Shown: in pieces, positions 1-64,000 of the stretch
Layout of the letters: each line of letters starts with the position of its first letter
Position numbering within the stretch: the first letter of the stretch is position 1
DNA from: Desulfatiglandales bacterium
GTDB taxonomy: Bacteria; Desulfobacterota; DSM-4660; Desulfatiglandales; Desulfatiglandaceae
Assembly: GCA_963666345.1 (NCBI GenBank)
Contig: OY762721.1
Location: forward strand, 2,560,001 to 2,624,000
Length of the DNA stretch: 64,000 bases
Direction: 5' to 3'
Translations under genes and position numbers: made by a program
Notes under the pieces: model-generated
What the model was told of the DNA's origin: nothing
The model's input: only the letters and a program-made list of their open reading frames with translations
Database searches by the model: none

Positions 1-1
1 T

Positions 2-262
2 TTCGCAGATGGCGCTCCCAACTATGAGCTGGATGGAGGGGAGCTTGAGCAGGGCATCCCAGCCTATATCCTTTTTGAGAAGACCGGCCTCAGAAAGACC
101 AGAAGTGAGGCCAGGAGGCTTATTTCTCAGGGAGGGGGTTATCTTAACGGAACGAAGATAGAGTCCTATGATCAGATTATAGGAGTTGACAATCTGGTAG
201 ACGGCTCAATGCTCTTAAGGGCGGGGAAAAAGAAATATATGCGTATTATGCGGAGCAGTTAG
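2..262 (+). CDS. tyrS: Tyrosyl-tRNA synthetase, C-terminal S4-like domain (partial, runs off left edge)
   Basis: Manual translation from base 2: ...GLRKTRSEARRLISQGGGYLNG...LLRAGKKKY...; TAG at 260-262; typical TyrS C-terminus. Confidence 0.88.
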   Translation, partial: FADGAPNYELDGGELEQGIPAYILFEKTGLRKTRSEARRLISQGGGYLNGTKIESYDQIIGVDNLVDGSMLLRAGKKKYMRIMRSS

Positions 263-363
263 ATTCCGTCCGAGACGGGACGGTCCGACTTTTACCAGGT
301 TGTTATTAACCGGACGTGGAAATCGGGAAAAAGTGAATCTGAGATGCGGGTGAAGACCTTATT

Positions 364-1329
364 ATGAAAAAAGCTAAAGATATGGAAAAGACGGATCTGA
401 GCGGAAAAGAGAAAAAATCCGGAAGGCTTTATCCCACAACCTCCGCAGATGCGAAAGAAAAATCTCTTGTTCCTTATGATCCTCTCCAGATGTATCTGAT
501 GGAGATAAAACAGTACAATCTTCTTACAAGGGAAGAAGAAACGGAACTTGCCACCCGTGTCAGGGAAAACAATGATGAAAAGGCCGCTTACAGGCTCGTT
601 ACATCCAACCTCAGGCTGGTTGTCAAGATTGCAATGGATTTTCATCGGTATTGGACCAAAAATCTGCTGGATCTTATTCAGGAAGGCAATCTGGGATTGC
701 TGCAGGCTGTAAAAAAATTCGATCCCTACAGGGGAATAAAGTTTTCCTATTATGCCTCATTCTGGATCAAGGCATATATGCTCAAGTTTATCATGGATAA
801 TTGGAAGCTGGTAAAGATCGGAACAACCCAGAGCCAGAGAAAACTATTCTTCAATCTGGCAAAGGAAAGGGACAAGCTTATTGCCCAGGGTTTTGAACCG
901 GAACCGAGGCTTCTGGCTGAACGGCTTGATGTCAAGGAGGAAGAGGTAGTTGAGATGAGCCAGCGACTGGGAGGCTGGGAGATATCTCTTAGTGCGCCCG
1001 TTGGAGATGAATCGAGGGAATCCTATGAGGCCCTTCTGCCCGATCCGGGGATCGGCGTTGACGAGCTGCTCTCCGACCATCAGAGCTCCAAGATACTCAA
1101 AGACAGCCTTAAGGAATTCAGGAAAACCCTTTCAGGAAAAGAGGCGGAGATATTCGACAAAAGGATTATGGCAGAAAAACCGGTTACGCTTCAGGATCTT
1201 GGAGATAAGTATAGTATCTCAAGGGAAAGGGTCAGACAAATTCAGGAAAAGACCGTGAAAAACATCAAAAAATATCTGAAAGAGCAGATCCCCAATTTTG
1301 AAGAGGAGTATTACAAGTTTCTAAAGTGA
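364..1329 (+). CDS. rpoH: RNA polymerase sigma-32 factor
   Basis: Sigma70 region 2 (DLIQEGNLGL), RpoH box VKIGTTQSQRKLFFNL, region 4 SRERVRQI. Confidence 0.93.
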   Translation: MKKAKDMEKTDLSGKEKKSGRLYPTTSADAKEKSLVPYDPLQMYLMEIKQYNLLTREEETELATRVRENNDEKAAYRLVTSNLRLVVKIAMDFHRYWTKNLLDLIQEGNLGLLQAVKKFDPYRGIKFSYYASFWIKAYMLKFIMDNWKLVKIGTTQSQRKLFFNLAKERDKLIAQGFEPEPRLLAERLDVKEEEVVEMSQRLGGWEISLSAPVGDESRESYEALLPDPGIGVDELLSDHQSSKILKDSLKEFRKTLSGKEAEIFDKRIMAEKPVTLQDLGDKYSISRERVRQIQEKTVKNIKKYLKEQIPNFEEEYYKFLK

Positions 1330-1550
1330 CAGGGATAGGAAAGGCTGTCTGCTGTTTTTTTGTTGATGTGCTTATCTTCCAAGACCGTTCAGACTGCCAA
1401 GCAGAGATATCCATGCGATGCTGGTACTTTTGTGTATCGGCATTTTTTTCAACGAGAAAAAAGGGTTAAGGGGTAAATCAATACCCGGTCCTTTGGGCCG
1501 GTCTTAATCCGAAGAGCCTATACAAAACAGGAACTATCCCGGTTTATAAA

Positions 1551-3344
1551 ATGTATGCATACTATCTGAAAAAGAGATGGAAATTTCCAAAGACCTTTGA
1601 GGGCCTTGGGACGAAATTGTCCATTTTTATTGCCCTTTTGGGCATGGTGTCGTGCTCTCATTATGAGGCCCGATTTCCGGAGGCCCACGAAACCGTCTTT
1701 TCAGCGGAGAAGGAAGTCGCGGAAGATCAGGAAAAGGACTCGGTTCAGGAAGCCTACCGCTATTTCGCACTTTCCTCATTCGCGATAAGCCATGGCGATT
1801 ATGAGCAGGCCAAGAAGTTTCTTGAGGGTGCGCTTGAACAGGATCCCGATTCCCTTTTCCTCTGCAAGAGGATGGCCCTTATTTTGAAGAGACTCAAAAA
1901 ATATGAAAAGGCTCTGGACTATGCCCTTCGCTCCGCGGCAATCAATCCCAGTGATGAGAAAAGCCTTGTATTAGTGGCGGATCTGTACGCGTTGAAGGGG
2001 GAGGAGGGCCTTGCCATGGATTATTATGAGAAGGCCCTGGTTCTTGAGCCGGATGACCAGAGGGTGCGGCTGCAGCTGAGCACCATTCTTATGAAAAACG
2101 ATCGGTATCCCGAGGCGCTGCAGCAACTTGAAAAGGTTGCCGATGCGGGGCCTCAGCAGATCCTGGCGCATTATTACCGCGGAAGAATCTTTCTTTCCAC
2201 AAAGAGATTCGAAGAGGCGGAGAAGGCGTTTCTTGAATCTCTCGAGCTTGACAGGGCTTTTGAGCCGGCACTCTTTGATCTTGGAACCCTCTACCAGATT
2301 ATCGCCAGAGACGATGATGCCGTAAAGGTGTATGAAAGGCTTCTGGGATACCATCCTGATAATATACCTGCAAGAGAGAGGCTGATAGATCTCTATTTCA
2401 AGCTGGCTAGGATGGAAAAGGCCTTAAGGCATATGGAGCTCTTGAAAAAACAATCCGAGCCCGGGGACCCTGAAAGAAAAGCCTTGGGCCTTATCTACCT
2501 GAGACATGGTAAAATAGATGAATCGATCGAAGAGCTGGGCCTTGCGGTTGCAGTGAATCCGAAGGATTTTAAATCAAGGCATTTTCTCGCGACGGCCTAT
2601 GAGACCGGAGGAAACAATAACAAGGCCCTGGAGCACTTCAGGCTTATAGAACAGGAATCTGAATACTATATCGAGGCCCAGCTTCACATAGCCTATATCC
2701 TGGATGAAGAGGATAAGACCCGGGAGGCCATAGAGATCCTTGACAAGGCCCTTGCGCTTGAAAGAGAGAGGATCGAGATCTACCGGATGCTGTCCGCTCT
2801 GTACGAGTCCGAAAAAAATTATGACAAGGCCATGGAGATTATCGGAAAGGGGCTGAAGATTGATGGTGAAAATATCGCCCTTATTTTCAGGCTTGGCGTG
2901 GTGTTGGACAAAAGGGGCGATAAGGAAAAGGCATTGGATCAGATGAAGAGAATCCTTGAGATCAATCCGGATCACGCGGAATCACTTAATTACATAGGCT
3001 ATACGTATGCGGATCAGGGCATAAGGCTTGATGAGGCCAAGGTGCTTATTGAAAAGGCACTAAGGATAAAACCTGACAGCGGTTATATCCTGGACAGCCT
3101 CGGGTGGGTCTATTTTAAGAAAGGCCAATATGGTGAAGCGGTAAGATACCTTGAGAAGGCTATAGGCATTAATCCCGAAGACCCCACAATAAATGAGCAT
3201 CTGGGAGATGCCTACCTGGAGATGAAAAGTTATGCCAGGGCCCTTGAACGATACAGGAAGGCCTTTTCTCTGAATAAAGAGGGAAAGGGGAATATAAAGG
3301 CAAAAATATTAAGGGTGGAAAGGTTTTTAAACGTTACAAATTGA
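1551..3344 (+). CDS. TPR-repeat lipoprotein (start uncertain)
   Basis: Lipobox-like LLGMVSC, many TPR repeats, C-terminal LNYIGY...DSLGWVYF...EHLGD. Confidence 0.85.
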   Translation: MYAYYLKKRWKFPKTFEGLGTKLSIFIALLGMVSCSHYEARFPEAHETVFSAEKEVAEDQEKDSVQEAYRYFALSSFAISHGDYEQAKKFLEGALEQDPDSLFLCKRMALILKRLKKYEKALDYALRSAAINPSDEKSLVLVADLYALKGEEGLAMDYYEKALVLEPDDQRVRLQLSTILMKNDRYPEALQQLEKVADAGPQQILAHYYRGRIFLSTKRFEEAEKAFLESLELDRAFEPALFDLGTLYQIIARDDDAVKVYERLLGYHPDNIPARERLIDLYFKLARMEKALRHMELLKKQSEPGDPERKALGLIYLRHGKIDESIEELGLAVAVNPKDFKSRHFLATAYETGGNNNKALEHFRLIEQESEYYIEAQLHIAYILDEEDKTREAIEILDKALALERERIEIYRMLSALYESEKNYDKAMEIIGKGLKIDGENIALIFRLGVVLDKRGDKEKALDQMKRILEINPDHAESLNYIGYTYADQGIRLDEAKVLIEKALRIKPDSGYILDSLGWVYFKKGQYGEAVRYLEKAIGINPEDPTINEHLGDAYLEMKSYARALERYRKAFSLNKEGKGNIKAKILRVERFLNVTN

Positions 3345-4153
3345 AAATTCCCTCCAAAGATCGTCCGGCTCCGGTTATCCTTCTGGGGATCCTTCTTTTG
3401 GCAGCTCAATATTGTGCGCCCATGCCTCATAGGATTTCTGAATCCTTTGATAAAAGGGATGTCGCTGGCATTGTTTCAGCCTTTAAAGATCAGGAAACAA
3501 TGGTGGATTCATTCGTTTCGACAGGCAGACTGGAGGTGGAAGATGAAACATCCAGATGGGGTTTTGACGCCCTCATAATAGGAGAAAGAAACCCGCTCAG
3601 GATAAAAATCGAGGTTACCCACGCCTGGGGCAGGCCTGTGGTTCATTGCCTTATAAGCGAGGATAAGATGCTCGTCCTTTATTTCCCGGATAAGACAATC
3701 TATTCCGGAAGGCCCGGTCGGCCTTCATCAAGCCCCTTTTTCTTTGACCGCATGGAGTTGTCTCAGCTATGGGGCCTTTTGCGAGGGTTTCCGGTGCTTC
3801 CGAAGGGTGCCTTGTCCTTTATTTCGGAAGGGCCAGGGATCATACCTCTGGATAAAGAGGGGAGGGCGCTCCAGCGTATAAAAATCGATGCTGAGACTCT
3901 GGTTCCCCGATCGGTCAATGATGAAGCCTTGGGACTTGAGACCGTCTATCCCGGATTTGAAGATCGCAAGGGCATCCTGTATGCGGAAAAAAGATGGTTA
4001 AAGGATCTCAAAAACAACAATAAAATCAGATTGAGTTCAAAAAAAATATCTTTCAATCAACCTCTGCCTGAAGCTGTTTTTGATCTGAAAATCCCTCACG
4101 ATTTTAGAGAGATGCCGCTTGACAGGCTTGACAGGTTTTCTCCTTTCAAATAG
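3341..4153 (+). CDS. LolB-like / DUF4292-like outer-membrane lipoprotein
   Basis: Signal with Cys (LLAAQYC), beta-rich, ends in AVFDLKIP as LolA/LolB-fold proteins do; overlaps TPR gene stop. Confidence 0.5.
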   Translation: MKIPSKDRPAPVILLGILLLAAQYCAPMPHRISESFDKRDVAGIVSAFKDQETMVDSFVSTGRLEVEDETSRWGFDALIIGERNPLRIKIEVTHAWGRPVVHCLISEDKMLVLYFPDKTIYSGRPGRPSSSPFFFDRMELSQLWGLLRGFPVLPKGALSFISEGPGIIPLDKEGRALQRIKIDAETLVPRSVNDEALGLETVYPGFEDRKGILYAEKRWLKDLKNNNKIRLSSKKISFNQPLPEAVFDLKIPHDFREMPLDRLDRFSPFK

Positions 4154-4156
4154 AAC
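4128..4156 (+). promoter_or_regulatory. Sigma70-type promoter upstream of LPS operon
   Basis: TTGACA (4128-4133), 17 nt, TAGAAC (4151-4156). Confidence 0.55.
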
Positions 4157-4170
4157 TCCTAAATGTTATT

Positions 4171-4295
4171 AAAAAGGGGCTGTTTCCCGATCAGTTGAAG
4201 CTGATCAGGTAAGTTAAGTGAGCATCTGCAACTGAGTAGATGTGCCCTTTGAGGATCTAATACTTGGAATTTTTTCCTGTTAGATCGGGAAAAAC
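4171..4295 (+). ncRNA. Candidate structured leader RNA (family not recognised)
   Basis: TTTCCCGATC 4183-92 pairs with GATCGGGAAA 4283-92; internal hairpins at 4189-4206, 4222-4243 and 4254-4286. Confidence 0.35.
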
Positions 4296-4387
4296 CTTAA
4301 GCAAATGAATTTGACCAAATCGGCCTTTTACGCATCCTGATTATGAAATTATCCACCATAGTAATGAAATCCAGGTATTTTTATTAG

Positions 4388-6205
4388 ATGATAGATCGAA
4401 TCCTCGGCAAGGGTATTGCCACCTATGTAAAACGGCACCGTGGGCTGGTGGTGTGCGCACTTTTTCTGACCGCTGTGGCCTCACTTTTTGTCGTCATTCC
4501 TGCCTATCTTCTCCAGCCCTTTGTCGACGCCGGAATGAAGAGCGGTACCGATCCGGTCTCCTGGAAGGTCCCCTGGATAACCTTTGAGTCGGGTTCCTGG
4601 CTTTCCTGGCAGAAAACCGAAAAGGTTATAGTTGACAACATATCGCCAAACCGGCTCCTTGTAATTTTGACCGGAGTGGCCTTCGTGTCCGTCTTCATAA
4701 AATCGATTGCCGTCTATTTGAGCGGCCTTGCGGCCGCCGCGCTATCCAACAGGGCGGTTCTTTCTTTGAGGGTTGATCTTTACAGAAAATTTATTTCCCT
4801 GCCTCTCAGTTTTCATAACAGGGAAAAATCAGGGGAACTGCTTGCTAGGGCCACGGCCGACCTGACGGTAATGCAGGGCCTCATTGCCAATGTGATAATC
4901 GGCCTTATCGAACACCCGCTCACGGCAGTGGTCTTTCTCTGTTTCCTGCTGATCATGAACTACAAATTGACTCTTCTCGTGGTTTTTGTGGTTCCCGTTA
5001 TTATCGGCCTGGTAAGGCTTTTCGGTCGAAAGGTCAAAAAGCATGCGATAATATTGCAGGATGATACGGCAAGGGTCACCGGCGCTTATGAAGAGACCCT
5101 TGTCTGCCTTAAGATCATTCAGGGTTTCTTCACGGGGAAACAGGAAGTGGAAAGATTTGAGCTCCTCACCAAACAGCTCTACAAGACCGTTATGAGATGG
5201 AACAGATGGTTCCTAGGCCTCGGGCCGATGATGGATTCCACTGTATTTCTTGTCCTGCCCGCCGTATTGATTGCAGGAAAAATATATTTCAACCATTCCC
5301 TTGGAGAACTTATGGCCATGATTTATGCCTTTTCCAAGGTGTATAGCCCCATAAAGAAACTGGCCCTTGTCAATAACAATCTGAAGACTCTTCAGGGCGC
5401 GACAAACAGGGTGTTCGGGATAATGGGTACCGTGCCGGCGATTCAGGATCCTCCCTCTGCGGTTGAGCTTCCCAGACATAATAAATCCATTGAATTCAAG
5501 GAGGTGTCTTTCGGATACTCCCCTGATGATATGATTCTTGAAAATATTTCCTTCAGGGCGAAAGCCGGCGAGATGGTGGCATTTGTGGGGGCTACCGGTG
5601 CCGGCAAGAGCACTCTTCTGGATCTCGTGCCCCGTTTCTATGATGTCACGGACGGCAGCATAGAAATCGACGGTGTGGATATCCGAAACGGTACGATTGA
5701 GTCTTTGAGGACCCAGATAGGCATAGTAAATCAGGAGGTGCTGCTCTTTAACGACACAATCGCGAACAATATTTCATATGGGGCCAGAGGGAAAGGCTTT
5801 GAAGAGATAGTCTCCGCTGCAAAGGCCGCGCATGCTCATGGATTCATAACCGCCCAGCCGAAGGGGTATGAGACGGTCGTGGGGGACAGGGGTTCCCTGC
5901 TTTCAGGGGGCCAGAGGCAGAGGATTGCGATCGCTAGGGCGATCCTTGTTGATCCTTCCATCCTGATCCTTGACGAGGCGGCCTCAGCCCTTGATACGAA
6001 AAGCGAAAGGCTTGTTCAGGAGGCACTTGAAAAGCTTAAAGGAGGACCCACCATACTTACCGTGGCCCACAGGCTTAGTACAATCGCCAAGGCGAACAGG
6101 ATATATGTGCTGGAAAAGGGGAGGATCGTTGAATCCGGATCAAGGGAAGAACTGCTGGCTCTGGGCGGGCGGTTCAAGATGCTGTATGACATGCAGTTCA
6201 GCTGA
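4388..6205 (+). CDS. msbA: MsbA-like lipid ABC exporter (TMD+NBD)
   Basis: TM helices, Walker A GATGAGKS, LSGGQRQR, ILILDEA; first gene of LPS cluster. Confidence 0.8.
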   Translation: MIDRILGKGIATYVKRHRGLVVCALFLTAVASLFVVIPAYLLQPFVDAGMKSGTDPVSWKVPWITFESGSWLSWQKTEKVIVDNISPNRLLVILTGVAFVSVFIKSIAVYLSGLAAAALSNRAVLSLRVDLYRKFISLPLSFHNREKSGELLARATADLTVMQGLIANVIIGLIEHPLTAVVFLCFLLIMNYKLTLLVVFVVPVIIGLVRLFGRKVKKHAIILQDDTARVTGAYEETLVCLKIIQGFFTGKQEVERFELLTKQLYKTVMRWNRWFLGLGPMMDSTVFLVLPAVLIAGKIYFNHSLGELMAMIYAFSKVYSPIKKLALVNNNLKTLQGATNRVFGIMGTVPAIQDPPSAVELPRHNKSIEFKEVSFGYSPDDMILENISFRAKAGEMVAFVGATGAGKSTLLDLVPRFYDVTDGSIEIDGVDIRNGTIESLRTQIGIVNQEVLLFNDTIANNISYGARGKGFEEIVSAAKAAHAHGFITAQPKGYETVVGDRGSLLSGGQRQRIAIARAILVDPSILILDEAASALDTKSERLVQEALEKLKGGPTILTVAHRLSTIAKANRIYVLEKGRIVESGSREELLALGGRFKMLYDMQFS

Positions 6206-6469
6206 TTTCCCGCCGGGACCGGGCACGTTCCCGGAGGGTTCAAGATTCAAGGCCCGTCCTGTCGCGACACGGTGATTGATTGATAAACAGGCGGAGCTTC
6301 ATGGTGATGATAGTCTATTGAGAATATGGCAATGTTTATCGGTCCGGGCCATGGGTTAGGGCGAAATGCAAAAGATTACAAAGATTTTAAGTTATGGCGG
6401 AAGTAACAGGGCCTCTGCGTGGAGATATGGAATAACGGTAAAATCATCAAAGAAAGATAAGAAACAATA

Positions 6470-7396
6470 ATGGAAGTTGAGATTTCACTTGTAATAGTAA
6501 ACTGGAACACAAAAGATCTTTTGATGGAGTGCCTCACTTCTGTTTTTGAAACCATCAGGGGAATCCCCTTTGAGGTGTGGGTGGTGGACAATGGCTCGGT
6601 TGATGGCAGTGTCTCTGCCGTGCGGAAAAAATTCCCCCAGGTATCCATTTTAGAAAACGGCAGAAATCTCGGTTTTGCGGTTGCGAACAACCGGGCATTT
6701 GAAAAGATGAACGGCCGGTATGCGGTTCTTCTGAATACGGATGCGGTTCTTACCGAAGGTGCTGTGGAAAAACTGCATGGTTTCATGGAAAAAACCCCTG
6801 AGGCTGCGATGGCATGCGGCCAGCTCCTAAACAGAGACGGCTCCAAGCAGAATTCCTTTGCCAATTTCCCTGCCCTTACCGCCCTGCTTGCCAATGAGAC
6901 CCTTCTGAGGATTTTTTTCCCTGAAAAATTTCCCAGCAAGAGAAGAGATTACAAGGAACCGATTGAAGTGGATTCCTGTGTTGGCGCCTGCATGATGGTG
7001 AGAAAAGAGGCGATGGACAAGGTGGGTCTGTTTGACGAGGATTATTTTTTCTTTTTTGAGGAGACAGACTGGGCCTACCGGATGAAGCAGGCGGACTGGA
7101 AGGTCTTTTTCGTGCCGTCTTCCTTTATATATCATCTGCAGGGGAAAAGTGCCGGGGTAAAGGCCTCGGCAAGGATCATGTTTTACCGCTCAAGGTATAT
7201 ATATTTTTCAAAGTGGCGGCCGAAGGATTTTATCACCGTTCATATTATCCTTTTTTTCAGACTTCTTGTTAATTTCATTTTAAACTTGGCAGGTTTAGCG
7301 GTAACCCTCGGCTTTAGCAGGCGGATAAAAACAAGGCTGTCCGTCTACACGCAATTGCTCCTCTGGCATCTGTCCGGCTGTCCGGACAACAGATAG
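6470..7396 (+). CDS. GT2 glycosyltransferase (WbbL/rhamnosyltransferase-like)
   Basis: VIVNWN, VVDNGSVDGS, NLGFAVANN, LLNTD, FFFEETDW. Confidence 0.88.
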   Translation: MEVEISLVIVNWNTKDLLMECLTSVFETIRGIPFEVWVVDNGSVDGSVSAVRKKFPQVSILENGRNLGFAVANNRAFEKMNGRYAVLLNTDAVLTEGAVEKLHGFMEKTPEAAMACGQLLNRDGSKQNSFANFPALTALLANETLLRIFFPEKFPSKRRDYKEPIEVDSCVGACMMVRKEAMDKVGLFDEDYFFFFEETDWAYRMKQADWKVFFVPSSFIYHLQGKSAGVKASARIMFYRSRYIYFSKWRPKDFITVHIILFFRLLVNFILNLAGLAVTLGFSRRIKTRLSVYTQLLLWHLSGCPDNR

Positions 7397-7408
7397 GTAT
7401 TTTTTTAA

Positions 7409-8512
7409 ATGATTATAAAGGGTAAAGCCTCATTATTCGTTAAACCTAAAGCGATTCTGCTTATACAGCTGGGTGATATCGGGGATGTAATAGTATCCGT
7501 TCCATGCATAAGGGCCCTTAAGGAATGTTTCCCCAACGCGGTAATCGTTGTTGCCGTAAGGGATAAGGCGGCTGGATTGATCCGGGACCTGCCCTGGGTG
7601 GACGAGGCGATCAGTGTAGAGAAAAAGGGCCGTCACCTTATAGAAGCGATAATATATCAGATCCGGTTTTTTACCCATCTGAGGAATCTGCATCTTGATC
7701 TTGCAATAGACCTTCGGATGGGTACACGGGGCGGCATAATGGTGTTTCTGTCAGGGGCTTCTGAGAGAATAGGAGTATACGATTCAAGGGGCACGTTTCG
7801 AAACAGGTTTTTCACCCATCTCTGCCTTCCGGAGGTAATGCCTGGCCGGCATATGGCCAAACATTGTCTGGGCCTTCTGGAACAATACGGCATTTCAACC
7901 GAGGATGAACGGCCCGAACTGGTCGTGAGCGATGAATGTGCCGGAAGGGTTCGCCAATTGCTTGCCGGTGAGGGAGTCTCGGAAGATGAAACTTTAATCG
8001 CGGTTCAGCCCTTTTCTCTGTGGGCCTACAAGGACTGGGGGATTTCAAAGTATGCGGGGCTTATCGAATGGATCAGATCAAGGTATGGGGTTCCGGTCCT
8101 GATTACCGGGTCTGAATCGGAAAGAGAGCAGTCGGATGTGATTTGCGCTAAAACCGGAGGCCGTGTGTATAATATGGCGGGGAAAACCTCTATCGGGGAG
8201 TTGGCCGGCCTTTTGAAGTGCTGTGGCCTTTTCATAGGAGGTGACAGCGCGGGTCTTCATATCGCGGCTGCAGTAGGGACCCCCACAGTGGGGATATACG
8301 GGCCCTCTTCTTCCGAGGCGTGGGCGCCCAGGGGTGAAAAACATTGTGTTGTCAGCAAGGATATGCCGTGCATGCCCTGCAGCCGGAAAGGTTGCAGTGA
8401 CAGCGGAATCAGCCGATGCATGGAGGAGCTTTCCCTGGAAGAGGTCATCGCGGACATTGATGGCCATATTGAGAAACTTCTAGAAGTAAAGAAACGTGAG
8501 ATAAGTCTATGA
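7409..8512 (+). CDS. GT9 LPS heptosyltransferase family
   Basis: LGDIGDVI, GKTSIGELAGLL, GGDSAGLHIAAAVGTP. Confidence 0.9.
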   Translation: MIIKGKASLFVKPKAILLIQLGDIGDVIVSVPCIRALKECFPNAVIVVAVRDKAAGLIRDLPWVDEAISVEKKGRHLIEAIIYQIRFFTHLRNLHLDLAIDLRMGTRGGIMVFLSGASERIGVYDSRGTFRNRFFTHLCLPEVMPGRHMAKHCLGLLEQYGISTEDERPELVVSDECAGRVRQLLAGEGVSEDETLIAVQPFSLWAYKDWGISKYAGLIEWIRSRYGVPVLITGSESEREQSDVICAKTGGRVYNMAGKTSIGELAGLLKCCGLFIGGDSAGLHIAAAVGTPTVGIYGPSSSEAWAPRGEKHCVVSKDMPCMPCSRKGCSDSGISRCMEELSLEEVIADIDGHIEKLLEVKKREISL

Positions 8513-9321
8513 AAAGTTTTTTCAAAAATATCGCAAGCGCCCTCCTGTATCTTCTGCCATCCGAGATGAGATATGAGATCTGCCGTCACCATGCGAACAA
8601 GGAATTTGCGGAAAACAGGAGTGATTTCAGGAGCAACGGCGAACTATGGTTAATGGAGAAGATCATCCCCGGGGTTTCCACTGTTTTCGATGTGGGGGCC
8701 CATAGGGGCGAATGGGCGTCAGAGGCGTTGAGAATAAACAAAGATATCGAGCTTCATTGTTTTGAGCCGTGCAGCCGTTCCTATTCGGAACTTGAAAAGG
8801 GTGAATTCGGAGAAAAGATCTTTCTCAATAATTTCGGCCTGGGTTCGCAGCAATGTGAAAAGACGATGTATATCTTTGATGGCTCAGGTGAAGGAAATTC
8901 TCTTTTTATCCGTTCCGGGCTTGAATTAAGGAAGGATTATTCTCCGCAGGACAGATCCGAGACCGTGCGGATTGAAACCCTGGACGACTATTGTACGGAT
9001 AAAGGGATAGGTAATATCGATTTTCTGAAAATCGATGTCGAGGGTAATGAACTGGCAGTGATTGAAGGGGCAAAGGGGCTTTTCGGTCATGAGGCTATAG
9101 GGGTTGCTGTCTTTGAATATGGCGGCGCCTATATAGATTCAAGGATACTTCTGAAAGATTTTTTTCAGTTTTTTTCTGAAACCGATTACGACATTTTTCT
9201 CCTGTATCCCGACAAGGTGGCTCCCATACCGATATATGACTGCAGGCTGGAAAATTTTCAGTACAAAAATTTTCTTATCGTCAACAGGGCCATAACAGAG
9301 AAAATAGGCATTTTCAGCTGA
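8509..9321 (+). CDS. FkbM-family methyltransferase
   Basis: VFDVGAHRGEW, CFEP, FLKIDVEGNE. Confidence 0.88.
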   Translation: MKSFFKNIASALLYLLPSEMRYEICRHHANKEFAENRSDFRSNGELWLMEKIIPGVSTVFDVGAHRGEWASEALRINKDIELHCFEPCSRSYSELEKGEFGEKIFLNNFGLGSQQCEKTMYIFDGSGEGNSLFIRSGLELRKDYSPQDRSETVRIETLDDYCTDKGIGNIDFLKIDVEGNELAVIEGAKGLFGHEAIGVAVFEYGGAYIDSRILLKDFFQFFSETDYDIFLLYPDKVAPIPIYDCRLENFQYKNFLIVNRAITEKIGIFS

Positions 9322-9326
9322 TTCAA

Positions 9327-10484
9327 ATGAAAGACCCTCTGAAAATATACAGAAAAAGATTCAGGTCCTGGAAAAACAATGTCCGGCTTGAAAGGGAGAA
9401 GATTTACTATTCTTCAATGTTTAAGGAAAAAAATCTCAGCCTTATCGGACAAGGGGATATAAAGGAAGAAATAGCAACAGGGCGACCCGGAATTAAACCA
9501 ACGCCCAAAGGGTTTTTAAATATCGCCGCCATATATCACCATTATAACTGGGAGGATTATTCACTCAAACCGTCACTTGAAAAATTCGGGGCTGTTCGCC
9601 GTTATGATTGGTTTGAGAAATTCAATCATCAAATGCCGAATTGGCACAAATCGGAAAAGGCAAAGATGAACAATGACATGGTTGACCGGATCAAGCAGTG
9701 GAATAAAGAGTCAAAAATCGATGTCATATTTTCATATTTATCAGGAGCGCTTGTATCTCCGGAATCCTTGAAGGAATTGTCTTTCCTCTGCATCCCCATG
9801 GTAAATCTTTCGTTGAACGATAAGGAGTATTTCGTGGGTAAGTTGAGGAAGGGGATAGCGATGGGGCAGAGGGACATATGCCGGTATTTCGATCTGTGCT
9901 GGACGAGCACTGAAGATTCTCTTGTAAAATACCGCGTTGAAGGGGCCACCCCTGTTTACCTTCCCGAGGGCGCCAATCCCGCGGTTCACAAACCTTATGA
10001 TGAGGCAAAAACAATTGATGTCTCCTTTGTGGGGCAGTGCTACGGTGAACGGCCAAGAATTATTGCAGGACTGAGGGAAAAGGGAATCAAAGTCGAGGCA
10101 TTCGGCTACGGCTGGCCCAACGGGCCTTTGAGCGTGGATGAAATGGTTCGATTGTATTCCAGAAGCAGGATCAATCTCGGCTTCGGCGGTGTTGCGGACC
10201 TGAAAGACACCTATTGCCTCAAAGGAAGGGATTTCGAGGTGCCTATGAGCGGAGGGCTGTACCTGACGGAATATCATGCCGAGCTGGAAAGGTTTTTTGA
10301 ATTAGGCAAAGAGATTGCTGTTTACAGTAATTTTGATGATCTGGCGGAAAAAATCAGGTATTACCTGAGTCATACTGAAGAAGCCGATGCGATAAGGAAA
10401 AGAGGGCTTGCCAGGGCACGTGATGAACACACATGGGAAAGACGCTTTGAGAGAATTTTTCGGCTTTTGAACCTCCTCAATTAA
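9327..10484 (+). CDS. CgeB-like glycosyltransferase (Glyco_trans_1_2)
   Basis: DVSFVGQ, SRINLGF, KGRDFEVPMSGG, EHTWERR. Confidence 0.8.
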   Translation: MKDPLKIYRKRFRSWKNNVRLEREKIYYSSMFKEKNLSLIGQGDIKEEIATGRPGIKPTPKGFLNIAAIYHHYNWEDYSLKPSLEKFGAVRRYDWFEKFNHQMPNWHKSEKAKMNNDMVDRIKQWNKESKIDVIFSYLSGALVSPESLKELSFLCIPMVNLSLNDKEYFVGKLRKGIAMGQRDICRYFDLCWTSTEDSLVKYRVEGATPVYLPEGANPAVHKPYDEAKTIDVSFVGQCYGERPRIIAGLREKGIKVEAFGYGWPNGPLSVDEMVRLYSRSRINLGFGGVADLKDTYCLKGRDFEVPMSGGLYLTEYHAELERFFELGKEIAVYSNFDDLAEKIRYYLSHTEEADAIRKRGLARARDEHTWERRFERIFRLLNLLN

Positions 10485-10533
10485 ATGCCGGGCACTTTAA
10501 CCTTCAGCAAGAGAAAGAGCGGAAAACTGTTTC

Positions 10534-11412
10534 ATGGATATAAAAAATAAGAGCAATGAATCAATCGCTTCTGGAAATAACTGGCTTAAGGAATGTTCCA
10601 ATAATATTTTTTCGCAGTTTGGAGAGGATGGGATAATAGAAAAGATCTTTTCCATGCTTCCCGATTCAAACAGATGGTGTGTGGAATTCGGGGCGTGGGA
10701 TGGGAAGCACCTTAGCAATACCCATCTGCTGCTCAGCCAAAAAGGATGGTCCGGTGTATTGTTCGAGGCAAGCCGGGAAAGATTCGGAGATCTCCTTCGA
10801 ACATATGATGGTAATGAAAAAATAATCTGTATTAACAAGATGGTAGCCTTTGAAGGCAAAAATACCCTTGACCGGCTCCTTGCTATAACCCCGGTCCCTG
10901 AAGATTTCGACCTTCTTTCCATTGATGTAGACGGGAACGATTATCATATATGGCGGTCGCTGGAAAAATACAGGCCCCGTGTCGTGATTATAGAGTTCAA
11001 TAACACTATCCCGAATTCCGTGGAGTTTATCCAGCCGGCTGATCCGTCGGTCAATCAGGGCTCTTCTCTTCTTGCCATGTGCAACCTGGGCAAAGAAAAG
11101 GGATACGAACTTATCGCGGTAACGGATTCTAACGCTTTCTTTGCAGACGCCAAGTACTTCGAATTTTTCCAGATAGGAGAAAATTCACCTGAGGCTATGA
11201 ACGGGGACCAGAAATATCTGACCCATATCTTTCAGCTTTATGACGGTACCCTGGTTGCTGAAGGAAATCTGAAACTTTTGTGGCATGGAATACCTATTGA
11301 CCAGAAAAAGATTCAGGTCCTTCCCAGCTCATTCAGGTATTTTCCGGAGAAAAAAGTGAACCCTTTAATTAAGTTTGCTTTTTCCATATACAGGAAGCTG
11401 TTTTTAAAGTGA
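10534..11412 (+). CDS. FkbM-like putative methyltransferase
   Basis: FSQFGEDGII, VEFGAWDG, LLSIDVDGNDY. Confidence 0.72.
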   Translation: MDIKNKSNESIASGNNWLKECSNNIFSQFGEDGIIEKIFSMLPDSNRWCVEFGAWDGKHLSNTHLLLSQKGWSGVLFEASRERFGDLLRTYDGNEKIICINKMVAFEGKNTLDRLLAITPVPEDFDLLSIDVDGNDYHIWRSLEKYRPRVVIIEFNNTIPNSVEFIQPADPSVNQGSSLLAMCNLGKEKGYELIAVTDSNAFFADAKYFEFFQIGENSPEAMNGDQKYLTHIFQLYDGTLVAEGNLKLLWHGIPIDQKKIQVLPSSFRYFPEKKVNPLIKFAFSIYRKLFLK

Positions 11413-11462
11413 ATAAAATGGATTTGTCTATATTGCTTCTAGCCTAGGGAAAGAGGCTCTAA

Positions 11463-12200
11463 TTGAAAATTGATATTATGCGACCTGTAAAACGAGTTAC
11501 CTTTTACAAGGATTACTCGACCTTTAAGGGGCAGGCAAAAAGATCGAAAGAGCTGTTTCCTTTGGGAAAACCATATCCCTGCCTGGATGAAAAAAATGAG
11601 CAAAGCGGAACTGCTGCGGGGCACTACTTTCATCAGGATCTTCTTGTGGCCCAGAAGATATTCCATAATAGACCTGAAAGACATGCCGATGTAGGTTCAA
11701 GAATAGATGGATTTGTGGCCCATGTGGCGTCTTTCAGGGAAATCGAAGTCTTTGATGTCCGTCCCCTGGAGATTGATATTCCGAATATAAAATTCAGACA
11801 GGCAAATTTCATGGAAAAAGATTTTGATCTCTTAGACTGCTTCCCTTCCATTTCATGCCTTCACGCGATAGAGCATTTCGGCCTTGGAAGATATGGGGAT
11901 AAAATCGATTTCGAAGGTCACCTGAAGGGGTTGGATAACATATACGGGATGCTTCAAAAGGGAGGGAAATTTTACTTCTCAGTGCCTATCGGTCCCCAGC
12001 GGATAGAATTTAATGCGCACAGGATTTTTTCGATGAGATATCTTATCGATCTTATTGAACCGAAGTACAAAATCGATTCTTTTTCATATGTAAATGATGA
12101 CGGCAATTTGGTAAAAGATGCGGCTCTTCATGAAAAAGATATCAGAAACAACTATTTTTGTAATTATGGTTGCGGTATTTTCGAACTTACAAAGAAATAG
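11463..12200 (+). CDS. DUF268-like SAM-dependent methyltransferase-fold protein
   Basis: HYFHQDL, DVGSRIDGFV, HAIEHFGLGRYGD, FNAHR. Confidence 0.75.
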   Translation: MKIDIMRPVKRVTFYKDYSTFKGQAKRSKELFPLGKPYPCLDEKNEQSGTAAGHYFHQDLLVAQKIFHNRPERHADVGSRIDGFVAHVASFREIEVFDVRPLEIDIPNIKFRQANFMEKDFDLLDCFPSISCLHAIEHFGLGRYGDKIDFEGHLKGLDNIYGMLQKGGKFYFSVPIGPQRIEFNAHRIFSMRYLIDLIEPKYKIDSFSYVNDDGNLVKDAALHEKDIRNNYFCNYGCGIFELTKK

Positions 12201-12278
12201 AAACAAATTTATCCTGTTATTCCTGTAATCATAGCACTTTGTTTAAAATAACATTTGAGAGGTTGATTTATCAAGCCT

Positions 12279-12875
12279 ATGTTTGACTACATGCAAAAGC
12301 TCAGATACCGATGGAACTATAAGAAATGGAGTTCAAAGGGAAAACCTGAACCTGTTCCACACTTTGTAAAGCAGATGGTGGTACTTGAATATGCCGCCAA
12401 ATCGGGTATCGATATCTTTATCGAGACCGGGACATATCTGGGTGATATGCTTAAAGCGGTAAAAAGAAGGTTCGACATGATCTATTCCATAGAACTCAGT
12501 GAAGAGTATTTCAACCGGGCCAAAAGGAAATTTCAAAGACATAGGCACATAGAAATATTTCAGGGTGACAGCACCGATGTCCTTCCTATGTTAGTGAGTA
12601 AGATTGAAAGGCCTGCTTTATTCTGGCTGGATGCGCATTATTCCTCGGGGAAAACCGCAAGGGGAAAAAAGGACACCCCGATAATTGAAGAGTTAAAGAC
12701 AATCTTTGACTCTAAAATAAGCGGGCATGTTATTCTGATAGATGATGCCAGATGTTTCACCGGGGAAAACGACTATCCCGAAATAGAGGATCTGAAGGCT
12801 TTTACAGTCGAAAAATATCCCAAAAGCTCATTTGAGCTGCAAGATGATATAATAAGGATACTTACCTTCAGATGA
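12279..12875 (+). CDS. Putative methyltransferase-fold protein of glycan clusters
   Basis: FIETGTYLG, SIEL, QGDS, FWLDAHYS, ILIDDAR. Confidence 0.7.
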   Translation: MFDYMQKLRYRWNYKKWSSKGKPEPVPHFVKQMVVLEYAAKSGIDIFIETGTYLGDMLKAVKRRFDMIYSIELSEEYFNRAKRKFQRHRHIEIFQGDSTDVLPMLVSKIERPALFWLDAHYSSGKTARGKKDTPIIEELKTIFDSKISGHVILIDDARCFTGENDYPEIEDLKAFTVEKYPKSSFELQDDIIRILTFR

Positions 12876-13045
12876 TAATAGGGTGAGCCCTGTATTTAGA
12901 GGCATAGAAGGTTTTAAGGAAAGACGCCTGCTTTTATGATAAATTTAGAAACTTTTCCGGCATTGACCGCGATATTGAGTTTATCGACCGAACGCGGGAA
13001 GAGCAATAAAGGAAGGGCTGGAGTTTTCAGTAGGGGGAATGAATT

Positions 13046-13423
13046 TTGAGAGGATTTTTGACCGGATATCTTTGCATCCTGGGCACCGTGTTATTAACCG
13101 TTTATGGACAGTTGGTTATTAAATGGCAGATAATTAAAGCCGGGGCTTTCCCGGAAGGAATTACAGAAAGGGTATGGTTTCTTTTGCGTATGGTGTTCAA
13201 TCCGTGGGTGATAAGCTGCCTGGCCGCGGCCTTTCTGGCTTTTCTCTTATGGATGGTGGCTATGACAAGATTTGAATTAAGCCATGCATATCCGTTTGTG
13301 AGCATGTCATTTGTGGTTGTCCTTGTATTGAGCGGCCTTTTTTTCCATGAATCAATAACAGTGCCTAAACTGCTGGGGGTATTGTTGATAATGTCAGGTA
13401 TTATTGTAGGGGCTCAGGGATGA
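13046..13423 (+). CDS. EamA/ArnE-ArnF-like undecaprenyl-phosphate-sugar flippase
   Basis: 125 aa, 4 TM, WMVAMTRFELSHAYPFVS, FFHESIT. Confidence 0.8.
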   Translation: MRGFLTGYLCILGTVLLTVYGQLVIKWQIIKAGAFPEGITERVWFLLRMVFNPWVISCLAAAFLAFLLWMVAMTRFELSHAYPFVSMSFVVVLVLSGLFFHESITVPKLLGVLLIMSGIIVGAQG

Positions 13424-14295
13424 AGGTATGCCTGTCATGCGGGCAGCGATTTTCAGCCCAAGACTGGCGGTGTCCTTCCTGCAATAAATATCCTGAAACG
13501 GTTGATGACTTTCTTTCCTTTGCTCCTGATCTTGTGTCGGAAAACGACGGGTTTGAAGCGAAATCCTTTGAAATGCTTTTCAAGGTTGAGGCTGCGAATT
13601 TCTGGTTCAGGTCACGTAACAGACTATTGATTTGGACATTGCGGAAATATTTCCCAAATGCGAAAAGTCTTTTTGAGATTGGATGCGGCACCGGCTATGT
13701 CTTGTCCGGAATTCAAAGCGAATTACCGGGCCTTCATTTATATGGAAGCGATATCTTCAGTAACGGTTTGTCGTTTGCTGATAAGCGTCTGTTCGATGTC
13801 TCGCTTTTTCAGATGGATGCAAGGCTGATACCCTTTGAAGAGGAATTCGATGTAATTGGCGCGTTTGACGTCCTGGAGCATATTGCTGAAGACGATGTCG
13901 TGCTTCAACAGATGTTCCAGGCGGTAAAACCGGGGGGGGGGGTAATAATAACTGTTCCGCAGCACAGGTTTTTATGGAGCATAGTGGATGCATACTCATT
14001 TCACAAACGACGATACACGAAAACGGAACTGATAAAAAAAGTGAAAGATGCGGGGTTCCAAGTTATGTATTCTACCTCCTTTGTCTCTTTTCTGCTGCCC
14101 CTTATGCTTCTTTCACGTATGAAAAGGCATGTCTCTACAGACAAGTTTGATCCCCTGGCGGAACTTAGAATCGGACGGGCTGCAAACAGGGTGTTGGAAA
14201 AGATCCTTGCTGTGGAAAGGCGATGCATCAAGTTGGGTGTGTCTTTGCCAGCAGGTGGATCGCTTCTTGTCATAGCAAAACGAAGCAGGAGGTGA
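13420..14295 (+). CDS. Class I SAM-dependent methyltransferase with N-terminal Zn ribbon; contains a G11 tract
   Basis: CLSC..CPSC, FWFRSRN, EIGCGTG, FDVLEHI, HKRRY. Confidence 0.85.
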   Translation: MKVCLSCGQRFSAQDWRCPSCNKYPETVDDFLSFAPDLVSENDGFEAKSFEMLFKVEAANFWFRSRNRLLIWTLRKYFPNAKSLFEIGCGTGYVLSGIQSELPGLHLYGSDIFSNGLSFADKRLFDVSLFQMDARLIPFEEEFDVIGAFDVLEHIAEDDVVLQQMFQAVKPGGGVIITVPQHRFLWSIVDAYSFHKRRYTKTELIKKVKDAGFQVMYSTSFVSFLLPLMLLSRMKRHVSTDKFDPLAELRIGRAANRVLEKILAVERRCIKLGVSLPAGGSLLVIAKRSRR

Positions 14296-14298
14296 TAA

Positions 14299-15447
14299 TT
14301 GAGCACTTTGATTTCTTTTAACAGGCCTTTTATCGTAGGCAAGGAATTATACTATATCGCGCAGGCGGTTCAGGACGGTCATCTGGCGGGAGACGGCAAT
14401 TTTACAAAGAAGTGCAATGAGTGGATGGAGCGGACCTTCCAGGCAAAAAAGATTCTGCTTACTCATTCAGGCTCCGGGGCTCTTGATATATGTGCCATGC
14501 TTTGCGATATAAAGCCCGGTGATGAAGTCATAATGCCCTCCTTTACTTTCGTTTCAACCGCCAACCCTTTTGTCCTGGGAGGGGCGCGCATCAGGTTCGT
14601 TGATATCCGTCCCGATACCCTGAATATCGATGAGACTCTGATCGAAGCTGCTGTCAACGAACATACCAGGGTGATTGTGCCGATGCATTATGCGGGTGTC
14701 GGCTGCGAGATGGATTCGATCATGGATATAGCGCACAGGCATGATCTGCTTGTCGTGGAGGACGCGGCCCAGGGGGTGAATGCTACTTACAAGAAGCGAT
14801 ACCTTGGAACAATCGGTCATCTGGGTGCTTACAGCTTTCATGAGACCAAGAATTTTATAAGCGGCGAGGGCGGGGCACTTGTTGTAAATGATGAGAGGTT
14901 TATTGAACGAGCTGAAATTATCAGGGAAAAGGGGACCAATCGAAACAAGTTTTTCCGCGGAGAGGTGGATAAGTATACCTGGGTGGACATTGGATCGTCA
15001 TTTCTGCCCTCGGAGCTGGTTGCGGCGTTTCTTTACGCTCAGCTTGAAGAGGCTGATGTCATAACGATGAAGAGGAGCGCGATATTCAGCTATTACTTGG
15101 AACAGCTTTCTCCGCTATGTGAAAAAGGGCATATCCGTATACCATCATGCCCCTCTGAATGTCGGCATAACGCCCACCTCTTTTATCTTTTAATTGATAA
15201 TGCTCTGGGCGATCGTGACCGGTTGATTGCATATTTAGAAAAGAGAAATATTAATGCGGTATTTCACTATATCCCACTACATACATCGCCAGTGGGTATT
15301 GGAATGGGCTACAGAGAAGGAGAGCTGCCGGTTACAGAGGATTTGAGCGAGAGACTTGTGCGGCTTCCCTGTTATTATGAACTGACAAGGGAAGATCAGG
15401 ACAGGGTAATTGACGGGGTCTATGAATTTTTCGGATTCCACAGGTAA
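14299..15447 (+). CDS. wecE: dTDP-4-amino-4,6-dideoxygalactose transaminase
   Basis: SFHETKN (PLP Lys), EKGTNR..FFRGEVDKYTWVDIGSS, AVFHYIPLH. Confidence 0.92.
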   Translation: MSTLISFNRPFIVGKELYYIAQAVQDGHLAGDGNFTKKCNEWMERTFQAKKILLTHSGSGALDICAMLCDIKPGDEVIMPSFTFVSTANPFVLGGARIRFVDIRPDTLNIDETLIEAAVNEHTRVIVPMHYAGVGCEMDSIMDIAHRHDLLVVEDAAQGVNATYKKRYLGTIGHLGAYSFHETKNFISGEGGALVVNDERFIERAEIIREKGTNRNKFFRGEVDKYTWVDIGSSFLPSELVAAFLYAQLEEADVITMKRSAIFSYYLEQLSPLCEKGHIRIPSCPSECRHNAHLFYLLIDNALGDRDRLIAYLEKRNINAVFHYIPLHTSPVGIGMGYREGELPVTEDLSERLVRLPCYYELTREDQDRVIDGVYEFFGFHR

Positions 15448-15454
15448 ATGTTTT

Positions 15455-15533
15455 TCTTATCGTGGCTGTCTGGAACGGCTATGGAACCGCGGCTTGAAAC
15501 AGTTATAAAGAATGACGGAATCTACCGATAGAC
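15455..15533 (+). repeat. Left copy of ~80 bp diverged direct repeat flanking the cassette
   Basis: Exact 26-mer AAGAATGACGGAATCTACCGATAGAC at 15508-15533 and 23298-23323; upstream TGGCTGTCTG..ATGGAA..GC also shared. Confidence 0.9.
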
Positions 15534-15556
15534 AGGCAAATAAGAAGAACAACTAG

Positions 15557-15656
15557 GCGGCTTTTATTCCCTCTCTAAAGTGGATGGTGGAGATGACAAA
15601 GTTTGAAATATTTTTCCCTGCCCTTTTGTGAGGTTGAATCTCATTGTCATGTATTA
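15557..15656 (+). pseudogene. Decayed fragment of an arnF/EamA-like gene
   Basis: Translates AAFIPSLKWMVEMTKFE / PFVR versus AAFLAFLLWMVAMTRFE / PFVS in 13046-13423; frameshifted, no start. Confidence 0.7.
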
Positions 15657-15701
15657 TCAGAATCGGAGTTGAAAAGAGATGGTGGAGGGATCAAGGAGAA
15701 A

Positions 15702-16886
15702 ATGACGAAACAACCCAAGATGCTTATTGCAGGAGGTGGATATGCGGATATACCTCTTATATTGGCAGCTAAAAAAATCGGCTACTATGTAATTACAAGC
15801 GGCAATCGACCCGATGAGCTTGGTCATAATTATTCGGATGAATATCAGAAAGCAGATTTTTCTGATTCAGATGCGATGTTTGAACTTGCCCGAAGTATGA
15901 AAATATCAGCTATCTGCCCGTGTTGCAATGACTTTTCTGCGCTTTCATGCGCTTATGTCGCTGAAAAATTGGGGTTGCCTGGTCATGATTCACTGGAAGT
16001 GGCAAAGATTATACATCACAAAGATCGATACAGGGACTTCGCGATTAAAAATGGCATACCTACGCCGCGTGCCAAATGGTCGAGCAATGTAAAGGACGCA
16101 CTTAAAGCAGTTAATTCACTAACATTTCCTTTAATCATTAAACCGGTCGATCTAACCGGCGGTAAGGGCGTTTCGACAATTTACGCGCAAGAACAGGCAA
16201 AAGGTGCCATAGAGAAGGCATTCCAAATATCTCGTGCAAAACGTATGGTTATTGAGGAGTATTTAGAGGGAAGCCGTCATGGTTTTTCGGCATTTTTGAG
16301 AAAAGGAAAAGTTGCCTTCTATTTTTCAGACAACGAACACTACTATTTAAATCCCTATCTTGTGTCTGCAGCCTCTGTTCCCGGTATTGTTCCTATCGAT
16401 ACAGTGAAACAGCTTTGTGATATGTCTGAGAAAATAGCGTTATTACTGTCTTTAAAAACAGGTATTTTTCACATTCAATATATACTGCATAAAGGTCAAC
16501 CTGTTATTATCGAAATATGTCGAAGAGCACCTGGTGATTTATATGTCAGGTTGGTGGAAATCGCAACAGGGGTGGATTACGCAAAATGGATCGTGAGGGC
16601 TTCAGCAGGATTAGGCTGTGAAGAATTGGAATATGTCGAACCAAAAGGCTTTTTTACTCGTCACTGTGTCATGGCATCACGAATTGGTATTATTCAAAAT
16701 ATTAACTTTGACCGATCTCTTGACGACATGATTGTTGAGAAGATGATGTGGTGGAAACATGGCGACCGAGTGACGGATGTTTTAACTACTAAATTTGGAA
16801 TTGTATTTGTGAAATTTGATTCACAGAATGAAATGATGGAAAAAACGGAAAGACTTCACGATTTGATTTATTGCCGGATAGAGTGA
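15702..16886 (+). CDS. ATP-grasp ligase family protein
   Basis: RBS AAGGAG then ATG 15702; HKDRYR, IIKPVDLTGGKGV, IEEYLEG, IIEICRRAPG. Confidence 0.85.
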   Translation: MTKQPKMLIAGGGYADIPLILAAKKIGYYVITSGNRPDELGHNYSDEYQKADFSDSDAMFELARSMKISAICPCCNDFSALSCAYVAEKLGLPGHDSLEVAKIIHHKDRYRDFAIKNGIPTPRAKWSSNVKDALKAVNSLTFPLIIKPVDLTGGKGVSTIYAQEQAKGAIEKAFQISRAKRMVIEEYLEGSRHGFSAFLRKGKVAFYFSDNEHYYLNPYLVSAASVPGIVPIDTVKQLCDMSEKIALLLSLKTGIFHIQYILHKGQPVIIEICRRAPGDLYVRLVEIATGVDYAKWIVRASAGLGCEELEYVEPKGFFTRHCVMASRIGIIQNINFDRSLDDMIVEKMMWWKHGDRVTDVLTTKFGIVFVKFDSQNEMMEKTERLHDLIYCRIE

Positions 16887-16915
16887 AATTTGAAGTAATT
16901 GCAGGGAGAGAGTCG

Positions 16916-17659
16916 ATGTTAAAAAACAAAGTGGCCATAGTAACCGGAGGATCTCGAGGAATCGGTAGAGCAATAGCTCAAAAATTTGCCGAAAATGGAG
17001 CATCCTTACTCCTTGTCGCTTTGCACGAAGCAAACTTATCGAATGCAAAACAAGAAATGAACAATATGGGTCTTAATGTTAATACATTATGCGGAGATAT
17101 TTCCGAACCGGCCTTTTCGCAACATATTATGGCGCATACCCTGGGAACATTCGGCACTGTGGATATACTGGTAAACTGTGCGGGCATGATAACACGGACA
17201 CCGTTTGCAGGCCTTTCGCTGGAGGAGTGGCACAGAGTTATCAATGTAAACCTGCATGGGACATTCTATTTAAGCCAGGCGGTGCTACCTGCAATGTGTA
17301 AAAATAATTATGGGAAGATAATCAACATTACTTCACAAATGGCAAGGGTGCCTCATCCTAATGCCTCTCCCAGTTATGAGGTTTCAAAGGCTGGTATGGC
17401 CGCTTTGACACGGCATTTAGCGTATCATTATGCAAAATATAACATCTGTGTGAACTCTATCGCTCCCGGATCGATTGACACTGATTTACCGAAAAGCATG
17501 GGTACAGAATCGCGTCAAAAACTCAAAAGTGCCGTTCCGCTTGGGCGATTGGGAAAATCGGAAGAGGTTGGATCTCTGGCCTTGTTTCTTGCATCGGATA
17601 ATTCTAATTATATTACGGGTACTACCATAAATATCAATGGCGGTTCGTTAATGGATTAG
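16916..17659 (+). CDS. SDR oxidoreductase (FabG-like)
   Basis: TGGSRGIG, NCAG, YEVSK (YxxxK), NSIAPG. Confidence 0.9.
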   Translation: MLKNKVAIVTGGSRGIGRAIAQKFAENGASLLLVALHEANLSNAKQEMNNMGLNVNTLCGDISEPAFSQHIMAHTLGTFGTVDILVNCAGMITRTPFAGLSLEEWHRVINVNLHGTFYLSQAVLPAMCKNNYGKIINITSQMARVPHPNASPSYEVSKAGMAALTRHLAYHYAKYNICVNSIAPGSIDTDLPKSMGTESRQKLKSAVPLGRLGKSEEVGSLALFLASDNSNYITGTTININGGSLMD

Positions 17660-17760
17660 GATGAGCGTAAGGATTATTTCACAAAACCAATTCCATGTAG
17701 CTTTGCTGCGGGGTTAGATCTAAAATAGTTAATTTTTATTGTCGGTGTAAAACAGGGAAG

Positions 17761-18516
17761 ATGTCATCATACCTTGCAGCTTTGCTGTGTGAAAAGTTCA
17801 TCAAAAAATACATGAGGGTTTTTATGAAAGAGATTCCGCCGGAAGTTTCTAAGAGTGATAGTAATTTGATCCATGAAATATCGTCCCGGAAGCTATCACT
17901 CGGATCATTCCAGAATTTGGCTGCTACGGTTATAGCATGTAGATATCTTCTTAAAAATAAAATCGAAGGAGATTTTGTTGAATGCGGTGTCTGGCGAGGA
18001 GGGCAATCCATTATTGCAGCCAAGATTTTAGGTGAAGGCATGTATAGAAATTATTGGCTCTTTGATACGTTTTGCGGGATGACTCCGCCGACAAAGCTGG
18101 ATGTTGATTATCTGGGAAGGGAGGCGAAAAACAAGGCAGGGAAACAGGATGATGTGATTGAAAATGACTGGGTTTATGCAGAAAAGCACCAAGTCATAGA
18201 CAATATTAAAAATTTTGGACTTGATATCGGAAGATTCAAACTAATTGCCGGAGATGTCGTTGATACCTTAAAGGAATTGGATAATCTCCCCCCAAAAATA
18301 TCGTTGCTCCGTTTAGACACTGATTGGTACGAGTCTACAAAGGTTGAACTTGATGCGCTTTATGACTTGATCGTTCCAAAGGGAATTTTGATAATCGATG
18401 ATTACGGGCATTGGAAAGGAGCAAGAGAGGCGGTTGATGAGTTTTTCGAAAAACGCTTTGCCCCTTTGTTAATCCCTGTAGACTATACATGCCGTATCGT
18501 AATAAAGGCCGAATAA
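17761..18516 (+). CDS. TylF/MycF/NovP-family sugar O-methyltransferase (start uncertain)
   Basis: GDFVECGVWRGG, LFDTF.G, LRLDTDWYEST, IIDDYGHW.GA. Confidence 0.9.
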   Translation: MSSYLAALLCEKFIKKYMRVFMKEIPPEVSKSDSNLIHEISSRKLSLGSFQNLAATVIACRYLLKNKIEGDFVECGVWRGGQSIIAAKILGEGMYRNYWLFDTFCGMTPPTKLDVDYLGREAKNKAGKQDDVIENDWVYAEKHQVIDNIKNFGLDIGRFKLIAGDVVDTLKELDNLPPKISLLRLDTDWYESTKVELDALYDLIVPKGILIIDDYGHWKGAREAVDEFFEKRFAPLLIPVDYTCRIVIKAE

Positions 18517-18588
18517 ATAGCAATACATATTAATTATATTTTCACATTTGTCTGGAGTTGTTCGTTAATGATTCAAGAGGTTTAACGT

Positions 18589-19689
18589 ATGCTAACAGAA
18601 AAAATAGTTTCTCAGTCAGATATAGATGAACGCTTATCGCATATTAATGAATTAAGCACGTTTCCCATTGTATTATATGGTGCTGGGTTACATGCGTCTG
18701 AAATCGAGTCTTATTTACAGGGGAAAAAGATTTGTATATCTGGCTGCTTTGTTGATGACAGGTATTTGAATTTTGAGCATCGTGTCTCACTTCCTGTCCA
18801 TTCTTTTGACACCATAAAAGAGACTTTCGACAAATTTAATGTTGTTGTAGGATTTTGCAACGATCCGGTTGTTGTGCACGAAAGGTTCAACAGAATCAAA
18901 GGGGAAAAAGTTAATTCAGTGCAGTTTATTGACTGCCGTTTTTGGCAAGAATTTGAAAAGCTGGATCTTGCTTCTATAAAGAAGAATGAAAATAATTACA
19001 ATAAAGTGTGCGCATTCTTCTCAGATGAAAAATCACAAAATACGTACGTTGAATTTATAAATGCAAAATTGACACATGATCCATCAAGGCTTTATGGTCT
19101 GTATTCAAAGCCTCAGTATTTTCCGGATGATCTCCCCATATTTATTCCAACATCTGATGATATATACATTGATGGCGGAGCATATACGGGGGATACGTTG
19201 ATTGATGTCATGGCAATGACTGGTGCCAGGGGTTGTGCAAAATATTATGCTTTTGAACCTGATGCGAAAAATGCTGAAAAATTACGGTCAGTTGTTGATG
19301 CGCGTCACTGGAATTTTGTTAAAGTTATTGAAAAAGGTCTTTGGAGCCAGCCATCGAGGGTTAACTTCGCAGAAAACAACGATACCGGTTCGGCTGTCAA
19401 TGCAATTGGAAATGTACAGATAGATGTGGATGCTATTGATACGTTTAATATTCCGGCGTCATTCATCAAGATGGATATTGAGGGATCCGAGTATAAAGCC
19501 CTTGTCGGAGCAAGAGAGACAATTCTCAAATACCGACCCAATTTGCTTATCTCCCTTTATCATAAGCCTGAGGATTTGCTGCAGATTCCGCTCTATATCA
19601 AGTCTTTGTGCCCTGAATATCGTTTATATTTGAGAATACATGGTTATTACACCGAAGAATTGGTGTTATATGCGACTGTAGGCGATTAG
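18589..19689 (+). CDS. FkbM-family methyltransferase with N-terminal Rossmann-like extension
   Basis: LYGAG, IDGGAYTGDT, AFEPD, FIKMDIEGSE, SLYHKPEDL. Confidence 0.88.
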   Translation: MLTEKIVSQSDIDERLSHINELSTFPIVLYGAGLHASEIESYLQGKKICISGCFVDDRYLNFEHRVSLPVHSFDTIKETFDKFNVVVGFCNDPVVVHERFNRIKGEKVNSVQFIDCRFWQEFEKLDLASIKKNENNYNKVCAFFSDEKSQNTYVEFINAKLTHDPSRLYGLYSKPQYFPDDLPIFIPTSDDIYIDGGAYTGDTLIDVMAMTGARGCAKYYAFEPDAKNAEKLRSVVDARHWNFVKVIEKGLWSQPSRVNFAENNDTGSAVNAIGNVQIDVDAIDTFNIPASFIKMDIEGSEYKALVGARETILKYRPNLLISLYHKPEDLLQIPLYIKSLCPEYRLYLRIHGYYTEELVLYATVGD

Positions 19690-19718
19690 CATGTTTAAAT
19701 ATATTCCAAAGGGATTAG

Positions 19719-20657
19719 ATGGTACTTAAAATGAAATTATCAATAATTAGCCCAATATATCACTCAATAAACAGTATTATCCCTCTCTATGAGCAAATTA
19801 CAGGGTCAATAAAGTCAATATCCGACTTCTCGGATTATGAGATAATTATGGTTGAGGATTGTGGCGGTGATGGATCTTGGGAACTTATTAACAAATTGGC
19901 AGTGAACGACGTGCATGTCAAGGGTATTAAATTAAGTAGAAATTTCGGCCAGCATCATGCGATTACTGCCGGAATGGATTTATGTACGGGAGATTGGGTT
20001 GTAGTCATGGATTGCGACCTCCAGGATGATCCATCTGCGATTGCTAAGTTATGGGAAAAGGCAAAGGAAGGATATGATGTCGTCAATGTTAGACGGAAGG
20101 AACGTAAAGACTCTTTTATTAAAAAAACTCGTTCCAGGCTGTACCATGTCTTTTTTAGGTGGTTAACGGGATTTTCTTACGACCCTCAAATAGCCAATTT
20201 TCATATTATGAGCAGGAAGGTGGTCGACACCTACAAAACCATGCGTGAAAGTTTTAGAGGTATCAACATTCAAATTCATTGGTTAGGTTTCTCCACCTCC
20301 AGCATAGATTTTCCGCATATGCCGCGCTACGATGGGAAGAGTTCATACACTTTAGGTAAGCTATTGGCGCTGGCTCTTGACGTAGCGGTCTCCTATTCCA
20401 ATAAACCTTTACATATTTCAATCATGATTGGCCTTATTATTTCATTTTCTTCGATGGGAATAGCGCTTTGGTTTTTTATTCGTCAGCTTATATGGAAAAT
20501 TCCGATCACAGGATGGACAAGTCTGATAGTATCAATTTGGTTTCTTGGAGGCTGTATCATCGCTAATCTGGGCGTTATAGGTATCTATATAGGTAAAATT
20601 TATAATGAAACCAAACATAGACCTATCTATGTAATTGATAAGAAAGTGAATTATTAA
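19719..20657 (+). CDS. GtrB/ArnC-like polyprenol-phosphate glycosyltransferase (GT2)
   Basis: LSRNFGQHHAITAG, MDCDLQDDP, two C-terminal TMs, YIGKIYNETKHRPIY. Confidence 0.9.
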   Translation: MVLKMKLSIISPIYHSINSIIPLYEQITGSIKSISDFSDYEIIMVEDCGGDGSWELINKLAVNDVHVKGIKLSRNFGQHHAITAGMDLCTGDWVVVMDCDLQDDPSAIAKLWEKAKEGYDVVNVRRKERKDSFIKKTRSRLYHVFFRWLTGFSYDPQIANFHIMSRKVVDTYKTMRESFRGINIQIHWLGFSTSSIDFPHMPRYDGKSSYTLGKLLALALDVAVSYSNKPLHISIMIGLIISFSSMGIALWFFIRQLIWKIPITGWTSLIVSIWFLGGCIIANLGVIGIYIGKIYNETKHRPIYVIDKKVNY

Positions 20658-20690
20658 TTAGAATATGAATCTATTAATATACGGATATAA

Positions 20691-21740
20691 ATGGAACTGC
20701 CAGAATATATAAATATCTCACCATGTCCAGCCGATATGTTGGGAAATATTATCGGACAGATAAAACCGACTAAAATATTTCTGATAACAGACACAAATGT
20801 CCATAAATATTGCTATTCACTTATTTCAGAAAATATTCCGCCGCATAATGTCGTGACTATATTACCGGGTGAAGACCAGAAGAATCTGCAGACATGCATT
20901 GATATCTGGAAGGCTATGACAGATGCCTGTTTGGACAGACACTCCGTTGTTATCAACCTTGGTGGTGGAGTAATTTGCGACATGGGTGGATTCTGCGCTT
21001 CGGTCTATAAACGGGGCCTCTCATTCATTCACTGTCCGACTACACTTTTATCTCAGGTGGACGCCTCTATTGGCGGCAAACTTGGAATTGATTTTGAAAA
21101 TTACAAAAATCAGATAGGTGCGTTTAATAATCCAAATTATGTAATTTTATCAAATGCTTTTCTGAAAACATTGCCGTTAAATGAACTACGATGCGGTTAT
21201 GCCGAAATGATCAAGCACGCGCTGATTAATAGCGTAGAAGACTGGGAAAAACAACTGTCAATGGACTTATCAGAAATTCCATCCGAAGAACAAATAATTA
21301 ATTCTATCAGCATTAAATACCAGGTTGTGTTACAGGATCCAAAGGAAACCGGAGTCAGAAAAGCACTTAATTTTGGCCATACCATAGGTCATGCCGTAGA
21401 AAGTATTCTTTTGGATGGCAAACAAATATCGATTACACACGGGGATGCAGTGGTTGTCGGATTGATTGCCGAATCCTGGTTAAGCTATAAGTGTTTAGGA
21501 TTAAAAAAGTCGGAATTGCACAGTATTTGTAGTTACATTACAAATTATTATCCCGAAATAGAGCTAAATGGAATTTCCGAACAAGATTTTTTTAATGCAT
21601 TGCTTCAGGATAAGAAAAACATTGGAAATAGAATCCTGCCTTCATTAATTAAAAGCATAGGCGAATGTATTGTTAGCGTTTCAGTATCTGCGGAATCATG
21701 CCTGGAAGCACTTAATTTTTATCGAACTATCTACAAGTAA
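20691..21740 (+). CDS. aroB: 3-dehydroquinate synthase
   Basis: GGGVICDMGGF, PTTLLSQVDASIGGK, EMIKH, LNFGHTIGHAVE, HGDAV. Confidence 0.9.
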   Translation: MELPEYINISPCPADMLGNIIGQIKPTKIFLITDTNVHKYCYSLISENIPPHNVVTILPGEDQKNLQTCIDIWKAMTDACLDRHSVVINLGGGVICDMGGFCASVYKRGLSFIHCPTTLLSQVDASIGGKLGIDFENYKNQIGAFNNPNYVILSNAFLKTLPLNELRCGYAEMIKHALINSVEDWEKQLSMDLSEIPSEEQIINSISIKYQVVLQDPKETGVRKALNFGHTIGHAVESILLDGKQISITHGDAVVVGLIAESWLSYKCLGLKKSELHSICSYITNYYPEIELNGISEQDFFNALLQDKKNIGNRILPSLIKSIGECIVSVSVSAESCLEALNFYRTIYK

Positions 21741-21760
21741 ACATTTACTAAGGTTAAAGC

Positions 21761-23104
21761 ATGGGAAATCATAAATGGACTAAAAACAGTTGGCGGTCAT
21801 TTCCCGCCGAGCAGCAACCACACTGGCCGGATATCCAATGCTATGAAGATGTTTTAAAGAAACTATCTGAATTACCATCTCTTGTGTTTGCAGGAGAAAC
21901 TCGCGCATTAAAACGACAATTGGCCGGTGCAGCCGAGGGAAATACTTTTGTATTGCAATGTGGTGACTGCTCCGAAGATTTTTCGAGATGTACCGGACCA
22001 CGTATCCATGCACTGATCAAAGTTGTTCTGCAAATGTCAATTATTCTTGCTTATGCAGGTGAAAAACGAGTTGTGAATATCGGCAGGTTGGCAGGACAGT
22101 ATGCAAAGCCACGTTCTTTAGATGTCGAGGTTGTGGGGGACAAAGAGCTACCTTGCTACCGTGGTGACATGGTAAATAGCTGCGAACCAAACCTGCAGGC
22201 TAGAACTCCAGATCCGCAAAGAATAATAGAAGGTTATTTCAGGTCAACCGCCACCCTCAATCTTGTAAGGGCTTTTACCAGCGGGGGCTATGCAGCACTT
22301 GATATGGTTGACGCATGGCATAAAGACTTTATCGATATGTTCCCGGCAAACCGGAAATACGAAAATCTTGCCAAGGATATCCGAAAAGCATTGACCTTCT
22401 CAAATGCCATCGGAATCGATATCCATGCTCCGCAGGCAAATCAAATCGTTCTATACACTTCCCATGAGGCTCTTTTGCTCGGTTATGAGGAAGCCATGAC
22501 CAGGATAGACACAACTACCGGCGACTGGTTTGATACCAGCGCACACCTGCTATGGATCGGAGATAGGACACGTCAATTAAATGGGGCACATGTCGAGTTT
22601 CTCCGTGGTATCGGTAATCCGATTGGCGTTAAGATCGGTCCTGACTATCAAATTGATGACATAAAAAAAATTGTACAAAGGCTGAATCCCTCCAATGTGC
22701 CCGGGAAGGTTACTCTGATTACTCGTTTTGGTTCAAAAAAAATAGCCAGTCTCCTGCCACAATTGCTGCAGGAAATGAAACGTGAGGGGTTTCAGATCGT
22801 GTGGCTCTGTGATCCGATGCACGGGAACACTTATAAGAATAGCATTCCCATAAAAACTCGAAATTTCGATGATATATTAGAAGAAACCCGCATATTTTTT
22901 GATATCCATAAATCAGAAGATACTGTTGCCGGAGGTGTTCATCTTGAATTGACAGGAGAAAACGTGACAGAATGTATCGGCGGCAGGCGCAACTTTCTTG
23001 CTCAGGACCTGCAAACAAACTATCAAACCACCTGCGATCCGCGCCTTAATGCTGAACAGGCAGTGGAGTTGGCTTTTGAGCTTGCAAATATTTTAAACAG
23101 ATGA
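21761..23104 (+). CDS. Class II DAHP synthase
   Basis: GDCSEDF, GRLAGQYAKPRS, SHEALLL.YE, WIGDRTRQ, DPMHGNT, CDPRLN. Confidence 0.93.
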   Translation: MGNHKWTKNSWRSFPAEQQPHWPDIQCYEDVLKKLSELPSLVFAGETRALKRQLAGAAEGNTFVLQCGDCSEDFSRCTGPRIHALIKVVLQMSIILAYAGEKRVVNIGRLAGQYAKPRSLDVEVVGDKELPCYRGDMVNSCEPNLQARTPDPQRIIEGYFRSTATLNLVRAFTSGGYAALDMVDAWHKDFIDMFPANRKYENLAKDIRKALTFSNAIGIDIHAPQANQIVLYTSHEALLLGYEEAMTRIDTTTGDWFDTSAHLLWIGDRTRQLNGAHVEFLRGIGNPIGVKIGPDYQIDDIKKIVQRLNPSNVPGKVTLITRFGSKKIASLLPQLLQEMKREGFQIVWLCDPMHGNTYKNSIPIKTRNFDDILEETRIFFDIHKSEDTVAGGVHLELTGENVTECIGGRRNFLAQDLQTNYQTTCDPRLNAEQAVELAFELANILNR

Positions 23105-23139
23105 GGACGAGCCTCACGGAATTAAGCAGGAGACGATAA

Positions 23140-23250
23140 TTGACCCGATTGATTCCTTTCAATCTCCGACCCCTTTGGGTGAGCGTTCGCTTCGCCGATA
23201 TCCGATTCGACGGCGTGAATATTGATGCGAGTCTTACCATGGCTGTCTGA
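23140..23250 (+). pseudogene. Collapsed remnant of a second wecE copy
   Basis: LTRLIPFNLRPLWVSVRFADIRFDGVNIDASL.. matches WecE start (LISFNRP) joined to internal RFVDIRPDTLNIDETL; upstream AAGCAGGAG..GATAATTG matches 14283-14301. Confidence 0.72.
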
Positions 23251-23323
23251 AACGAAAATGGAAACGCAGCTTTAGAAAACCTTTTTAGAAAACCTTGAAG
23301 AATGACGGAATCTACCGATAGAC
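23232..23323 (+). repeat. Right copy of direct repeat flanking the cassette
   Basis: Matches 15455-15533; carries an internal TTTAGAAAACCT duplication. Confidence 0.9.
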
Positions 23324-23356
23324 TTGGCTTGCATCTGCCGGGGATAGTTTAATAAT

Positions 23357-24853
23357 ATGGGAGCAATAAGTTTCGCTGATAATCGGTTGAAGAAGACGGC
23401 AAGATTTTTAACGATAATCCTTGTTCTTATTTCAGTTTGTATGCTGGGCAGATTTCTGTCATACGAATATAAACTCTTGAAGTATCCCTACCAGCTGATG
23501 GTGAGAGAATCACTGCAGTTGAATCACGCGATAATCATATCCGAAGGTAAGCCGTTATACGAAATAACCAAGGACCCGCCTCTTGCGATTGAACCTTACG
23601 GCCCCTTATACCCCGCCCTTGTTGCTCCTTTTATAAAGGTCTTAGGCAGGAGTCTGTTTGCTCCCCGTCTTGTTTCTTTAGGCTTTTTCTTATTGCTGGT
23701 TTTTTTTACCGCCTGCGCCGTATTCAGCCTGACTCGAAGCTGGCGCTTTGTGCTTATATCCATCGGCTTGAACGTCTTCATGTTGAACTGGGCAAGGTGG
23801 TTATTGATATGCAAGCCTGACAGCCTGGGAAACTTTTTATTGTTTATCACCCTGTTCATTCACTGGAAGTGGCCTTACAAAAAAACCGCTATTGCATCCA
23901 CCTTGATTGCCGGCATGCTCGGTTTTTTTTCAAAGGCCTATTTTGTATCAGGATTCGGTGCCATAGTCTTAAATTACTGGTTTATTCACAGGGACAAAAA
24001 GATGGCGCTTTCATATCTTCTGTATGGAAGCGCGGCCATAATTATTTCAATATTGGCAGCGGATTATATCACGGGGGGGCTATATTCCCTTTTCACGTTT
24101 AAAATCATGGCTGGCTGGGCCTCAAACAGCTATTCTTTTGCCTACCTGCTTTCAAAGCTGAAGGAGCTTGTATCTTATTTTTTACCGATACTGGTATTGA
24201 TTCCATATTGTATGCTGACAAAATCTTTTGATTATAAGCGTTATGGCCCTTTTTTTACGCATCTGGTGGTCGGGCTCCCTTTATTCGCGTTTCTTCTCGG
24301 TAATCCTGGAGCCGGTAACTACTACTGGTATTGCGTTATTCCGGCACTGATAGTAGTGGGCTGTGACCTCATAAAGAAAAGCCGGCCTGGAAATTTCAAG
24401 GTCATCATACCTTTATTACTGGCCCTCATTCTTATTATGGGTAACCGGGGCTATAGGGATTTGGTGCGAAATAAACTTGTCATACCGTCATCGGAACTGG
24501 CCGGTGAATGGACACCTGTTGCGGAACTGGTAGCCGCTGCAAAAGGACCTGTGATGAACGATGACGCTACCGCCATCCTCAATATTCATGAGGGGAAAAC
24601 CCTGTTTATGGAGGGATTGGGTTATTTTCAAAGCAGGGATTATCTTGTACGCAGGCATGGGTATTCTTTTATTGATGTCAACGAGCAGGTTGCGCAACAA
24701 AAATTCTCACTGATCATAAATCCTCAAAAGGAAATAGAGACTGAGGTTCTGAAATACTATAAACCGATCGGCAGCTACTCCGTCAGCCACCAATTCGGTG
24801 ATCACAGGCACAGCCTTGATCTTTTTGTTCCAAAAACCATTGCTGATTTGTAA
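23357..24853 (+). CDS. Polytopic membrane protein, GT-C (ArnT/GT39-like) glycosyltransferase
   Basis: About 11 TM; periplasmic loop PYGPLYP, APRLVS, KPDSL, FFSK; last gene of cluster with GtrB-like and flippase genes. Confidence 0.6.
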   Translation: MGAISFADNRLKKTARFLTIILVLISVCMLGRFLSYEYKLLKYPYQLMVRESLQLNHAIIISEGKPLYEITKDPPLAIEPYGPLYPALVAPFIKVLGRSLFAPRLVSLGFFLLLVFFTACAVFSLTRSWRFVLISIGLNVFMLNWARWLLICKPDSLGNFLLFITLFIHWKWPYKKTAIASTLIAGMLGFFSKAYFVSGFGAIVLNYWFIHRDKKMALSYLLYGSAAIIISILAADYITGGLYSLFTFKIMAGWASNSYSFAYLLSKLKELVSYFLPILVLIPYCMLTKSFDYKRYGPFFTHLVVGLPLFAFLLGNPGAGNYYWYCVIPALIVVGCDLIKKSRPGNFKVIIPLLLALILIMGNRGYRDLVRNKLVIPSSELAGEWTPVAELVAAAKGPVMNDDATAILNIHEGKTLFMEGLGYFQSRDYLVRRHGYSFIDVNEQVAQQKFSLIINPQKEIETEVLKYYKPIGSYSVSHQFGDHRHSLDLFVPKTIADL

Positions 24854-24987
24854 GAGAAGCTGCGTTATTTTTTGAAAGGTAATTCAGAAGAAGGTAAGTT
24901 CCCTGAAAAAGGATCTGGACCGTCTCATAATAAGCGGGACCTGGAACTTGGGGCGAGAATATGGGAGCTGATCTGCCGTATCTCAAC

Positions 24988-25020
24988 AAAGAAGGCCCCT
25001 TATTCTAAGGGGCCTTCTTT
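24988..25020. terminator. Bidirectional intrinsic terminator
   Basis: AAAGAAGGCCCCTT-ATTCT-AAGGGGCCTTCTTT between convergent genes. Confidence 0.88.
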
Positions 25021-25032
25021 CGTCTTAAGGTT

Positions 25033-26532
25033 TTATCGGATCTTTTTAGCCGGTTTTTTTGCCATACGCCATATGAAAAAGGCCGTAAGGATTATAAAAC
25101 CGCAGCTTATCGGCCTTTGAAGCACTATGAATGGGTTGTTCCTGCTCATTATGAGGGTCTGCTGGAAGGACAGCTCAAGCATGGGGGTCAGCACAAAACC
25201 TATGATAAAGGTTATGAAGCTTATCTTCAGCTTTTTCAGGAGAAAACCGAGAAAGGCGAAACCGAACATCATATATACGTTGAATATGCTGTTGTTGGCC
25301 ATATAGGCGCCGGTCATACATACGAACATTATGATGGGAAAGACTATGGCGCTTGATATGCTGAGGGCTTTTGCAAAGAATCTGAGCCCTATATTTCCGA
25401 TCAGAAGGTTTAAGACGTTGGCAATAAGCATTGCACCGTAGATGCCGTAGATGAGCTGTCCGTTTTCTTCAAAAAGAAGAGGTCCTGGTGTTACCCCGTG
25501 AATGATGAAAGCCCCGATAAGCATTGCAGATGCGACGTTTCCCGGAATACCCAGTGTGAAAAGGGGAATGAGATTGGCCCCGATGACCGCGTTATTGGCT
25601 GCCTCCGCCGCCGCTACGCCCTCTATGTTTCCTTTTCCAAATGAATCGGGGTCCTTGCTTGCCCTTTTGGCCGCGCCATAGCCTAGAAAGCTGGCGATGG
25701 TGGCCCCCAGTCCCGGAAGGGCGCCAAGGGCTGTCCCTATAAGACTGGAGCGGAAAATCGTTTTACCGCAGCTGCGGTATTCGGCCCAGGAGATGGTACG
25801 GTCGGCCTTGCTTATGTTTTTATCGAAAATGAGGCCGTTATCGCCTTGCTGTGCGTCATGCTTCATTTCTTCCAAACGAACTATTATTTCACTCAGCGCC
25901 AGAAGACCTATTCCCACCGTGATAACACTTATGCCCTCTTCAAGTTCCATGATGTCAAAGGCAAGACGAGGCATGGCGGACACTGGATCAAGGCCCACAC
26001 AGGCAAATGTTATACCCAGACATGCCCCTATGAGTCCTTTCAGCAGGGAGTCCGCTTCAAGACCGGCAATCATGGCAAGGGCGAAGACGATAACGGCGAA
26101 GATCTCCGGCGGCCCCATTTTAAGAGCGAGTGTGGCTATCGGCGCTGCAACGAAAATGAGCACAAGATCGGAAAAGGTGTCTCCTGTTACCGACGCATAA
26201 AGGCTTATCTTAAGAGCCTTTTCTCCCTTTCCCTGTTTTGCAAGCGGGTATCCGTCAAAGCAGGTAGCCGCGGCCTCCGGAGTCCCGGGGGTATTTAAGA
26301 GGATCGCAGCGATCGAGCCCCCAAAGGAGGCGCCTTTGTTGAGACCGATAAGAAAGGCCACTGCGATCAACGGGCCCATATAATATGTTATAGGCACCAT
26401 CAAGGCGATTGCCATGGGGCCGTTAAGACCCGGCAGGGCGCCCACGATGACACCTATGCCTACCCCCAGGGCAAGATATATTATGTTCCCCAGAGTAAAG
26501 GCGTCTGCAAAACCGGCGAGAATAGCTTCCAT
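25033..26532 (-). CDS. tctA: Tripartite tricarboxylate transporter, large permease
   Basis: GALPGL, ILLNTPGTP, DGYPLAKQG, EAANNA, TLGIPG. Confidence 0.95.
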   Translation of the reverse strand: MEAILAGFADAFTLGNIIYLALGVGIGVIVGALPGLNGPMAIALMVPITYYMGPLIAVAFLIGLNKGASFGGSIAAILLNTPGTPEAAATCFDGYPLAKQGKGEKALKISLYASVTGDTFSDLVLIFVAAPIATLALKMGPPEIFAVIVFALAMIAGLEADSLLKGLIGACLGITFACVGLDPVSAMPRLAFDIMELEEGISVITVGIGLLALSEIIVRLEEMKHDAQQGDNGLIFDKNISKADRTISWAEYRSCGKTIFRSSLIGTALGALPGLGATIASFLGYGAAKRASKDPDSFGKGNIEGVAAAEAANNAVIGANLIPLFTLGIPGNVASAMLIGAFIIHGVTPGPLLFEENGQLIYGIYGAMLIANVLNLLIGNIGLRFFAKALSISSAIVFPIIMFVCMTGAYMANNSIFNVYMMFGFAFLGFLLKKLKISFITFIIGFVLTPMLELSFQQTLIMSRNNPFIVLQRPISCGFIILTAFFIWRMAKKPAKKIR

Positions 26533-26570
26533 AGATTAAAGTAACTCCAAGTTTCCAAAAATGTCACAAG

Positions 26571-27032
26571 TTAAGGCAAAGGCATACTGAGGCCGTACCA
26601 GAGTGCCGCATACATGATAAGGGGTCCGGCTACGGCAACTGCCGATATCAGCGCAGGCCTTCTTTCTCCGCAGACAACCATCCCGGCTGCAATGGTAACG
26701 ATGCCCCCTGCGATATAGCCGAGAAATGAGAACACCAGGGTGCCGCATGCGAAAAGTCCAGCGTATTTTGCAAGGTGAATCCATGAGCCCCTGTTAATGG
26801 GGGCAGGGTCTTCATCTTCCTTTTTCCATGTGCCCGGCAGGTTTTTCAGGAGTAACAGCAGGGAAAGTATCCCCGTTACCGCCATGGCCGTAATCGGTAG
26901 TACATCGGATGGGGCGCCGAATTCTCCCGCCTCGGGGCACCATGCCGGGATAATAAAGAAAATCATTGCAATACTGAAACCGATAAGCATCAGGGCAACG
27001 ATAAAATCAGTCTTACGCATACCTTTCCTCAT
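26571..27032 (-). CDS. tctB: Tripartite tricarboxylate transporter, small permease
   Basis: 4-5 TM, ends in LSMPLP, lies between tctC and tctA. Confidence 0.85.
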   Translation of the reverse strand: MRKGMRKTDFIVALMLIGFSIAMIFFIIPAWCPEAGEFGAPSDVLPITAMAVTGILSLLLLLKNLPGTWKKEDEDPAPINRGSWIHLAKYAGLFACGTLVFSFLGYIAGGIVTIAAGMVVCGERRPALISAVAVAGPLIMYAALWYGLSMPLP

Positions 27033-27045
27033 TTTATGGGGAATG

Positions 27046-27083
27046 AAAGGGGGAGGGGATGGTTTTTCCTCTCCCCTTTTTTT
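27046..27083 (-). terminator. Hairpin between tctC and tctB (attenuator or mRNA stabiliser)
   Basis: AAAGGGGGAGGGGA..TTCCTCTCCCCTTTT inverted repeat. Confidence 0.6.
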
Positions 27084-27086
27084 CGG

Positions 27087-28031
27087 TTATTTCCCAAGCA
27101 GTTTCTTAAAACCTGCTGCGTCTTTTTCTATTTGCATCAGGGTATCGGCAGGTCCTTTGAAGACCTTGAGCCAGTGGACCTTACTCTGAATGAGATCGGT
27201 CAGTTCCTTGTCCTGGGCTGCCTTTTGCATGGCGCCGGAAAGTTTTTCCAGAATGCCTTTGTCAACCCCTTTGGGTGTGTAAACAAAGCAGTAGTTGACA
27301 AAATCAATATCATAGCCGAGTGATTTGAGTGTAGGTATCTCAGGAAAGTCCACAAGGCCTTTACTTGAAAGGGCTGCGAGGATTTTTGCCTTCCCGGCCT
27401 TTACATATGAATAGTGAATTCCTCCGCTGAAGCCGAAGTCCACATGTTTTCCCATAACGGCACTTATGACGGCCGCGCCACCCTTTGTGGGAACCGGTTG
27501 AATCGTAAGCCCTTCTTTGGAACTGATGGCTTTGGTAAAAATCTTGTCGATCGGTATAAGGGATGCGTAGTTTACAAAACCATTCTTTTTCCCATAATCA
27601 ATCATTTCCCGCCATGTGGAAAACGGCGCATCAGCGTAAGTCACGAATGCCTCCTGAGACTGACAGATGCTTCCCACAACATCAAAGTCCTGGTAAGTGA
27701 AAGGGGCCTTTTTTGCAAAATAGGGATTAAAGGTCAGTGCGGTTATCATGTTGATGCCTATGGTATAGCCGTCCGGTTTGGCCATCTTCAGGCTCTTTGC
27801 ACCCAGTGAGCCGCCTGCGCCCCCCTTGTTTTCCACTATCACCGGCTGTCCCAGTTCGTCAGCCATATGCTTTGCAAGTATCCGTGCGATAGTATCGACA
27901 TTGCCACCCGCCCTGAAGGCCGCAATCATCTTTATAGGCCTTTGAGGGTATTCGGCAAAACAGGTTGATGAAAAGGAAAGACATAAAATAAAAAAAGATG
28001 TCAAGAGGGTTAAGGTTCCGATTTTTTTCAT
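27087..28031 (-). CDS. tctC: Tripartite tricarboxylate transporter substrate-binding protein (Bug/TctC)
   Basis: Signal peptide, YPQRPI, AGGNVD..AR, VENKGGAGG, KPDGYT, PTLKSLG. Confidence 0.93.
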   Translation of the reverse strand: MKKIGTLTLLTSFFILCLSFSSTCFAEYPQRPIKMIAAFRAGGNVDTIARILAKHMADELGQPVIVENKGGAGGSLGAKSLKMAKPDGYTIGINMITALTFNPYFAKKAPFTYQDFDVVGSICQSQEAFVTYADAPFSTWREMIDYGKKNGFVNYASLIPIDKIFTKAISSKEGLTIQPVPTKGGAAVISAVMGKHVDFGFSGGIHYSYVKAGKAKILAALSSKGLVDFPEIPTLKSLGYDIDFVNYCFVYTPKGVDKGILEKLSGAMQKAAQDKELTDLIQSKVHWLKVFKGPADTLMQIEKDAAGFKKLLGK

Positions 28032-28062
28032 GATGGGTTCCTCCTTGAAATATAAAAAGTGT

Positions 28063-28878
28063 TTAATTTTCTACCCCTGCCAGACGGTAGGCGCCCTCAG
28101 GATGTGACGTATCGCCACAAGCGCCCCTACGGGTCATTTCTGTAAAATAGATCTCGTCCCACTCCACGTTTGCAAGATTTACATGGGTGCCGAATTTGCT
28201 TACCATCCAGAAGAGTATCTGGGTCTTGTACGACTTGGTTACATCCGGAAGATACTGAACCGGAAGTTCGAACATGAGCTTTTCAGCAGGTATCTTTTGC
28301 ATTAATTCCTCTATTACATCTTCGCGGATGTCTCCATGGAACAGCTCATGGGCCTCCAGCAGGACGCACTTGCATCCAGCCTCCATGCATAGTTCGCAGT
28401 CGGCGATAATTTCATCCCCGCTCATAACGCCCTCTTTGCGGCCAACCTCTCCCATCACCACAAGTCCGAAATCATTGACCGCCTTTTTTATGGCCGCCCT
28501 TTTGTCGCCTGGTGAAAGTTTTATGAGATTGTCGCTAACTTCGATCCCTGAAAAGCCGAGATCAATTGATTCCTGAAGGTATTTTTCAAAGTTGCCCTGT
28601 ACAAGGGCAAGCTCGGCAAAAAGACCGCCTGGGAAGACAAAGATCCCGGCGTCCTTGTAGGCATTGATCTTTTTTTCGAGGTAGGGCTTTGGTGTAACTC
28701 CGGCAATGGATCCGGCTATCTTGGCCTCGTCCACGTAGAGACCCTGGCTTTCGATCAGGTCCAGCTGCATGTTAAAGGGGAGACCCCAGTCGATCATCAT
28801 GGTCTGCCCCTTGGTTCTTGGTTTGTCTTCCCTTTCGGGCATCGGGATGCTTCCATAGGCAAATGTAAGTTCACTCAT
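28063..28878 (-). CDS. comA: ComA-family (phosphosulfolactate synthase-like) protein, divergent
   Basis: KPRTKGQTMMIDWGL, FPGG, IEVSD, GEVGRK, VNLANV, E.TRRG..GDT. Confidence 0.85.
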   Translation of the reverse strand: MSELTFAYGSIPMPEREDKPRTKGQTMMIDWGLPFNMQLDLIESQGLYVDEAKIAGSIAGVTPKPYLEKKINAYKDAGIFVFPGGLFAELALVQGNFEKYLQESIDLGFSGIEVSDNLIKLSPGDKRAAIKKAVNDFGLVVMGEVGRKEGVMSGDEIIADCELCMEAGCKCVLLEAHELFHGDIREDVIEELMQKIPAEKLMFELPVQYLPDVTKSYKTQILFWMVSKFGTHVNLANVEWDEIYFTEMTRRGACGDTSHPEGAYRLAGVEN

Positions 28879-29671
28879 TCATATTCTCCTTAAGATCCTG
28901 TTTCTTTTTAACTGGTTGTGGGTAATAGCCCAGGTTGTATGAGATTTCTCCTGCCGCACCTCTCAGCTCACCGGCTAGGGTTTCAATTTGATCCCCGAGC
29001 ACCTTTACCGTGAGGCCTGACAGACTGATGGCCCCGAGCGGTCTGCCTTCCGGGCCCAGGATAGGAACACCGAGGCCGGATTGACCCAGAAGTGCTTCTT
29101 CCTCGGAAATGGAATAGCCCCGCTCTTTAGTCGTATCAAGTTCCTTCCTGATATCATTGACGTCGGTAATGGTGCGTGGTGTATAGGGTAGAGGGACAAG
29201 AGAATCCAGGTATCCATCCAGTTCCTCCTTTGAGACCGAAGAGAGAAAGGCCTTTCCCAGGGCCGTGCAGTATGCGGGAACTCGAGGGCCAAGCCGGCTC
29301 GGCTGCTCTGCGTGAGCCATCGGGGTGGATTGAAGGGATACGAGTATGGAGTCCCTATCCCAGATCCCTATCCTGCAAACAACACCGGCGTCATTTGCCA
29401 GCCGGCAGGCTATCTCTCTTCCTTCCCTGTTTATCCTCAGGTTCTTTACGACAATTCCACCCAGCTCAATATATTTGGCTGCCAGCATGTAATGGGCCTT
29501 TTTTTTGTCATAATCGAGATAGCCTGTTTCCCGCATGGTTGTCATGATTCCGTAGGCTGTTGCCTTGGCAAGTCCGAGTTCTTTTGAAACCTCCGCTAGA
29601 GTTAGTACCGGCTTGTTTGAGCTGAAAAGGGATAAAATGGAAAATGCGCGGCTGACGGATTGTATTGGCAT
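28871..29671 (-). CDS. IclR-family regulator
   Basis: IQSVSRAFSIL HTH, PAYCTALGKA, RGYS, AISLSG. Confidence 0.93.
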   Translation of the reverse strand: MPIQSVSRAFSILSLFSSNKPVLTLAEVSKELGLAKATAYGIMTTMRETGYLDYDKKKAHYMLAAKYIELGGIVVKNLRINREGREIACRLANDAGVVCRIGIWDRDSILVSLQSTPMAHAEQPSRLGPRVPAYCTALGKAFLSSVSKEELDGYLDSLVPLPYTPRTITDVNDIRKELDTTKERGYSISEEEALLGQSGLGVPILGPEGRPLGAISLSGLTVKVLGDQIETLAGELRGAAGEISYNLGYYPQPVKKKQDLKENMNE

Positions 29672-29702
29672 GAGTCCTCCTTATAATGTCGAATGGTATA
29701 CG

Positions 29703-29731
29703 ATTATATTTTATGCAAAAAGTCATGTCAA
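29703..29731 (-). promoter_or_regulatory. Consensus sigma70 promoter for iclR-comA-tctCBA
   Basis: Minus strand TTGACA-N17-TATAAT. Confidence 0.8.
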
Positions 29732-29829
29732 ACAAAAATCCAATTTTCCGTTAATATCATGTAATATATTGAAACAACTATTATTATAGCTAAATAAATG
29801 GAATAATACTCTTGATTTGAAAGAGTTTC

Positions 29830-29859
29830 TTGACAGCAGAAAGAAAAAATAAATAGAAT
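29830..29859 (+). promoter_or_regulatory. Sigma70 promoter for sulfatase-ASST
   Basis: TTGACA-N18-TAGAAT. Confidence 0.65.
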
Positions 29860-29923
29860 ATCATTCGATAATGTTTAATACCAAATTGAAATATGACTGA
29901 ATTAAGAAAGGAGTATATCGCAA

Positions 29924-31339
29924 ATGAACCTTATTTTGGTTATCATCGATTCTCTCAGAAAAGATCATGTGGGTGCCTATGGCAATGAATGGATACATAC
30001 CCCTAATCTGGACAGCTTTTTTTCAGAGAGCATGAGGTTTACCAGTGCCTATCCTGAATCGCTTCCCACACTTCCGATGCGGAGGTCGATACATACCGGC
30101 ATCAGGACATTTCCCTTCAGAGGCTGGAAGGGACAGCCCACAAGCTATCCTCTTACCACAATGTTCGGGTCCAAGGTCTGGATCCCCGGCTGGACCGCCA
30201 TACCGTGGGAGCAGAAGACCCTTGCCGAGCATCTCAATGAATACAATTACGATTCCGGCTATTTTACAGACTGTTTTCATCAGGACTATGCGGGAATGAA
30301 CTTTCACCGGGGATTTCACGCCTGGGAGATGATCCGGGGGCAGGAGTGGGACTGCTGGAAGACCGATCCCGGAATGGCAAAAAGCGACATCGCGGCAAAG
30401 CATTTCACAAAGGGCATGGAATGGGAAAAGCGCAAGACATGGGAGCTTACCAGGTATCTTACAAACAACAGCCATCGTCAGAGCGAAGAGGACTATTTCC
30501 CGGCCCAGGTGTTCAGGGCCGCCACCCGCTGGATTGAAAAAAACAGGGACGCTGAGAATATCTTCGCGTGTGTCGACTGCTTTGATCCTCATGAACCTTG
30601 GGATCCCCCGAAACATTACAGGGAGCTTTATGATCCGGGATACAAGGGAACGGAGGTGATAATGCCGCTGTATTATGACAAGGCGGACAAGTACCTTACA
30701 CCTGAGGAGCTTAACCATATGAAGGCCATGTATGCGGGCGAATGCAGCATGGTGGATCGCTGGTTCGGTTTCTTTATGGATACGGTAAGACTCCTGGGGC
30801 TTGACAAAAATTCCATTATAGTAGTTACAAGTGATCACGGCCACCAGCTGGGGGAAAAGAACATGACGGGAAAGCTTCCCTGGGGGTTAATGCCCTGTCT
30901 GCTTGACCTGGTTATGGGGATACGCCATCCGCAAGGCGAAGGTGCTGGAAAGACCTGTGACGCCTATGCCATGAATCATGATATCATGCCTACCGTTCTT
31001 TCCATGATGGGTATTGATGTACCTGATCAGTGCGAGGGTGAGAACCTGTGGCCTGTCGCCATGGGGAAGGAAAACTCCAAGCGCGATCATGTGAGCACTA
31101 TTTTCAAGGATTACCTATGGACCGCGAATGATTCCTGGGCCCTGATTACAAGAAACAACAAGACCGAGATGGAACTCTACGACATTAAAAAGGACCCTGA
31201 ATATTTAAAAGACGTGTCGGCTGATCACCCGGAGGTGGTTGAACAGATGTGGAAAACCCTTCTTGAGGATGCAGGAGGTGACATCCCGATACCTGAAGGT
31301 GCAAGTGAGGCGATACTCGAAAAGGGCGGTATGAAGTAG
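29924..31339 (+). CDS. Sulfatase-like hydrolase (alkaline phosphatase superfamily) with Thr at the nucleophile position
   Basis: IIDSLRKD, PTLPMRRSIHTG, DPHEPWDPP, TSDHG; no signal peptide. Confidence 0.85.
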   Translation: MNLILVIIDSLRKDHVGAYGNEWIHTPNLDSFFSESMRFTSAYPESLPTLPMRRSIHTGIRTFPFRGWKGQPTSYPLTTMFGSKVWIPGWTAIPWEQKTLAEHLNEYNYDSGYFTDCFHQDYAGMNFHRGFHAWEMIRGQEWDCWKTDPGMAKSDIAAKHFTKGMEWEKRKTWELTRYLTNNSHRQSEEDYFPAQVFRAATRWIEKNRDAENIFACVDCFDPHEPWDPPKHYRELYDPGYKGTEVIMPLYYDKADKYLTPEELNHMKAMYAGECSMVDRWFGFFMDTVRLLGLDKNSIIVVTSDHGHQLGEKNMTGKLPWGLMPCLLDLVMGIRHPQGEGAGKTCDAYAMNHDIMPTVLSMMGIDVPDQCEGENLWPVAMGKENSKRDHVSTIFKDYLWTANDSWALITRNNKTEMELYDIKKDPEYLKDVSADHPEVVEQMWKTLLEDAGGDIPIPEGASEAILEKGGMK

Positions 31340-31363
31340 GGACCTTTTAAAGGGGCAGCACTT

Positions 31364-32608
31364 ATGGAACTGAATTTTTTCCCCATATTACTTCTGGGAA
31401 TACTCTGGTTTATAGGAACCCGTTTCTGGCCTTGTGTCCATGAAACGGGTGTAACCCTTTATGACAGGGAAAGGGCCTTTGATGGTTTTACACTCTGGGC
31501 TCCGCTTGAGGCGGATAACAGCGGGATAGAGCCCTGGCAGAGACCCGGCATGGTTTATCTCATGAATATGAATGGGGATTGTGTCCATTCATGGAATACC
31601 CCCTTTCCTGTCTGTTATGCGCGCCTTGAAAAAGACGGACATATTGTCACGGGGATGAGAAGCGGTGATGCCTCGGATCCGGAAAGGCCCGGCATAGGCG
31701 GATACCCGATGGGGGGGGCCACCGGATGGCTCTGGGAGCTTGATTGGGAAGGAAACACCCTTTTCAGCCATTTTGATCCATGCATGCACCATGATTTCCG
31801 CAGGCTTGAGAATGGAAATTACATCTATCTCGGATGGGAAAAGGTGCCTGCTGATCTTGCCTTAAGCATAAGAGGCGGATTTTCAGGCAGCGAACATGCA
31901 GGAGGGGTTATCTTCAGCGACTATATCAGGGAAATAGATCCTTCAGGAAATATCACGTGGGAGTGGCATGCCACGGGTCACATGGACACTGATACGGATA
32001 TAATCGGGCCCATCCATCCAAGGAAGGAGTGGAGCCATATGAACAACCTGGCCCCCATGGAGGACGGCAACATCATGTCAAGTTCCAGATTCCTGGATAT
32101 GGCCTTCATAATAGAAAGGGCCACAGGGAGGATTGTCTGGCGCTGGGGAAATGCGGCCTTCCTTGACAGGAAAAGCGGCCAGGTCCTGACAAGGTTCAAT
32201 GAAAAGACCCTGGGAGGTCCTCATGACTTTTCCGTGATCGAAAGGGGGCTTCCAGGCGAGGGTCATATGCTTGGATATGACAATGGTATGTATACCGGGG
32301 TTTCAAGGGCACTTGAGGTGGATATCGACTCAGGGGAGATCGTTTGGCAGAGCACGGATCACACATACCGGCACGGCAGGCATTCCTTTTCAGCCTATAT
32401 AAGCAGTGCAAACAGGCTGTCCAACGGAAACACCCTTATCTGCGAGGGACAGAACGGCATCATATGCGAACTTACCCCTGATAGGCAGATCGTATGGCAG
32501 TGGGTAAGGCCCGAGCCGAGCAGAACTTCCACGGTATGGGCCATATTCAGGTCCTACCGCTTTGCGCCTGATTACTGCCCTCAGCTGAAAGACCTTTGTC
32601 TTGGATAA
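31364..32608 (+). CDS. Arylsulfate sulfotransferase (ASST)-like beta-propeller
   Basis: N-terminal hydrophobic segment, HHDF, WSHMN, PHD, YDNG, SANRLSNGNTLICEG. Confidence 0.82.
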   Translation: MELNFFPILLLGILWFIGTRFWPCVHETGVTLYDRERAFDGFTLWAPLEADNSGIEPWQRPGMVYLMNMNGDCVHSWNTPFPVCYARLEKDGHIVTGMRSGDASDPERPGIGGYPMGGATGWLWELDWEGNTLFSHFDPCMHHDFRRLENGNYIYLGWEKVPADLALSIRGGFSGSEHAGGVIFSDYIREIDPSGNITWEWHATGHMDTDTDIIGPIHPRKEWSHMNNLAPMEDGNIMSSSRFLDMAFIIERATGRIVWRWGNAAFLDRKSGQVLTRFNEKTLGGPHDFSVIERGLPGEGHMLGYDNGMYTGVSRALEVDIDSGEIVWQSTDHTYRHGRHSFSAYISSANRLSNGNTLICEGQNGIICELTPDRQIVWQWVRPEPSRTSTVWAIFRSYRFAPDYCPQLKDLCLG

Positions 32609-32632
32609 AAAAGAATGATTCGCTTTCTTTAA

Positions 32633-32671
32633 AAAGGCCCCCGCCTGATTGATCATCAGGCGGGGGCCTTT
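32633..32671. terminator. Bidirectional intrinsic terminator
   Basis: AAAGGCCCCCGCCTGAT-TGATC-ATCAGGCGGGGGCCTTT. Confidence 0.9.
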
Positions 32672-32681
32672 CATGCTTATA

Positions 32682-33281
32682 TTAGGACATGGAACGGGAA
32701 TAGACCTCGATACCCCTTTCAAAGCAGTCCATGTTTGCCTTGATAAAGGCCTTTTTGGTCTTTGTCTCTATAGCCTTTTTGAAGTCTGAGTCATTCATGG
32801 GAAGCTGCCCTGATGCGCAAAGCGCCCCGACCATCACCATGTTTACTCCCAGGGGGTTCCCGGCCGCCCTGGCCTCTTCCATGGCGTCAAAGGCCACGAC
32901 TTTACCCACCTTTGATCTGATGTAATCTATCGCCCCTTTTGTTTCAGGATATTTCCCCTGGCCGATGGCCACGGTAAAGGGGGGAATGGCTGATTTTGAC
33001 ATTATCACAAGGGTCTTGCAGTTCATCTTTTCCAGCGCCCTCATAGCCTCAAGAGGCTCGAACGCAAGCGCTATGTCCACCTCGCCCTCCGAGATAATGG
33101 AGCTGCAGGCGGGCCCCACAACGGCGGTCGACTCTACTACTCCGCCCCTTTGGGCCATACCGTGCGTCTCGCTCATATTGACCGGCACACCAGCTATGAT
33201 TGCCGCCTCTCCAACCAGTTTGGTGGCGAGGATGTTACCCTGTCCCCCGACACCTACGAAATATACTCTCTTTGTTTCCAT
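32682..33281 (-). CDS. iorB: Indolepyruvate:ferredoxin oxidoreductase beta subunit
   Basis: GVGGQG, SETHGMAQRGGVV, FEPLEA.R, NMVMVGA. Confidence 0.93.
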   Translation of the reverse strand: METKRVYFVGVGGQGNILATKLVGEAAIIAGVPVNMSETHGMAQRGGVVESTAVVGPACSSIISEGEVDIALAFEPLEAMRALEKMNCKTLVIMSKSAIPPFTVAIGQGKYPETKGAIDYIRSKVGKVVAFDAMEEARAAGNPLGVNMVMVGALCASGQLPMNDSDFKKAIETKTKKAFIKANMDCFERGIEVYSRSMS

Positions 33282-35140
33282 TATCGTCTCTCCTGTTTCT
33301 TCCTTGGTCCAATGGCGTTTTCAGGGCAGACCTGAACGCAGACCGCACATCCTATGCAGAGGTTGGGATCGATGTTCACCTTATCGCCGTCCAGATAAAA
33401 GGCAGGGCAGGCAAACTCTTTGTAACATGTGCCGCAACCCGTGCATTTTTCCTGTTTTACCTCAAACACCGGCCTCTTTGCCTTTTTGATTTTCATCTGG
33501 TGAAGCGGGCAGACCTCCCTTGATATGATCACGGAAAGCCCGTCATAGGCAAGTGCGTCTTCTACCGCCTTCTGTACCTTTTTGAGATTTGTGGGTCGGA
33601 CCACCTGAACATGTTTGACTCCAAGCCCTTTTACCACATCCTCAAGATCGATGTTGGTCAGGTTCTGCCCGGCCGCAACAGTGTCCATTGCTGCTGAAGG
33701 CTGATGCCCGGTCATGGCGGTGATTCCGTTATCCAGGATCACGAGCGTGAATTTGTGATTATTGAACACCGCGTTTGCAAGACCGGTCATTCCCGAATGA
33801 AAAAATGTACTGTCTCCTATGAAGCTTACCACTCTCTGTTCTGATGCGGTTGATATCCCGGCCGAACTGCTCACAGAGGCCCCCATACACAGGACCATGT
33901 CGGCCATGTTATAGGGGGGGAGAAAACCGAGCGTGTAGCATCCGATGTCGTTGGGGAAGATTGCATCGGGACCTGCCGCCTTTTTTACCGCATAATAGGT
34001 CATCCTGTGAGGGCATCCGGGACACAGGTTGGGAGGACGCAGCGGCAGCTCGGGGCGGTCGGATAAATCCAGCCTTGCTGGGCTTTCATAAGGTACCCCG
34101 AAAAACCGTGCCACAGCCTCCCTTACCATTGCAGGGTTATATTCCAGCATGCGGCTCAGTCCTGCAACTCCCTTTCCCTTTATCGAAAGGGCAAGTCCCG
34201 CCTCCTGGGCCGCCACCTTTACCGCCTCTTCCATAAAGGGTTCAAGCTCCTCGACCACCAGGACCTGTTCCTTTTCTTTGAGAAATTCCCTTATGAGCCT
34301 GAAGGGCATCGGATTACTCATCCCGATCCTGAGTACTGAGACCTTTTCTTCCAGACCCAGGTCCTTTACGGCATCCATGACATAGTTAAATGAGATGCCG
34401 TTTGAAACAATGCCTAATGAGGCCTTGCCTATAATCAGGTTGTAGGGGCTGTTGTTGCTTATCTTTTCCGCTTTTTTCTGCTTTCCAAGAAGTCTCTTGT
34501 GCATGGCAGGGGTGTTGGAGGGGAGGGTCACAAATTCTTTAGGCGATTTTTCAAAATGGCCTGCATTTTCAGGCCGTTTTATCTCTCCAAGCTCAACCAC
34601 TCCCCTTGAGTGGGCGATCCTGGTCGTGGACCTGATGATGACCGGGATATTCAGCTGCTCTGAGAGATCAAAGGCAAAAACGGTCATATCCTTCATCTCC
34701 TGGGCATTTACAGGTTCAAGAAGGGGAAGACCGGAAAATTTCGCAAAATACCTGTTGTCCTGTTCGTTCTGGCTTGAAAACATGGATGGGTCATCCGCGT
34801 TGTATATTACCATACCGGCCCTGACCCCCATGTAGGCAAGGGTCATCATTGGATCGGCAGCCACGTTCATCCCGACATGCTTCATTGCGGTCAGGCTCCT
34901 GACCCCGCTTATGGCAGCTCCTCCTGTCGCCTCCATTGCAACCTTTTCATTGGTTGCAAATTCCATGTAAAAGCCCATTTTGTCCTTGAGTGCGAAAAGG
35001 TTGTTGGGTACCTCTGAAGAGGGGGTACCAGGGTAGCAGCTGGCAAAGGACATCCCCGCCTCAAACGCGCCTCGGACAAGAGCCTCGTTTCCTAGAAACA
35101 GGGCCTTTTGGCCCTTTCTATCAGATGTTAGTTCCGACAT
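33281..35140 (-). CDS. iorA: Indolepyruvate:ferredoxin oxidoreductase alpha subunit
   Basis: LGNEA, YPGTPSSE, NEKVA, LCPGCPHR, DIGCY, GDSTFFHSG, C-terminal 2x[4Fe-4S]; start set at MSELT. Confidence 0.94.
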   Translation of the reverse strand: MSELTSDRKGQKALFLGNEALVRGAFEAGMSFASCYPGTPSSEVPNNLFALKDKMGFYMEFATNEKVAMEATGGAAISGVRSLTAMKHVGMNVAADPMMTLAYMGVRAGMVIYNADDPSMFSSQNEQDNRYFAKFSGLPLLEPVNAQEMKDMTVFAFDLSEQLNIPVIIRSTTRIAHSRGVVELGEIKRPENAGHFEKSPKEFVTLPSNTPAMHKRLLGKQKKAEKISNNSPYNLIIGKASLGIVSNGISFNYVMDAVKDLGLEEKVSVLRIGMSNPMPFRLIREFLKEKEQVLVVEELEPFMEEAVKVAAQEAGLALSIKGKGVAGLSRMLEYNPAMVREAVARFFGVPYESPARLDLSDRPELPLRPPNLCPGCPHRMTYYAVKKAAGPDAIFPNDIGCYTLGFLPPYNMADMVLCMGASVSSSAGISTASEQRVVSFIGDSTFFHSGMTGLANAVFNNHKFTLVILDNGITAMTGHQPSAAMDTVAAGQNLTNIDLEDVVKGLGVKHVQVVRPTNLKKVQKAVEDALAYDGLSVIISREVCPLHQMKIKKAKRPVFEVKQEKCTGCGTCYKEFACPAFYLDGDKVNIDPNLCIGCAVCVQVCPENAIGPRKKQERR

Positions 35141-35281
35141 GCATGATCCATCCTTTCTATATAAATTTACAGTAAAATAAGCTCCTGCCGGTGCATGAAA
35201 AAGGGGCACAACAGAAGCTGAGTTGAAAATCAAAAGATCCAACTGACGGCCTTGATCGAGCAGGCCTTAAATGAAGTTTTT

Positions 35282-36070
35282 TCAGGGTCTATAGGCGCCG
35301 TTTAGAAACTGCGGTTCTATGTGATAACCCATGTAGTTTGATATTTCGCCTGCCGTATCCATTACCCTCTGCGCAAGGGTATGAAACTTCTCCCCGCTTA
35401 TCTTTTTCGGGTCTCCGTTAAGGCTTATAGCGCCAACCACCTCTCCATCGATTCCGAATATGGGAGCGCCTATGCTGTCAAGATGCATCATGAGTTCCTG
35501 GTGAACCACCGAGTAGCCTCTGTCCCTGGTTTCGGCAAGTTCCGCAAGTATAAGATCACGCTCAGATATGGTCTTCGGTGTGTATTTTATAAGTTCCACC
35601 CTTTTAAGATGTTGATCAATCTCCTGGTCAGACATAAAAGCGAGAACCGCCCTTCCCATGGAAGAACAGAAGGCGGGAACGCTCGGACCCATGTAGGGGG
35701 CAGCCGACCCGCTTTCAAGGGGCAGCGTGCTCATGGTGACTATGACGGCATCCCTGTGAAAGACTCCCAGCCTGCCTATGAGGCCGGTTTCCCGCGCAAG
35801 GTAGCTGACCGGTATGGAGGCCTTCTGATTGAGCTCAAAGGTGCCTTCATATATTGTGCCGAGCACGTGGAGCCTTATGCCGAGGCGGTATTCCCGGCTC
35901 CTGGGTGCCTTTTTAAGAAAACCGGCAACCTCGAGTGCCTGTACAATACCGTGAGCCGTGCCTATGGGAAGCTTAACCGCTTTTGCAATGTCACTGATGC
36001 GCCACTGGGGTCGTGCATAGGAAAAAAGTGAAAGTATATCGGACGCCCTTTGTATTGACTGGTTGCTCAT
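35282..36070 (-). CDS. IclR-family regulator (paralog of 28871-29671)
   Basis: NQSIQRASDILSLFS, PAFCSSMGRA, RGYS; RBS GGAGG before ATG 36070. Confidence 0.92.
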   Translation of the reverse strand: MSNQSIQRASDILSLFSYARPQWRISDIAKAVKLPIGTAHGIVQALEVAGFLKKAPRSREYRLGIRLHVLGTIYEGTFELNQKASIPVSYLARETGLIGRLGVFHRDAVIVTMSTLPLESGSAAPYMGPSVPAFCSSMGRAVLAFMSDQEIDQHLKRVELIKYTPKTISERDLILAELAETRDRGYSVVHQELMMHLDSIGAPIFGIDGEVVGAISLNGDPKKISGEKFHTLAQRVMDTAGEISNYMGYHIEPQFLNGAYRP

Positions 36071-36080
36071 ATGACCTCCT

Positions 36081-36230
36081 TTCGAATATGTCGAACAATA
36101 ATTAAAATAAAGAAAAAATAAAGCCATGTCAACCGATAATAACAAGAAAAATAGCCAAAAACCCTTGACAGGTGTGAATTACAGCTATAATATTTTGTAA
36201 ATTATAAATACATTTCGACATAGTCGAAAT
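36081..36230. promoter_or_regulatory. Divergent promoter region with two TTCGA-N5-TCGAA palindromes (putative IclR operators)
   Basis: 36081-36095 TTCGAatatgTCGAA; 36212-36230 ATTTCGACataGTCGAAAT; TTGACA at 36165 (+) and 36127-36132 (-). Confidence 0.7.
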
Positions 36231-36307
36231 TATAGGTTTTACGATCGGCTGCATATGCAGCCGATTCTTTTATCGAAGAGAGACGGATTTTAGGAGGACC
36301 ACTCTGG

Positions 36308-38935
36308 ATGCAATGGTTAAGCGAGTTAGAGAGGATCGTAGGGCCGGATAATTTGTTGTCGGAAAAGGTCGACTGTCTTGGCTATTCAAGGGACATGTCC
36401 ATTCATGAAGGGGTGCCTGAGGCGGTTGTTTTTGCGCAGAACACGGAGCAGGTCTCTCAGGTGGTCTCGCTTGCAAATCAAGAAGGGATACCGGTGACGG
36501 CAAGAGGTGCAGGAACATCGGTCACAGGTGCCTCTCTTGCCTCAAAAGGAGGCATAATCCTTAACCTGGTCAAGATGAACAGAATAATTGAGATAAACAG
36601 GACAGACTGTTACGCAGTGGTTGAACCTGGCGTAATCTGTGATGATCTCAACAGGGAGCTTGCCCCTGCCCATTTTTATCCGCCTGACCCGGGATCGGCA
36701 CCTGTTGCGACTATAGGAGGCATGGTAAGCACAAACGCCTCAGGCGTGCGGGCGGTAAAGTACGGAACTGCAAGGGACTACATCAAGGCCATGAAGGTGG
36801 TTCTTGCAGACGGCAGGGTCATAAACACCGGGACCAAGGCCCCTAAATCATCGGCGGGATATGATCTTAACAGGCTTTTTTCAACCTCGGAGGGGACTCT
36901 CGGCATCATCACGGAGATTACCGCCAAGATTCTGCCGGTGCCTGAATACGCCGCCTTTGCCAAGCTTTCCTTTCCTTCCATAGTGGAGGCCGGTGCAGTC
37001 GTAGAGGAGATAATAAGAAAGGGTATCCCGATATCTACCTGTGAAATCCTTGACGGTGTTTCAATTGAAGCGGTCAAGGAGGCCATGGGGCTTAAGATCC
37101 CGGGAAATGTCAGCGCACTTGTGTTTGCCGAGATTGACGGGGCCCGTGCCGCAGTAAAGAGTCAAATGGAAGAAATGAATTCCATTTTTAGAGAAAAAGG
37201 GGGGATTGAAATAGAGTGGTCGGACGACCAGGAAAGACGGGCCGAGATATGGTCGGCCCGTCATGGACTTGTTTCATCTCTTTCCCGATTGCACAGGGGC
37301 TCCAGGCAGGTGCCGATTACAGAGGACTTCGGCGTGCCCATGAGCAGGATCCCTGAAACCATAGATGCGATACAGGAAATCGGGCGAAGATACGGGGTCG
37401 ATATCGCCACCTTCGGTCATATAGGGGACGGAAACCTTCACGCCGTTCTTTTAATGGATATAAGAGATAAGGATGAATGGGAGACCATAAGAAAGATATC
37501 TGAGGAATTCATTGATCTGACCCTTCGGCTTGAAGGGACACTTACGGCGGAGCATGGCATAGGCATGGCCAAATCACCCTACATAGAAAGAGAACTGAAC
37601 GGCGCACTGGATGTCATGCAGACGGTAAAGAGCGCGCTTGACCCGAAAAATATCCTCAATCCGGGTAAAATGGGTTTTAATGACTCCATAGGTTATATCT
37701 ATGACAGGTGCGGCTCAAGGGACCTTGAAGGTGGAATAAGGGAGGAAAGCAGCCTGGGGGAATCAGCGGACGAAGACGTCCTTGCATGTACCCAGTGCGG
37801 TTTCTGCAGCCTTGTCTGTCCCACCTATTCCGAGACCCGGATTGAAACCATGAACGCGAGAGGAAGAAACACCCTTGCGTTTGATCTTTTAAGCGGCAGG
37901 GCGGAGTTGAGCGAGCAGATGGTAAATCGCTTCTATCAGTGCACCATGTGCGATGCATGTGCCTCATCATGCCCGGCGGGTGTAAAGACCAGCAGGATAG
38001 TACAGGCGGTCCGGAAAAAGTCATTCGCCTCGGGGTTTGCCCCGGAAGGTATCAGGATGGCAAACAGATCCGTGGAGGATAACAGAAATCCCTTTATGCA
38101 GCCGAGGGACGAAAGGGACGAATGCTTTATCGATCCGCCAGCGGCACCTGAGGGTGCCGAGGTTTTATACTGGCCCGGCTGCGTCAGCTCATACCAGGAA
38201 GAGGACGTCGTGCCTGCAACGGCGGAGCTTCTGGACAGGGCGGGGATCGCATGGACCGCACTTGGCAATGAAGAGGGATGCTGCGGATATCTCGCATATG
38301 TAAGCGGTGACATGGAGCTTTTTGATGAGCTCATGAAGGAAAACCTGGCGGCCTTTAAGAGATCAAAGGTGAAAACCCTGGTTACGACATGCCCCGGCTG
38401 CTACAGGACCTTCAAGGACCTGTACGGAAAGGATAAAGGGGGCCTGGAGGTACTTCATTCCACGGAGTATTTCAGCCGTCTTATTCAGGAGGGCAGGCTG
38501 CGGTTTTCAGAAGGCGGCACACCTCTCAGGGCTGTTTATCATGATCCTTGTGATCTCGGCAGGCATATGGGGGTCTATGAAGCACCCAGGGAGATTCTCA
38601 GGTCCATGAAGGATGTTGAGCTGCTGGAGTTCAGCAGAAATCGTGAAAACGCCAGATGCTGCGGGGCTGGAGGGGGCATGAAAGGTCATGACCTTAATCT
38701 GTCTCTTGATGTGGCCTCCAGGCATATCCTTGAGGCCGCCGAAATGGGTGCCGACGCCATAGTGAGTGCGTGCGGCACGTGCAAGAAGAATTTCCAGCAC
38801 GCAACGGTGCGGGTGAGAAAAAAAGGGCTGCTTTCCAGGAGGATCGCAGTCTATGACGTTATGGAACTGATGGCCCAAAGGATGGTTGTCTCCTCCTGCG
38901 GGGCATTGGATAAGGCCGCCAGGGAGGCCGCCTAG
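36308..38935 (+). CDS. FAD-dependent 2-hydroxyacid dehydrogenase fused to Fe-S/CCG domains (GlcD-GlcF / Dld-type)
   Basis: RGAGTS, PPDPGS, EGTLGIITE, GHIGDGNLH, AEHGIG; two CxxCxxCxxxC motifs; CCG motifs. Confidence 0.92.
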   Translation: MQWLSELERIVGPDNLLSEKVDCLGYSRDMSIHEGVPEAVVFAQNTEQVSQVVSLANQEGIPVTARGAGTSVTGASLASKGGIILNLVKMNRIIEINRTDCYAVVEPGVICDDLNRELAPAHFYPPDPGSAPVATIGGMVSTNASGVRAVKYGTARDYIKAMKVVLADGRVINTGTKAPKSSAGYDLNRLFSTSEGTLGIITEITAKILPVPEYAAFAKLSFPSIVEAGAVVEEIIRKGIPISTCEILDGVSIEAVKEAMGLKIPGNVSALVFAEIDGARAAVKSQMEEMNSIFREKGGIEIEWSDDQERRAEIWSARHGLVSSLSRLHRGSRQVPITEDFGVPMSRIPETIDAIQEIGRRYGVDIATFGHIGDGNLHAVLLMDIRDKDEWETIRKISEEFIDLTLRLEGTLTAEHGIGMAKSPYIERELNGALDVMQTVKSALDPKNILNPGKMGFNDSIGYIYDRCGSRDLEGGIREESSLGESADEDVLACTQCGFCSLVCPTYSETRIETMNARGRNTLAFDLLSGRAELSEQMVNRFYQCTMCDACASSCPAGVKTSRIVQAVRKKSFASGFAPEGIRMANRSVEDNRNPFMQPRDERDECFIDPPAAPEGAEVLYWPGCVSSYQEEDVVPATAELLDRAGIAWTALGNEEGCCGYLAYVSGDMELFDELMKENLAAFKRSKVKTLVTTCPGCYRTFKDLYGKDKGGLEVLHSTEYFSRLIQEGRLRFSEGGTPLRAVYHDPCDLGRHMGVYEAPREILRSMKDVELLEFSRNRENARCCGAGGGMKGHDLNLSLDVASRHILEAAEMGADAIVSACGTCKKNFQHATVRVRKKGLLSRRIAVYDVMELMAQRMVVSSCGALDKAAREAA

Positions 38936-39222
38936 GTCATGGAAGGTGTTATTATGAAAAATAAGAGGAAAAAACCGGGACTGCGAGCCTGGGCAGGATT
39001 GTGGCAGTATCGGTGTCAGACAGAATAGGTTGGGAAACACCATCCTGACGGTACTTGTAGTTCAGGTCTGCCTCATGTCTCTGGCCGTCAGGATAGTCGG
39101 AGGCGAGGCCGCCCGGTAATGACAAGAAAACTTGAAAGTGCGGACGAAGGTGATTATTAGAGGTTGATCTTTTACCTACAGATGAATATCGGAAACGAAA
39201 AAATATCTTGGAGTCTAGGAAT

Positions 39223-41679
39223 ATGAAATCAAAAAAAAATAAAGGTGATGGCGGTCCTTCCATGATCAGGGAAACGCCGGGGCTGGAGATCGATTTTGAT
39301 GCTATAACAATGCAGTTTCAAGCCGCCTATGAAGAGGGGCGCGGATTTCTGTTCGAGCATGAGGTTTACGGCCTGCTGAAGACCTCCGGGGCGGAAACCC
39401 CTCCCAAGTCGAAACTGCTCCTTAAGGGAAGCCGACCTTCGGACCGGGATCTGATTGAGCTTTCGGGCGAATATGTGGTTCTCAAGATCGTGTCCCCCAT
39501 GATTATTCATAAGACGGAGGTGGGGGGGGTCAGGGTTGTTGAAAACAGGTCTGAAAAGATCCGTTCGGCATGGCGAAGGATGATGCATGAGGTACCTGAA
39601 AATTATTCATCATGGATTGAAAAGAACAGGGGTTCAGAGCCTGCGGCCTACAGGGGGTTAAGCTCCGAGACCCTTCTTTCGGCTATCTCAAGCGATATCA
39701 AGGGGGTGCTGATGGTTCAGTACATGCCCCCTGATTCAGAGGCCTTCGGCAATGAACTGATAGTGGGTATAAGGCGAACCAGGGAATTCGGTATGGTCAT
39801 AAGTGCCGGACTGGGGGGGACCGACACCGAGCTTTATGCCGATCGGTTCAGGAAGGGGCAGGCCATAGTTGCGGCCTCCACCGAGCTTACAGACATCGAT
39901 ACCTTTTTTGAGATATTCAAGAGGACTATTTCCTATAAAAAACTTGCCGGGCTTACCAGGGGTCAGAGGCGGATTGTCACTGATGAGCAACTGGTAGAAT
40001 GTTTTTCCTCTTTTATCGCAATGGCCAATTTTTTCTCCCCGACAAATGAAAGGGCACCCTTTGTAATTGATGAGCTTGAGATAAACCCTTTTGCCTTTTC
40101 AGATTTTTTGATGGTGCCCCTTGACGGGCTTTGCAGATTTTCGGAAAAGGGGAAAAAGGGCGCTTCAAGGCCTATTGAAAAGATAGGCCGTCTTCTTCAT
40201 CCGGGATCCATAGGGATTGTCGGGGTTTCGGCGAAAAGGATGAATTTCGGCCGGATAATACTCAAAAATATCCTCGCAAACGGTTTTGATCCACAAAAGG
40301 TCTATATAATAAAACCGGGCACGGATCAGATAGACGGCATAAGGTGTGTGCCCGACCTGAAATCTCTTGAACAGAGGCTCGATCTGTTTGTGGTTGCAGT
40401 CGATGCAAGCAAACTGCCTCAGCTTGTTGAAGAGGTGATAGATCTGAAGGCCGCGGAATCGGTCATGCTTATCCCGGGGGGGCTGGGCGAGAAAAAGGGG
40501 AGTGAGGAAAGGGCGAAAAGGCTCATAAAAAAGATAGGTGATTCTCACAAAACTCCCGACGGCGGTCCGGTATTTCTGGGGGCCAATTGCCTGGGGGTCA
40601 TATCGCATCCAGGCTCATTTGACACCCTTTTTATCCCTGAGGAAAAGCTGCCCAAGGACAGAAAATCCAGAAAGCAGAGGGCTGCGTTTGTCAGCCAGAG
40701 CGGTGCCTTCATGATAACCAGGCTGAGTAAAAAACCGTGTCTTGATCCCTCCTATGTCATTTCAGTGGGAAATCAGACAGACCTCACCCTGGCGGATATC
40801 GTCATCTACCTAAAGGATCTGGATGATATCGATGTCATAGCGGTTTATGCGGAAGGTTTCAAGGATCTCGACGGCCTTGCCTTTGCGCGCGCCGTCAGGC
40901 AGGCGATACTCAGGGGCAAGTACGTCGTCTTTTACAAGGCGGGTCGTACCCCCGAGGGCAAGACCGCCACTTCAGGGCACACTGCATCCCTTGCCGGTGA
41001 TTACATGATCTGTGAATCTCTTATCATGCAGGCAGGCGCGATCGTTGCCCAGACATTTAGCCAGTTTGAATCCCTTTTTCTTCTGGCCGAGCGGCTTCAT
41101 GGGAAGAAAATAAGAGGAAACCGGATGGCGGCCGTAAGCGGGGCCGGTTTTGAGGCCGTGGGTATGGCGGACAGCATATATTCGGATGACTATGACATGC
41201 AGTTAGGAGCCTTTGCCGGCGAAACCGTGAGAACAATCGAGGGCATACTGGAGGAAAATTCCCTCCACACCCTGGTAGACGTAAGAAACCCTCTGGACAT
41301 AAACCCCACTGCCAGTGATGAGGTGCATGTCAGGGTAGTGGAATCCCTTATCGGGGACCCCAATGTCGATTGCGTCATAGTGGGCCTGGATCCCCTGTCG
41401 CCGGTAACCTGTACCCTGGCCGGTGACACGAATGGTTTCTCTCTTGATTCGGAAAAAGGGACTGCAAGGCTGATGCCCGATCTCGCATCAAGGAGCGAAA
41501 AGCCTATAGTGGGAGTCGTGGATGGGGGAAAACGGTATGATCCCCTGGTGGAGGCCCTTGAGAAGACGGGTCTTCCCATGTTCAGGTCCTCCGATATGGC
41601 CGTGTCGGCCCTGGCAAGATACATAAAAGGAAGATTGAGGGCTGAAAAAATCCGCCTCAGAAACGGAATAGACAGATAA
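39223..41679 (+). CDS. ADP-forming acetate/acyl-CoA ligase (ATP-grasp N-terminal, CoA-binding C-terminal); start uncertain
   Basis: LKIVSP.IIHKTEVGGV, ELEINP, GANCLG, SQSGA, SGHTASLAG (phospho-His), NPLD. Confidence 0.9.
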   Translation: MKSKKNKGDGGPSMIRETPGLEIDFDAITMQFQAAYEEGRGFLFEHEVYGLLKTSGAETPPKSKLLLKGSRPSDRDLIELSGEYVVLKIVSPMIIHKTEVGGVRVVENRSEKIRSAWRRMMHEVPENYSSWIEKNRGSEPAAYRGLSSETLLSAISSDIKGVLMVQYMPPDSEAFGNELIVGIRRTREFGMVISAGLGGTDTELYADRFRKGQAIVAASTELTDIDTFFEIFKRTISYKKLAGLTRGQRRIVTDEQLVECFSSFIAMANFFSPTNERAPFVIDELEINPFAFSDFLMVPLDGLCRFSEKGKKGASRPIEKIGRLLHPGSIGIVGVSAKRMNFGRIILKNILANGFDPQKVYIIKPGTDQIDGIRCVPDLKSLEQRLDLFVVAVDASKLPQLVEEVIDLKAAESVMLIPGGLGEKKGSEERAKRLIKKIGDSHKTPDGGPVFLGANCLGVISHPGSFDTLFIPEEKLPKDRKSRKQRAAFVSQSGAFMITRLSKKPCLDPSYVISVGNQTDLTLADIVIYLKDLDDIDVIAVYAEGFKDLDGLAFARAVRQAILRGKYVVFYKAGRTPEGKTATSGHTASLAGDYMICESLIMQAGAIVAQTFSQFESLFLLAERLHGKKIRGNRMAAVSGAGFEAVGMADSIYSDDYDMQLGAFAGETVRTIEGILEENSLHTLVDVRNPLDINPTASDEVHVRVVESLIGDPNVDCVIVGLDPLSPVTCTLAGDTNGFSLDSEKGTARLMPDLASRSEKPIVGVVDGGKRYDPLVEALEKTGLPMFRSSDMAVSALARYIKGRLRAEKIRLRNGIDR

Positions 41680-41687
41680 TACCGGAA

Positions 41688-41736
41688 CCCTCCGCCCTTG
41701 AGTTCAGCAAAGGAAGAATTCAGGCGGGGGCGGGGC
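41688..41736. terminator. GC-rich hairpin between convergent genes
   Basis: CCGCCCTTGAGTTC...GAATTCAGGCGGGGG. Confidence 0.5.
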
Positions 41737-41750
41737 ATGGAACTTTTCTC

Positions 41751-43484
41751 TCAGTTCGAAGAGGGGCTGCGTAAATCAATCATGGTGATGAAATTTGAGT
41801 AGCGCGAATCAAGATCCTTGACCGGGATCCATTCATATTCCTCGCGAAATTCTTCCCATATTTCAGAAAGCGTTTCCTTCAGGATTGCTCCCGCCTCAGG
41901 ATCGGGGTTCGAGGCGAGGGAAAGGAAATAATCTATAAAGGGGTCCTTGAATCCGGGCATATTGTATGGAGGAGCCTTTTCATCAGCCCTCAAGAAATCA
42001 AAAAGCCTCTTTGCCTGCCCGGTCGGGATCCCGGAGAAATTGAGTTCTTCATGTAATACAAATCTGGCCCATAAATTAAAGAGCAGAGGCCTGAAGGTCG
42101 TGTCGGATGCCTTTATCAATCCATCTTCAACCGGATAACTTTGTGTAAGGTTCTCAAAAAGGCTGTCAAGCACCATCGTCTTGCGGAGGGCATCCATGCA
42201 GGCGGTAAGTTCCAAAACCGATTTGAAGTCTCTGAACTCCTCTTCCTCCTGAATCCCGGAGTAAAAGAGAGGAAATTTTTGAAGGATTCCTTTAAGGGCT
42301 CCTCCCCAATCCTCTCCCCAGAATTCAGGCCTAAGCGATTCTTTTCTTGACCAGCTTTCTTTTTCCCATCTCACAACCTCCCACTTTACCTTCAGGACAA
42401 GCCCTAGACCCACACGGAAGAAGGCCTCAAGGGAGTTGTCCCTTACCATCTTTTCAGCACTTGCGATATCTCCTTTGCAGGCCCTTTCCATGGCAATGTT
42501 GATGTAACCCGCGGCTTTCCTGCATGTGCGTATCAATATGTCCAGGTCCTGATCCATATTTCCGTCTGCTGAGATTATCTTGTTGCACAGGCCTGCAAAT
42601 TCAAGACATACCCTGTCCATCAGGATCGGGTCGGCTATTTCCGAGACGGTCTGCTGAAGAAGAGTGCCCCCGCCGCCCTGGTGGAAATGGGTCCTGGGCA
42701 CAAGCGCATTGCCGTCTTGTTCAATCAAAATGCCCGGTATCTTCCCTTTATCTTCTACCGCCAGGGCATCGGGCAAAAGGGGCGAATAGACCTTAAGAGC
42801 CTCTTCAAAGGGCAGGAATCCATGTTCCGCCAGGCGGACATTTCTTATCCTGTACATGCTTTCTTCCGATTCAGCCGGAATTACCCCTGCAAGTCCGAAT
42901 ATGAAGGCCTGATATTTCACAAAGTCTGTCTTCGCCATCTCTTTGATTATATTGTAAAATGTATCATGGTGTTGAGGCTCCATTACCCTGATGTAGCAGA
43001 CTCCGTCAAGGGTGAAAAAGCCTTCCGGCATATTATGGAGGTCGTCTTCGGAGTCCATTATCAGGACCTCCAGGTTTTTAGAAAGGCTGTAAAAGGCGAT
43101 AGGCTGTCCACTGCTGAAAAACCATTTCACGAGTCTGGGACAATCGGCCTGATAAAGCCTGGTTATCCACTCTGCAGTCGATGCAAGGTCAATCCTGTCC
43201 TTTTTCCATATCTCAAGGTCCATTATATACTGCCACTGTTTCTCCGACGCAAGTTCAAGTATTGGCAGACAGTCATCTTCCCCCAGTTTCTTGACCAGCC
43301 AGTAGAGGTCTTCCTCGGCAAGCCGCCTGACCATCCTGCCTGGGTCATCAAGCTCGAATATGCTGTTCAGTATCCTGCTTCCCGAAAGAGAAGAGAACTT
43401 CTCCGTCAAGGCCTTTCCCTTGTCAGGGGGTATGAGGTTACCCTCAGCCATGCCGGGGGTCTTATTCTTTTTCTGTAGGCTCAA
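41751..43484 (-). CDS. Conserved deltaproteobacterial hypothetical protein (DUF6178-like); start uncertain (TTG 43484 or ATG 43451)
   Basis: Long ORF with DLEIWKKDRI, RNVRLAEHGFLPFEEAL, AAGYINI, FRVG. Confidence 0.7.
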   Translation of the reverse strand: MSLQKKNKTPGMAEGNLIPPDKGKALTEKFSSLSGSRILNSIFELDDPGRMVRRLAEEDLYWLVKKLGEDDCLPILELASEKQWQYIMDLEIWKKDRIDLASTAEWITRLYQADCPRLVKWFFSSGQPIAFYSLSKNLEVLIMDSEDDLHNMPEGFFTLDGVCYIRVMEPQHHDTFYNIIKEMAKTDFVKYQAFIFGLAGVIPAESEESMYRIRNVRLAEHGFLPFEEALKVYSPLLPDALAVEDKGKIPGILIEQDGNALVPRTHFHQGGGGTLLQQTVSEIADPILMDRVCLEFAGLCNKIISADGNMDQDLDILIRTCRKAAGYINIAMERACKGDIASAEKMVRDNSLEAFFRVGLGLVLKVKWEVVRWEKESWSRKESLRPEFWGEDWGGALKGILQKFPLFYSGIQEEEEFRDFKSVLELTACMDALRKTMVLDSLFENLTQSYPVEDGLIKASDTTFRPLLFNLWARFVLHEELNFSGIPTGQAKRLFDFLRADEKAPPYNMPGFKDPFIDYFLSLASNPDPEAGAILKETLSEIWEEFREEYEWIPVKDLDSRYSNFITMIDLRSPSSN

Positions 43485-43659
43485 ATGTGTAACTCCCGAT
43501 ATCATGCGGTTTTTTTGTTTAAAATGATAACATGGTTGGAGATTGCCATGTAACAAAGGGCAAGTCAACCGCGGCATCCCTGATCCACCATCAAGGCGTG
43601 GTCCGTTCCTGTTCTGTTCAGAGCCGGACTGCCTCGAATCCATTGGTCCTCGTGCCGAT

Positions 43660-44202
43660 TTACCCGGCCCCTTCCAATCCTTTGCTGAAATCTGTAAGGA
43701 CATTCGTCACTCTGGCTCCGAGCTCCTTGTCAAGCATGAAAAGGCCGTTTTTGCCTCCTTCGCCCGAACCTACGAGATTCAACTTGGCGATAATGTCGTT
43801 GTCGTTTTCCTCTTCTTCCACCTGCTCGGTTACGTACCACTGAAGGAAGATGTGTGTTGCATGATCCTTTTCCTCTATAGCGAGGTCAACCAGATCGTTG
43901 ATCGATCTGGTGATGAATTTCTCATGCTCCAGTGTTTTTTGGAACATATCAAGAGGAGAATCAAATTCCGCAGGCGGTTCGGCAATTGACGCGAGTTTAG
44001 GTCTTCCCCCCTGCCTGCCTATATACTCATATAGCTTCATGGCATGAAACATCTCTTCATGGTATTGAACCATAAACCAGTTTGCAAAGCCCTTAAGGCC
44101 TGCTGAATCGCTGTGGGTTGCCATGGACATGTAAAGATAGGCCGAATACATCTCCTTGTTCACCTGTTCATTAAGGGCCTTTTCCATGTTTTCACTTATC
44201 AT
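43660..44202 (-). CDS. ftnA: Non-haem ferritin
   Basis: EQVNKEMYSAYLY, EEMFHAMK, HEKFIT, FLQWYVTEQVEEE. Confidence 0.93.
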   Translation of the reverse strand: MISENMEKALNEQVNKEMYSAYLYMSMATHSDSAGLKGFANWFMVQYHEEMFHAMKLYEYIGRQGGRPKLASIAEPPAEFDSPLDMFQKTLEHEKFITRSINDLVDLAIEEKDHATHIFLQWYVTEQVEEEENDNDIIAKLNLVGSGEGGKNGLFMLDKELGARVTNVLTDFSKGLEGAG

Positions 44203-44299
44203 GACGCATCCTCCTTTAAAGAATTATGTTCACTTCCCCTGACCTTAATACAGTAATGTCTCAATGCACACTGTTCAACCCTGAAGGAGAAAATATATG

Positions 44300-44335
44300 T
44301 TGACAAGATGCCGGTTGTCGTTTATTTTTATAAAC
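44300..44335 (+). promoter_or_regulatory. Promoter with overlapping palindrome GTTTAT-N4-ATAAAC (putative autorepression operator)
   Basis: TTGACA 44300-44305, 17 nt, TATTTT; palindrome 44320-44335. Confidence 0.6.
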
Positions 44336-44435
44336 ATCAAAACGGGACTGCCTGATTTCAGGGCAGGTTAAGCGGTCTTGAGCGCTTAAATAAATTGTTT
44401 TCAGGCTTTAATCAAAAAGGGATTTTTAAAAAGCG

Positions 44436-45095
44436 GTGCAGGAATTGAAATCAGGATTCGATTCATTTTTCAGGCGTATCTCCGAGGCGGCAGGGATTTC
44501 CTCCCAAAATGAGCTTGCCTGTCTCCTTGGTGTAAACCGTTCCGCCATAACCCAGGCCAAAAAAAGGGGCGTTATTCCTGAAAAGTGGATCCTCAATCTT
44601 TCCCGCTCCTTCAGGCTTAACCCCGACTGGATTGAGTCGGGTCAAGGCCCTAAATATATAAGGGGTTCTGAAGATGATAGCCTTGAATTCACTGTAATAC
44701 CAAAGGTCAGGGCCAGGCTGAGTGCCGGAGGAGGTTCCTTCGAAGTGGGTGAGGAGATAGAAGGTTACTATTCCTTCAGGGGACAGTGGCTTGCAAGAAA
44801 GGGAAGCCCGAGGAGCATGGTCCTTATGAATGTTTTTGGAAACAGCATGGAGCCTGAGATAAAGGACGGGGACACAATACTCGTTGACGAATCACAGAAG
44901 GATATCCTTGCAGGTGCAATATATGCGGTAGGTGTGGATGATACGGTTATGGTCAAAAGGGTAGAAAAACACCCGAATAAACTTGTCCTGCAAAGTGACA
45001 ACTCTACTTATCAGCCGATATACCTTGAAGGTGAGGAGATAGAAAAGGCGCGGATTATAGGCAAGGTCTTATGGGTGTGTCGTGAGCTCAGGTAG
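44436..45095 (+). CDS. Phage CI-like HTH repressor with S24 (LexA-type) peptidase domain
   Basis: HTH SQNELACLLGVNRSAIT, cleavage-like SAGGG, GNSMEP (Ser), VKR (Lys). Confidence 0.9.
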   Translation: MQELKSGFDSFFRRISEAAGISSQNELACLLGVNRSAITQAKKRGVIPEKWILNLSRSFRLNPDWIESGQGPKYIRGSEDDSLEFTVIPKVRARLSAGGGSFEVGEEIEGYYSFRGQWLARKGSPRSMVLMNVFGNSMEPEIKDGDTILVDESQKDILAGAIYAVGVDDTVMVKRVEKHPNKLVLQSDNSTYQPIYLEGEEIEKARIIGKVLWVCRELR

Positions 45096-45172
45096 GCGAA
45101 AGGCATTTTTTTATCTTCCATGTTGTTATTTATAAACATAAATTGGTTTAAATAAACGAAGAGGAGGATAAA

Positions 45173-45337
45173 ATGCAACAAAGGTACTGCGTATGCGGGT
45201 GTATGATTTGGGTTCAGTATGAATTTGCAGGTGCGGACTTACATACCAATTTTTGGGCGGAAAAGTTTAAGGGAAACTCTTTCCTGTTAAAGTGCCCCGG
45301 ATGCGGAAAGCATCTTGATATCGATGAACTGGGTTAA
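45173..45337 (+). CDS. 54-aa Cys-rich (Zn-ribbon-like) small protein, absent from ORF track
   Basis: RBS GAGGAGG; MQQRYCVCGCMIWVQYEF...KCPGCGKHLDIDELG*. Confidence 0.75.
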   Translation: MQQRYCVCGCMIWVQYEFAGADLHTNFWAEKFKGNSFLLKCPGCGKHLDIDELG

Positions 45338-45351
45338 ATGCCTTGGGAAAT

Positions 45352-45398
45352 CTCCCGGTTGGCCTGTTTCAAACAGTGCTAAGCCGGGAGTTTTTCTT
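45352..45398 (+). terminator. Intrinsic terminator after small ORF
   Basis: CTCCCGG...CCGGGAG followed by TTTTTCTTT. Confidence 0.7.
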
Positions 45399-45434
45399 TG
45401 ATTGAGCAGATGTGAACCCACATTTTGCTAATTT

Positions 45435-45596
45435 TCAAGTTGAGTGAACTTTGTTCCTGACCCCTTTCCCGAAGTTTACGACATTTACTTCGTATTCCAC
45501 ACTTTCAGGGAGCAGGATCTGCTTTGTAACCTTGTTAGAGGTGAAAAGCGGGTTGTGCGGCGTTTTTTCCGCCTTTTCCATGCTGACTATCTTCAT
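45435..45596 (-). pseudogene. Truncated cupin-domain gene
   Basis: PLFTSNKVTKQ..VNVVNFGKGVRNKVH resembles cupin motif 1 and stops straight after it. Confidence 0.5.
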
Positions 45597-45635
45597 CTGC
45601 GTCTCTTTCAAACTTTTGTGATTGGATCGCAAGGA

Positions 45636-46571
45636 TCAATCATTCATGGCCTCTGATTCCTGCCCTGCCTCTTTTGACTCAGGTTTTACGGCATCCTCTT
45701 TTTTATCTTCAGGCTCGGGAGCGGCAACTTCCGCCTGTTTTGGTTCCTCCATCCTTACTTCTTCTTTGTCCCTGATTTTTTCAGGTTCCTGACTTTTTTT
45801 CTTATCCTTTACGATCTTTTCCTTTTCCTCCCCTTTTTTATCGTGCGGTTTAACGTCTTGTTCGAGGTGGATCTTCTTGTACTGGTGTATCATGGTATTG
45901 GTAAAGCCTATAAGGATGTCATCTATATACGTGCGGTGGTTGCCTCCCACATAGGCCTGAAGAGCCTCACTGATCGATTTTTTTGAGTCAAAATATTCGG
46001 AAAGGATCATCGAGCCAAGGTGAATATTATTGTCAATATAAAAGATGCTGTCATTGGTAATTCGAAGATTTTTAAGCTTTTTAGGATGAGCCCTTTCGAG
46101 AACCTGCATGAGGCCCTTTGCTCCCTTATTGCTTACCAGAATCAACCTGAAACTGGATTCCCTGTTTATTATGTGTACTATGAGTTCAGGCGGGATACCG
46201 AATTCATTGGAATACTTCAAGGCGGTTCTTGCTATAGCCTCCGATATATTGGGATCAAGTTTGGGTTGAAGTTGACGGATCAGATCATTTATTTTTTTGA
46301 ATTCATCGGCTTTGTCCCTGTTTTTGTCTCTTATGCCTTTTTCCTTAAGAATCCCGATGGATTTTTTAAGGACGGCAATTTCCTGATTTTTGACTGTTTC
46401 ATTCATCCTTGCCGTATCAAGGTTTTCAGCGATCCTCTGAATGTCAAGGTTCACCTGCCTGTAATATATACTGGCAACGGCAGCCACAGACACAGCGGCG
46501 AGTAAGACAATTATTATTGTAAACAAGTAAAAACGCCTTGGATTTGAGCCTCCATCACCCGATGGTTCCAT
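45636..46571 (-). CDS. Membrane-anchored lytic transglycosylase (SLT domain) with charged C-terminal tail
   Basis: N-terminal TM, coiled coil, INRESSF, SNKGAKGLMQV, NIHLG, ALQAY. Confidence 0.85.
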   Translation of the reverse strand: MEPSGDGGSNPRRFYLFTIIIVLLAAVSVAAVASIYYRQVNLDIQRIAENLDTARMNETVKNQEIAVLKKSIGILKEKGIRDKNRDKADEFKKINDLIRQLQPKLDPNISEAIARTALKYSNEFGIPPELIVHIINRESSFRLILVSNKGAKGLMQVLERAHPKKLKNLRITNDSIFYIDNNIHLGSMILSEYFDSKKSISEALQAYVGGNHRTYIDDILIGFTNTMIHQYKKIHLEQDVKPHDKKGEEKEKIVKDKKKSQEPEKIRDKEEVRMEEPKQAEVAAPEPEDKKEDAVKPESKEAGQESEAMND

Positions 46572-46859
46572 CCGTTTTTCCTCCAGATTATTGGTTGTAT
46601 GTCAATCGTTCTTATGCGGGGGTTGAATTTATGGGTGCAACAAGAATAGAATTTTAAAAAATTAAATGAGACTTGTCAAAATTTGTGGTATCCCCTTGAT
46701 CCACCATCAAGATATCATCTGTCCCGCTTGAGCGGGGTTACCTTTGATCGCTCGGCCTTGCGAATCGGTTGCTCCGAACCGGGGTCCTTTACTATTTTTC
46801 TTTTATTTATTAATATTTGATCAAATATCATTAAGGGCATATAAAAAATAAAGGCTGAT

Positions 46860-47035
46860 ACTAAAGTTTATCCATAAATCAAGATTTATGGACTCACGCA
46901 ATCAGCTGTCAGTAGTCAGTAAAACACCCGGGATATCAAATTATTGGCTACTTGCTGATAGCTGCCGCTTGCCCGCCGCTAATGTGGCGGGGCTGAAAGC
47001 AGCATCCGGAAATGGTCCATTTCCGGATGGGACTA
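46860..47035. repeat. Palindrome-rich intergenic element (REP/MITE-like)
   Basis: CCATAAATC-AA-GATTTATGG; CCCGCCGC..GTGGCGGG; perfect CATCCGGAAATGG-T-CCATTTCCGGATG at 47003-47029. Confidence 0.5.
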
Positions 47036-47070
47036 AATAAGTTCACACCGGACCCATGGGAGGAATGGCA

Positions 47071-47847
47071 ATGAGTTACAGCACGGTCTTGATCGAAAGA
47101 AAGGGGCATATCGGAACGGTAATACTTAACCGGCCGGAATATATGAACACATTCAGCTCGGAGATGGCGGATGAATTGAATGCCGCGCTTGTTGGACTGG
47201 ATATGGATCAGGATGTCAGGGTTATTGTCTTAAAGGGTTCAGGTAAGGCCTTTTGTGTCGGCATTGACGTGTCGGAATTCCATGGAAAGAGCCATGCCCA
47301 GTATCTGGAATGGGTTACACGTATGGAGAATGTGATCATAACCATCTCGGGCATGAAAAAACCTGTGATCGCCTCCGCCCACGGCTATGCCGTCGCCAAT
47401 GGCGCCGGCCTTATAGCCGCGTGTGATCTGGCGATTGTGGCGGAGGGAACCAAGATCGGAGCGACTGCGGTAAATGTGGGGCTTTTCTGCATGGGTCCGG
47501 CTGTCCCGATATCCAGGATCCTCGGCAGGAAAAGGGCGCTTGAAATGGTCCTGACGGGAGATTTGATAGACGCTTCAAAGGCACTTGAATGGGGGCTCGT
47601 AAATCAGGTCGTGCCTGCGGGTAAACTTCAGGAGGAGACGGAAAGGCTTGCGGAAAAGCTGGCCCTGAAGAGCCCTCTGGCCGTTCAGATGGGGAAAAGG
47701 GCCTTTTACGGAATGTCCGATATGGAGCTGTCAAAGGCAGTAGAATATTCCAATGAGGTCTTTGCCTCTCTATGCATTACAGAAGATGCGAGTGAAGGGG
47801 TGGAGGCGTTTCTGAACAAGAGGCTGCCTGTGTGGAAGGAAAAATGA
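47071..47847 (+). CDS. Enoyl-CoA hydratase/isomerase family protein
   Basis: LNRPEYMN, KAFCVGID, KPVIASAHGYAVANG, EGVEAFLNKR. Confidence 0.92.
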   Translation: MSYSTVLIERKGHIGTVILNRPEYMNTFSSEMADELNAALVGLDMDQDVRVIVLKGSGKAFCVGIDVSEFHGKSHAQYLEWVTRMENVIITISGMKKPVIASAHGYAVANGAGLIAACDLAIVAEGTKIGATAVNVGLFCMGPAVPISRILGRKRALEMVLTGDLIDASKALEWGLVNQVVPAGKLQEETERLAEKLALKSPLAVQMGKRAFYGMSDMELSKAVEYSNEVFASLCITEDASEGVEAFLNKRLPVWKEK

Positions 47848-47863
47848 GGGCATGAGCCGATAT

Positions 47864-48658
47864 CTACCCGGGGACCCTGCATCTGAGATCAACATAGGAA
47901 TCCACTTTGGCGAATATCTTGTCGACCTGTGCCGATTTCGGCAGGGCATCCCTGATTATCCTCATATACCCCCTCTGCCGCAGGAGTTCAAATGCACGCC
48001 TGAAGGTCAGATCAAATACCCAGCCTGTCTGAAGCAGTTTGAAATCGTTGAATGTCTTGAGGCTGCTTATCTTGACGACCCTTTCAGCCATGATATCCGA
48101 AACAACGTCAGGGGATATATTCGGGGAATCAGGCAGATCCAGTTCAATGGCGCTGTTTTTTCTTCCTCCACTATCTTTGTAGTACTCGGTCACAACCCGC
48201 CAGATGTCCAGTTTGTCCGCGTCTCTGAGCAACCGCAGAAAAAAAAGACAATCTTCCGATGCCTCTTCTGGAAGGACCGCACGGTTGTGGTTTGAAACGG
48301 CGTAGAGGATCAAATCCCTGTCCCGGTTGTCGAGCAAATCAAGTACCTTTTCCTTTTTCAGCACCCTGGCGCCCAGTGAGGCATGATTTTCAGATTTATG
48401 GTCGGCAAAGGTGCCGTAGCGTGAATATTGCTCGAATCTGCCTATATCATGAAAAAGCGCCGTCACCTCCGCCAGCCGGATCTGTTCGTCAGTAAGGGCG
48501 ATACTTGTCGCTATATCAAGTATTTCTTCACAGACCCTTTCGGTGTGTTTCGCCTTGAGGTCCATATTCTGCTGCTGCCCGGGATCAAAAGAGCGATACC
48601 TGGATACATATCGGCAAAACCAGTCCTTAAGAGATGCAAGCGTCTTATTATCAATCAT
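47864..48658 (-). CDS. HD-domain phosphohydrolase
   Basis: KHTERV, ALFHDIGRFEQY, NHA, NHN, RDADKLDI. Confidence 0.88.
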   Translation of the reverse strand: MIDNKTLASLKDWFCRYVSRYRSFDPGQQQNMDLKAKHTERVCEEILDIATSIALTDEQIRLAEVTALFHDIGRFEQYSRYGTFADHKSENHASLGARVLKKEKVLDLLDNRDRDLILYAVSNHNRAVLPEEASEDCLFFLRLLRDADKLDIWRVVTEYYKDSGGRKNSAIELDLPDSPNISPDVVSDIMAERVVKISSLKTFNDFKLLQTGWVFDLTFRRAFELLRQRGYMRIIRDALPKSAQVDKIFAKVDSYVDLRCRVPG

Positions 48659-48674
48659 TATCTCGGCCAGTTTC

Positions 48675-48983
48675 TCATGTGCTTATTTCAAAATCCGTTT
48701 TTTCCTGTACGCTTTTTATCTTGTTTTTGAGCGCACCCTTCACCCCTTTTCTGATGTCAAATTTTACTGAAAGACTTATCCTGTCGGAGTCCTTCTCAAG
48801 GTTTCTGTAACATCTTGTGAGAAGAGCCAGAAGTTCGTCCCAGTCACCCTCCACGACAGTTCCCATGGGGTTCAGTCTGTAGTCCAGGCCGCTGTCCTTT
48901 ATTATGGAAACAGTGCCTGCAACATACTTGCTGAAGCTGGAGCCCTTATCAAGTGGAATCAGTGTGAATTCCATTAAACCCAT
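48675..48983 (-). CDS. MTH1187-family thiamine-binding protein
   Basis: IPLDKGSSFSKYVA, SGLDYRLNPMGTVVEG. Confidence 0.88.
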   Translation of the reverse strand: MGLMEFTLIPLDKGSSFSKYVAGTVSIIKDSGLDYRLNPMGTVVEGDWDELLALLTRCYRNLEKDSDRISLSVKFDIRKGVKGALKNKIKSVQEKTDFEIST

Positions 48984-49239
48984 TTTGTTTCTCCTTTCTG
49001 TTCCGGTTACTTGTTTTCAGGAGGCTATGTATACTCCATCGGGCATAAGAAGAAAAGTCCTGAAACCGGTTTTTTATGGCCCGGGAATTAATATCCGAGA
49101 ATGCTTCAATAAAAGATGACATCCGAGCCATGATTTTCAGGGTCTGACGGAAAAATGGCATCTTGCTCTTGCTTTTGCTTGTCAAGGCATTAACTTTCTA
49201 TTTTTACTACTTAATTACGCATTCGCCGGGGGTCATTTT

Positions 49240-50157
49240 ATGATAAGTCTTTCTCAGTTAGAAGACATAAAACTGGTCACCATCCCAAGGTTTCAGGAGT
49301 TTATCGCAAGATTTTTTCTTGGGCCGAATTACAATTTCTTTTCAAAAGTGGATATACAAATAAGAGGGATTGAAAATATACCCAGGGACAGGACCGTCAT
49401 TTTCGCCATGAACCATACCGACAGGTACAACTACTGGCCATTTCAATATAAGTTATGGAGCTTAAGGGATTATCATTTCACCACGGTGTGGGTAAAGGCC
49501 GATTATTACAGAAACAGATTCCTTGCCGGGACACTTGATTTATGTAACATGATTCCCGTTCCAAACAGAAAATACCTGATACAGGAATATTTTACAGAGC
49601 GATTCGGAAGAAGAATGAAAAATGCGGAATACAACGCCCTAAAGGCAGGTGCTGAATCGGAAAGTGAGATTTCATCGACCACAAAAGAGATCTCGGCTCT
49701 GATTCGTGAAAATTTTATGAATTTTATTGCGGAGCGTTATAATGGCCTGATGGAAAAGGTCGCCCATCTGAGCAGAGAGGCCCTGCTTTTAAAGAACCTG
49801 AATCTCATTATTTTCCCTGAAGGCACAAGGTCCACAAGGCTTGGCTCCGGCAGGACCGGACTGGCTCAACTGGCCCTTGATACCGGGGCGCCTATCGTTC
49901 CCGTGGGGTGCAGTAACTGTCACAGGGTATATCCCGGGACCCTGCCCTTTGCAAGGAGCGGCAAGGTGGAATACCGGGTGGGCGAACCGCTTACCTTTGA
50001 AGGGGCCTTGAGCAATTACAGGATAGATGAGGGGTTCGACCTTTTTTCAGATGATTCAAGGGAAAGGTACAGGGAAAACTTCGAGTCCGTGACCGATCTC
50101 GTAATGCAGGCGATCAAGGGCCTTATTGATGAGGAACACAGAGACCGGGACGATTGA
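49240..50157 (+). CDS. Lysophospholipid acyltransferase family protein
   Basis: IFAMNH, IFPEGTRS, APIVPVG, VGEP. Confidence 0.8.
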   Translation: MISLSQLEDIKLVTIPRFQEFIARFFLGPNYNFFSKVDIQIRGIENIPRDRTVIFAMNHTDRYNYWPFQYKLWSLRDYHFTTVWVKADYYRNRFLAGTLDLCNMIPVPNRKYLIQEYFTERFGRRMKNAEYNALKAGAESESEISSTTKEISALIRENFMNFIAERYNGLMEKVAHLSREALLLKNLNLIIFPEGTRSTRLGSGRTGLAQLALDTGAPIVPVGCSNCHRVYPGTLPFARSGKVEYRVGEPLTFEGALSNYRIDEGFDLFSDDSRERYRENFESVTDLVMQAIKGLIDEEHRDRDD

Positions 50158-50175
50158 ATATGCTCACAAGCATAG

Positions 50176-50919
50176 TCAACCGCCGAATGTGTCGGCGATC
50201 TGCTTTGCAATAAGACCTTTTACCTCTTTTTCACATTCTTTCCACTCAAGTTTCTTTTTTTCCGCTGTAATCTTAAACGTTGTCTCTATCTGTTTGTAAT
50301 TACTGCTGTCATTTATGTCCTGGCTCACTGTGGAGGAAGTCCCCTGTTTCAGCTCGGTTCTGGTCTCAGTAATTATGGGGGTGGCCCTTTTTTCAAGGAT
50401 TCTCAGGATTCCGTCCATTTCCAGCCTTCCCACCTTGACCAGACTGCTGGTCAGATCGGCCAGCGCCCCTGCCGCCACTCCGATGGCGGCTCCGGCGACT
50501 GCTGCGCCGGTGCCTTTTTGAGCACCTATAACCCCTCCTGCCACACCACCTACCACCGCCCCTGAATCAGGACTTCCCATGATTTCCCTGGCGGTTTTTT
50601 CACTGAAATTGCTTGTTATTACAACCTGGGCAATATATCTTGCCTCCCGGGGACGGACAATATTATAGCCCTTTTGCCTCAGGTCGTTTCGCACCTGATT
50701 CCATACCTCATCGCCTACCTCGAACCTTGACTGGTCCCTGATTTGAACCGCCACATCGTCTCCAGGCTCCGCCATCAGAAAGATCGGATCCGGATTGATG
50801 ACGTTTATGCGAAGGTCCTTGTACTCTATCTCCGTTCTGGCCGCATCCATCATGGAGCAGCCGCTCAGGCAGGCAAGAAACAGACAGGCAAGTGCCACGG
50901 CACTGATAATATATTTCAT
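50176..50919 (-). CDS. TraT-like complement-resistance lipoprotein
   Basis: Lipobox LSGC, IFL, KGY, glycine zipper, LKQGTS. Confidence 0.72.
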   Translation of the reverse strand: MKYIISAVALACLFLACLSGCSMMDAARTEIEYKDLRINVINPDPIFLMAEPGDDVAVQIRDQSRFEVGDEVWNQVRNDLRQKGYNIVRPREARYIAQVVITSNFSEKTAREIMGSPDSGAVVGGVAGGVIGAQKGTGAAVAGAAIGVAAGALADLTSSLVKVGRLEMDGILRILEKRATPIITETRTELKQGTSSTVSQDINDSSNYKQIETTFKITAEKKKLEWKECEKEVKGLIAKQIADTFGG

Positions 50920-50945
50920 GTCATTTTCTTCACTTTCTTTAAAGA

Positions 50946-52310
50946 CTAAGTTTTTTCAATCTCTTTTGAGATCGCCTCTCTTTTGAGTATATCATAATAA
51001 GTTAGTATCCTGTTTACATATCTTACCGGCTCGGTCCCCCTGCAGTATCCGTATCTGGTGCCGGTGTAATATCCGGGGTAGCTCAAAAGCGGCAGGATTT
51101 CCTCCATGGATGCCCAGTTATAAGGGTTGAGCCCTTTTTCCGTGGCGATTTTCTGTGCATCCCTTATATGTCCATGCCCTACATTGTAACTTGCAAGTGC
51201 AATAAGGAGTCTGTCCGGGTCCTGTGCCTTTTCGTAGCGGTCATAAAGTTTTCTAAGATAGTCGACTCCTGCCGTTATGCTCTGATCCGGATCTTTACGA
51301 TCCTCTATCCCCATCTCTTCGGCTGTTTTGCGGGTGAGCTGCATAATACCCTTTACCCCTGTATGGCTTTCCGCCTCCGGGTCGAGGTGGGATTCCTGAT
51401 ACGCAACCGCCGCAATCAGCCTCCAGTCAAACCGGTTCCTGCCGGATGCCTCCTTTATAGCCTCTTTATACCTTGGCAGCCTGGTATCCAGCCTTTGATG
51501 ATATTTTTTCAGGTCAAAGTAGTCGAAGATTTCAACATTATTGTAATATTTTTCATAGATCGCGGCAAAGGTCCCGTCTTTTTTTATCTTTTCAAAGAAC
51601 CTGTTTATCTCATCCAACAATTCCACGTTGCTTTTGTCGACCGCCCAGCCGAGAGATTGAACCTCTTCGAGCGGGAAGGCTATGCGAATGTCGGGATAGT
51701 AACGGCGATTCAAAAGGGCCACATTGGAATCCGCTACGGTTATATCTATCTCCTTATCAGCCACCATTCTTATCAACTCTTCGGTGGGGATGTCATCATA
51801 GAGCCTTATGTTTATGTCAAGACCCTGCCGCCTGAGTTGATTAAGCCTTTCTTCGTATGACGTACCCCTTCTGACGCATATGGTTTTTCCGGAAAGGTCC
51901 TTAATCGATACTGTATTGTAATCGGCGGCATTAACTATTACCTGTTGCTGCACTGTGAGGTATTCCCGGGAAAAATTTACATGCATTGCCCGTGACGGCA
52001 GAACGCTCATGCTGGCGGCAATGAAATCGGCCTCGCCCTGTTTAAGGGAAGGGATTAGGTCCGTCCAGGAAGTGCTTTTGATCCTCAGTTCCACCCCAAG
52101 GTGCCTGCTGAACGCCAGCGCGAGGTCATACTCAAAACCCATAGGCTCTTCCCTGTAATAGTAATAGGAGTGGGCATTATTCCTGGTGAGCATTGTTATC
52201 TCGCCGGAGTCTTTAATCCTCACCAAGGCCCCTTCTCTTGAACATGAACAGGGTATGAGCATAATGATCAGGATAAGCAAATGTATCCTGATAAAAAGAC
52301 CTGACTTCAT
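50946..52310 (-). CDS. mltF: Membrane-bound lytic murein transglycosylase F
   Basis: SBP domain (GFEYDLA..F), DWRLIAAVAYQESH, GIMQLT, LASYNVG.GH, GYCRGTEPVRYV. Confidence 0.92.
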   Translation of the reverse strand: MKSGLFIRIHLLILIIMLIPCSCSREGALVRIKDSGEITMLTRNNAHSYYYYREEPMGFEYDLALAFSRHLGVELRIKSTSWTDLIPSLKQGEADFIAASMSVLPSRAMHVNFSREYLTVQQQVIVNAADYNTVSIKDLSGKTICVRRGTSYEERLNQLRRQGLDINIRLYDDIPTEELIRMVADKEIDITVADSNVALLNRRYYPDIRIAFPLEEVQSLGWAVDKSNVELLDEINRFFEKIKKDGTFAAIYEKYYNNVEIFDYFDLKKYHQRLDTRLPRYKEAIKEASGRNRFDWRLIAAVAYQESHLDPEAESHTGVKGIMQLTRKTAEEMGIEDRKDPDQSITAGVDYLRKLYDRYEKAQDPDRLLIALASYNVGHGHIRDAQKIATEKGLNPYNWASMEEILPLLSYPGYYTGTRYGYCRGTEPVRYVNRILTYYDILKREAISKEIEKT

Positions 52311-52415
52311 GGTTCTCTCCGATATACTTCTGTTTCCCCTTTTTTGCTCTAAAAACAGCTCAATAAAAAGAAATAATCTATATCCTAAAAAGATTAAGTC
52401 AATGGCCCCATAAAA

Positions 52416-52462
52416 GAAAGGCTCAAGTTGCCATTTTGATGGCTGCTCCTTGAGCCTTTTTT
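52416..52462 (-). terminator. Terminator downstream of GcvH-like gene
   Basis: AAAGGCTCAAG...CTTGAGCCTTTT. Confidence 0.7.
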
Positions 52463-52532
52463 TATGAATATGGCTTTTTAAATTTTTTGGACACCCTTCC
52501 ATTTTAGATGAGAAAGGGTATCTTGAGGGCTT

Positions 52533-53462
52533 TTAGCTCCTGAAGAAGACCTTTACGAATTCAGACCAGTTTTCACCATCAAGTTCTGAAAAAATGTCAT
52601 CCACAGAAACACCACCATCCGCTGCCAGGCTGAGATCTTTATTTGCTTGGTTAAAAAGCCTTTCCTTCTCTTCTTTTAGGAAGGCTTTCGCATTTTCCCC
52701 AAAATAGAGGCCCTTGAGGTTTTTACGCAAAGAAGCAGGTTCGACTATGAACAGCCACCCTTCTCCGTAAGGGGATTTATTCACCAACTCGCTTTGCTCG
52801 GCTATCTTTTCATTTACACGGACAACTAAACCATCAATAGGTGACAAAACCTGTGCCGTGTCACCATTTTTTCTTATAGTGAACGCTGTCTTGCCCTGTG
52901 AAAGACTTTGGCCTGTATTGGGGAGCTCAATTCGACTCGGTTTTTTGAAGAATCTCTGAGCAAAATCATCAAGCCCTACTCTGACACGCCCTCCGTATTC
53001 CGGCCTTGCCCAGGTATGGCCCTCGTGGTAGTAAAAGTCTTCAGCAATTCCAAAACCTGCTGCTTCACCGGTTGTTTTGGCCGGTAGTTCATCTGTCTGT
53101 ACTCTTTCCTGCATCATCTGGTCGAAGGCGCAGTTACCGCACTCATAGGAATTAGGGCAGAGTTTCCGGACAACCTCCCCGGTTATCATGTAGCGGCATT
53201 TACGCTGGGATGAGGGTAGCTGCATCATCTTTTCAACCCATGAAGCAGGGATTTGATCAGCAGCTTTTTGATCCGGTGCCGCAAGGGCTGCTTCTTTTTG
53301 GCGGGCAACTTTTAACTGCATCGCCTGATCGTAGACGCAGGTCGAACAGTCGTAATTATTGTCACATAGTTTGTATGATACAACCCCTGCCTCCATCCAG
53401 ATGCATCTTTTTTTACCGGGGGGCACTATTTTCATTGAATCTTTTCTAATATTTTTCCCCAT
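52533..53462 (-). CDS. GcvH-like protein with two N-terminal Cys4 repeats, lacking the lipoyl-Lys
   Basis: YYHEGHTW, RVGLDDFAQ, SPIDG.V..VN, SPYGEGW; two C-x12-C-x5-C-x2-C repeats. Confidence 0.85.
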   Translation of the reverse strand: MGKNIRKDSMKIVPPGKKRCIWMEAGVVSYKLCDNNYDCSTCVYDQAMQLKVARQKEAALAAPDQKAADQIPASWVEKMMQLPSSQRKCRYMITGEVVRKLCPNSYECGNCAFDQMMQERVQTDELPAKTTGEAAGFGIAEDFYYHEGHTWARPEYGGRVRVGLDDFAQRFFKKPSRIELPNTGQSLSQGKTAFTIRKNGDTAQVLSPIDGLVVRVNEKIAEQSELVNKSPYGEGWLFIVEPASLRKNLKGLYFGENAKAFLKEEKERLFNQANKDLSLAADGGVSVDDIFSELDGENWSEFVKVFFRS

Positions 53463-53594
53463 GACTATTTCTCCTTGCAAATACTTTTTTTGAGTTTGGA
53501 TATTCAATGGTTTTTAAAAAATTTGATATGGCTTCTCGGGTTGTCGTACCCTTTTTGAGGCCTTCTCGGTTACACAGATTCTGTAGATTTAAGA

Positions 53595-53610
53595 AGCAAG
53601 AAAAATGCCA
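53595..53610 (-). promoter_or_regulatory. Sigma54 -24/-12 promoter of GcvH-like gene
   Basis: Minus strand TGGCAT-TTTTC-TTGCT. Confidence 0.85.
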
Positions 53611-53707
53611 CTTTTTCATGAAAGTGTAATTTCTTTGTAACCAGATGATTTATCATGGAATTTTTTTAAATCGGCGAAATGACCCTTTTCAAGAAAGTCC
53701 TCCACTC

Positions 53708-53823
53708 TGTTGGAAAATTAGGCATTTGTTATAATTTAAGGCCATCAATAAGTTGTAACACCTTAATATTCGGTCTGTTATAAAATGTGTCAAAAAATAC
53801 GGCATATGTCTAATAACTAGGCA
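53708..53823. promoter_or_regulatory. Three 17-bp putative enhancer (UAS) sites
   Basis: TGTTGGAAAATTAGGCA (53708), TGTCAAAAAATACGGCA (53788), TGTCTAATAACTAGGCA (53807). Confidence 0.65.
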
Positions 53824-53853
53824 TTCTTTCTCATGTTTTATAAATGAGGTTGT

Positions 53854-54417
53854 CTATAAGGATGAGGTCTTAAGGTGCCACTGGAAGAGGTCCCGACAGG
53901 TAGGACAAAAGGCAAACCCTTTACGGTCCGTATCCTTTATGAGTGAAGAGGAGTACATTACACATCGCCTGTCTCTGCAGTGTGTGAGGCCGAAACAGTG
54001 ACCCAATTCATGCAATGCGGTTTTCTTTACCCTGGACATGAAAAGGCCTGGGTCAGGGGGAAGGTCATAAAACTGTGGACGCAGACGAAAAAGAGAAATG
54101 ACTGAACATTTTCCTCCCATCTGGGCCAGACCGAAAATATATTTGAAGATCGGTACATACAGATCCAGATAGGTGACGCCGATTATCCTTAAGGCCTCAT
54201 GGGGGCAGCATTTCAAGAGATAGGGAAGAATCAGTTTTGAGTTGTATTGATCCCTTTCCCTGTTGTATGCATGATAAGGGCACTGTGCTGTATCGGCGAT
54301 AATACATCCGGTGCCGCATTGAGTATCAATGCAATGGGCAATACAGGTAAGGATATCTTCTTCGACAAAACCGATGGGGCAGATCGTAACGCAATCTGAA
54401 TAATTGATCCGGGACAC
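53854..54417 (-). CDS. Archaemetzincin-family Zn metalloprotease
   Basis: HELGHCFGLTHC-x4-CVM...FCPTC. Confidence 0.9.
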   Translation of the reverse strand: MSRINYSDCVTICPIGFVEEDILTCIAHCIDTQCGTGCIIADTAQCPYHAYNRERDQYNSKLILPYLLKCCPHEALRIIGVTYLDLYVPIFKYIFGLAQMGGKCSVISLFRLRPQFYDLPPDPGLFMSRVKKTALHELGHCFGLTHCRDRRCVMYSSSLIKDTDRKGFAFCPTCRDLFQWHLKTSSL

Positions 54418-54494
54418 CCCCTTTTTAAATGTTTCCGCCCTGTTTACCGCCTAGAGTCATATATGAAAATTTGGATGTCGGTGGCAGACTATCT

Positions 54495-55838
54495 TTACAC
54501 CCTTACGATTTGATATTTACTAAGCTTGTTGTAAAGCGTCTGTCGGTCGATGCCCAACTCACGGGCGGTAAGGCTGATATTCCAGTTGTTTTCATTGAGT
54601 ATTCTCTCGATATGCATTTTTTCCATCATTTTAAGGGATTTTGGCAACTCCCCCTGCCCGATATCCTTCCTAGAAAAGGGCAGGTCTTCGATGCTAATCT
54701 CGTTACCCCTTCCGATCACCAGGGCGCGTTCAATGATGTTCTCAAGCTCCCTGACATTTCCGGGCCAGTCATATTCGGTTAACAGCTTCAGGGCGGAAGG
54801 TGCGACCTTCAGCATCTCTTTATTCATCTCCAGACAGTATTTGTGGATAAAGGCTTCTACCAGCATAGGTATATCTTCCCGCCTTTCTCTCAAGGGAGGA
54901 ACGTGAATGGTAATTACATTAAGGCGATAGAACAGGTCTTCTCTGAATTTGTTTTCCTTGATGGCATTTTGAAGATTACGATTGGTTGCAGCCAGTATAC
55001 GCACATCCACCTTTATCTGATTTTCACCCCCCAGGCGTCTGAATTCCTTTGTCTGCAATATCCTCAAAAGATCCACCTGGGTTTTAAGGCTTATATCGCC
55101 TATTTCATCCAAAAACAGTGTCCCCTGGTCGGCCATTTCGAATCGGCCCTTTTTGGTATGCTCCGCTCCTGTAAAGGCACCTTTTTCATAACCGAATAGT
55201 TCACTTTCAAGTAGCGAATCGGGTAATGCTCCGCAACTTACTGCAATAAAAGGCATATAACAGCGTTGGCTGTTTCCATGGATGGCCTCCGCGATCAATT
55301 CCTTGCCTGTGCCGCTTTCACCCGTGATAAGAATCGTTGATTCGGTAGGCGCAACCTTATCGATCAGCTCAAAAATTTCCTGCATGGCATCGCTTCTTCC
55401 GATTATCTCATCGTACCTGTATTTTTCTTCCAGCTGCCTTCTCAGAAGGATGTTTTCGAGAATCAGTTCCTTATGGGCGACAATCTTTTTGACCTGCAGC
55501 TCTATTTCATCAGGATCAAAGGGTTTCACGAGATAATCAAAGGCCCCTTCTTTCATTGCCTTGACAGCCGTATCTACTGTTGCATAGGCGGTCATCATCA
55601 GCACTTCGGTTTCCCGGTTTATCTCCTTGAGCCTCTTGAGTGTCTCAAGGCCATCCATGCCAGGCATCTTAAGATCAAGCAATACGACATCCCACTTGTT
55701 TCCCCGGGCAACAGCTATAGCTTCCTCCCCACTTGAGGCAATCCCCACCTCATAGCCATCTTCCATGAGCCAATCCTTTAGGGAACCCCTTACGGAGGCT
55801 TCATCATCAACGACAAGAATTTTGGGATTTTTGGCCAT
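54495..55838 (-). CDS. Sigma54-dependent response regulator (NtrC/AtoC type)
   Basis: REC (VVDDE, DLKMPG), GESGTGKE, GAFTGA, WPGNVREL, Fis HTH. Confidence 0.95.
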   Translation of the reverse strand: MAKNPKILVVDDEASVRGSLKDWLMEDGYEVGIASSGEEAIAVARGNKWDVVLLDLKMPGMDGLETLKRLKEINRETEVLMMTAYATVDTAVKAMKEGAFDYLVKPFDPDEIELQVKKIVAHKELILENILLRRQLEEKYRYDEIIGRSDAMQEIFELIDKVAPTESTILITGESGTGKELIAEAIHGNSQRCYMPFIAVSCGALPDSLLESELFGYEKGAFTGAEHTKKGRFEMADQGTLFLDEIGDISLKTQVDLLRILQTKEFRRLGGENQIKVDVRILAATNRNLQNAIKENKFREDLFYRLNVITIHVPPLRERREDIPMLVEAFIHKYCLEMNKEMLKVAPSALKLLTEYDWPGNVRELENIIERALVIGRGNEISIEDLPFSRKDIGQGELPKSLKMMEKMHIERILNENNWNISLTARELGIDRQTLYNKLSKYQIVRV

Positions 55839-56013
55839 TCTATTTTCACCTCCGATATCGCTTTTCCCGCAATGCCATTTCTTATGCCGGCCGGGAATTG
55901 CCCGAAAAGGCAGAGTTTCTAATTGAATTTTTCACTGCCCATGCATAAATACTTATTGATCCCGCTTGGTGAGAATCAAAAAGTTTTTGACGGCTACGGT
56001 TGATACACACTTT

Positions 56014-58080
56014 TTATTCTGCCACAGGCAGTCTGACAGTAAAGTCAGTTCCTTTTTCAGGGGAGCTTTCCACCGTGATGGCGCCATTGTGATATGTGAT
56101 AATCCCGTACACTACAGACAGGCCCAATCCGACCCCCTTACCCTCTTCCTTGGTCGTAAAAAAGGGCTCAAAGATGTTTTCAAGATCTTTTGCGGAGATA
56201 CCGCAGCCGGTGTCCGAAATCATTATTTCGAGGAAGTCGTTGTCTTTAGAGGGCCTCACATCCAGTGTGATGGTTCCCCCATGCGGCATAGCCTCCGAGG
56301 CGTTACTTATCAGGTTCAGAAAGGCCTGCTGCAACTGCTTGAAATCGCATTTCACCTTTGGCAGGTCTTTTTCAAAATTTTTGACAAGTTTGATTTTTTT
56401 CATCTCGAGATCGTGTGAAATAATGGCGATTGTTTTTTCTAGGATACCGTTAATGCTCTGTATTTCAAATGAAATGGGAGAGCGGCGGGAAAAGGCGAGA
56501 AGATTTTTCACAATTTCACCACACCTGGTTATCTCCGATTCCATGGTTTCCAGATACCGTGATATATCCTCGATCCTTTCAGGGGTAAACATGCCGCGAT
56601 CCAGGAGTTTCATCATTAATCGGAGATAGGTCAATACAGCGGTCAGAGGATTGTTTATTTCGTGGGCAATGGTGGCTGCCAATTTCCCCAGGGACGCCAG
56701 TTTTTCTGTACGGATGATCTGCTCTTTGGCCTTTTTCAGCTCATGATAGGCGGTTTTGAGATTTTCATACAGGTTCGCGTTATCCACCGCAACCCCTATC
56801 TGATTGCCGATTGCTGCGAGAAATTCCAGGTATTCAGGCGAAAATTTGAAGATATGGCTCGAGACACACATGACTCCCACTGATTTGCCTTTTGAGACAA
56901 GAGGGATATAGGCGGTAGACATAAGGCCCTCTCTCAGAAGAGCTTCCTTGTGTGGACTTTCCGCCTGAAGAAGGTTATCCATTATTTTCGTCTCTCCCGT
57001 GAGCACAGTCCCTCCGAGGAACCCTACCCCAACCTCACGGCTCTTGATGAAATCCTTGGCCACAAATTCCTCTGATAACCCCTTTTGCGCAAACAAGTTG
57101 AGGGTTTTCTTCCGTCTGTCCAGGAGGTAAATCCTGACGCTTTGAGATTCGGTGATTTCCAGAACTTTATCGACAGTGCTGCGAAGGACCTCGTCCAGTT
57201 TAAGAGAACTGCTAACCTCCATGGAGATTGAATTTAGGGTGGCGAGCCTTGCATTCTGCCTCTCTATCTGAAGCTGGAATTTTTTTCTCCCGGTAATGTC
57301 CCTAATGATGGTTACATAACCGCTGATATGTCCCTTTGCATCCAAAATAACATTTGAAGACAACAGCGCGTCAAATATGCGTGATCCTTTTCCTGAGAGC
57401 CTTGCTTCGAATTCTTTGACCACCCCGTTGCGAAGGGACATCTCTCGAAAACGTTTGAGATCCTTCTTTCTGACAAAAAGGGATCCACTGGAGTGAAGGG
57501 AAAGAATCTCCTCTTTGCTATTAAAACCAAGTAATTCGATTCCTGCGCTGTTGATATCAATAATCTTTTCCAAAGAATCGATCAGGATGATAGAATCACG
57601 GGATCTTTCAAAGATGGTCCTGTATCTTTCCTCAGATTTTTCCAGTTCCTTCAGGCGTGAAAAAAGAATTTGTTCTATGTTGTTTGTTGCCTTTTTTAGT
57701 TCCTGCTGTAAGTGCTTTTTCTGAGAAAGGTCTGTTGCAGTTTCAAGAGCGAACAGGATATCCCCCCTGTCATCTCTGACCGGAGTGGATTTAATGAGCA
57801 TTTTAGCCCTTCTGCCGTCTCTCATTTTTACGAATTCTTCATCCCAGTGCACTTTGCCGTCTTTAAAGGATTTTTTCACAGGGCATTTCTCACACCTTTT
57901 TCCCCGCTTTTTCCAAACGCTGTAGCAATAACTGTCAGGCTCGATTCCGAATTCATTTTTGAAAAGGTTATTCGCCATAATTATCCGGAAGTCTTTGTTG
58001 ATGGCTATCACGTAATCGGTAACACTCTCAACGAGCGCCTGGTATTCCTTCCTCCCGTCTGTTTTATCACCGATTTCCAT
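56014..58080 (-). CDS. Cytoplasmic PAS-PAS-GAF histidine kinase
   Basis: No TM; first PAS has CY...CEKCP; AHEINNPL, NLISNA, DTGCG, PFFTTK, GLGL. Confidence 0.93.
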   Translation of the reverse strand: MEIGDKTDGRKEYQALVESVTDYVIAINKDFRIIMANNLFKNEFGIEPDSYCYSVWKKRGKRCEKCPVKKSFKDGKVHWDEEFVKMRDGRRAKMLIKSTPVRDDRGDILFALETATDLSQKKHLQQELKKATNNIEQILFSRLKELEKSEERYRTIFERSRDSIILIDSLEKIIDINSAGIELLGFNSKEEILSLHSSGSLFVRKKDLKRFREMSLRNGVVKEFEARLSGKGSRIFDALLSSNVILDAKGHISGYVTIIRDITGRKKFQLQIERQNARLATLNSISMEVSSSLKLDEVLRSTVDKVLEITESQSVRIYLLDRRKKTLNLFAQKGLSEEFVAKDFIKSREVGVGFLGGTVLTGETKIMDNLLQAESPHKEALLREGLMSTAYIPLVSKGKSVGVMCVSSHIFKFSPEYLEFLAAIGNQIGVAVDNANLYENLKTAYHELKKAKEQIIRTEKLASLGKLAATIAHEINNPLTAVLTYLRLMMKLLDRGMFTPERIEDISRYLETMESEITRCGEIVKNLLAFSRRSPISFEIQSINGILEKTIAIISHDLEMKKIKLVKNFEKDLPKVKCDFKQLQQAFLNLISNASEAMPHGGTITLDVRPSKDNDFLEIMISDTGCGISAKDLENIFEPFFTTKEEGKGVGLGLSVVYGIITYHNGAITVESSPEKGTDFTVRLPVAE

Positions 58081-58317
58081 GTTTTATTCTTGAATTTGTC
58101 GAAAGGACTCTCTTATAAAAAAGAGTTTTGAGTTAACGAAGTATTAAGAATCGTATCTGATTTTGATAAATGAGCCTTTAAAAAAAACATCATTATTGCT
58201 GAAATTACAGCACAAAAGACATGGATGATCAAGCAGATAAACTTGTTCTACGGCAACTCGGATGGGAACGATCTCGGCGGTTAAGGGAACGGCCTTTGAT
58301 GAAAGGGAAATAGCCTC

Positions 58318-58347
58318 TTGACAAAAAGGGAAGATTGCTAGTATAAA
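58318..58347 (+). promoter_or_regulatory. Sigma70 promoter for hdr operon
   Basis: TTGACA-N18-TATAAA. Confidence 0.5.
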
Positions 58348-58435
58348 CGTATGTTTTTATAACTATTTTATTATTTTTTCAGTAAGTTAAATCACATAGA
58401 TCACAAGCAAATGTTGCATATGATAGGAGGCACCA

Positions 58436-61400
58436 ATGAGTGTAAGCATGCCCGAAAGTGTTTGCGGTGCAGTAATGGTCGTTGGCGGAGGGATCGGCGG
58501 TATTCAATCGGCCCTTGACCTTGCTAATTCAGGCTATTATGTTCATCTTGTGGAAAAATCACCTGCGATAGGTGGGGCTATGTCACAGTTGGATAAAACA
58601 TTTCCAACAAATGACTGCGCAATGTGAATTATCTCGCCCAAACTGGTCGAGGTCGGCCGGCACTTGAACATCGAGCTTCATACCTGCTCCGAAGTTGATA
58701 ATGTTGAAGGGACGCAGGGTAATTTTCAGGTGACACTTCGCAAACACCCCCGTTTCATAGATCTTGAAGCCTGCACAGGATGCGGAGACTGCGCCAAGGT
58801 CTGCCCTGTGGTCAGGCCTAGTGAATATGACATGAAACTGGGTACTCGTAAGGCGGTTTACAAGCCTTATGCACAGGCTATTCCAGGTGCATTTGCAATA
58901 GAAAAGCTTGACAAGGCCCCATGCGGACTTGCCTGCCCCGCCAACCTGAATGTGCAGGGCTATGTGCAGATGGTTAAGGAGGGCAAGTATAGAGAGGCGG
59001 TCGAGATTATTATGAAGGATCTGCCTCTGCCGGGAGTACTTGGCAGGGTTTGCCCCCATCCCTGCGAAAAGAGTTGTCGGCGTCTTGAAGTCGATGAGCC
59101 GATTGCCATCCGTGAACTCAAGAGGGTCGCAGCCGATCAAGTCGATCTGGCGGATATCCCGGTGCCTGAAACCGCGACGCGTGAAGAAAGCGTAGCTGTA
59201 GTAGGTTCCGGTCCTTCAGGTCTGTCCGCGGCCTATTTCCTGGCCCTTGATGGGTATCAAGTAAGCGTTTATGAGGCTATGCCGGAAACAGGCGGAATGT
59301 TGCGGTATGGTATCCCTGAACACCGGCTTCCCAGAGATGTGCTTGATTCGGAAATAGAGAACCTCAAGAGATACGGCATCAAAATTTATACAAATACGCC
59401 TATAGGGAAAGACCTTACTCTGAAGGACCTGCGAAAAGGAGGAGCTCGGGCGATCTTTCTGGCTACGGGTGCCTGGAAAGGCCTTAAACTTAGAGTTCCC
59501 GGGGAGGGCCATTCTAAAAATGTTGAGGATGTTACCTCTTTTCTAAGGCAGGTTCATCTGGGAGAAAAAAGAGCGCTTCAAGGCAAAGTCTTGGTCATCG
59601 GCGGCGGGCACTCGGCCATAGACGCTGCTCGATTGGCGCTAAGGTTGGGAGCGGAGCAGGTCGGTATAATTTATCGCCGATCAAGCCGGGAGATGCTGGC
59701 TGAGCCTGAAGAGGTAGCGGAGGCTGAAAAGGAAGGAGTAAAAATCCATTATCAGGTAGCTCCCTTGAAGATTGAAAGTGATGGAGAGAAGCTTTCAGGG
59801 ATTGAATGTATTCGTACCCGCCTTACTCAAGCCGATACAACGGGAAGACGAAAACCTATTCCCATAGAAAGCTCGGAATTTTTTATCGAAACCGATTATA
59901 TAATCTCCGCCATCGGCCAGGAGCCGGATCTTGATTTTCTGGGTGAAGGCCATGCTCTTGAGGTTTCCAAATGGAAACTTCTCATGGTAAATGGTGAGAC
60001 CTTGCAGACGAATATCCCTGATGTCTTTGCGGGTGGTGACGTTATTACGGGCCCTGCCACGGTAATAGAGGCGGTTGAAGCCGGGAAGAGAGGCGCAAAA
60101 TACATCGCAAAATATCTGCAGGGCGAAGATCTTCCTGCAGAGTGGTCCGAAGAGCCGCCTATCGGTACGAACTGGACGGAAATCCGAGATGATGAACCAA
60201 CCAGGCACCGACTTAAAACGCCCAGCCTTGCTTTGAAAGAGCGCCTTTCAGGCTTTAAGGAGGTTAATCTGCTCGCAGATGAAGAAGAGGCCCGGAAGGA
60301 GGCGGAACGATGCCTTAACTGCGGTGGGTGCTGTGAATGTTATCAATGCGTGGAGGCATGCAAGGCAAAGGCATTAACATTTGAGACGCACTCCCAAAAA
60401 GGACAGTCTGTTAAGCTCGATGTAGGCTCTGTGATTTTGGCCCCCGGTTTTGAATCTTTTGATCCTAAGCGTTTTGCCACGTACGGATACACTTCTTATC
60501 CGAACGTGATTACAAGTATGGAGTTTGAACGGATCCTCAGCGCTACGGGACCTTTTCAGGGACACCTGCAAAGACCATCCGATAGAAAGGAGGTCAGGAA
60601 AATCGCATGGCTTCAATGTATCGGATCAAGAGAGATCAACCAATGTGATAACGCCTACTGTTCATCCGTCTGTTGTATGTATGCGATAAAAGAGGCCGTG
60701 ATCGCAAAGGAGCATGCCGGAAGCGATCTTGATGCGACTCTGTTTTTTATGGATATGCGTACCCATGGAAAGGGTTTCGATAAATATTATTCCCGCGCCA
60801 AAGATGATCTGGGGGTGCGATTTATACGTTCCAGAATTCATACCATCGATCCTGCAGGCCCCGGCTCAGATGATCTGAAACTTGTTTACGCCGACGACAC
60901 CGGCACACTTAAAAATGAAATTTTTGACATGGTGGTTCTCTCCACCGGGCTCGAGATTTCCCCGGAGTCAAAGGAACTGGCTAAACGCCTCGATGTCCAA
61001 TTGGATTCCGATGGATTTGCCGAAACGAGCAGCTTTTCTCCTGTCGCATCTTCAAGACCCGGAGTATTTGTGTGCGGTGCCTTTTGCGGGCCCAAGGACA
61101 TACCTCAGTCGGTAATGGAATCCTCCGCCGCCTCTTCGGCCTCTGCAGCACTGCTTGCAGCCGGCAGGAACACGCTAGGCAGGAAAAAGACCTACCCGGA
61201 AGAGATGGCGATAGGAGATGAGGAACCGAGGATCGGGGTATTTGTCTGCCACTGCGGTATCAATATAGCCGGTGTGGTAGATGTGCCTGCTGTGAGGGAT
61301 TACGCGAGGAATCTTCCCAACGTGGTTTATGCAGGCGACAACCTTTTCACCTGCAGTCAGGATACCCAGGGGGTTATCAAGAAGGTGATCAAGGAAAACA

Positions 61401-62908
61401 GGCTGAACCGAGTCGTGGTTGCCGCTTGTTCACCTCGAACTCACGAACCCCTCTTTCAGGAGACCATTCAGGAAACAGGCCTTAACAGGTACCTCTTTGA
61501 GTTTGCAAATATCCGTGATCAGGATTCTTGGGTGCATCAAAATGAGCCTGAAAAGGCCACTGAAAAGGCCAAAGACCTTGTTCGCATGGCCGTATCAAAG
61601 GCAGCGCTTCTGGAGCCTATCGAGCGATTGAGAATGGATATAAACCAGAGCGCTCTGGTAATAGGGGGAGGGATTTCCGGTATGAATGCGGCCCTTAACC
61701 TGGCGGACCAGGGTTTTAAAACTTATCTGGTTGAGCGGGCAGAAGAATTGGGTGGTCATGCGCTCACTGTAAGAAGCACCTGGAAGGGAGAAGATGTCGG
61801 GGCCTACCTGAAGGGGCTTTGCAGAAAGGTGACAGACCATGGCAATATCGAAGTGGTGCTGAATGCCGAAATAGCGGAAGTAAAAGGCTTTATAGGAAAT
61901 TTCACGACTTCTCTAAAGACCGATACAGGTGAAAGCTCAATTGAGCATGGGGCGATTATCGTTGCGACCGGCGCCGGGCCGTTTATTCCTGATGAATATC
62001 TTTATGGGAAGAGCGACCGGGTTACCATATGGCATGATATGATGGAACGCCTTGATGCCGATCCCGATCTGCTGGATAAGGCGGGAGCGGTTGCATTCAT
62101 CCAGTGCGTGGGCTCGCGAGAGCCTCAAAGGCCCCACTGCTCCAAGATATGCTGCACCGCATCCATCAAAGAAGCGATAGAGCTTAAAAAGAGAAAACCT
62201 GATCTTGATGTTTATATACTATATCGTGAGATCCGCACTTACGGCCAGAGGGAAAGGCTTTATCAGGAAGCCAGAAAGCTGGGAGTTATTTTCATCAGGT
62301 ACACTATTGATGAAAAGCCTGTGGTAGAGGAAATCGAGGAAGGGAAGAGACTTCAAATCACTGTTAAGGATCATATCCTTGGTTTTCCTGTTTCCATCAA
62401 TGTGGATTATCTGAATCTCGCAACGGCTATAGTATCGGAGGGTCAGGACAAGATATCCAGGATGCTCAAGATACCTGTCCATGAGGATGGCTTTTTCCTT
62501 GAGGCCCACATGAAGCTCAGACCGGTAGATTTTGCTACAGACGGCATATTCGTCTGCGGCCTGGCTCATTACCCGAAACCTATTGAGGAGTCAATCGCCC
62601 AGGCCCAGGCGGCCGCCGGCAGGGCAGCGTGTGTGTTGGTCAAGGAATTCATAGAGATTGAGCCTATAGTGTCGGTTGTTGATGAGGAGCACTGCATAGG
62701 ATGCGGTCTGTGCGAGGCGTCATGTCCTTTCGGGGCCATAAGGTTAAAAAAAGTGGAGGGCAAAGGCTTCAGGGCTGAAAATCTCTCGGCCCTATGCAAG
62801 GGCTGCGGGGTATGTGCGGCCGCCTGTCCGCAGAAGGCCATAGACATGAAACATTTTAGAGACAGCCAGATTTTCGCGGCCATAGAGGCGGGCGGGTTGA
62901 GTTTATAA
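58436..62908 (+). CDS. hdrA: Selenocysteine-containing large HdrA (HdrL-type: HdrA with GltD/NfnB-like insertion and second HdrA module), 1490 aa
   Basis: ORFs 58436-58627 and 58664-62908 share a frame; [21 protein letters not shown] puts UGA at a conserved Cys; [22 protein letters not shown]. Confidence 0.92.
58643..58660 (+). promoter_or_regulatory. Putative bacterial SECIS for hdrA
   Basis: CTGGTCG-AGGT-CGGCCGG hairpin about 15 nt after UGA 58625-58627. Confidence 0.6.
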
Positions 62909-62980
62909 CCAGGGCAGGGTTTTTATCAGCCCGACCTGAACAGACCGGATATTTGTTGGAACCAAATTAGGAGATGTAAT

Positions 62981-63739
62981 ATGAGTGATACTTTTGAACC
63001 CAAGATCCTTGCGCTTCTTTGCAACTGGTGCGCTTATGCCGGTGCGGATCTTGCCGGGGTGAGCAGGATGCAGTACCCGCCGTCTATCCGCGTAATCAGG
63101 GTAATGTGCTCAGGTCGTGTCGACCCGCTTTATGTGGTAAACGGACTCAAAAGCGGATTTGATGCGGTATTTGTGTCCGGGTGACATATCGGTGAATGTC
63201 ATTACCAGGATGGTAATATTTATACCGCAAAAAGAACGGAAGTGGTAGCTCATCTTCTTGATATATCAGGTATCGGAAGCGACCGCCTGCAACTGAGCTG
63301 GGTAAGCGCGGCAGAGGGGCAGCTGTTTGCCCGGTACGTGACTGAATTCAGCGAAAAGATCAGGGAGCTGGGCCCCTTTAACAGAGAAGAGAATGGATTC
63401 AGGCTTGATGCCGTTGTCAGGACTCTGGACTCCCCGCGCATCCGTTGGCTCATGGGTATGACACGGGTGCTAACCGAGAGGGAGAACGTATACCATGAGA
63501 AGCTGAAGGAAGAGGACTACAACAAGCTGGTATCAGAGGCTACCAGGTCGGAGTACCACAAGGCCCTGCTGATAGAATCACTCGGAAAGGGGCCCAGGAC
63601 GGTTAGAGAAATGGCCGAAGATACCGGGCTTCCCGTCTATACTGTCTCTCAGCGTCTTAACGAGCTTGAAAGATCCGGTCAGGCAGAGCTGAAGGAATAC
63701 AACGGAACCACCCCGTTATTTGTCAGTACTGCGGCATGA
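62981..63739 (+). CDS. mvhD: Selenocysteine-containing MvhD/FlpD [2Fe-2S] subunit with C-terminal winged-HTH-like extension, 252 aa
   Basis: LCNWCAYAGAD, RVMCSGRVD, SG-TGA-HIGECHY, WVSAAEG; ORFs 62981-63184 and 63242-63739 in frame. Confidence 0.9.
63201..63217 (+). promoter_or_regulatory. Putative SECIS for mvhD
   Basis: ATTACCA-GGA-TGGTAAT hairpin 16 nt after UGA 63182-63184. Confidence 0.55.
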
Positions 63740-63850
63740 TGTCTCTATACTTTTTGATTATGATATTTGATTAGGATAGTTGATCCCGATAAAGCGGGAA
63801 ATTATTGCATCTCGTATTCAGAATAATTATCAGCAGAGTGGGGAAAGTTA

Positions 63851-64000
63851 ATGGCAGACAAGAATGGTAAAACAGGTAGCGTAATGGTAGTAGGAGCGGG
63901 GATTGCCGGTATGCAGGCGGCTCTTGATCTTGCCACTGCAGGCTATTACGTTCACTTGGTTGATAAATCTCCTACAATCGGAGGGATAATGGCGCAGTTG
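63851..64000 (+). CDS. hdrA: Second HdrA-family protein (partial, runs off right edge)
   Basis: [50 protein letters not shown]. Confidence 0.88.

Follow-up and report, generated by a model that had tools for sequence, protein, structure and literature searches.

The region between positions 25033 and 41679 of the window (the whole stretch of 64,000 nucleotides analysed here, from a Desulfatiglandales bacterium) raises the question of whether two neighbouring gene sets, each with its own IclR regulator, form a single organosulfur pathway or two catabolic systems that happen to lie side by side. The 12 genes named in an earlier note on this DNA are all present and intact according to the open reading frames and to Pfam and NCBIfam matches, and the region is composed as follows:

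25033-26532, minus strand: TctA, large membrane subunit of a tripartite tricarboxylate-type (TTT) importer, unit 1 (PF01970, 7.8e-143)
26571-27032, minus strand: TctB, small membrane subunit, unit 1 (PF07331, 7.3e-10)
27087-28031, minus strand: TctC, periplasmic solute-binding protein with a signal peptide, unit 1 (PF03401, 2.8e-45)
28063-28878, minus strand: ComA-like TIM-barrel protein, predicted lyase, unit 1 (PF02679, 4.4e-54)
28871-29671, minus strand: IclR1 regulator, unit 1 (PF09339 and PF01614)
29672-29923, no strand: divergent promoter region of unit 1, a 252-bp AT-rich intergenic stretch
29924-31339, plus strand: sulfatase-fold (alkaline-phosphatase superfamily) hydrolase, cytoplasmic, with Thr49 as nucleophile (PF00884, 1.1e-24)
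31364-32608, plus strand: short ASST-like beta-propeller protein, 414 aa (PF05935, 1.1e-18; PF14269, 5.8e-9)
32682-33281, minus strand: IorB, beta subunit of an indolepyruvate-type 2-oxoacid:ferredoxin oxidoreductase, unit 2 (PF01558, 2.6e-35)
33281-35242, minus strand: IorA, alpha subunit (TPP, 2x[4Fe-4S]), unit 2 (TIGR03336, 774.6 bits)
35282-36145, minus strand: IclR2 regulator, unit 2 (PF09339 and PF01614)
36146-36307, no strand: promoter region between the divergent arms of unit 2, containing the palindrome ATTTCGACATAGTCGAAAT
36308-38935, plus strand: GlcDF, a GlcD-like FAD-dependent D-2-hydroxyacid dehydrogenase fused to a 4Fe-4S/CCG (GlcF/HdrD-like) electron-output domain (PF01565, PF02913, PF13183, 2x PF02754)
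39208-41679, plus strand: fused ADP-forming acyl-CoA synthetase (ACS) of the NDP-forming ligase family (PF13549, PF13380, PF13607)

The proposed layout of two adjacent divergons built on paralogous IclR genes was confirmed: unit 1 consists of iclR1-comA-tctCBA opposite sulfatase-ASST, unit 2 of iclR2-iorAB opposite glcDF-acs, and the two abut tail to tail (32608/32682). The iclR1 gene is the first of the comA-tct operon and overlaps comA by 8 bp, and the divergent region upstream carries TTGACA and TATAAT-like hexamers. A hydrophobic N-terminal leader is seen in the translation of TctC, and the domains of the ACS are ATP-grasp_5, CoA_binding_2 and Succ_CoA_lig. As stated before, none of the suyAB, xsc, islAB and cuyA families was found when the 50 open reading frames of the window were scanned against Pfam. 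The sulfolactate clusters of Roseovarius, in which SuyAB, Xsc or CuyA accompany the TTT importer SlcHFG, share with unit 1 (hereafter module 1) a TTT importer, cytoplasmic organosulfur enzymes (predicted here) and a local regulator, but SuyAB, SlcC/ComC, Xsc and CuyA are all missing from the window, and a member of the ComA family is the candidate lyase here.

Unit 1 belongs to a recurrent module, found in Desulfobacterales and Proteobacteria, in which a ComA-like gene is accompanied by a carboxylate importer and by sulfoesterase-type genes (S1 sulfatase, alkylsulfatase-like metallo-beta-lactamase (MBL) or ASST-like). Among the 68 loci whose ComA-like match covers at least 50% of the query, TctC was present in 34 and TctA in 27, TRAP/TAXI importers in 12, PF00884 sulfatases in 19, PF12706 MBL proteins in 18, alkylsulfatase-like MBL in 10, ASST-like proteins in 10, and regulators of the IclR and MarR types in 13 and 11, respectively; the identities of the neighbours were confirmed with Pfam in the 15 loci scanned. 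The order iclR-comA-tctCBA is kept in the Desulfobacterales MAG loci L001, L002, L005-L008, L011 and L015, and the TctA of the window is 63-70% identical to that of the ComA-like modules L001, L002, L005 and L013. This recurrence of ComA-like genes near TTT/TRAP importers and three sulfatase-type families bears out the claim that unit 1 is coherent and has an organosulfur flavour. Module 1 is the local form of a widespread, uncharacterised gene set in which sulfatase-type enzymes go together with an unusual relative of an enzyme that makes a sulfonate. Two MBL genes carried by at least eight Desulfobacterales relatives are missing from the window locus, and no homologue of either was found in the whole genome at E 1e-6, so that the chemistry of the window module may differ from that of its relatives.

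The ComA-like protein shares its Pfam family and fold with ComA, the (2R)-phospho-3-sulfolactate synthase (M. jannaschii 1qwg; B. subtilis YitD 1u83). It matches 1qwg at E 7.5e-30 over residues 23-257, and the lysine aligned to the second K of the GKK motif of 1qwg is kept, as are acidic Glu/Asp residues. It lacks three Lys/Gly-rich motifs; of the canonical elements, DKG is changed to DWG and SDG to SDN, the E-S-G-x-G loop, rich in Gly, has been lost, and QKxQQ is replaced by an 11-residue insertion. The score against the ComA equivalog model TIGR03849 is 154 bits for a cut-off of 280, and the protein falls into a 58-row 'short-loop plus insertion' clade, split from the canonical phosphosulfolactate-synthase clade with a support of 99. 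Orthology with phosphosulfolactate synthase was therefore rejected on the score, the clade and the altered motifs, and the label 'ComA' given earlier holds only at the level of the family, PF02679. In a biosynthetic role the protein would form phosphosulfolactate or sulfolactate, like the enzymes of coenzyme M synthesis or of the spore sulfolactate of Bacillus, and the sulfatase-fold protein would replace the ComB phosphatase; membership of PF02679, the retained catalytic lysine and the phosphoesterase-like neighbour speak for it. We consider it highly improbable, since the protein lies below the equivalog cut-off and outside the canonical clade, and its gene forms an operon with those of an uptake system and an IclR regulator. 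The gene adjoins importer, regulator and esterases rather than ComB, ComC or ComDE, families that have no member among the 50 open reading frames of the window, and its distribution is rare and patchy (3 of the 200 other genomes of the order: G192, G075 and G153).

The second enzyme of module 1 had been called a sulfatase, a label that stands for the fold (PF00884) and fails at the active site. Alignment with 6prm sets its T49-L-P-M-R53 against C-x-P-x-R and puts Thr49 at the formylglycine position, so that the enzyme cannot make formylglycine, and a threonine stands there in all 118 aligned homologues, among which D9, R12, D14, R53, H223, D304, H305 and K317 are conserved. The comparison group is formed by the Type I (S1) formylglycine sulfatases and phosphonate monoester hydrolases (PMH), such as 6prm, 2w8s and Enterococcus EfAS (PMC12421950). 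These share with the window protein the PF00884 fold, the Asp/Asp-His metal ligands, a Lys and the x-P-x-R-x4-T-G spacing, and the PMH/EfAS group likewise has a His as fourth ligand. In contrast, the comparators carry a Cys/Ser oxidised to formylglycine where the window protein has Thr, their second metal-site Asp is a Ser in the window protein, and, unlike them, the latter is cytoplasmic and encoded in a genome that lacks a maturase. No anSME maturase was found in this genome (best score 50 bits for a cut-off of 349), and no paper on a Thr-type member was found in the literature searched. The genome holds six Thr-type copies, the window gene and five paralogues, each adjoining a solute importer.

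The Thr49 esterase may act on phosphate rather than sulfate. In the alkaline-phosphatase superfamily a Thr/Ser nucleophile is a sign of phosphoryl transfer, and a whole reading of module 1 outside sulfur metabolism can be built on it: the Thr enzyme would function as phosphatase, phosphodiesterase or phosphomutase, the substrate of the ComA-like protein would be a phosphorylated or otherwise non-sulfur 2-substituted carboxylate, and 'sulfatase' and 'ASST' would be mere family labels. The family-wide threonine, a weak match to the phosphodiesterase model PF01663 (precomputed on most homologues as well), the loss of the canonical motifs from the ComA-like protein and the clustering of the Thr-type paralogues with sugar-acid or hydroxyacid enzymes, once with a HAD hydrolase, are in agreement with this reading. 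We nevertheless judge it unlikely, because in other lineages the slot beside the ComA-like gene is filled by bona fide C-x-P-x-R sulfatases (a motif scan of 19 ComA-like loci gave 24 sulfatase signatures, 22 Cys-type and two Thr-type) or by the alkylsulfatase-like MBL and ASST-like proteins of 10 loci each; these three families are unrelated, and sulfate esters are the substrates of their known members. In the window, the ASST-like protein moreover retains the His/Arg residues of the canonical enzyme, with H142, H143, R242, H287 and R315 invariant relative to the 631-aa ASST from L004. Since the 'sulfatase' is of the Thr49 type and the ComA-like protein is no orthologue of phosphosulfolactate synthase, sulfolactate is not especially favoured as substrate.

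The ASST-like protein belongs to the same propeller family (PF05935) as ASST, the arylsulfate sulfotransferase of the periplasm, which is about 600 aa long and carries an Ig-like domain at its N-terminus, but has 414 aa, lacks the PF17425 domain and gives a weak Pfam score. Seven of the eight aligned short relatives start without a hydrophobic N-terminal extension, an observation from the alignment alone, with no signal-peptide prediction, which suggests that they are cytoplasmic; the window protein has a 20-aa hydrophobic extension that its paralogues lack.

Retaining the sulfur-linked reading of module 1, we infer the following sequence of reactions: (i) TctCBA would import an anionic carboxylate, which the three enzymes would process in the cytoplasm; (ii) the ComA-like enzyme would keep the ComA/enolase-type chemistry, with Lys/Mg-assisted proton transfer at C2 of the carboxylate coupled to addition or elimination at C3, and would work in the lyase direction on a substrate with less negative charge than phosphosulfolactate, freeing sulfite or sulfate and leaving an enol or 2-oxo acid; (iii) the sulfatase-fold esterase, with its formylglycine-independent Thr nucleophile, would take off an O-linked sulfate (or phosphate), a slot that Cys-type or metallo-beta-lactamase-type sulfatases fill in the ComA-like modules of other lineages; and (iv) the short ASST-like propeller could transfer or remove an aryl or enol sulfate group. 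DsrA is present in the genome (574 bits), and the released sulfite could thus be respired.

In unit 2 (module 2), the domain content agrees with the claimed logic of a dehydrogenase, a 2-oxoacid:ferredoxin oxidoreductase and an ADP-forming ligase. IorA is above the TIGR03336 cut-off of 650.9 and is 58.6% identical to a second IorA of the genome, IorB scores 176-189 bits with the IOR_beta models, below their cut-offs, and the ACS reaches 218 bits with TIGR02717, also below the cut-off. GlcD-CCG would oxidise a 2-hydroxyacid to the 2-oxoacid, IorAB would decarboxylate the latter to the acyl-CoA with reduction of ferredoxin, and the ligase would make ATP from the thioester. The luo operon of Desulfovibrio vulgaris, described for lactate utilisation with a D-LDH/PFOR/ATP logic (PMC4481167), resembles module 2: in a sulfate reducer, the genes for a GlcD-like D-2-hydroxyacid dehydrogenase and its Fe-S/CCG partner are grouped with those for a 2-oxoacid:ferredoxin oxidoreductase and for the formation of ATP at the substrate level. 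Module 2 differs by a dehydrogenase fused into a single protein, an oxidoreductase of the IOR type instead of PFOR, an ADP-forming acyl-CoA synthetase instead of Pta-Ack, the absence of a permease and the presence of an IclR regulator. We read module 2 as a luo-like operon whose substrate is probably a bulky 2-hydroxyacid, either aryl or branched. Relatives of the IclR2 regulator occur in 14 of the 200 other genomes of the order, and IorA and IorB were both found in five of the 13 loci fetched (L160, L161, L163, L168 and L169), a sixth, L166, having a POR-gamma/IorB-like open reading frame; a GlcD-type dehydrogenase is also present in L160 and L161. GlcDF has no match above 48% identity in the 200 genomes, the second copy of its own genome being at the same level, and neither it nor the ACS has a close syntenic counterpart (200 genomes, 10 ACS loci), so that the four-gene set is seen only here.

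The earlier note had suggested that a 2-hydroxyacid bearing a sulfonate or sulfate group, such as sulfolactate or an aryl-lactate sulfate, enters by TctABC, is desulfurylated by unit 1 and has its carbon skeleton oxidised by unit 2, the sulfur being respired, and had conceded that the units might be independent. The co-occurrence comparison that it proposed was run on neighbourhoods and on genomes, and the units are found apart. IorA, IorB, GlcDF and ACS are absent within 10 kb of the ComA-like gene in all 73 related loci, and unit-1 genes, Ior and GlcDF are absent from the 10 ACS loci fetched. Orthologues of the ACS (50-59% identity) occur in 12 of the 200 other genomes of the order, all of another family, and none of the 200 has both the ComA-like gene and the ACS. 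These data speak against a joint system and support independence; of the organosulfur reading as a whole, the conserved, coherent unit 1 and the enzyme logic of unit 2 remain, and their union is not supported. We thus favour, with moderate confidence, two catabolic modules placed side by side and separately inherited, each under the control of an IclR protein, the first for sulfur-linked uptake and breakdown and the second luo-like. Gene content, synteny, the state of the motifs, clade membership and the missing co-occurrence are observations, and the directions of the reactions, the release of sulfur and the class of substrate are deduced from them.

Several arguments for a single pathway come from the regulators. 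IclR1 and IclR2 are 34% identical and are each other's best match in the 4.16-Mb genome (next best 27%), and both fall into one clade (support 98/97) shared with the regulators of ComA and Ior modules. The clade also takes in regulators from modules with ASST-like, MBL, Thr-sulfatase, TRAP or IorAB genes. When the tree was left free, IclR2 stood beside the ComA/ASST/SulfT-associated regulators (89/90) and not the Ior-associated ones. The units also adjoin, an aromatic flavour is given by IOR, the ASST-like protein, a PcaR-type IclR match (TIGR02431, 8.8e-40) and, in locus L004, an O-demethylase-like corrinoid gene set with a full ASST beside the ComA-like gene, and DsrA would provide for respiration of the sulfur. 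However, the two placements of IclR2 were not separated by the AU test (p = 0.41), the units are convergently transcribed from separate promoters, and comparison of the two promoter regions gave no convincing common operator: only one 8-mer half-site recurs in the unit-1 region, where, by a rough estimate of ours, about one shared 8-mer would be expected by chance. With the absence of co-occurrence, this makes a single pathway fairly unlikely.

The adjacency of units 1 and 2 in this genome, the close paralogy of their regulators, the clade common to both and the free-tree position of IclR2 leave room for a regulatory or functional link between the units.

All 12 genes listed in the earlier note were found intact at their coordinates by ORF, Pfam and NCBIfam analysis, and the same analysis bore out their layout as two IclR divergons, arranged as follows:

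29671 to 25033, minus strand: left arm of unit 1, iclR1-comA-tctC-tctB-tctA
29924 to 32608, plus strand: right arm of unit 1, sulfatase-ASST
36145 to 32682, minus strand: left arm of unit 2, iclR2-iorA-iorB
36308 to 41679, plus strand: right arm of unit 2, glcD/CCG-acs

The two units stand tail to tail with a gap of 73 bp. TctA, TctB and TctC, encoded by adjacent genes (PF01970, PF07331 and PF03401, respectively), belong to the TTT importers, and no specific NCBIfam name was found for them. The genome, a single contig of 4.16 Mb, encodes DsrA (574 bits, above the cut-off) and the host is therefore a sulfate or sulfite reducer. SuyAB, Xsc, IslAB and CuyA were absent from the 50 window ORFs scanned with Pfam, as had been claimed. 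Horizontal transfer judged by composition was set aside, the GC content of the region (0.503, against 0.480 for the genome) being unremarkable at the 85th percentile of same-size windows.

The earlier note had favoured a single pathway for units 1 and 2, allowing also for their independence, and had counted a lack of co-occurrence elsewhere among the grounds for refuting it; no co-occurrence was observed, either at the level of the locus or at that of the genome. When 73 ComA-like loci, retrieved with an alignment of 18 ComA-like homologues from contigs of one genome per species with up to 10 kb of flank, were searched by tblastn with all window proteins, neither IorA, IorB, GlcD-CCG (the dehydrogenase of unit 2) nor ACS (its acyl-CoA synthetase) was found in any of them. 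Counterparts of the 823-aa ACS at 50-59% identity occur in 12 of 200 other sampled genomes of the order, all 12 from another family, with none in the 96 genomes of the window's own family, and the 10 ACS neighbourhoods fetched contained no Ior, GlcDF, IclR or unit 1 genes. The ComA-like gene is carried by three of the same 200 genomes (G192, G075 and G153), none of which carries ACS as well. For GlcD-CCG no match above 48% identity was obtained in the 200 genomes, which is no closer than the second copy on the same contig as the window (C1:3824576-3827152), so that there is no orthologous neighbourhood to compare. These counts (0/73, 0/10 and 0/200) indicate that the two units do not co-occur elsewhere, and comparative genomics thus speaks against the single pathway.

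A joint action of the two units, which we consider quite improbable, would draw its support from their regulators: IclR1 and IclR2 are 34% identical, are reciprocal best matches within the genome and fall, together with the regulators of ComA and Ior modules, into one clade (UFboot 98 / SH-aLRT 97) that excludes the other IclR paralogues of the genome. Against it, the promoter regions show no convincing common operator. The two divergent regions (29672-29923 and 36146-36307) have in common only promoter-like hexamers and one 8-mer (TTCGACAT), of which about one is expected by chance according to a rough estimate of our own and not a computed value, and this candidate for a common IclR operator is uninformative. 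The proposal that IclR2 is a 'sulfo-module' regulator, which came from a small tree and was weakened by wider sampling, was likewise abandoned: in the free tree IclR2 is placed among the regulators of ComA, ASST and Thr-sulfatase modules (89/90), outside the Ior-associated subclade, but an AU test did not reject its transfer to that subclade (p = 0.41). A search for sequencing runs covering 27001-37000 listed 12 of DNA or unknown type and none of RNA. In this window, adjacency by itself suggested a pathway that comparative genomics fails to support.

Unit 2 looks like an ordinary oxidation module of the luo type. IorA exceeds the cut-off of the IOR_alpha equivalog (774.6 versus 650.9 bits) and adjoins a beta subunit, IorB, which reaches 176-189 bits with the IOR_beta models, below their cut-offs of 205.8 and 238. 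The 875-aa protein is a GlcD-type FAD dehydrogenase fused to a 4Fe-4S/2xCCG module and the 823-aa protein a fused NDP-forming acyl-CoA synthetase. The whole would convert a 2-hydroxyacid into a 2-oxoacid, then into an acyl-CoA and finally into an acid with formation of ATP. The luo lactate operon of Desulfovibrio vulgaris comprises a D-LDH (DVU3027-28) and PFOR, with ATP formed from acetyl-CoA (PMC4481167); it follows the same hydroxyacid-to-ATP logic, but with PFOR and Pta-Ack where unit 2 has IOR and an ADP-forming ligase. Regulators related to IclR2 (35-46% identical) are present in 14 of the 200 other genomes of the order, and 13 of the loci were fetched. Five of the 13 hold IorA and IorB (L160, L161, L163, L168 and L169), with a GlcD-type dehydrogenase in addition in L160 and L161, and L166 has a POR-gamma/IorB-like ORF; ASST-like genes are found in two (L158 and L167) and TRAP importers in two, one of which (L164) also has a Thr-type sulfatase-fold gene. 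In this survey, then, the core IclR-IorAB(-GlcD) comes back in loci that lack a ComA-like gene. A GC-rich gap of 272 bp (38936-39207) separates glcD-CCG from the ACS gene, whose start was assigned to a TTG. Directly after the ACS gene, on the opposite strand, lies the gene of a 650-aa DUF6178 protein (41751-43703; 436 bits), followed by those of a ferritin and a LexA-like repressor, and these three have no evident connection to units 1 and 2.

Unit 1, for its part, is one variant of a recurrent module. The relatives retrieved are, by taxonomy, Desulfobacterales MAGs, among which the order iclR-comA-tctCBA is kept in loci L001, L002, L005-L008, L011 and L015 (tblastn). What lies beside the ComA-like genes was first established with Pfam in 15 loci and then counted over all loci by tblastn with seed proteins, on the basis of the 68 loci whose ComA-like hit spans at least 50% of the query. 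Importers are represented by TctC (34 of the 68 loci), TctA (27) and TRAP/TAXI (12), sulfoesterase-type neighbours by PF00884 sulfatases (19), alkylsulfatase-like metallo-beta-lactamases (MBL; PF00753 with PF14863; 10) and ASST-like propellers (10), other proteins by PF12706 MBL (18) and DUF3604 (11), and regulators by IclR (13) and MarR (11). From these counts emerges a module made of a ComA-like gene, a carboxylate importer and enzymes of three unrelated sulfate-ester families, and it recurs in Desulfobacterales, Rhodospirillales, Rhodobacteraceae and other groups. In the closest relatives (ComA 59-67% identical), iclR-comA-tctCBA is followed by two MBL genes and an ASST-like gene; the alpha- and gammaproteobacterial loci combine MarR, TctCBA, the ComA-like protein, a cytoplasmic sulfatase of about 480 aa and a PF12706 MBL. 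L004, from a MAG of Desulfobacula sp. (1-17002), has a TRAP importer instead of TTT, a trio of UroD-like, B12-binding and pterin-binding methyltransferase genes (corrinoid/pterin, O-demethylase-like) and an ASST of full length (631 aa), which comes with thioredoxin and thioredoxin reductase. Such a gene set is a hint that the substrates could be aromatic acids carrying methoxy or sulfate groups. The DUF3604 protein (about 767 aa), which adjoins the ComA-like gene in loci L014, L016, L017, L043, L044, L049-L051, L062 and L065, often stands in place of the MBL or sulfatase partner. Our literature search returned no experimental work on this module, the sole mention being an in-silico remark in a study of SAR11, which describes a TTT paralogue flanked by two 'phosphosulfolactate synthases' and proposes the conversion of phosphosulfolactate into PEP (PMC11796062).

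Both central enzymes of unit 1 fail the membership tests of the families that give them their names. The ComA-like protein (28063-28878, minus strand) belongs to PF02679 (183.9 bits for a cut-off of 25.2) and matches ComA of M. jannaschii (1qwg; E 7.5e-30), and it reaches just 154.4 bits with the TIGR03849 equivalog for a cut-off of 280. Its Lys148 aligns with the second Lys of the GKK motif of 1qwg and is, like several retained acidic residues, invariant in 18/18 close homologues; we take it to correspond to Lys137 of the M. jannaschii enzyme, the proposed general acid. The motifs common to the two solved ComA (M. jannaschii and B. subtilis) and the canonical clade, namely DKG, SDG, the E-S-G-x-G loop and QKxQQ, are in contrast altered in the window protein. 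DKG is replaced by DWG and SDG by SDN; the second Glu is no longer followed by the loop rich in Gly and Lys (E-S-G-K-G-K-G or E-S-G-T-G-G), of which E-L-F-H-G remains, a shortening by 6-8 residues; and QKxQQ gives way to an insertion of 11 residues. An exhaustive search gave 864 cluster representatives (E <= 1e-3), and among the 119 full-length ones used, 57 display the short loop together with the insertion and 22 the canonical state. In a FastTree of these 119, for which the trait columns were kept in the alignment, the window protein falls in a clade of 58 rows, 56 of them of the short-loop type, split with an SH-like support of 99 from a remainder that includes a canonical clade of 28 rows (support 97). 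The proton-transfer machinery thus appears to be kept, whereas three elements that carry Lys and might serve in binding the phosphate and the sulfonate appear to be lost, and the protein is not a ComA orthologue. Such a loss suggests that its substrate is probably less anionic than phosphosulfolactate. If this ComA relative were a lyase, a family known only for the making of sulfonates would break them too.

The second central enzyme (29924-31339, plus strand) has the sulfatase fold (PF00884, 87.8 bits) with its metal ligands, D9, D304, H305 and K317 being kept in at least 117 of 120 family members; it has no signal peptide and the Pfam match starts at residue 2. Its motif T49-L-P-M-R53-x4-T-G aligns to C-x-P-x-R-x4-T-G of the carrageenan sulfatase 6prm, as well as to SPICVPAR of the partner sulfatases at other loci. 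In S1 sulfatases, the defining residue is the Cys or Ser of C/S-x-P/A-x-R, which is converted into formylglycine (PMC12421950). The window protein lacks this Cys or Ser, and with Thr at that position formylglycine cannot form. The gene is nonetheless judged not to be decayed, because Thr is present in 118/118 alignable sequences among the best 120 homologues (bacterial and Asgard archaeal, 44-60% identical) with D9, R12, D14, R53, H223, D304, H305 and K317 conserved alongside; these 120 are the best of 5903 hits at E <= 1e-3, a total that probably includes sulfatases in general and not just the Thr subfamily. Five further Thr-type paralogues, at 33-55% identity, are encoded in the genome, all six copies carrying Thr, and each of the five adjoins a solute importer (TTT in three cases, TRAP in one, ABC in one) and hydroxyacid or sugar-acid enzymes. 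Neither a Cys-type sulfatase nor an anSME maturase was found in the genome, where the best TIGR03942 match is at 50.4 bits for a cut-off of 349.45.

Two readings of the Thr enzyme remain. It may be a maturation-free functional stand-in for a Cys-type sulfatase, as suggested by its place in the same syntenic slot: the motif scan of the ComA-like loci detected 24 sulfatase signatures in 19 loci, 22 of the Cys type and two of the Thr type, the latter in L050 and in L009, whose protein shares 60% identity with that of the window. It may also be a phosphoesterase, a reading to which the Thr nucleophile itself points, Thr and Ser nucleophiles being the mark of phosphoryl transfer across this superfamily. 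Our literature search returned no paper on a sulfatase-fold protein of the Thr type, and the protein atlas gives just generic 'sulfatase' cluster names. Since databases label the family uniformly in this way though formylglycine chemistry is impossible, these annotations are probably wrong or incomplete.

The paralogues of the Thr-type protein lie outside the window. One of them (L076, G000:C1:790000-806000) is accompanied by a TTT importer and a split UxaA-family dehydratase, consisting of a 92-aa SAF-like ORF and a 390-aa GD_AH subunit and presumably of the subunit architecture of the sulfolactate sulfo-lyase SuyAB, together with a GntR regulator, a malate racemase of the LarAH5 family (542 bits, exceeding the cut-off) and a gene resembling 2-hydroxy-3-oxopropionate reductase. 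Should this genome degrade sulfolactate, L076 would be a better candidate than the window. The four others (L074, G000:C1:3695000-3712000; L075, 3656000-3672000; L079, 2768000-2781000; L080, 4069000-4082000) each adjoin a TTT, TRAP or ABC importer, and the enzymes found across them are a HAD type II dehalogenase-like hydrolase, a HisD-like dehydrogenase, an SDR/3HCDH, a HI0933-like flavoprotein and an aminotransferase with a Zn-ADH. The Thr-type family behaves, in this genome, like a general accessory of organic-acid uptake clusters.

The ASST-like protein (31364-32608, plus strand) is a propeller of 414 aa with a weak PF05935 match (67.8 bits, 1.1e-18), without a match to PF17425 or a specific NCBIfam name, whereas canonical ASST are periplasmic proteins of about 600 aa with the N-terminal Ig-like domain PF17425. 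H142, H143, N227, R242, H287, D306, N307, S314 and R315 are invariant across eight short forms and one canonical 631-aa ASST, and these conserved columns, which include the presumed active-site His and Arg of PF05935 propellers, are compatible with sulfuryl transfer. On the alignment alone, an N-terminal hydrophobic extension is missing from seven of the eight short forms, which suggests that these seven are cytoplasmic; the window copy is the only one with a hydrophobic N-terminus, of 20 residues, and its gene has no other in-frame start. Two paralogues, 55% identical, are found at L077 (G000:C1:1576000-1592000) and L078 (G000:C1:1494000-1505000), neither with the extension, one of them adjoining an IclR regulator and a TRAP importer and the other a GntR regulator.

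Organosulfur acids carry a large flux of carbon and sulfur in the sea and its sediments, part of which, to our knowledge, is left unexplained by the known enzymes of desulfonation and desulfation. With the gene content, synteny, motif states and clade placement of unit 1 observed directly, we infer its substrate, reaction direction and sulfur release, and the most likely course is as follows. TctC (27087-28031, minus strand) would bind, and TctABC import, an anionic carboxylate bearing a sulfate-ester and/or a sulfonate group. Once it is in the cytoplasm, its O-sulfuryl group would be removed or transferred by the Thr49 esterase and the ASST-like propeller, after which the ComA-like enzyme could abstract the C2 proton, in the manner of ComA and enolase, and eliminate at C3, giving an enol/2-oxo acid and sulfite or sulfate that could feed the Dsr system. 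The substrate could be a sulfated phenolic acid, of which the ASST-like gene, the regulators (PcaR-type IclR and MarR) and, in L004, the O-demethylase set are hints, or a small aliphatic sulfo or sulfated acid, as hinted by the chemistry of ComA and by the genes around the paralogous Thr-esterases. A broader reading, tentative and on balance doubtful, is that the non-canonical ComA clade consists of catabolic lyases cleaving the C-S (or C-O-S) bond of imported sulfonated or sulfated carboxylates, in anaerobes with unrecognised, maturation-independent Thr-nucleophile sulfatases, an undescribed route by which sulfate reducers of marine sediments would obtain a 2-oxoacid along with sulfite or sulfate; here, the IOR/ligase module may take over the carbon skeleton.

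Two other regions of the window are recorded. At 20691-24853, after a low-GC glycosyltransferase/methyltransferase cluster, are a gene resembling 3-dehydroquinate synthase and one for a class II DAHP synthase (TIGR01358, 610.8 bits, slightly below the cut-off of 614.7), followed by a 498-aa ORF without Pfam or NCBIfam match, all of these being convergent on tctA. At 58664-63739, a 1414-aa fusion combines two pyridine-nucleotide-disulfide-oxidoreductase modules with several 4Fe-4S domains (HdrA/NfnB-like) and precedes an MvhD/FlpD-like gene.

Follow-up and report, generated by a model that had tools for sequence, protein, structure and literature searches.

A ComA-family protein of a sulfatase-linked clade, encoded with a carboxylate importer in a Desulfatiglandales bacterium, most likely acts in the breakdown of imported organic sulfur compounds

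The operon and its flanking genes

The gene that we studied is on contig OY762721.1 of a Desulfatiglandales bacterium (assembly GCA_963666345.1), in a stretch of 64,000 nucleotides (positions 2,560,001 to 2,624,000) that we call the window. It encodes a 271-amino-acid protein of the ComA family (P0001), and its interval is open on the minus strand only. The gene lies in an operon with the order iclR, comA-like, tctC, tctB, tctA (Table 1), with gaps of 31, 54, and 38 nt after the comA-like gene. The ATG of the comA-like gene (28878-28876) overlaps the TGA of iclR (28873-28871) by 8 nt in ATGAGTGA, and AGGAG lies upstream. A reading of this DNA from its letters alone (the sequence-only reading) had described a gene that overlaps the iclR stop and precedes a transporter, and both the overlap and the transporter (tctC-tctB-tctA) were found. 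The best NCBIfam match of the IclR regulator is the PcaR/PcaU/PobR subfamily (136.6 bits, under the cut-off).

Table 1. Features around the comA-like gene, with positions in the window
Feature	Position	Strand	Basis
Weak terminator-like hairpin after tctA	24996..25011	-	Pattern match only
TctA large membrane subunit	25033..26532	-	Pfam TctA, 476.5 bits
TctB small membrane subunit	26571..27032	-	Pfam TctB, 39.6 bits
TctC substrate-binding protein, N-terminal signal peptide	27087..28031	-	Pfam TctC, 155.4 bits
Divergent ComA-family enzyme P0001, 271 aa	28063..28878	-	PF02679
IclR-family regulator, first gene of the operon	28871..29671	-	Pfam HTH_IclR + IclR_C
Sigma-70-like promoter (TTGACA-17-TATAAT, 12/12) upstream of iclR	29703..29731	-	Consensus match only
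Divergent sigma-70-like promoter (11/12) upstream of the sulfatase-family gene	29830..29859	+	Pattern match only
Cytoplasmic sulfatase-family (PF00884) protein, Thr at the formylglycine position (T-L-P-M-R)	29924..31339	+	Pfam
Arylsulfotransferase (ASST)-like beta-propeller, N-terminal hydrophobic segment	31364..32608	+	PF05935, 67.8 bits
Possibly linked module: IorB/IorA (-), second IclR (-), FAD-linked 2-hydroxy-acid oxidase with CCG domains (+), ADP-forming acyl-CoA synthetase (+)	32682..41679	- and +	Adjacency only

Two genes run divergently from this operon: one for a sulfatase-family (PF00884) protein and one for an ASST-like protein, which matches PDB entry 9kf4 ("Sulfotransferase") with E 3e-11. 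A search for inverted repeats in the divergent promoter region gave weak palindromes only, and an Rfam search of the window gave no match. Near-identical DNA (at least 0.95 of the sampled words) occurs in three marine-sediment metagenome studies.

The PF00884-family protein of the window is unusual. Its T-L-P-M-R aligns to S-A-P-S-R of 7an1, and P-T-[LVM]-P-x-R is kept in all 8 of the 8 relatives that we examined. One of these proteins, a 61%-identical orthologue, is encoded directly upstream of ComA in a related locus (L005). Because Thr rather than Cys or Ser is at the formylglycine position, this protein may not be a sulfatase at all: Thr is not, to our knowledge, convertible to formylglycine, and in other enzymes of the alkaline phosphatase superfamily, a Thr nucleophile goes with phosphoryl transfer.

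A ComA-type barrel outside the canonical clade

P0001 matches the Pfam family ComA (PF02679) at 183.9 bits (cut-off 25.2) across profile positions 1-243 of 243. Its nearest solved structure is ComA from M. jannaschii (PDB 1qwg, E 7.5e-30 in the HMMER alignment, 32% identity), and the PSL synthase of B. subtilis (1u83) is a more distant solved relative. An AF2 model of P0001, built on 32 members of its clade, has eight strand-helix units (pLDDT 91.6, pTM 0.90). With this model as the query, the first Foldseek match was 1qwg (TM 0.80/0.86), the second was 9cm1 (a designed nanoparticle with a chain that is named phosphosulfolactate synthase in the PDB), and the third was 1u83 (TM 0.76/0.91); below these, the scores fall sharply to a TM of about 0.5. 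The model predicts that P0001 keeps the ComA-type (beta/alpha)8 barrel fold.

In the alignment to 1qwg, AKIAGSIAGV of P0001 falls on VKFGWGTSAV; LLEAHE......LF falls on IIEGRESGKGKGLF, with His for Arg and with part of the loop missing; and the VQYLPDVTKS region, after ELP, is an insertion opposite gaps in 1qwg. All three differences had been picked out by the sequence-only reading (as KIAGSI for KFGWGT, EAHE for EGRE, and the insertion). They are not private to P0001 and are common to a large clade.

To place P0001 within the family, we drew on a phmmer search of 1.84 billion representatives, which gave 864 relatives at E 1e-3 or better. Our alignment has 125 sequences: of the 150 proteins listed, we took the 119 that were full-length (230-330 aa), and to these we added P0001 and five close relatives. 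By their motifs, these sequences form a canonical group of 24 (K-[LF]-G-[FW]-G-T, S-D-G, and E-[GA]-R-E-S-G..V-G-I-[YF]-D), a clade B of 65 that includes the window protein, and 36 others. On the equivalog model TIGR03849 (NCBIfam), P0001 scores 154.4 bits and does not reach the cut-off of 280. The canonical motif group scores 254-344 bits (280 or more in 20 of the 24), four of the 36 others, which fall within the canonical clade of the tree described next, reach 268-300 bits, and all 22 of the 22 scanned proteins from outside the canonical clade score 130-213 bits.

We also built a quick ML tree (LG+G4, SH-aLRT only) of 105 rows, without XcbB and YitD: 24/24 canonical sequences, 32/65 of clade B, 31/36 others, and 18 from the window and the named loci. 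In this tree, P0001 groups with proteins from Desulfobacterales, Rhodospirillales, Burkholderiales, Roseobacteraceae, Granulosicoccus, and Actinomycetota in a clade of 18 rows (SH-aLRT 98). The canonical clade, with 28 rows (SH-aLRT 99), is in another part of the tree. As the window protein and the canonical sequences are in separate clades, P0001 does not cluster with canonical ComA. The score below the cut-off, the placement outside the canonical clade, and the loss of an Arg and a loop (see below) agree with the earlier suggestion that this is a non-canonical ComA. Judged by its sequence, P0001 is not a canonical phosphosulfolactate synthase; it belongs to a clade of ComA-family (PF02679) TIM barrels that is linked to sulfatases.

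A word-indexed search gave 232 relatives. Among the 119 other proteins listed, identity is 60-84%, and every name given by the source is "phosphosulfolactate synthase." This name is probably wrong for the clade of P0001, and the misnaming would inflate apparent CoM or sulfonate biosynthesis in metagenomes.

Replaced and retained residues at the active face

Position 177 is Arg in 24/24 canonical sequences and in 0/65 of clade B (it is His in P0001). At position 117, Gly is found in 24/24 canonical sequences; most of clade B, P0001 included, has Asn there. P0001 has also lost all or part of the Gly-rich loop that follows strand 6, and it carries extra residues after strand 7. In the AF2 model, the replaced positions map to the catalytic face, each directly following a predicted strand (2, 4, 6, or 7). 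In the remodelled loops, the clade of P0001 has cationic residues of its own (invariant K218 and near-invariant H181 and R185).

Other residues are kept in all of the motif groups: R21, D30, D50, K53, K70, E89, E113, S115, E144, K148, E175, E178, E204, N237, and R250. K148 aligns to K137 of M. jannaschii ComA, which is reportedly the catalytic acid of that enzyme, and E89, E113, E144, E175, E178, and E204 are conserved acidic residues at the barrel face. From the kept barrel and family-wide residues, the replaced canonical residues, and the clade's own cationic residues, we infer that the enolate chemistry is kept, that the substrate is no longer PEP or phosphosulfolactate, and that the substrate is still polyanionic.

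The conserved neighborhood of the clade

Scans of contigs with one genome per species gave 12 and then 79 loci. We called ORFs in 78 of these loci and in the window with a heuristic, GC3-weighted method (leaving out L081, a fragment of 306 bp), clustered their products, and annotated the cluster representatives with Pfam. The identities to P0001 drop from 46% straight to 42%, a natural break, so we split the loci at 46% before counting (Table 2). The counts are lower bounds because the caller missed the ComA ORF in 14 of the 79 sources (it recovered 65), and related loci are not independent.

Table 2. Loci with the listed genes within 7 kb, by identity to P0001 (lower bounds)
Gene	Loci at 46% or more	Loci under 46%
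Any sulfatase-class gene	42/57	2/21
PF00884 sulfatase	31/57	1/21
MBL + Alkyl_sulf_dimr protein	10/57	0/21
MBL protein of about 294 aa	14/57	1/21
TTT genes	37/57	3/21
TAXI/TRAP genes	0/57	10/21
ASST-like gene	8/57	0/21

Loci at or above this limit were found in Desulfobacterales, Rhodospirillales, Burkholderiales, Rhodobacterales, and Actinomycetota, and the gene order varies across these five bacterial orders or phyla. It is IclR-ComA-TctCBA-AlkS-MBL-ASST in Desulfobacterales; SULF-TctA-TctB-TctC-(SULF or DUF3604)-MarR divergent from ComA, and then SULF and FMN_dh, in Rhodospirillales; MBL-SULF-MarR divergent from TctCBA-ComA in Roseobacteraceae, Hyphomicrobiales, and Granulosicoccus; LysR-SULF-TctC-ComA in Burkholderiales; and MBL-ComA-x-SULF-MFS-FGE-FAD oxidase in Arthrobacter mangrovi. 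The window has a variant of its own: a Thr-type PF00884-family gene is 1 kb from the gene for P0001, the ASST-like gene follows it, and tctCBA adjoins.

Three classes of sulfatase are among these partners. Most of the PF00884 neighbors among those listed have C-x-P-x-R, and as their sequences begin directly at the catalytic domain, they should be cytoplasmic. The best PDB matches of the MBL + Alkyl_sulf_dimr protein are the sec-alkylsulfatase Pisa1, YjcS, and SdsA1. The best PDB match of the MBL protein of about 294 aa is 8gyg, an entry that is named arylsulfatase (E 2.9e-18). Because the conserved partners are three sulfatase classes and ASST-like genes, the case for sulfate esters is no weaker than that for sulfonates. 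In the annotated neighborhoods, we saw no sulfite exporter and no sulfite dehydrogenase; such genes are often beside known desulfonation genes. The coupling to sulfatases across phyla is a stronger and more novel signal than sulfite release.

The link to sulfatases may not be universal. No sulfatase-class or DUF3604 gene was found in 14 of the 57 loci at 46% or more, and in six of these 14, all alphaproteobacterial, the ComA-like gene is amid genes for an M20 peptidase, Hsp33, and arginine synthesis, with no transporter. The housekeeping-like context of this group counts against a universal link.

Cultured carriers of the clade include Candidimonas humi DSM 25336, Arthrobacter mangrovi NBRC 112813, Sulfitobacter brevis DSM 11443, and a Tropicibacter sp., so the function of the clade is directly testable.

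Related functions elsewhere in the genome

The gene for P0001 is the only ComA-family gene in its genome. Neither comC nor comD was found in a search of the genome, which is 96.7% complete. A ComB-family (PF04029) gene is present about 420 kb away, unlinked and among unrelated genes (asnS, LMW phosphatase, and TauE), and the ComB family also has matches in 7 of the 14 control genomes, including several without ComA. Thus, the earlier statement that the operon occurs without comB/C/DE stands for comC and comD, which the genome appears to lack, and for any linked comB, but not for a ComB-family gene in the genome as a whole. A relative was found in only 1 other of 40 related genomes (32% identity), so the comA-like gene is accessory and was probably acquired.

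The genome encodes DsrA (574 bits), and we take a weaker match immediately beside it to be DsrB. With DsrA and the presumed DsrB, both sulfite and sulfate should be usable as electron acceptors. As the 4.16 Mb genome has eight PF00884 genes, a stretch of 15 kb would hold one by chance about 3% of the time. A tblastn search of the genome (E 1e-5) gave no homologue of the other partners, namely the alkylsulfatase-like, MBL294, DUF3604, and FMN_dh proteins.

As for known routes of desulfonation, the genome has no PFL-like gene that might encode a glycyl-radical sulfonate lyase. It does have four genes of the SuyB/UxaA family, so the cell may already possess a sulfolactate lyase of known type. One SuyB-like locus has the order TRAP-AOR-3-hydroxyisobutyrate-dehydrogenase-like-SuyB-like-GntR-sulfatase-LarA-like-TctC.

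Proposed function

We propose that P0001 is a catabolic, enolate-forming lyase that acts on an imported sulfated or sulfonated carboxylate and releases sulfite or sulfate for its DsrAB-bearing host, which we consider to be about an even bet. An organic acid with a sulfate ester and/or a sulfonate, possibly a derivative of a 2-hydroxy acid or of a phenolic acid, would be imported by TctCBA under the control of IclR. In the cytoplasm, the ComA-like enzyme would take a proton from next to the carboxylate and expel the beta substituent, or it would catalyze the reverse addition. The machinery for this would be the acidic residues at the C-terminal face of the barrel and Lys148, the counterpart of Lys137 in M. 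jannaschii. The neighboring sulfatase-class enzymes would take off the ester sulfate(s). The carbon product, an enol or a 2-oxo or 2-hydroxy acid, would enter central metabolism, and the released sulfite or sulfate would serve as an electron acceptor in this sediment bacterium.

A lyase (or the reverse addition) that acts on an imported sulfated or sulfonated acid is the most economical explanation because of the importer and the cytoplasmic sulfatases. Several observations count against it: the annotated neighborhoods showed no sulfite exporter or sulfite dehydrogenase, 14 of the 57 nearer loci showed no sulfatase-class or DUF3604 gene, no alkylsulfatase-like or MBL partner was found in this genome, and the sulfatase-family protein of the window has Thr at the formylglycine position. 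By analogy with the rest of the family, sulfite release by P0001 is plausible, and that precedent makes sulfite a possible, if doubtful, choice of leaving group; sulfate seems unlikely. The sequence-only reading had suggested a catabolic role, and this is favored over CoM synthesis by the non-canonical ComA, the uptake operon, and the failure to find comC and comD.

What might the substrate be? In one specific version, which is quite unlikely, P0001 would be a new sulfur-oxyanion lyase that converts a 2-O-sulfated 3-substituted propanoate (or an aryl analogue) to an enol sulfate, and the cytoplasmic sulfatases would then yield a 2-oxo acid. Sulfite, sulfate, or water would be expelled and the product would be of the "sulfoenolpyruvate" type, so that the reaction would be a sulfate-ester counterpart of the ComA/enolase reaction. 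If true, this would be a two-enzyme route for small acids that are multiply sulfated or sulfonated, and sulfate reducers could tap such acids for both carbon and an electron acceptor.

Another lead is a sulfated phenolic acid as the imported compound. Hints of this are the ASST-like genes, the arylsulfatase-like MBL protein, the PcaR-like IclR, the MarR regulators, corrinoid methyltransferase genes that are interleaved in one locus (L003), and the module of IorAB, FAD oxidase, and ADP-forming CoA synthetase next door in the window. This stays a lead because we could not derive a ComA-type reaction for such a substrate.

The first alternative to a lyase that expels a sulfur oxyanion is that P0001 works on a carbon skeleton that has already been desulfated, and that no sulfur group leaves. 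P0001 would then be a dehydratase, hydratase, tautomerase, or racemase of a 2-hydroxy acid or enol acid that is released by the sulfatases. The three sulfatase classes are mechanistically different and yet they interchange, as expected if they only unmask an alcohol. Also, the more distant relatives that occur with a transporter alone (TAXI/TRAP in 10 of 21 loci) suggest a one-step conversion of an imported acid. 2-Hydroxy-acid dehydrogenases recur nearby as well (FMN_dh in 5 loci, and FAD-linked oxidases in L060 and in the window), but these fit a lyase equally well. We consider this alternative to be somewhat unlikely. A distinct clade with its own K218, H181, and R185 suggests an enzyme that recognizes an extra anionic group, and the only chemistry that we know of in this family involves sulfite.

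A second alternative is that P0001 runs the canonical reaction in reverse, so that imported phosphosulfolactate yields PEP and sulfite. This would conserve energy as PEP, and many loci of the family have TTT importers. The same idea has been proposed from annotation alone for SAR11: in a pangenome study, a TTT cassette with two flanking "phosphosulfolactate synthases" is proposed to import phosphosulfolactate and to make PEP (PMC11796062). For P0001 this seems very unlikely, as an unchanged trianionic substrate fits poorly with the loss of the canonical Arg and of the Gly-rich loop, the annotated neighborhoods have no conserved kinase or phosphatase, and the sulfatases would be left without a role. 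Furthermore, we know of no documented free phosphosulfolactate in the environment.

Finally, it is highly improbable that P0001 supplies the cell with a sulfonate (sulfolactate, CoM, or another) as an ordinary phosphosulfolactate synthase: its clear family membership, its core residues, and the ComB-family gene would suit such a role, but its low score on TIGR03849, its position outside the canonical clade, its operon partners (an importer that depends on a binding protein, and a regulator of catabolic type), the failure to find ComC or ComD in the genome, and a patchiness that is typical of accessory catabolic genes all argue against it.

Overall, P0001 most likely performs an undescribed step in the breakdown of imported organic sulfur compounds and not in coenzyme M synthesis. 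The pairing of sulfatases with a carboxylate importer spans marine sulfate reducers to soil actinomycetes, and it points to an unrecognized small-molecule organosulfur substrate and an unassigned reaction in the sulfur cycle.

Comparison with known systems

In our literature search, we found no paper on the sulfatase-linked clade, no mention of a ComA-family protein within a sulfatase cluster, and none that assays a catabolic ComA, as far as the portions of the texts that were available go. The search gave only the SAR11 proposal (PMC11796062) and a review of TTT systems (PMC5812351).

P0001 shares with M. jannaschii ComA (1qwg; EC 4.4.1.19) the Pfam family, the TIM barrel, the acidic residues, and the Lys that aligns to K137. 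It differs in having His for the Arg of E-G/A-R-E, in lacking the Gly-rich loop after strand 6, in extra residues after strand 7 and at the C terminus, and in having K-I-A-G-S-I for K-F-G-W-G-T and S-D-N for S-D-G. Also, its gene is in an uptake operon rather than in a biosynthetic setting.

XcbB from the bacterial CoM pathway of Xanthobacter autotrophicus Py2 and YitD from B. subtilis (1u83) are, like P0001, bacterial members of the family. In contrast to P0001, which is encoded with a regulator, an importer, and enzymes of sulfate esters, they occur with biosynthetic partners (xcbA-E). XcbB and ComA add sulfite to PEP (PMC9457059).

A possible functional analogue of P0001 is SuyAB, the (2R)-sulfolactate sulfo-lyase (EC 4.4.1.24), although its fold (UxaA/altronate dehydratase) is unrelated. 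SuyAB eliminates sulfite from the beta position of a C3 sulfonated 2-hydroxy acid and is often fed by a TTT system; SlcHFG is a TTT importer for sulfolactate (PMC5812351).

Lastly, the classes of enzyme that are known from sulfatase clusters (the formylglycine-dependent sulfatases of PF00884, MBL alkylsulfatases such as Pisa1 and SdsA1, and the MBL arylsulfatase 8gyg) are the same ones that neighbor the clade of P0001.

Sulfatase-class genes and possible substitutes near ComA-like genes

The link between ComA-like genes and sulfatase-class genes has an exception: in six alphaproteobacterial loci (L063-L068), the ComA-like gene is about 50% identical to the one in the window and lies in a fixed gene order (SecD-TrkH-M20 peptidase-ComA-Hsp33-OTC-aminotransferase), and around it we found neither a sulfatase nor an importer. 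DUF3604 may be a functional substitute for the PF00884 sulfatase, and perhaps an unrecognised sulfate-ester hydrolase, because either one occupies the tctC-marR slot in otherwise collinear Rhodospirillales loci (L028-L030 and L035, compared with L037-L045). DUF3604 also adjoins more distant ComA-like genes (L007, L074, L082, and L092).

The window itself encodes a member of an unusual PF00884 subfamily (see table below), in which the formylglycine position is an invariant threonine (motif P-T-[LVM]-P-x-R; retained in 8 of 8 relatives). A second motif is A-Y-G-N-E-W-I-H-T-P, and there is no signal peptide. Threonine cannot form formylglycine. The hosts are Desulfobacterota, Planctomycetota, Armatimonadota, and Gaiella.

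In the window, one of the two divergent promoter-like sites is closely followed by a heptamer and the other by its reverse complement. These may be operator half-sites for the IclR regulator, or they may be due to chance.

Coordinates of features in the window and in related loci
Feature	Location	Strand
Thr-type PF00884 subfamily gene	window 29924-31339	+
Thr-type PF00884 subfamily, further members	L005:2270-3682; L097-L103	
Heptamer TCGAATG and reverse complement CATTCGA	window 29690-29696 and 29863-29869	
IorB/IorA (indolepyruvate:ferredoxin oxidoreductase type), second IclR, fused FAD-linked oxidase, ADP-forming acyl-CoA synthetase	window 32682-41679	
SuyB/UxaA-family locus L093	G000:C1:786000-801000	
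SuyB/UxaA-family locus L095	G000 C1:3908000-3920000	

Other genes in the window include a long plus-strand series (4388-23104) of glycosyltransferase, FkbM/TylF-type methyltransferase, DegT aminotransferase, ATP-grasp, and SDR genes. At the end of the series lie genes for a DHQ-synthase-family protein and a class II DAHP synthase; it is unusual for sugar-modification and shikimate-type genes to be combined in this way. Downstream of the locus, genes for an S24 repressor of the CI/LexA-like type and for a TraT-like lipoprotein (44436-45095 and 50176-50919) are possibly remnants of mobile DNA.

Potential substrates

Two loci in the window's own genome are candidates for DHPS/sulfolactate-type catabolism. 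Their SuyB/UxaA-family genes neighbor a TRAP transporter and an aldehyde:ferredoxin oxidoreductase or aldehyde dehydrogenase, together with 3-hydroxyisobutyrate-dehydrogenase-like and LarA-like genes, a sulfatase, and an orphan TctC.

Other genes hint at aromatic substrates. At L003:4099-9885, genes for a URO-D-like methyltransferase, a B12-binding corrinoid protein, and a pterin-binding methyltransferase are mixed among MBL294 (metallo-beta-lactamase-type), ComA-like, and alkylsulfatase-like genes. A gene for a full-length arylsulfotransferase (ASST, 631 amino acids) lies nearby. The methyltransferase and corrinoid genes form an O-demethylase-like set, a hint that the substrates may be aromatic compounds carrying methoxy or sulfate groups. 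In the window, the IorB/IorA module, whose FAD-linked oxidase is fused with Fe-S and CCG domains, directly adjoins an ASST-like gene and looks like an ATP-yielding path that would convert aryl-2-hydroxy or 2-oxo acids into arylacetates.
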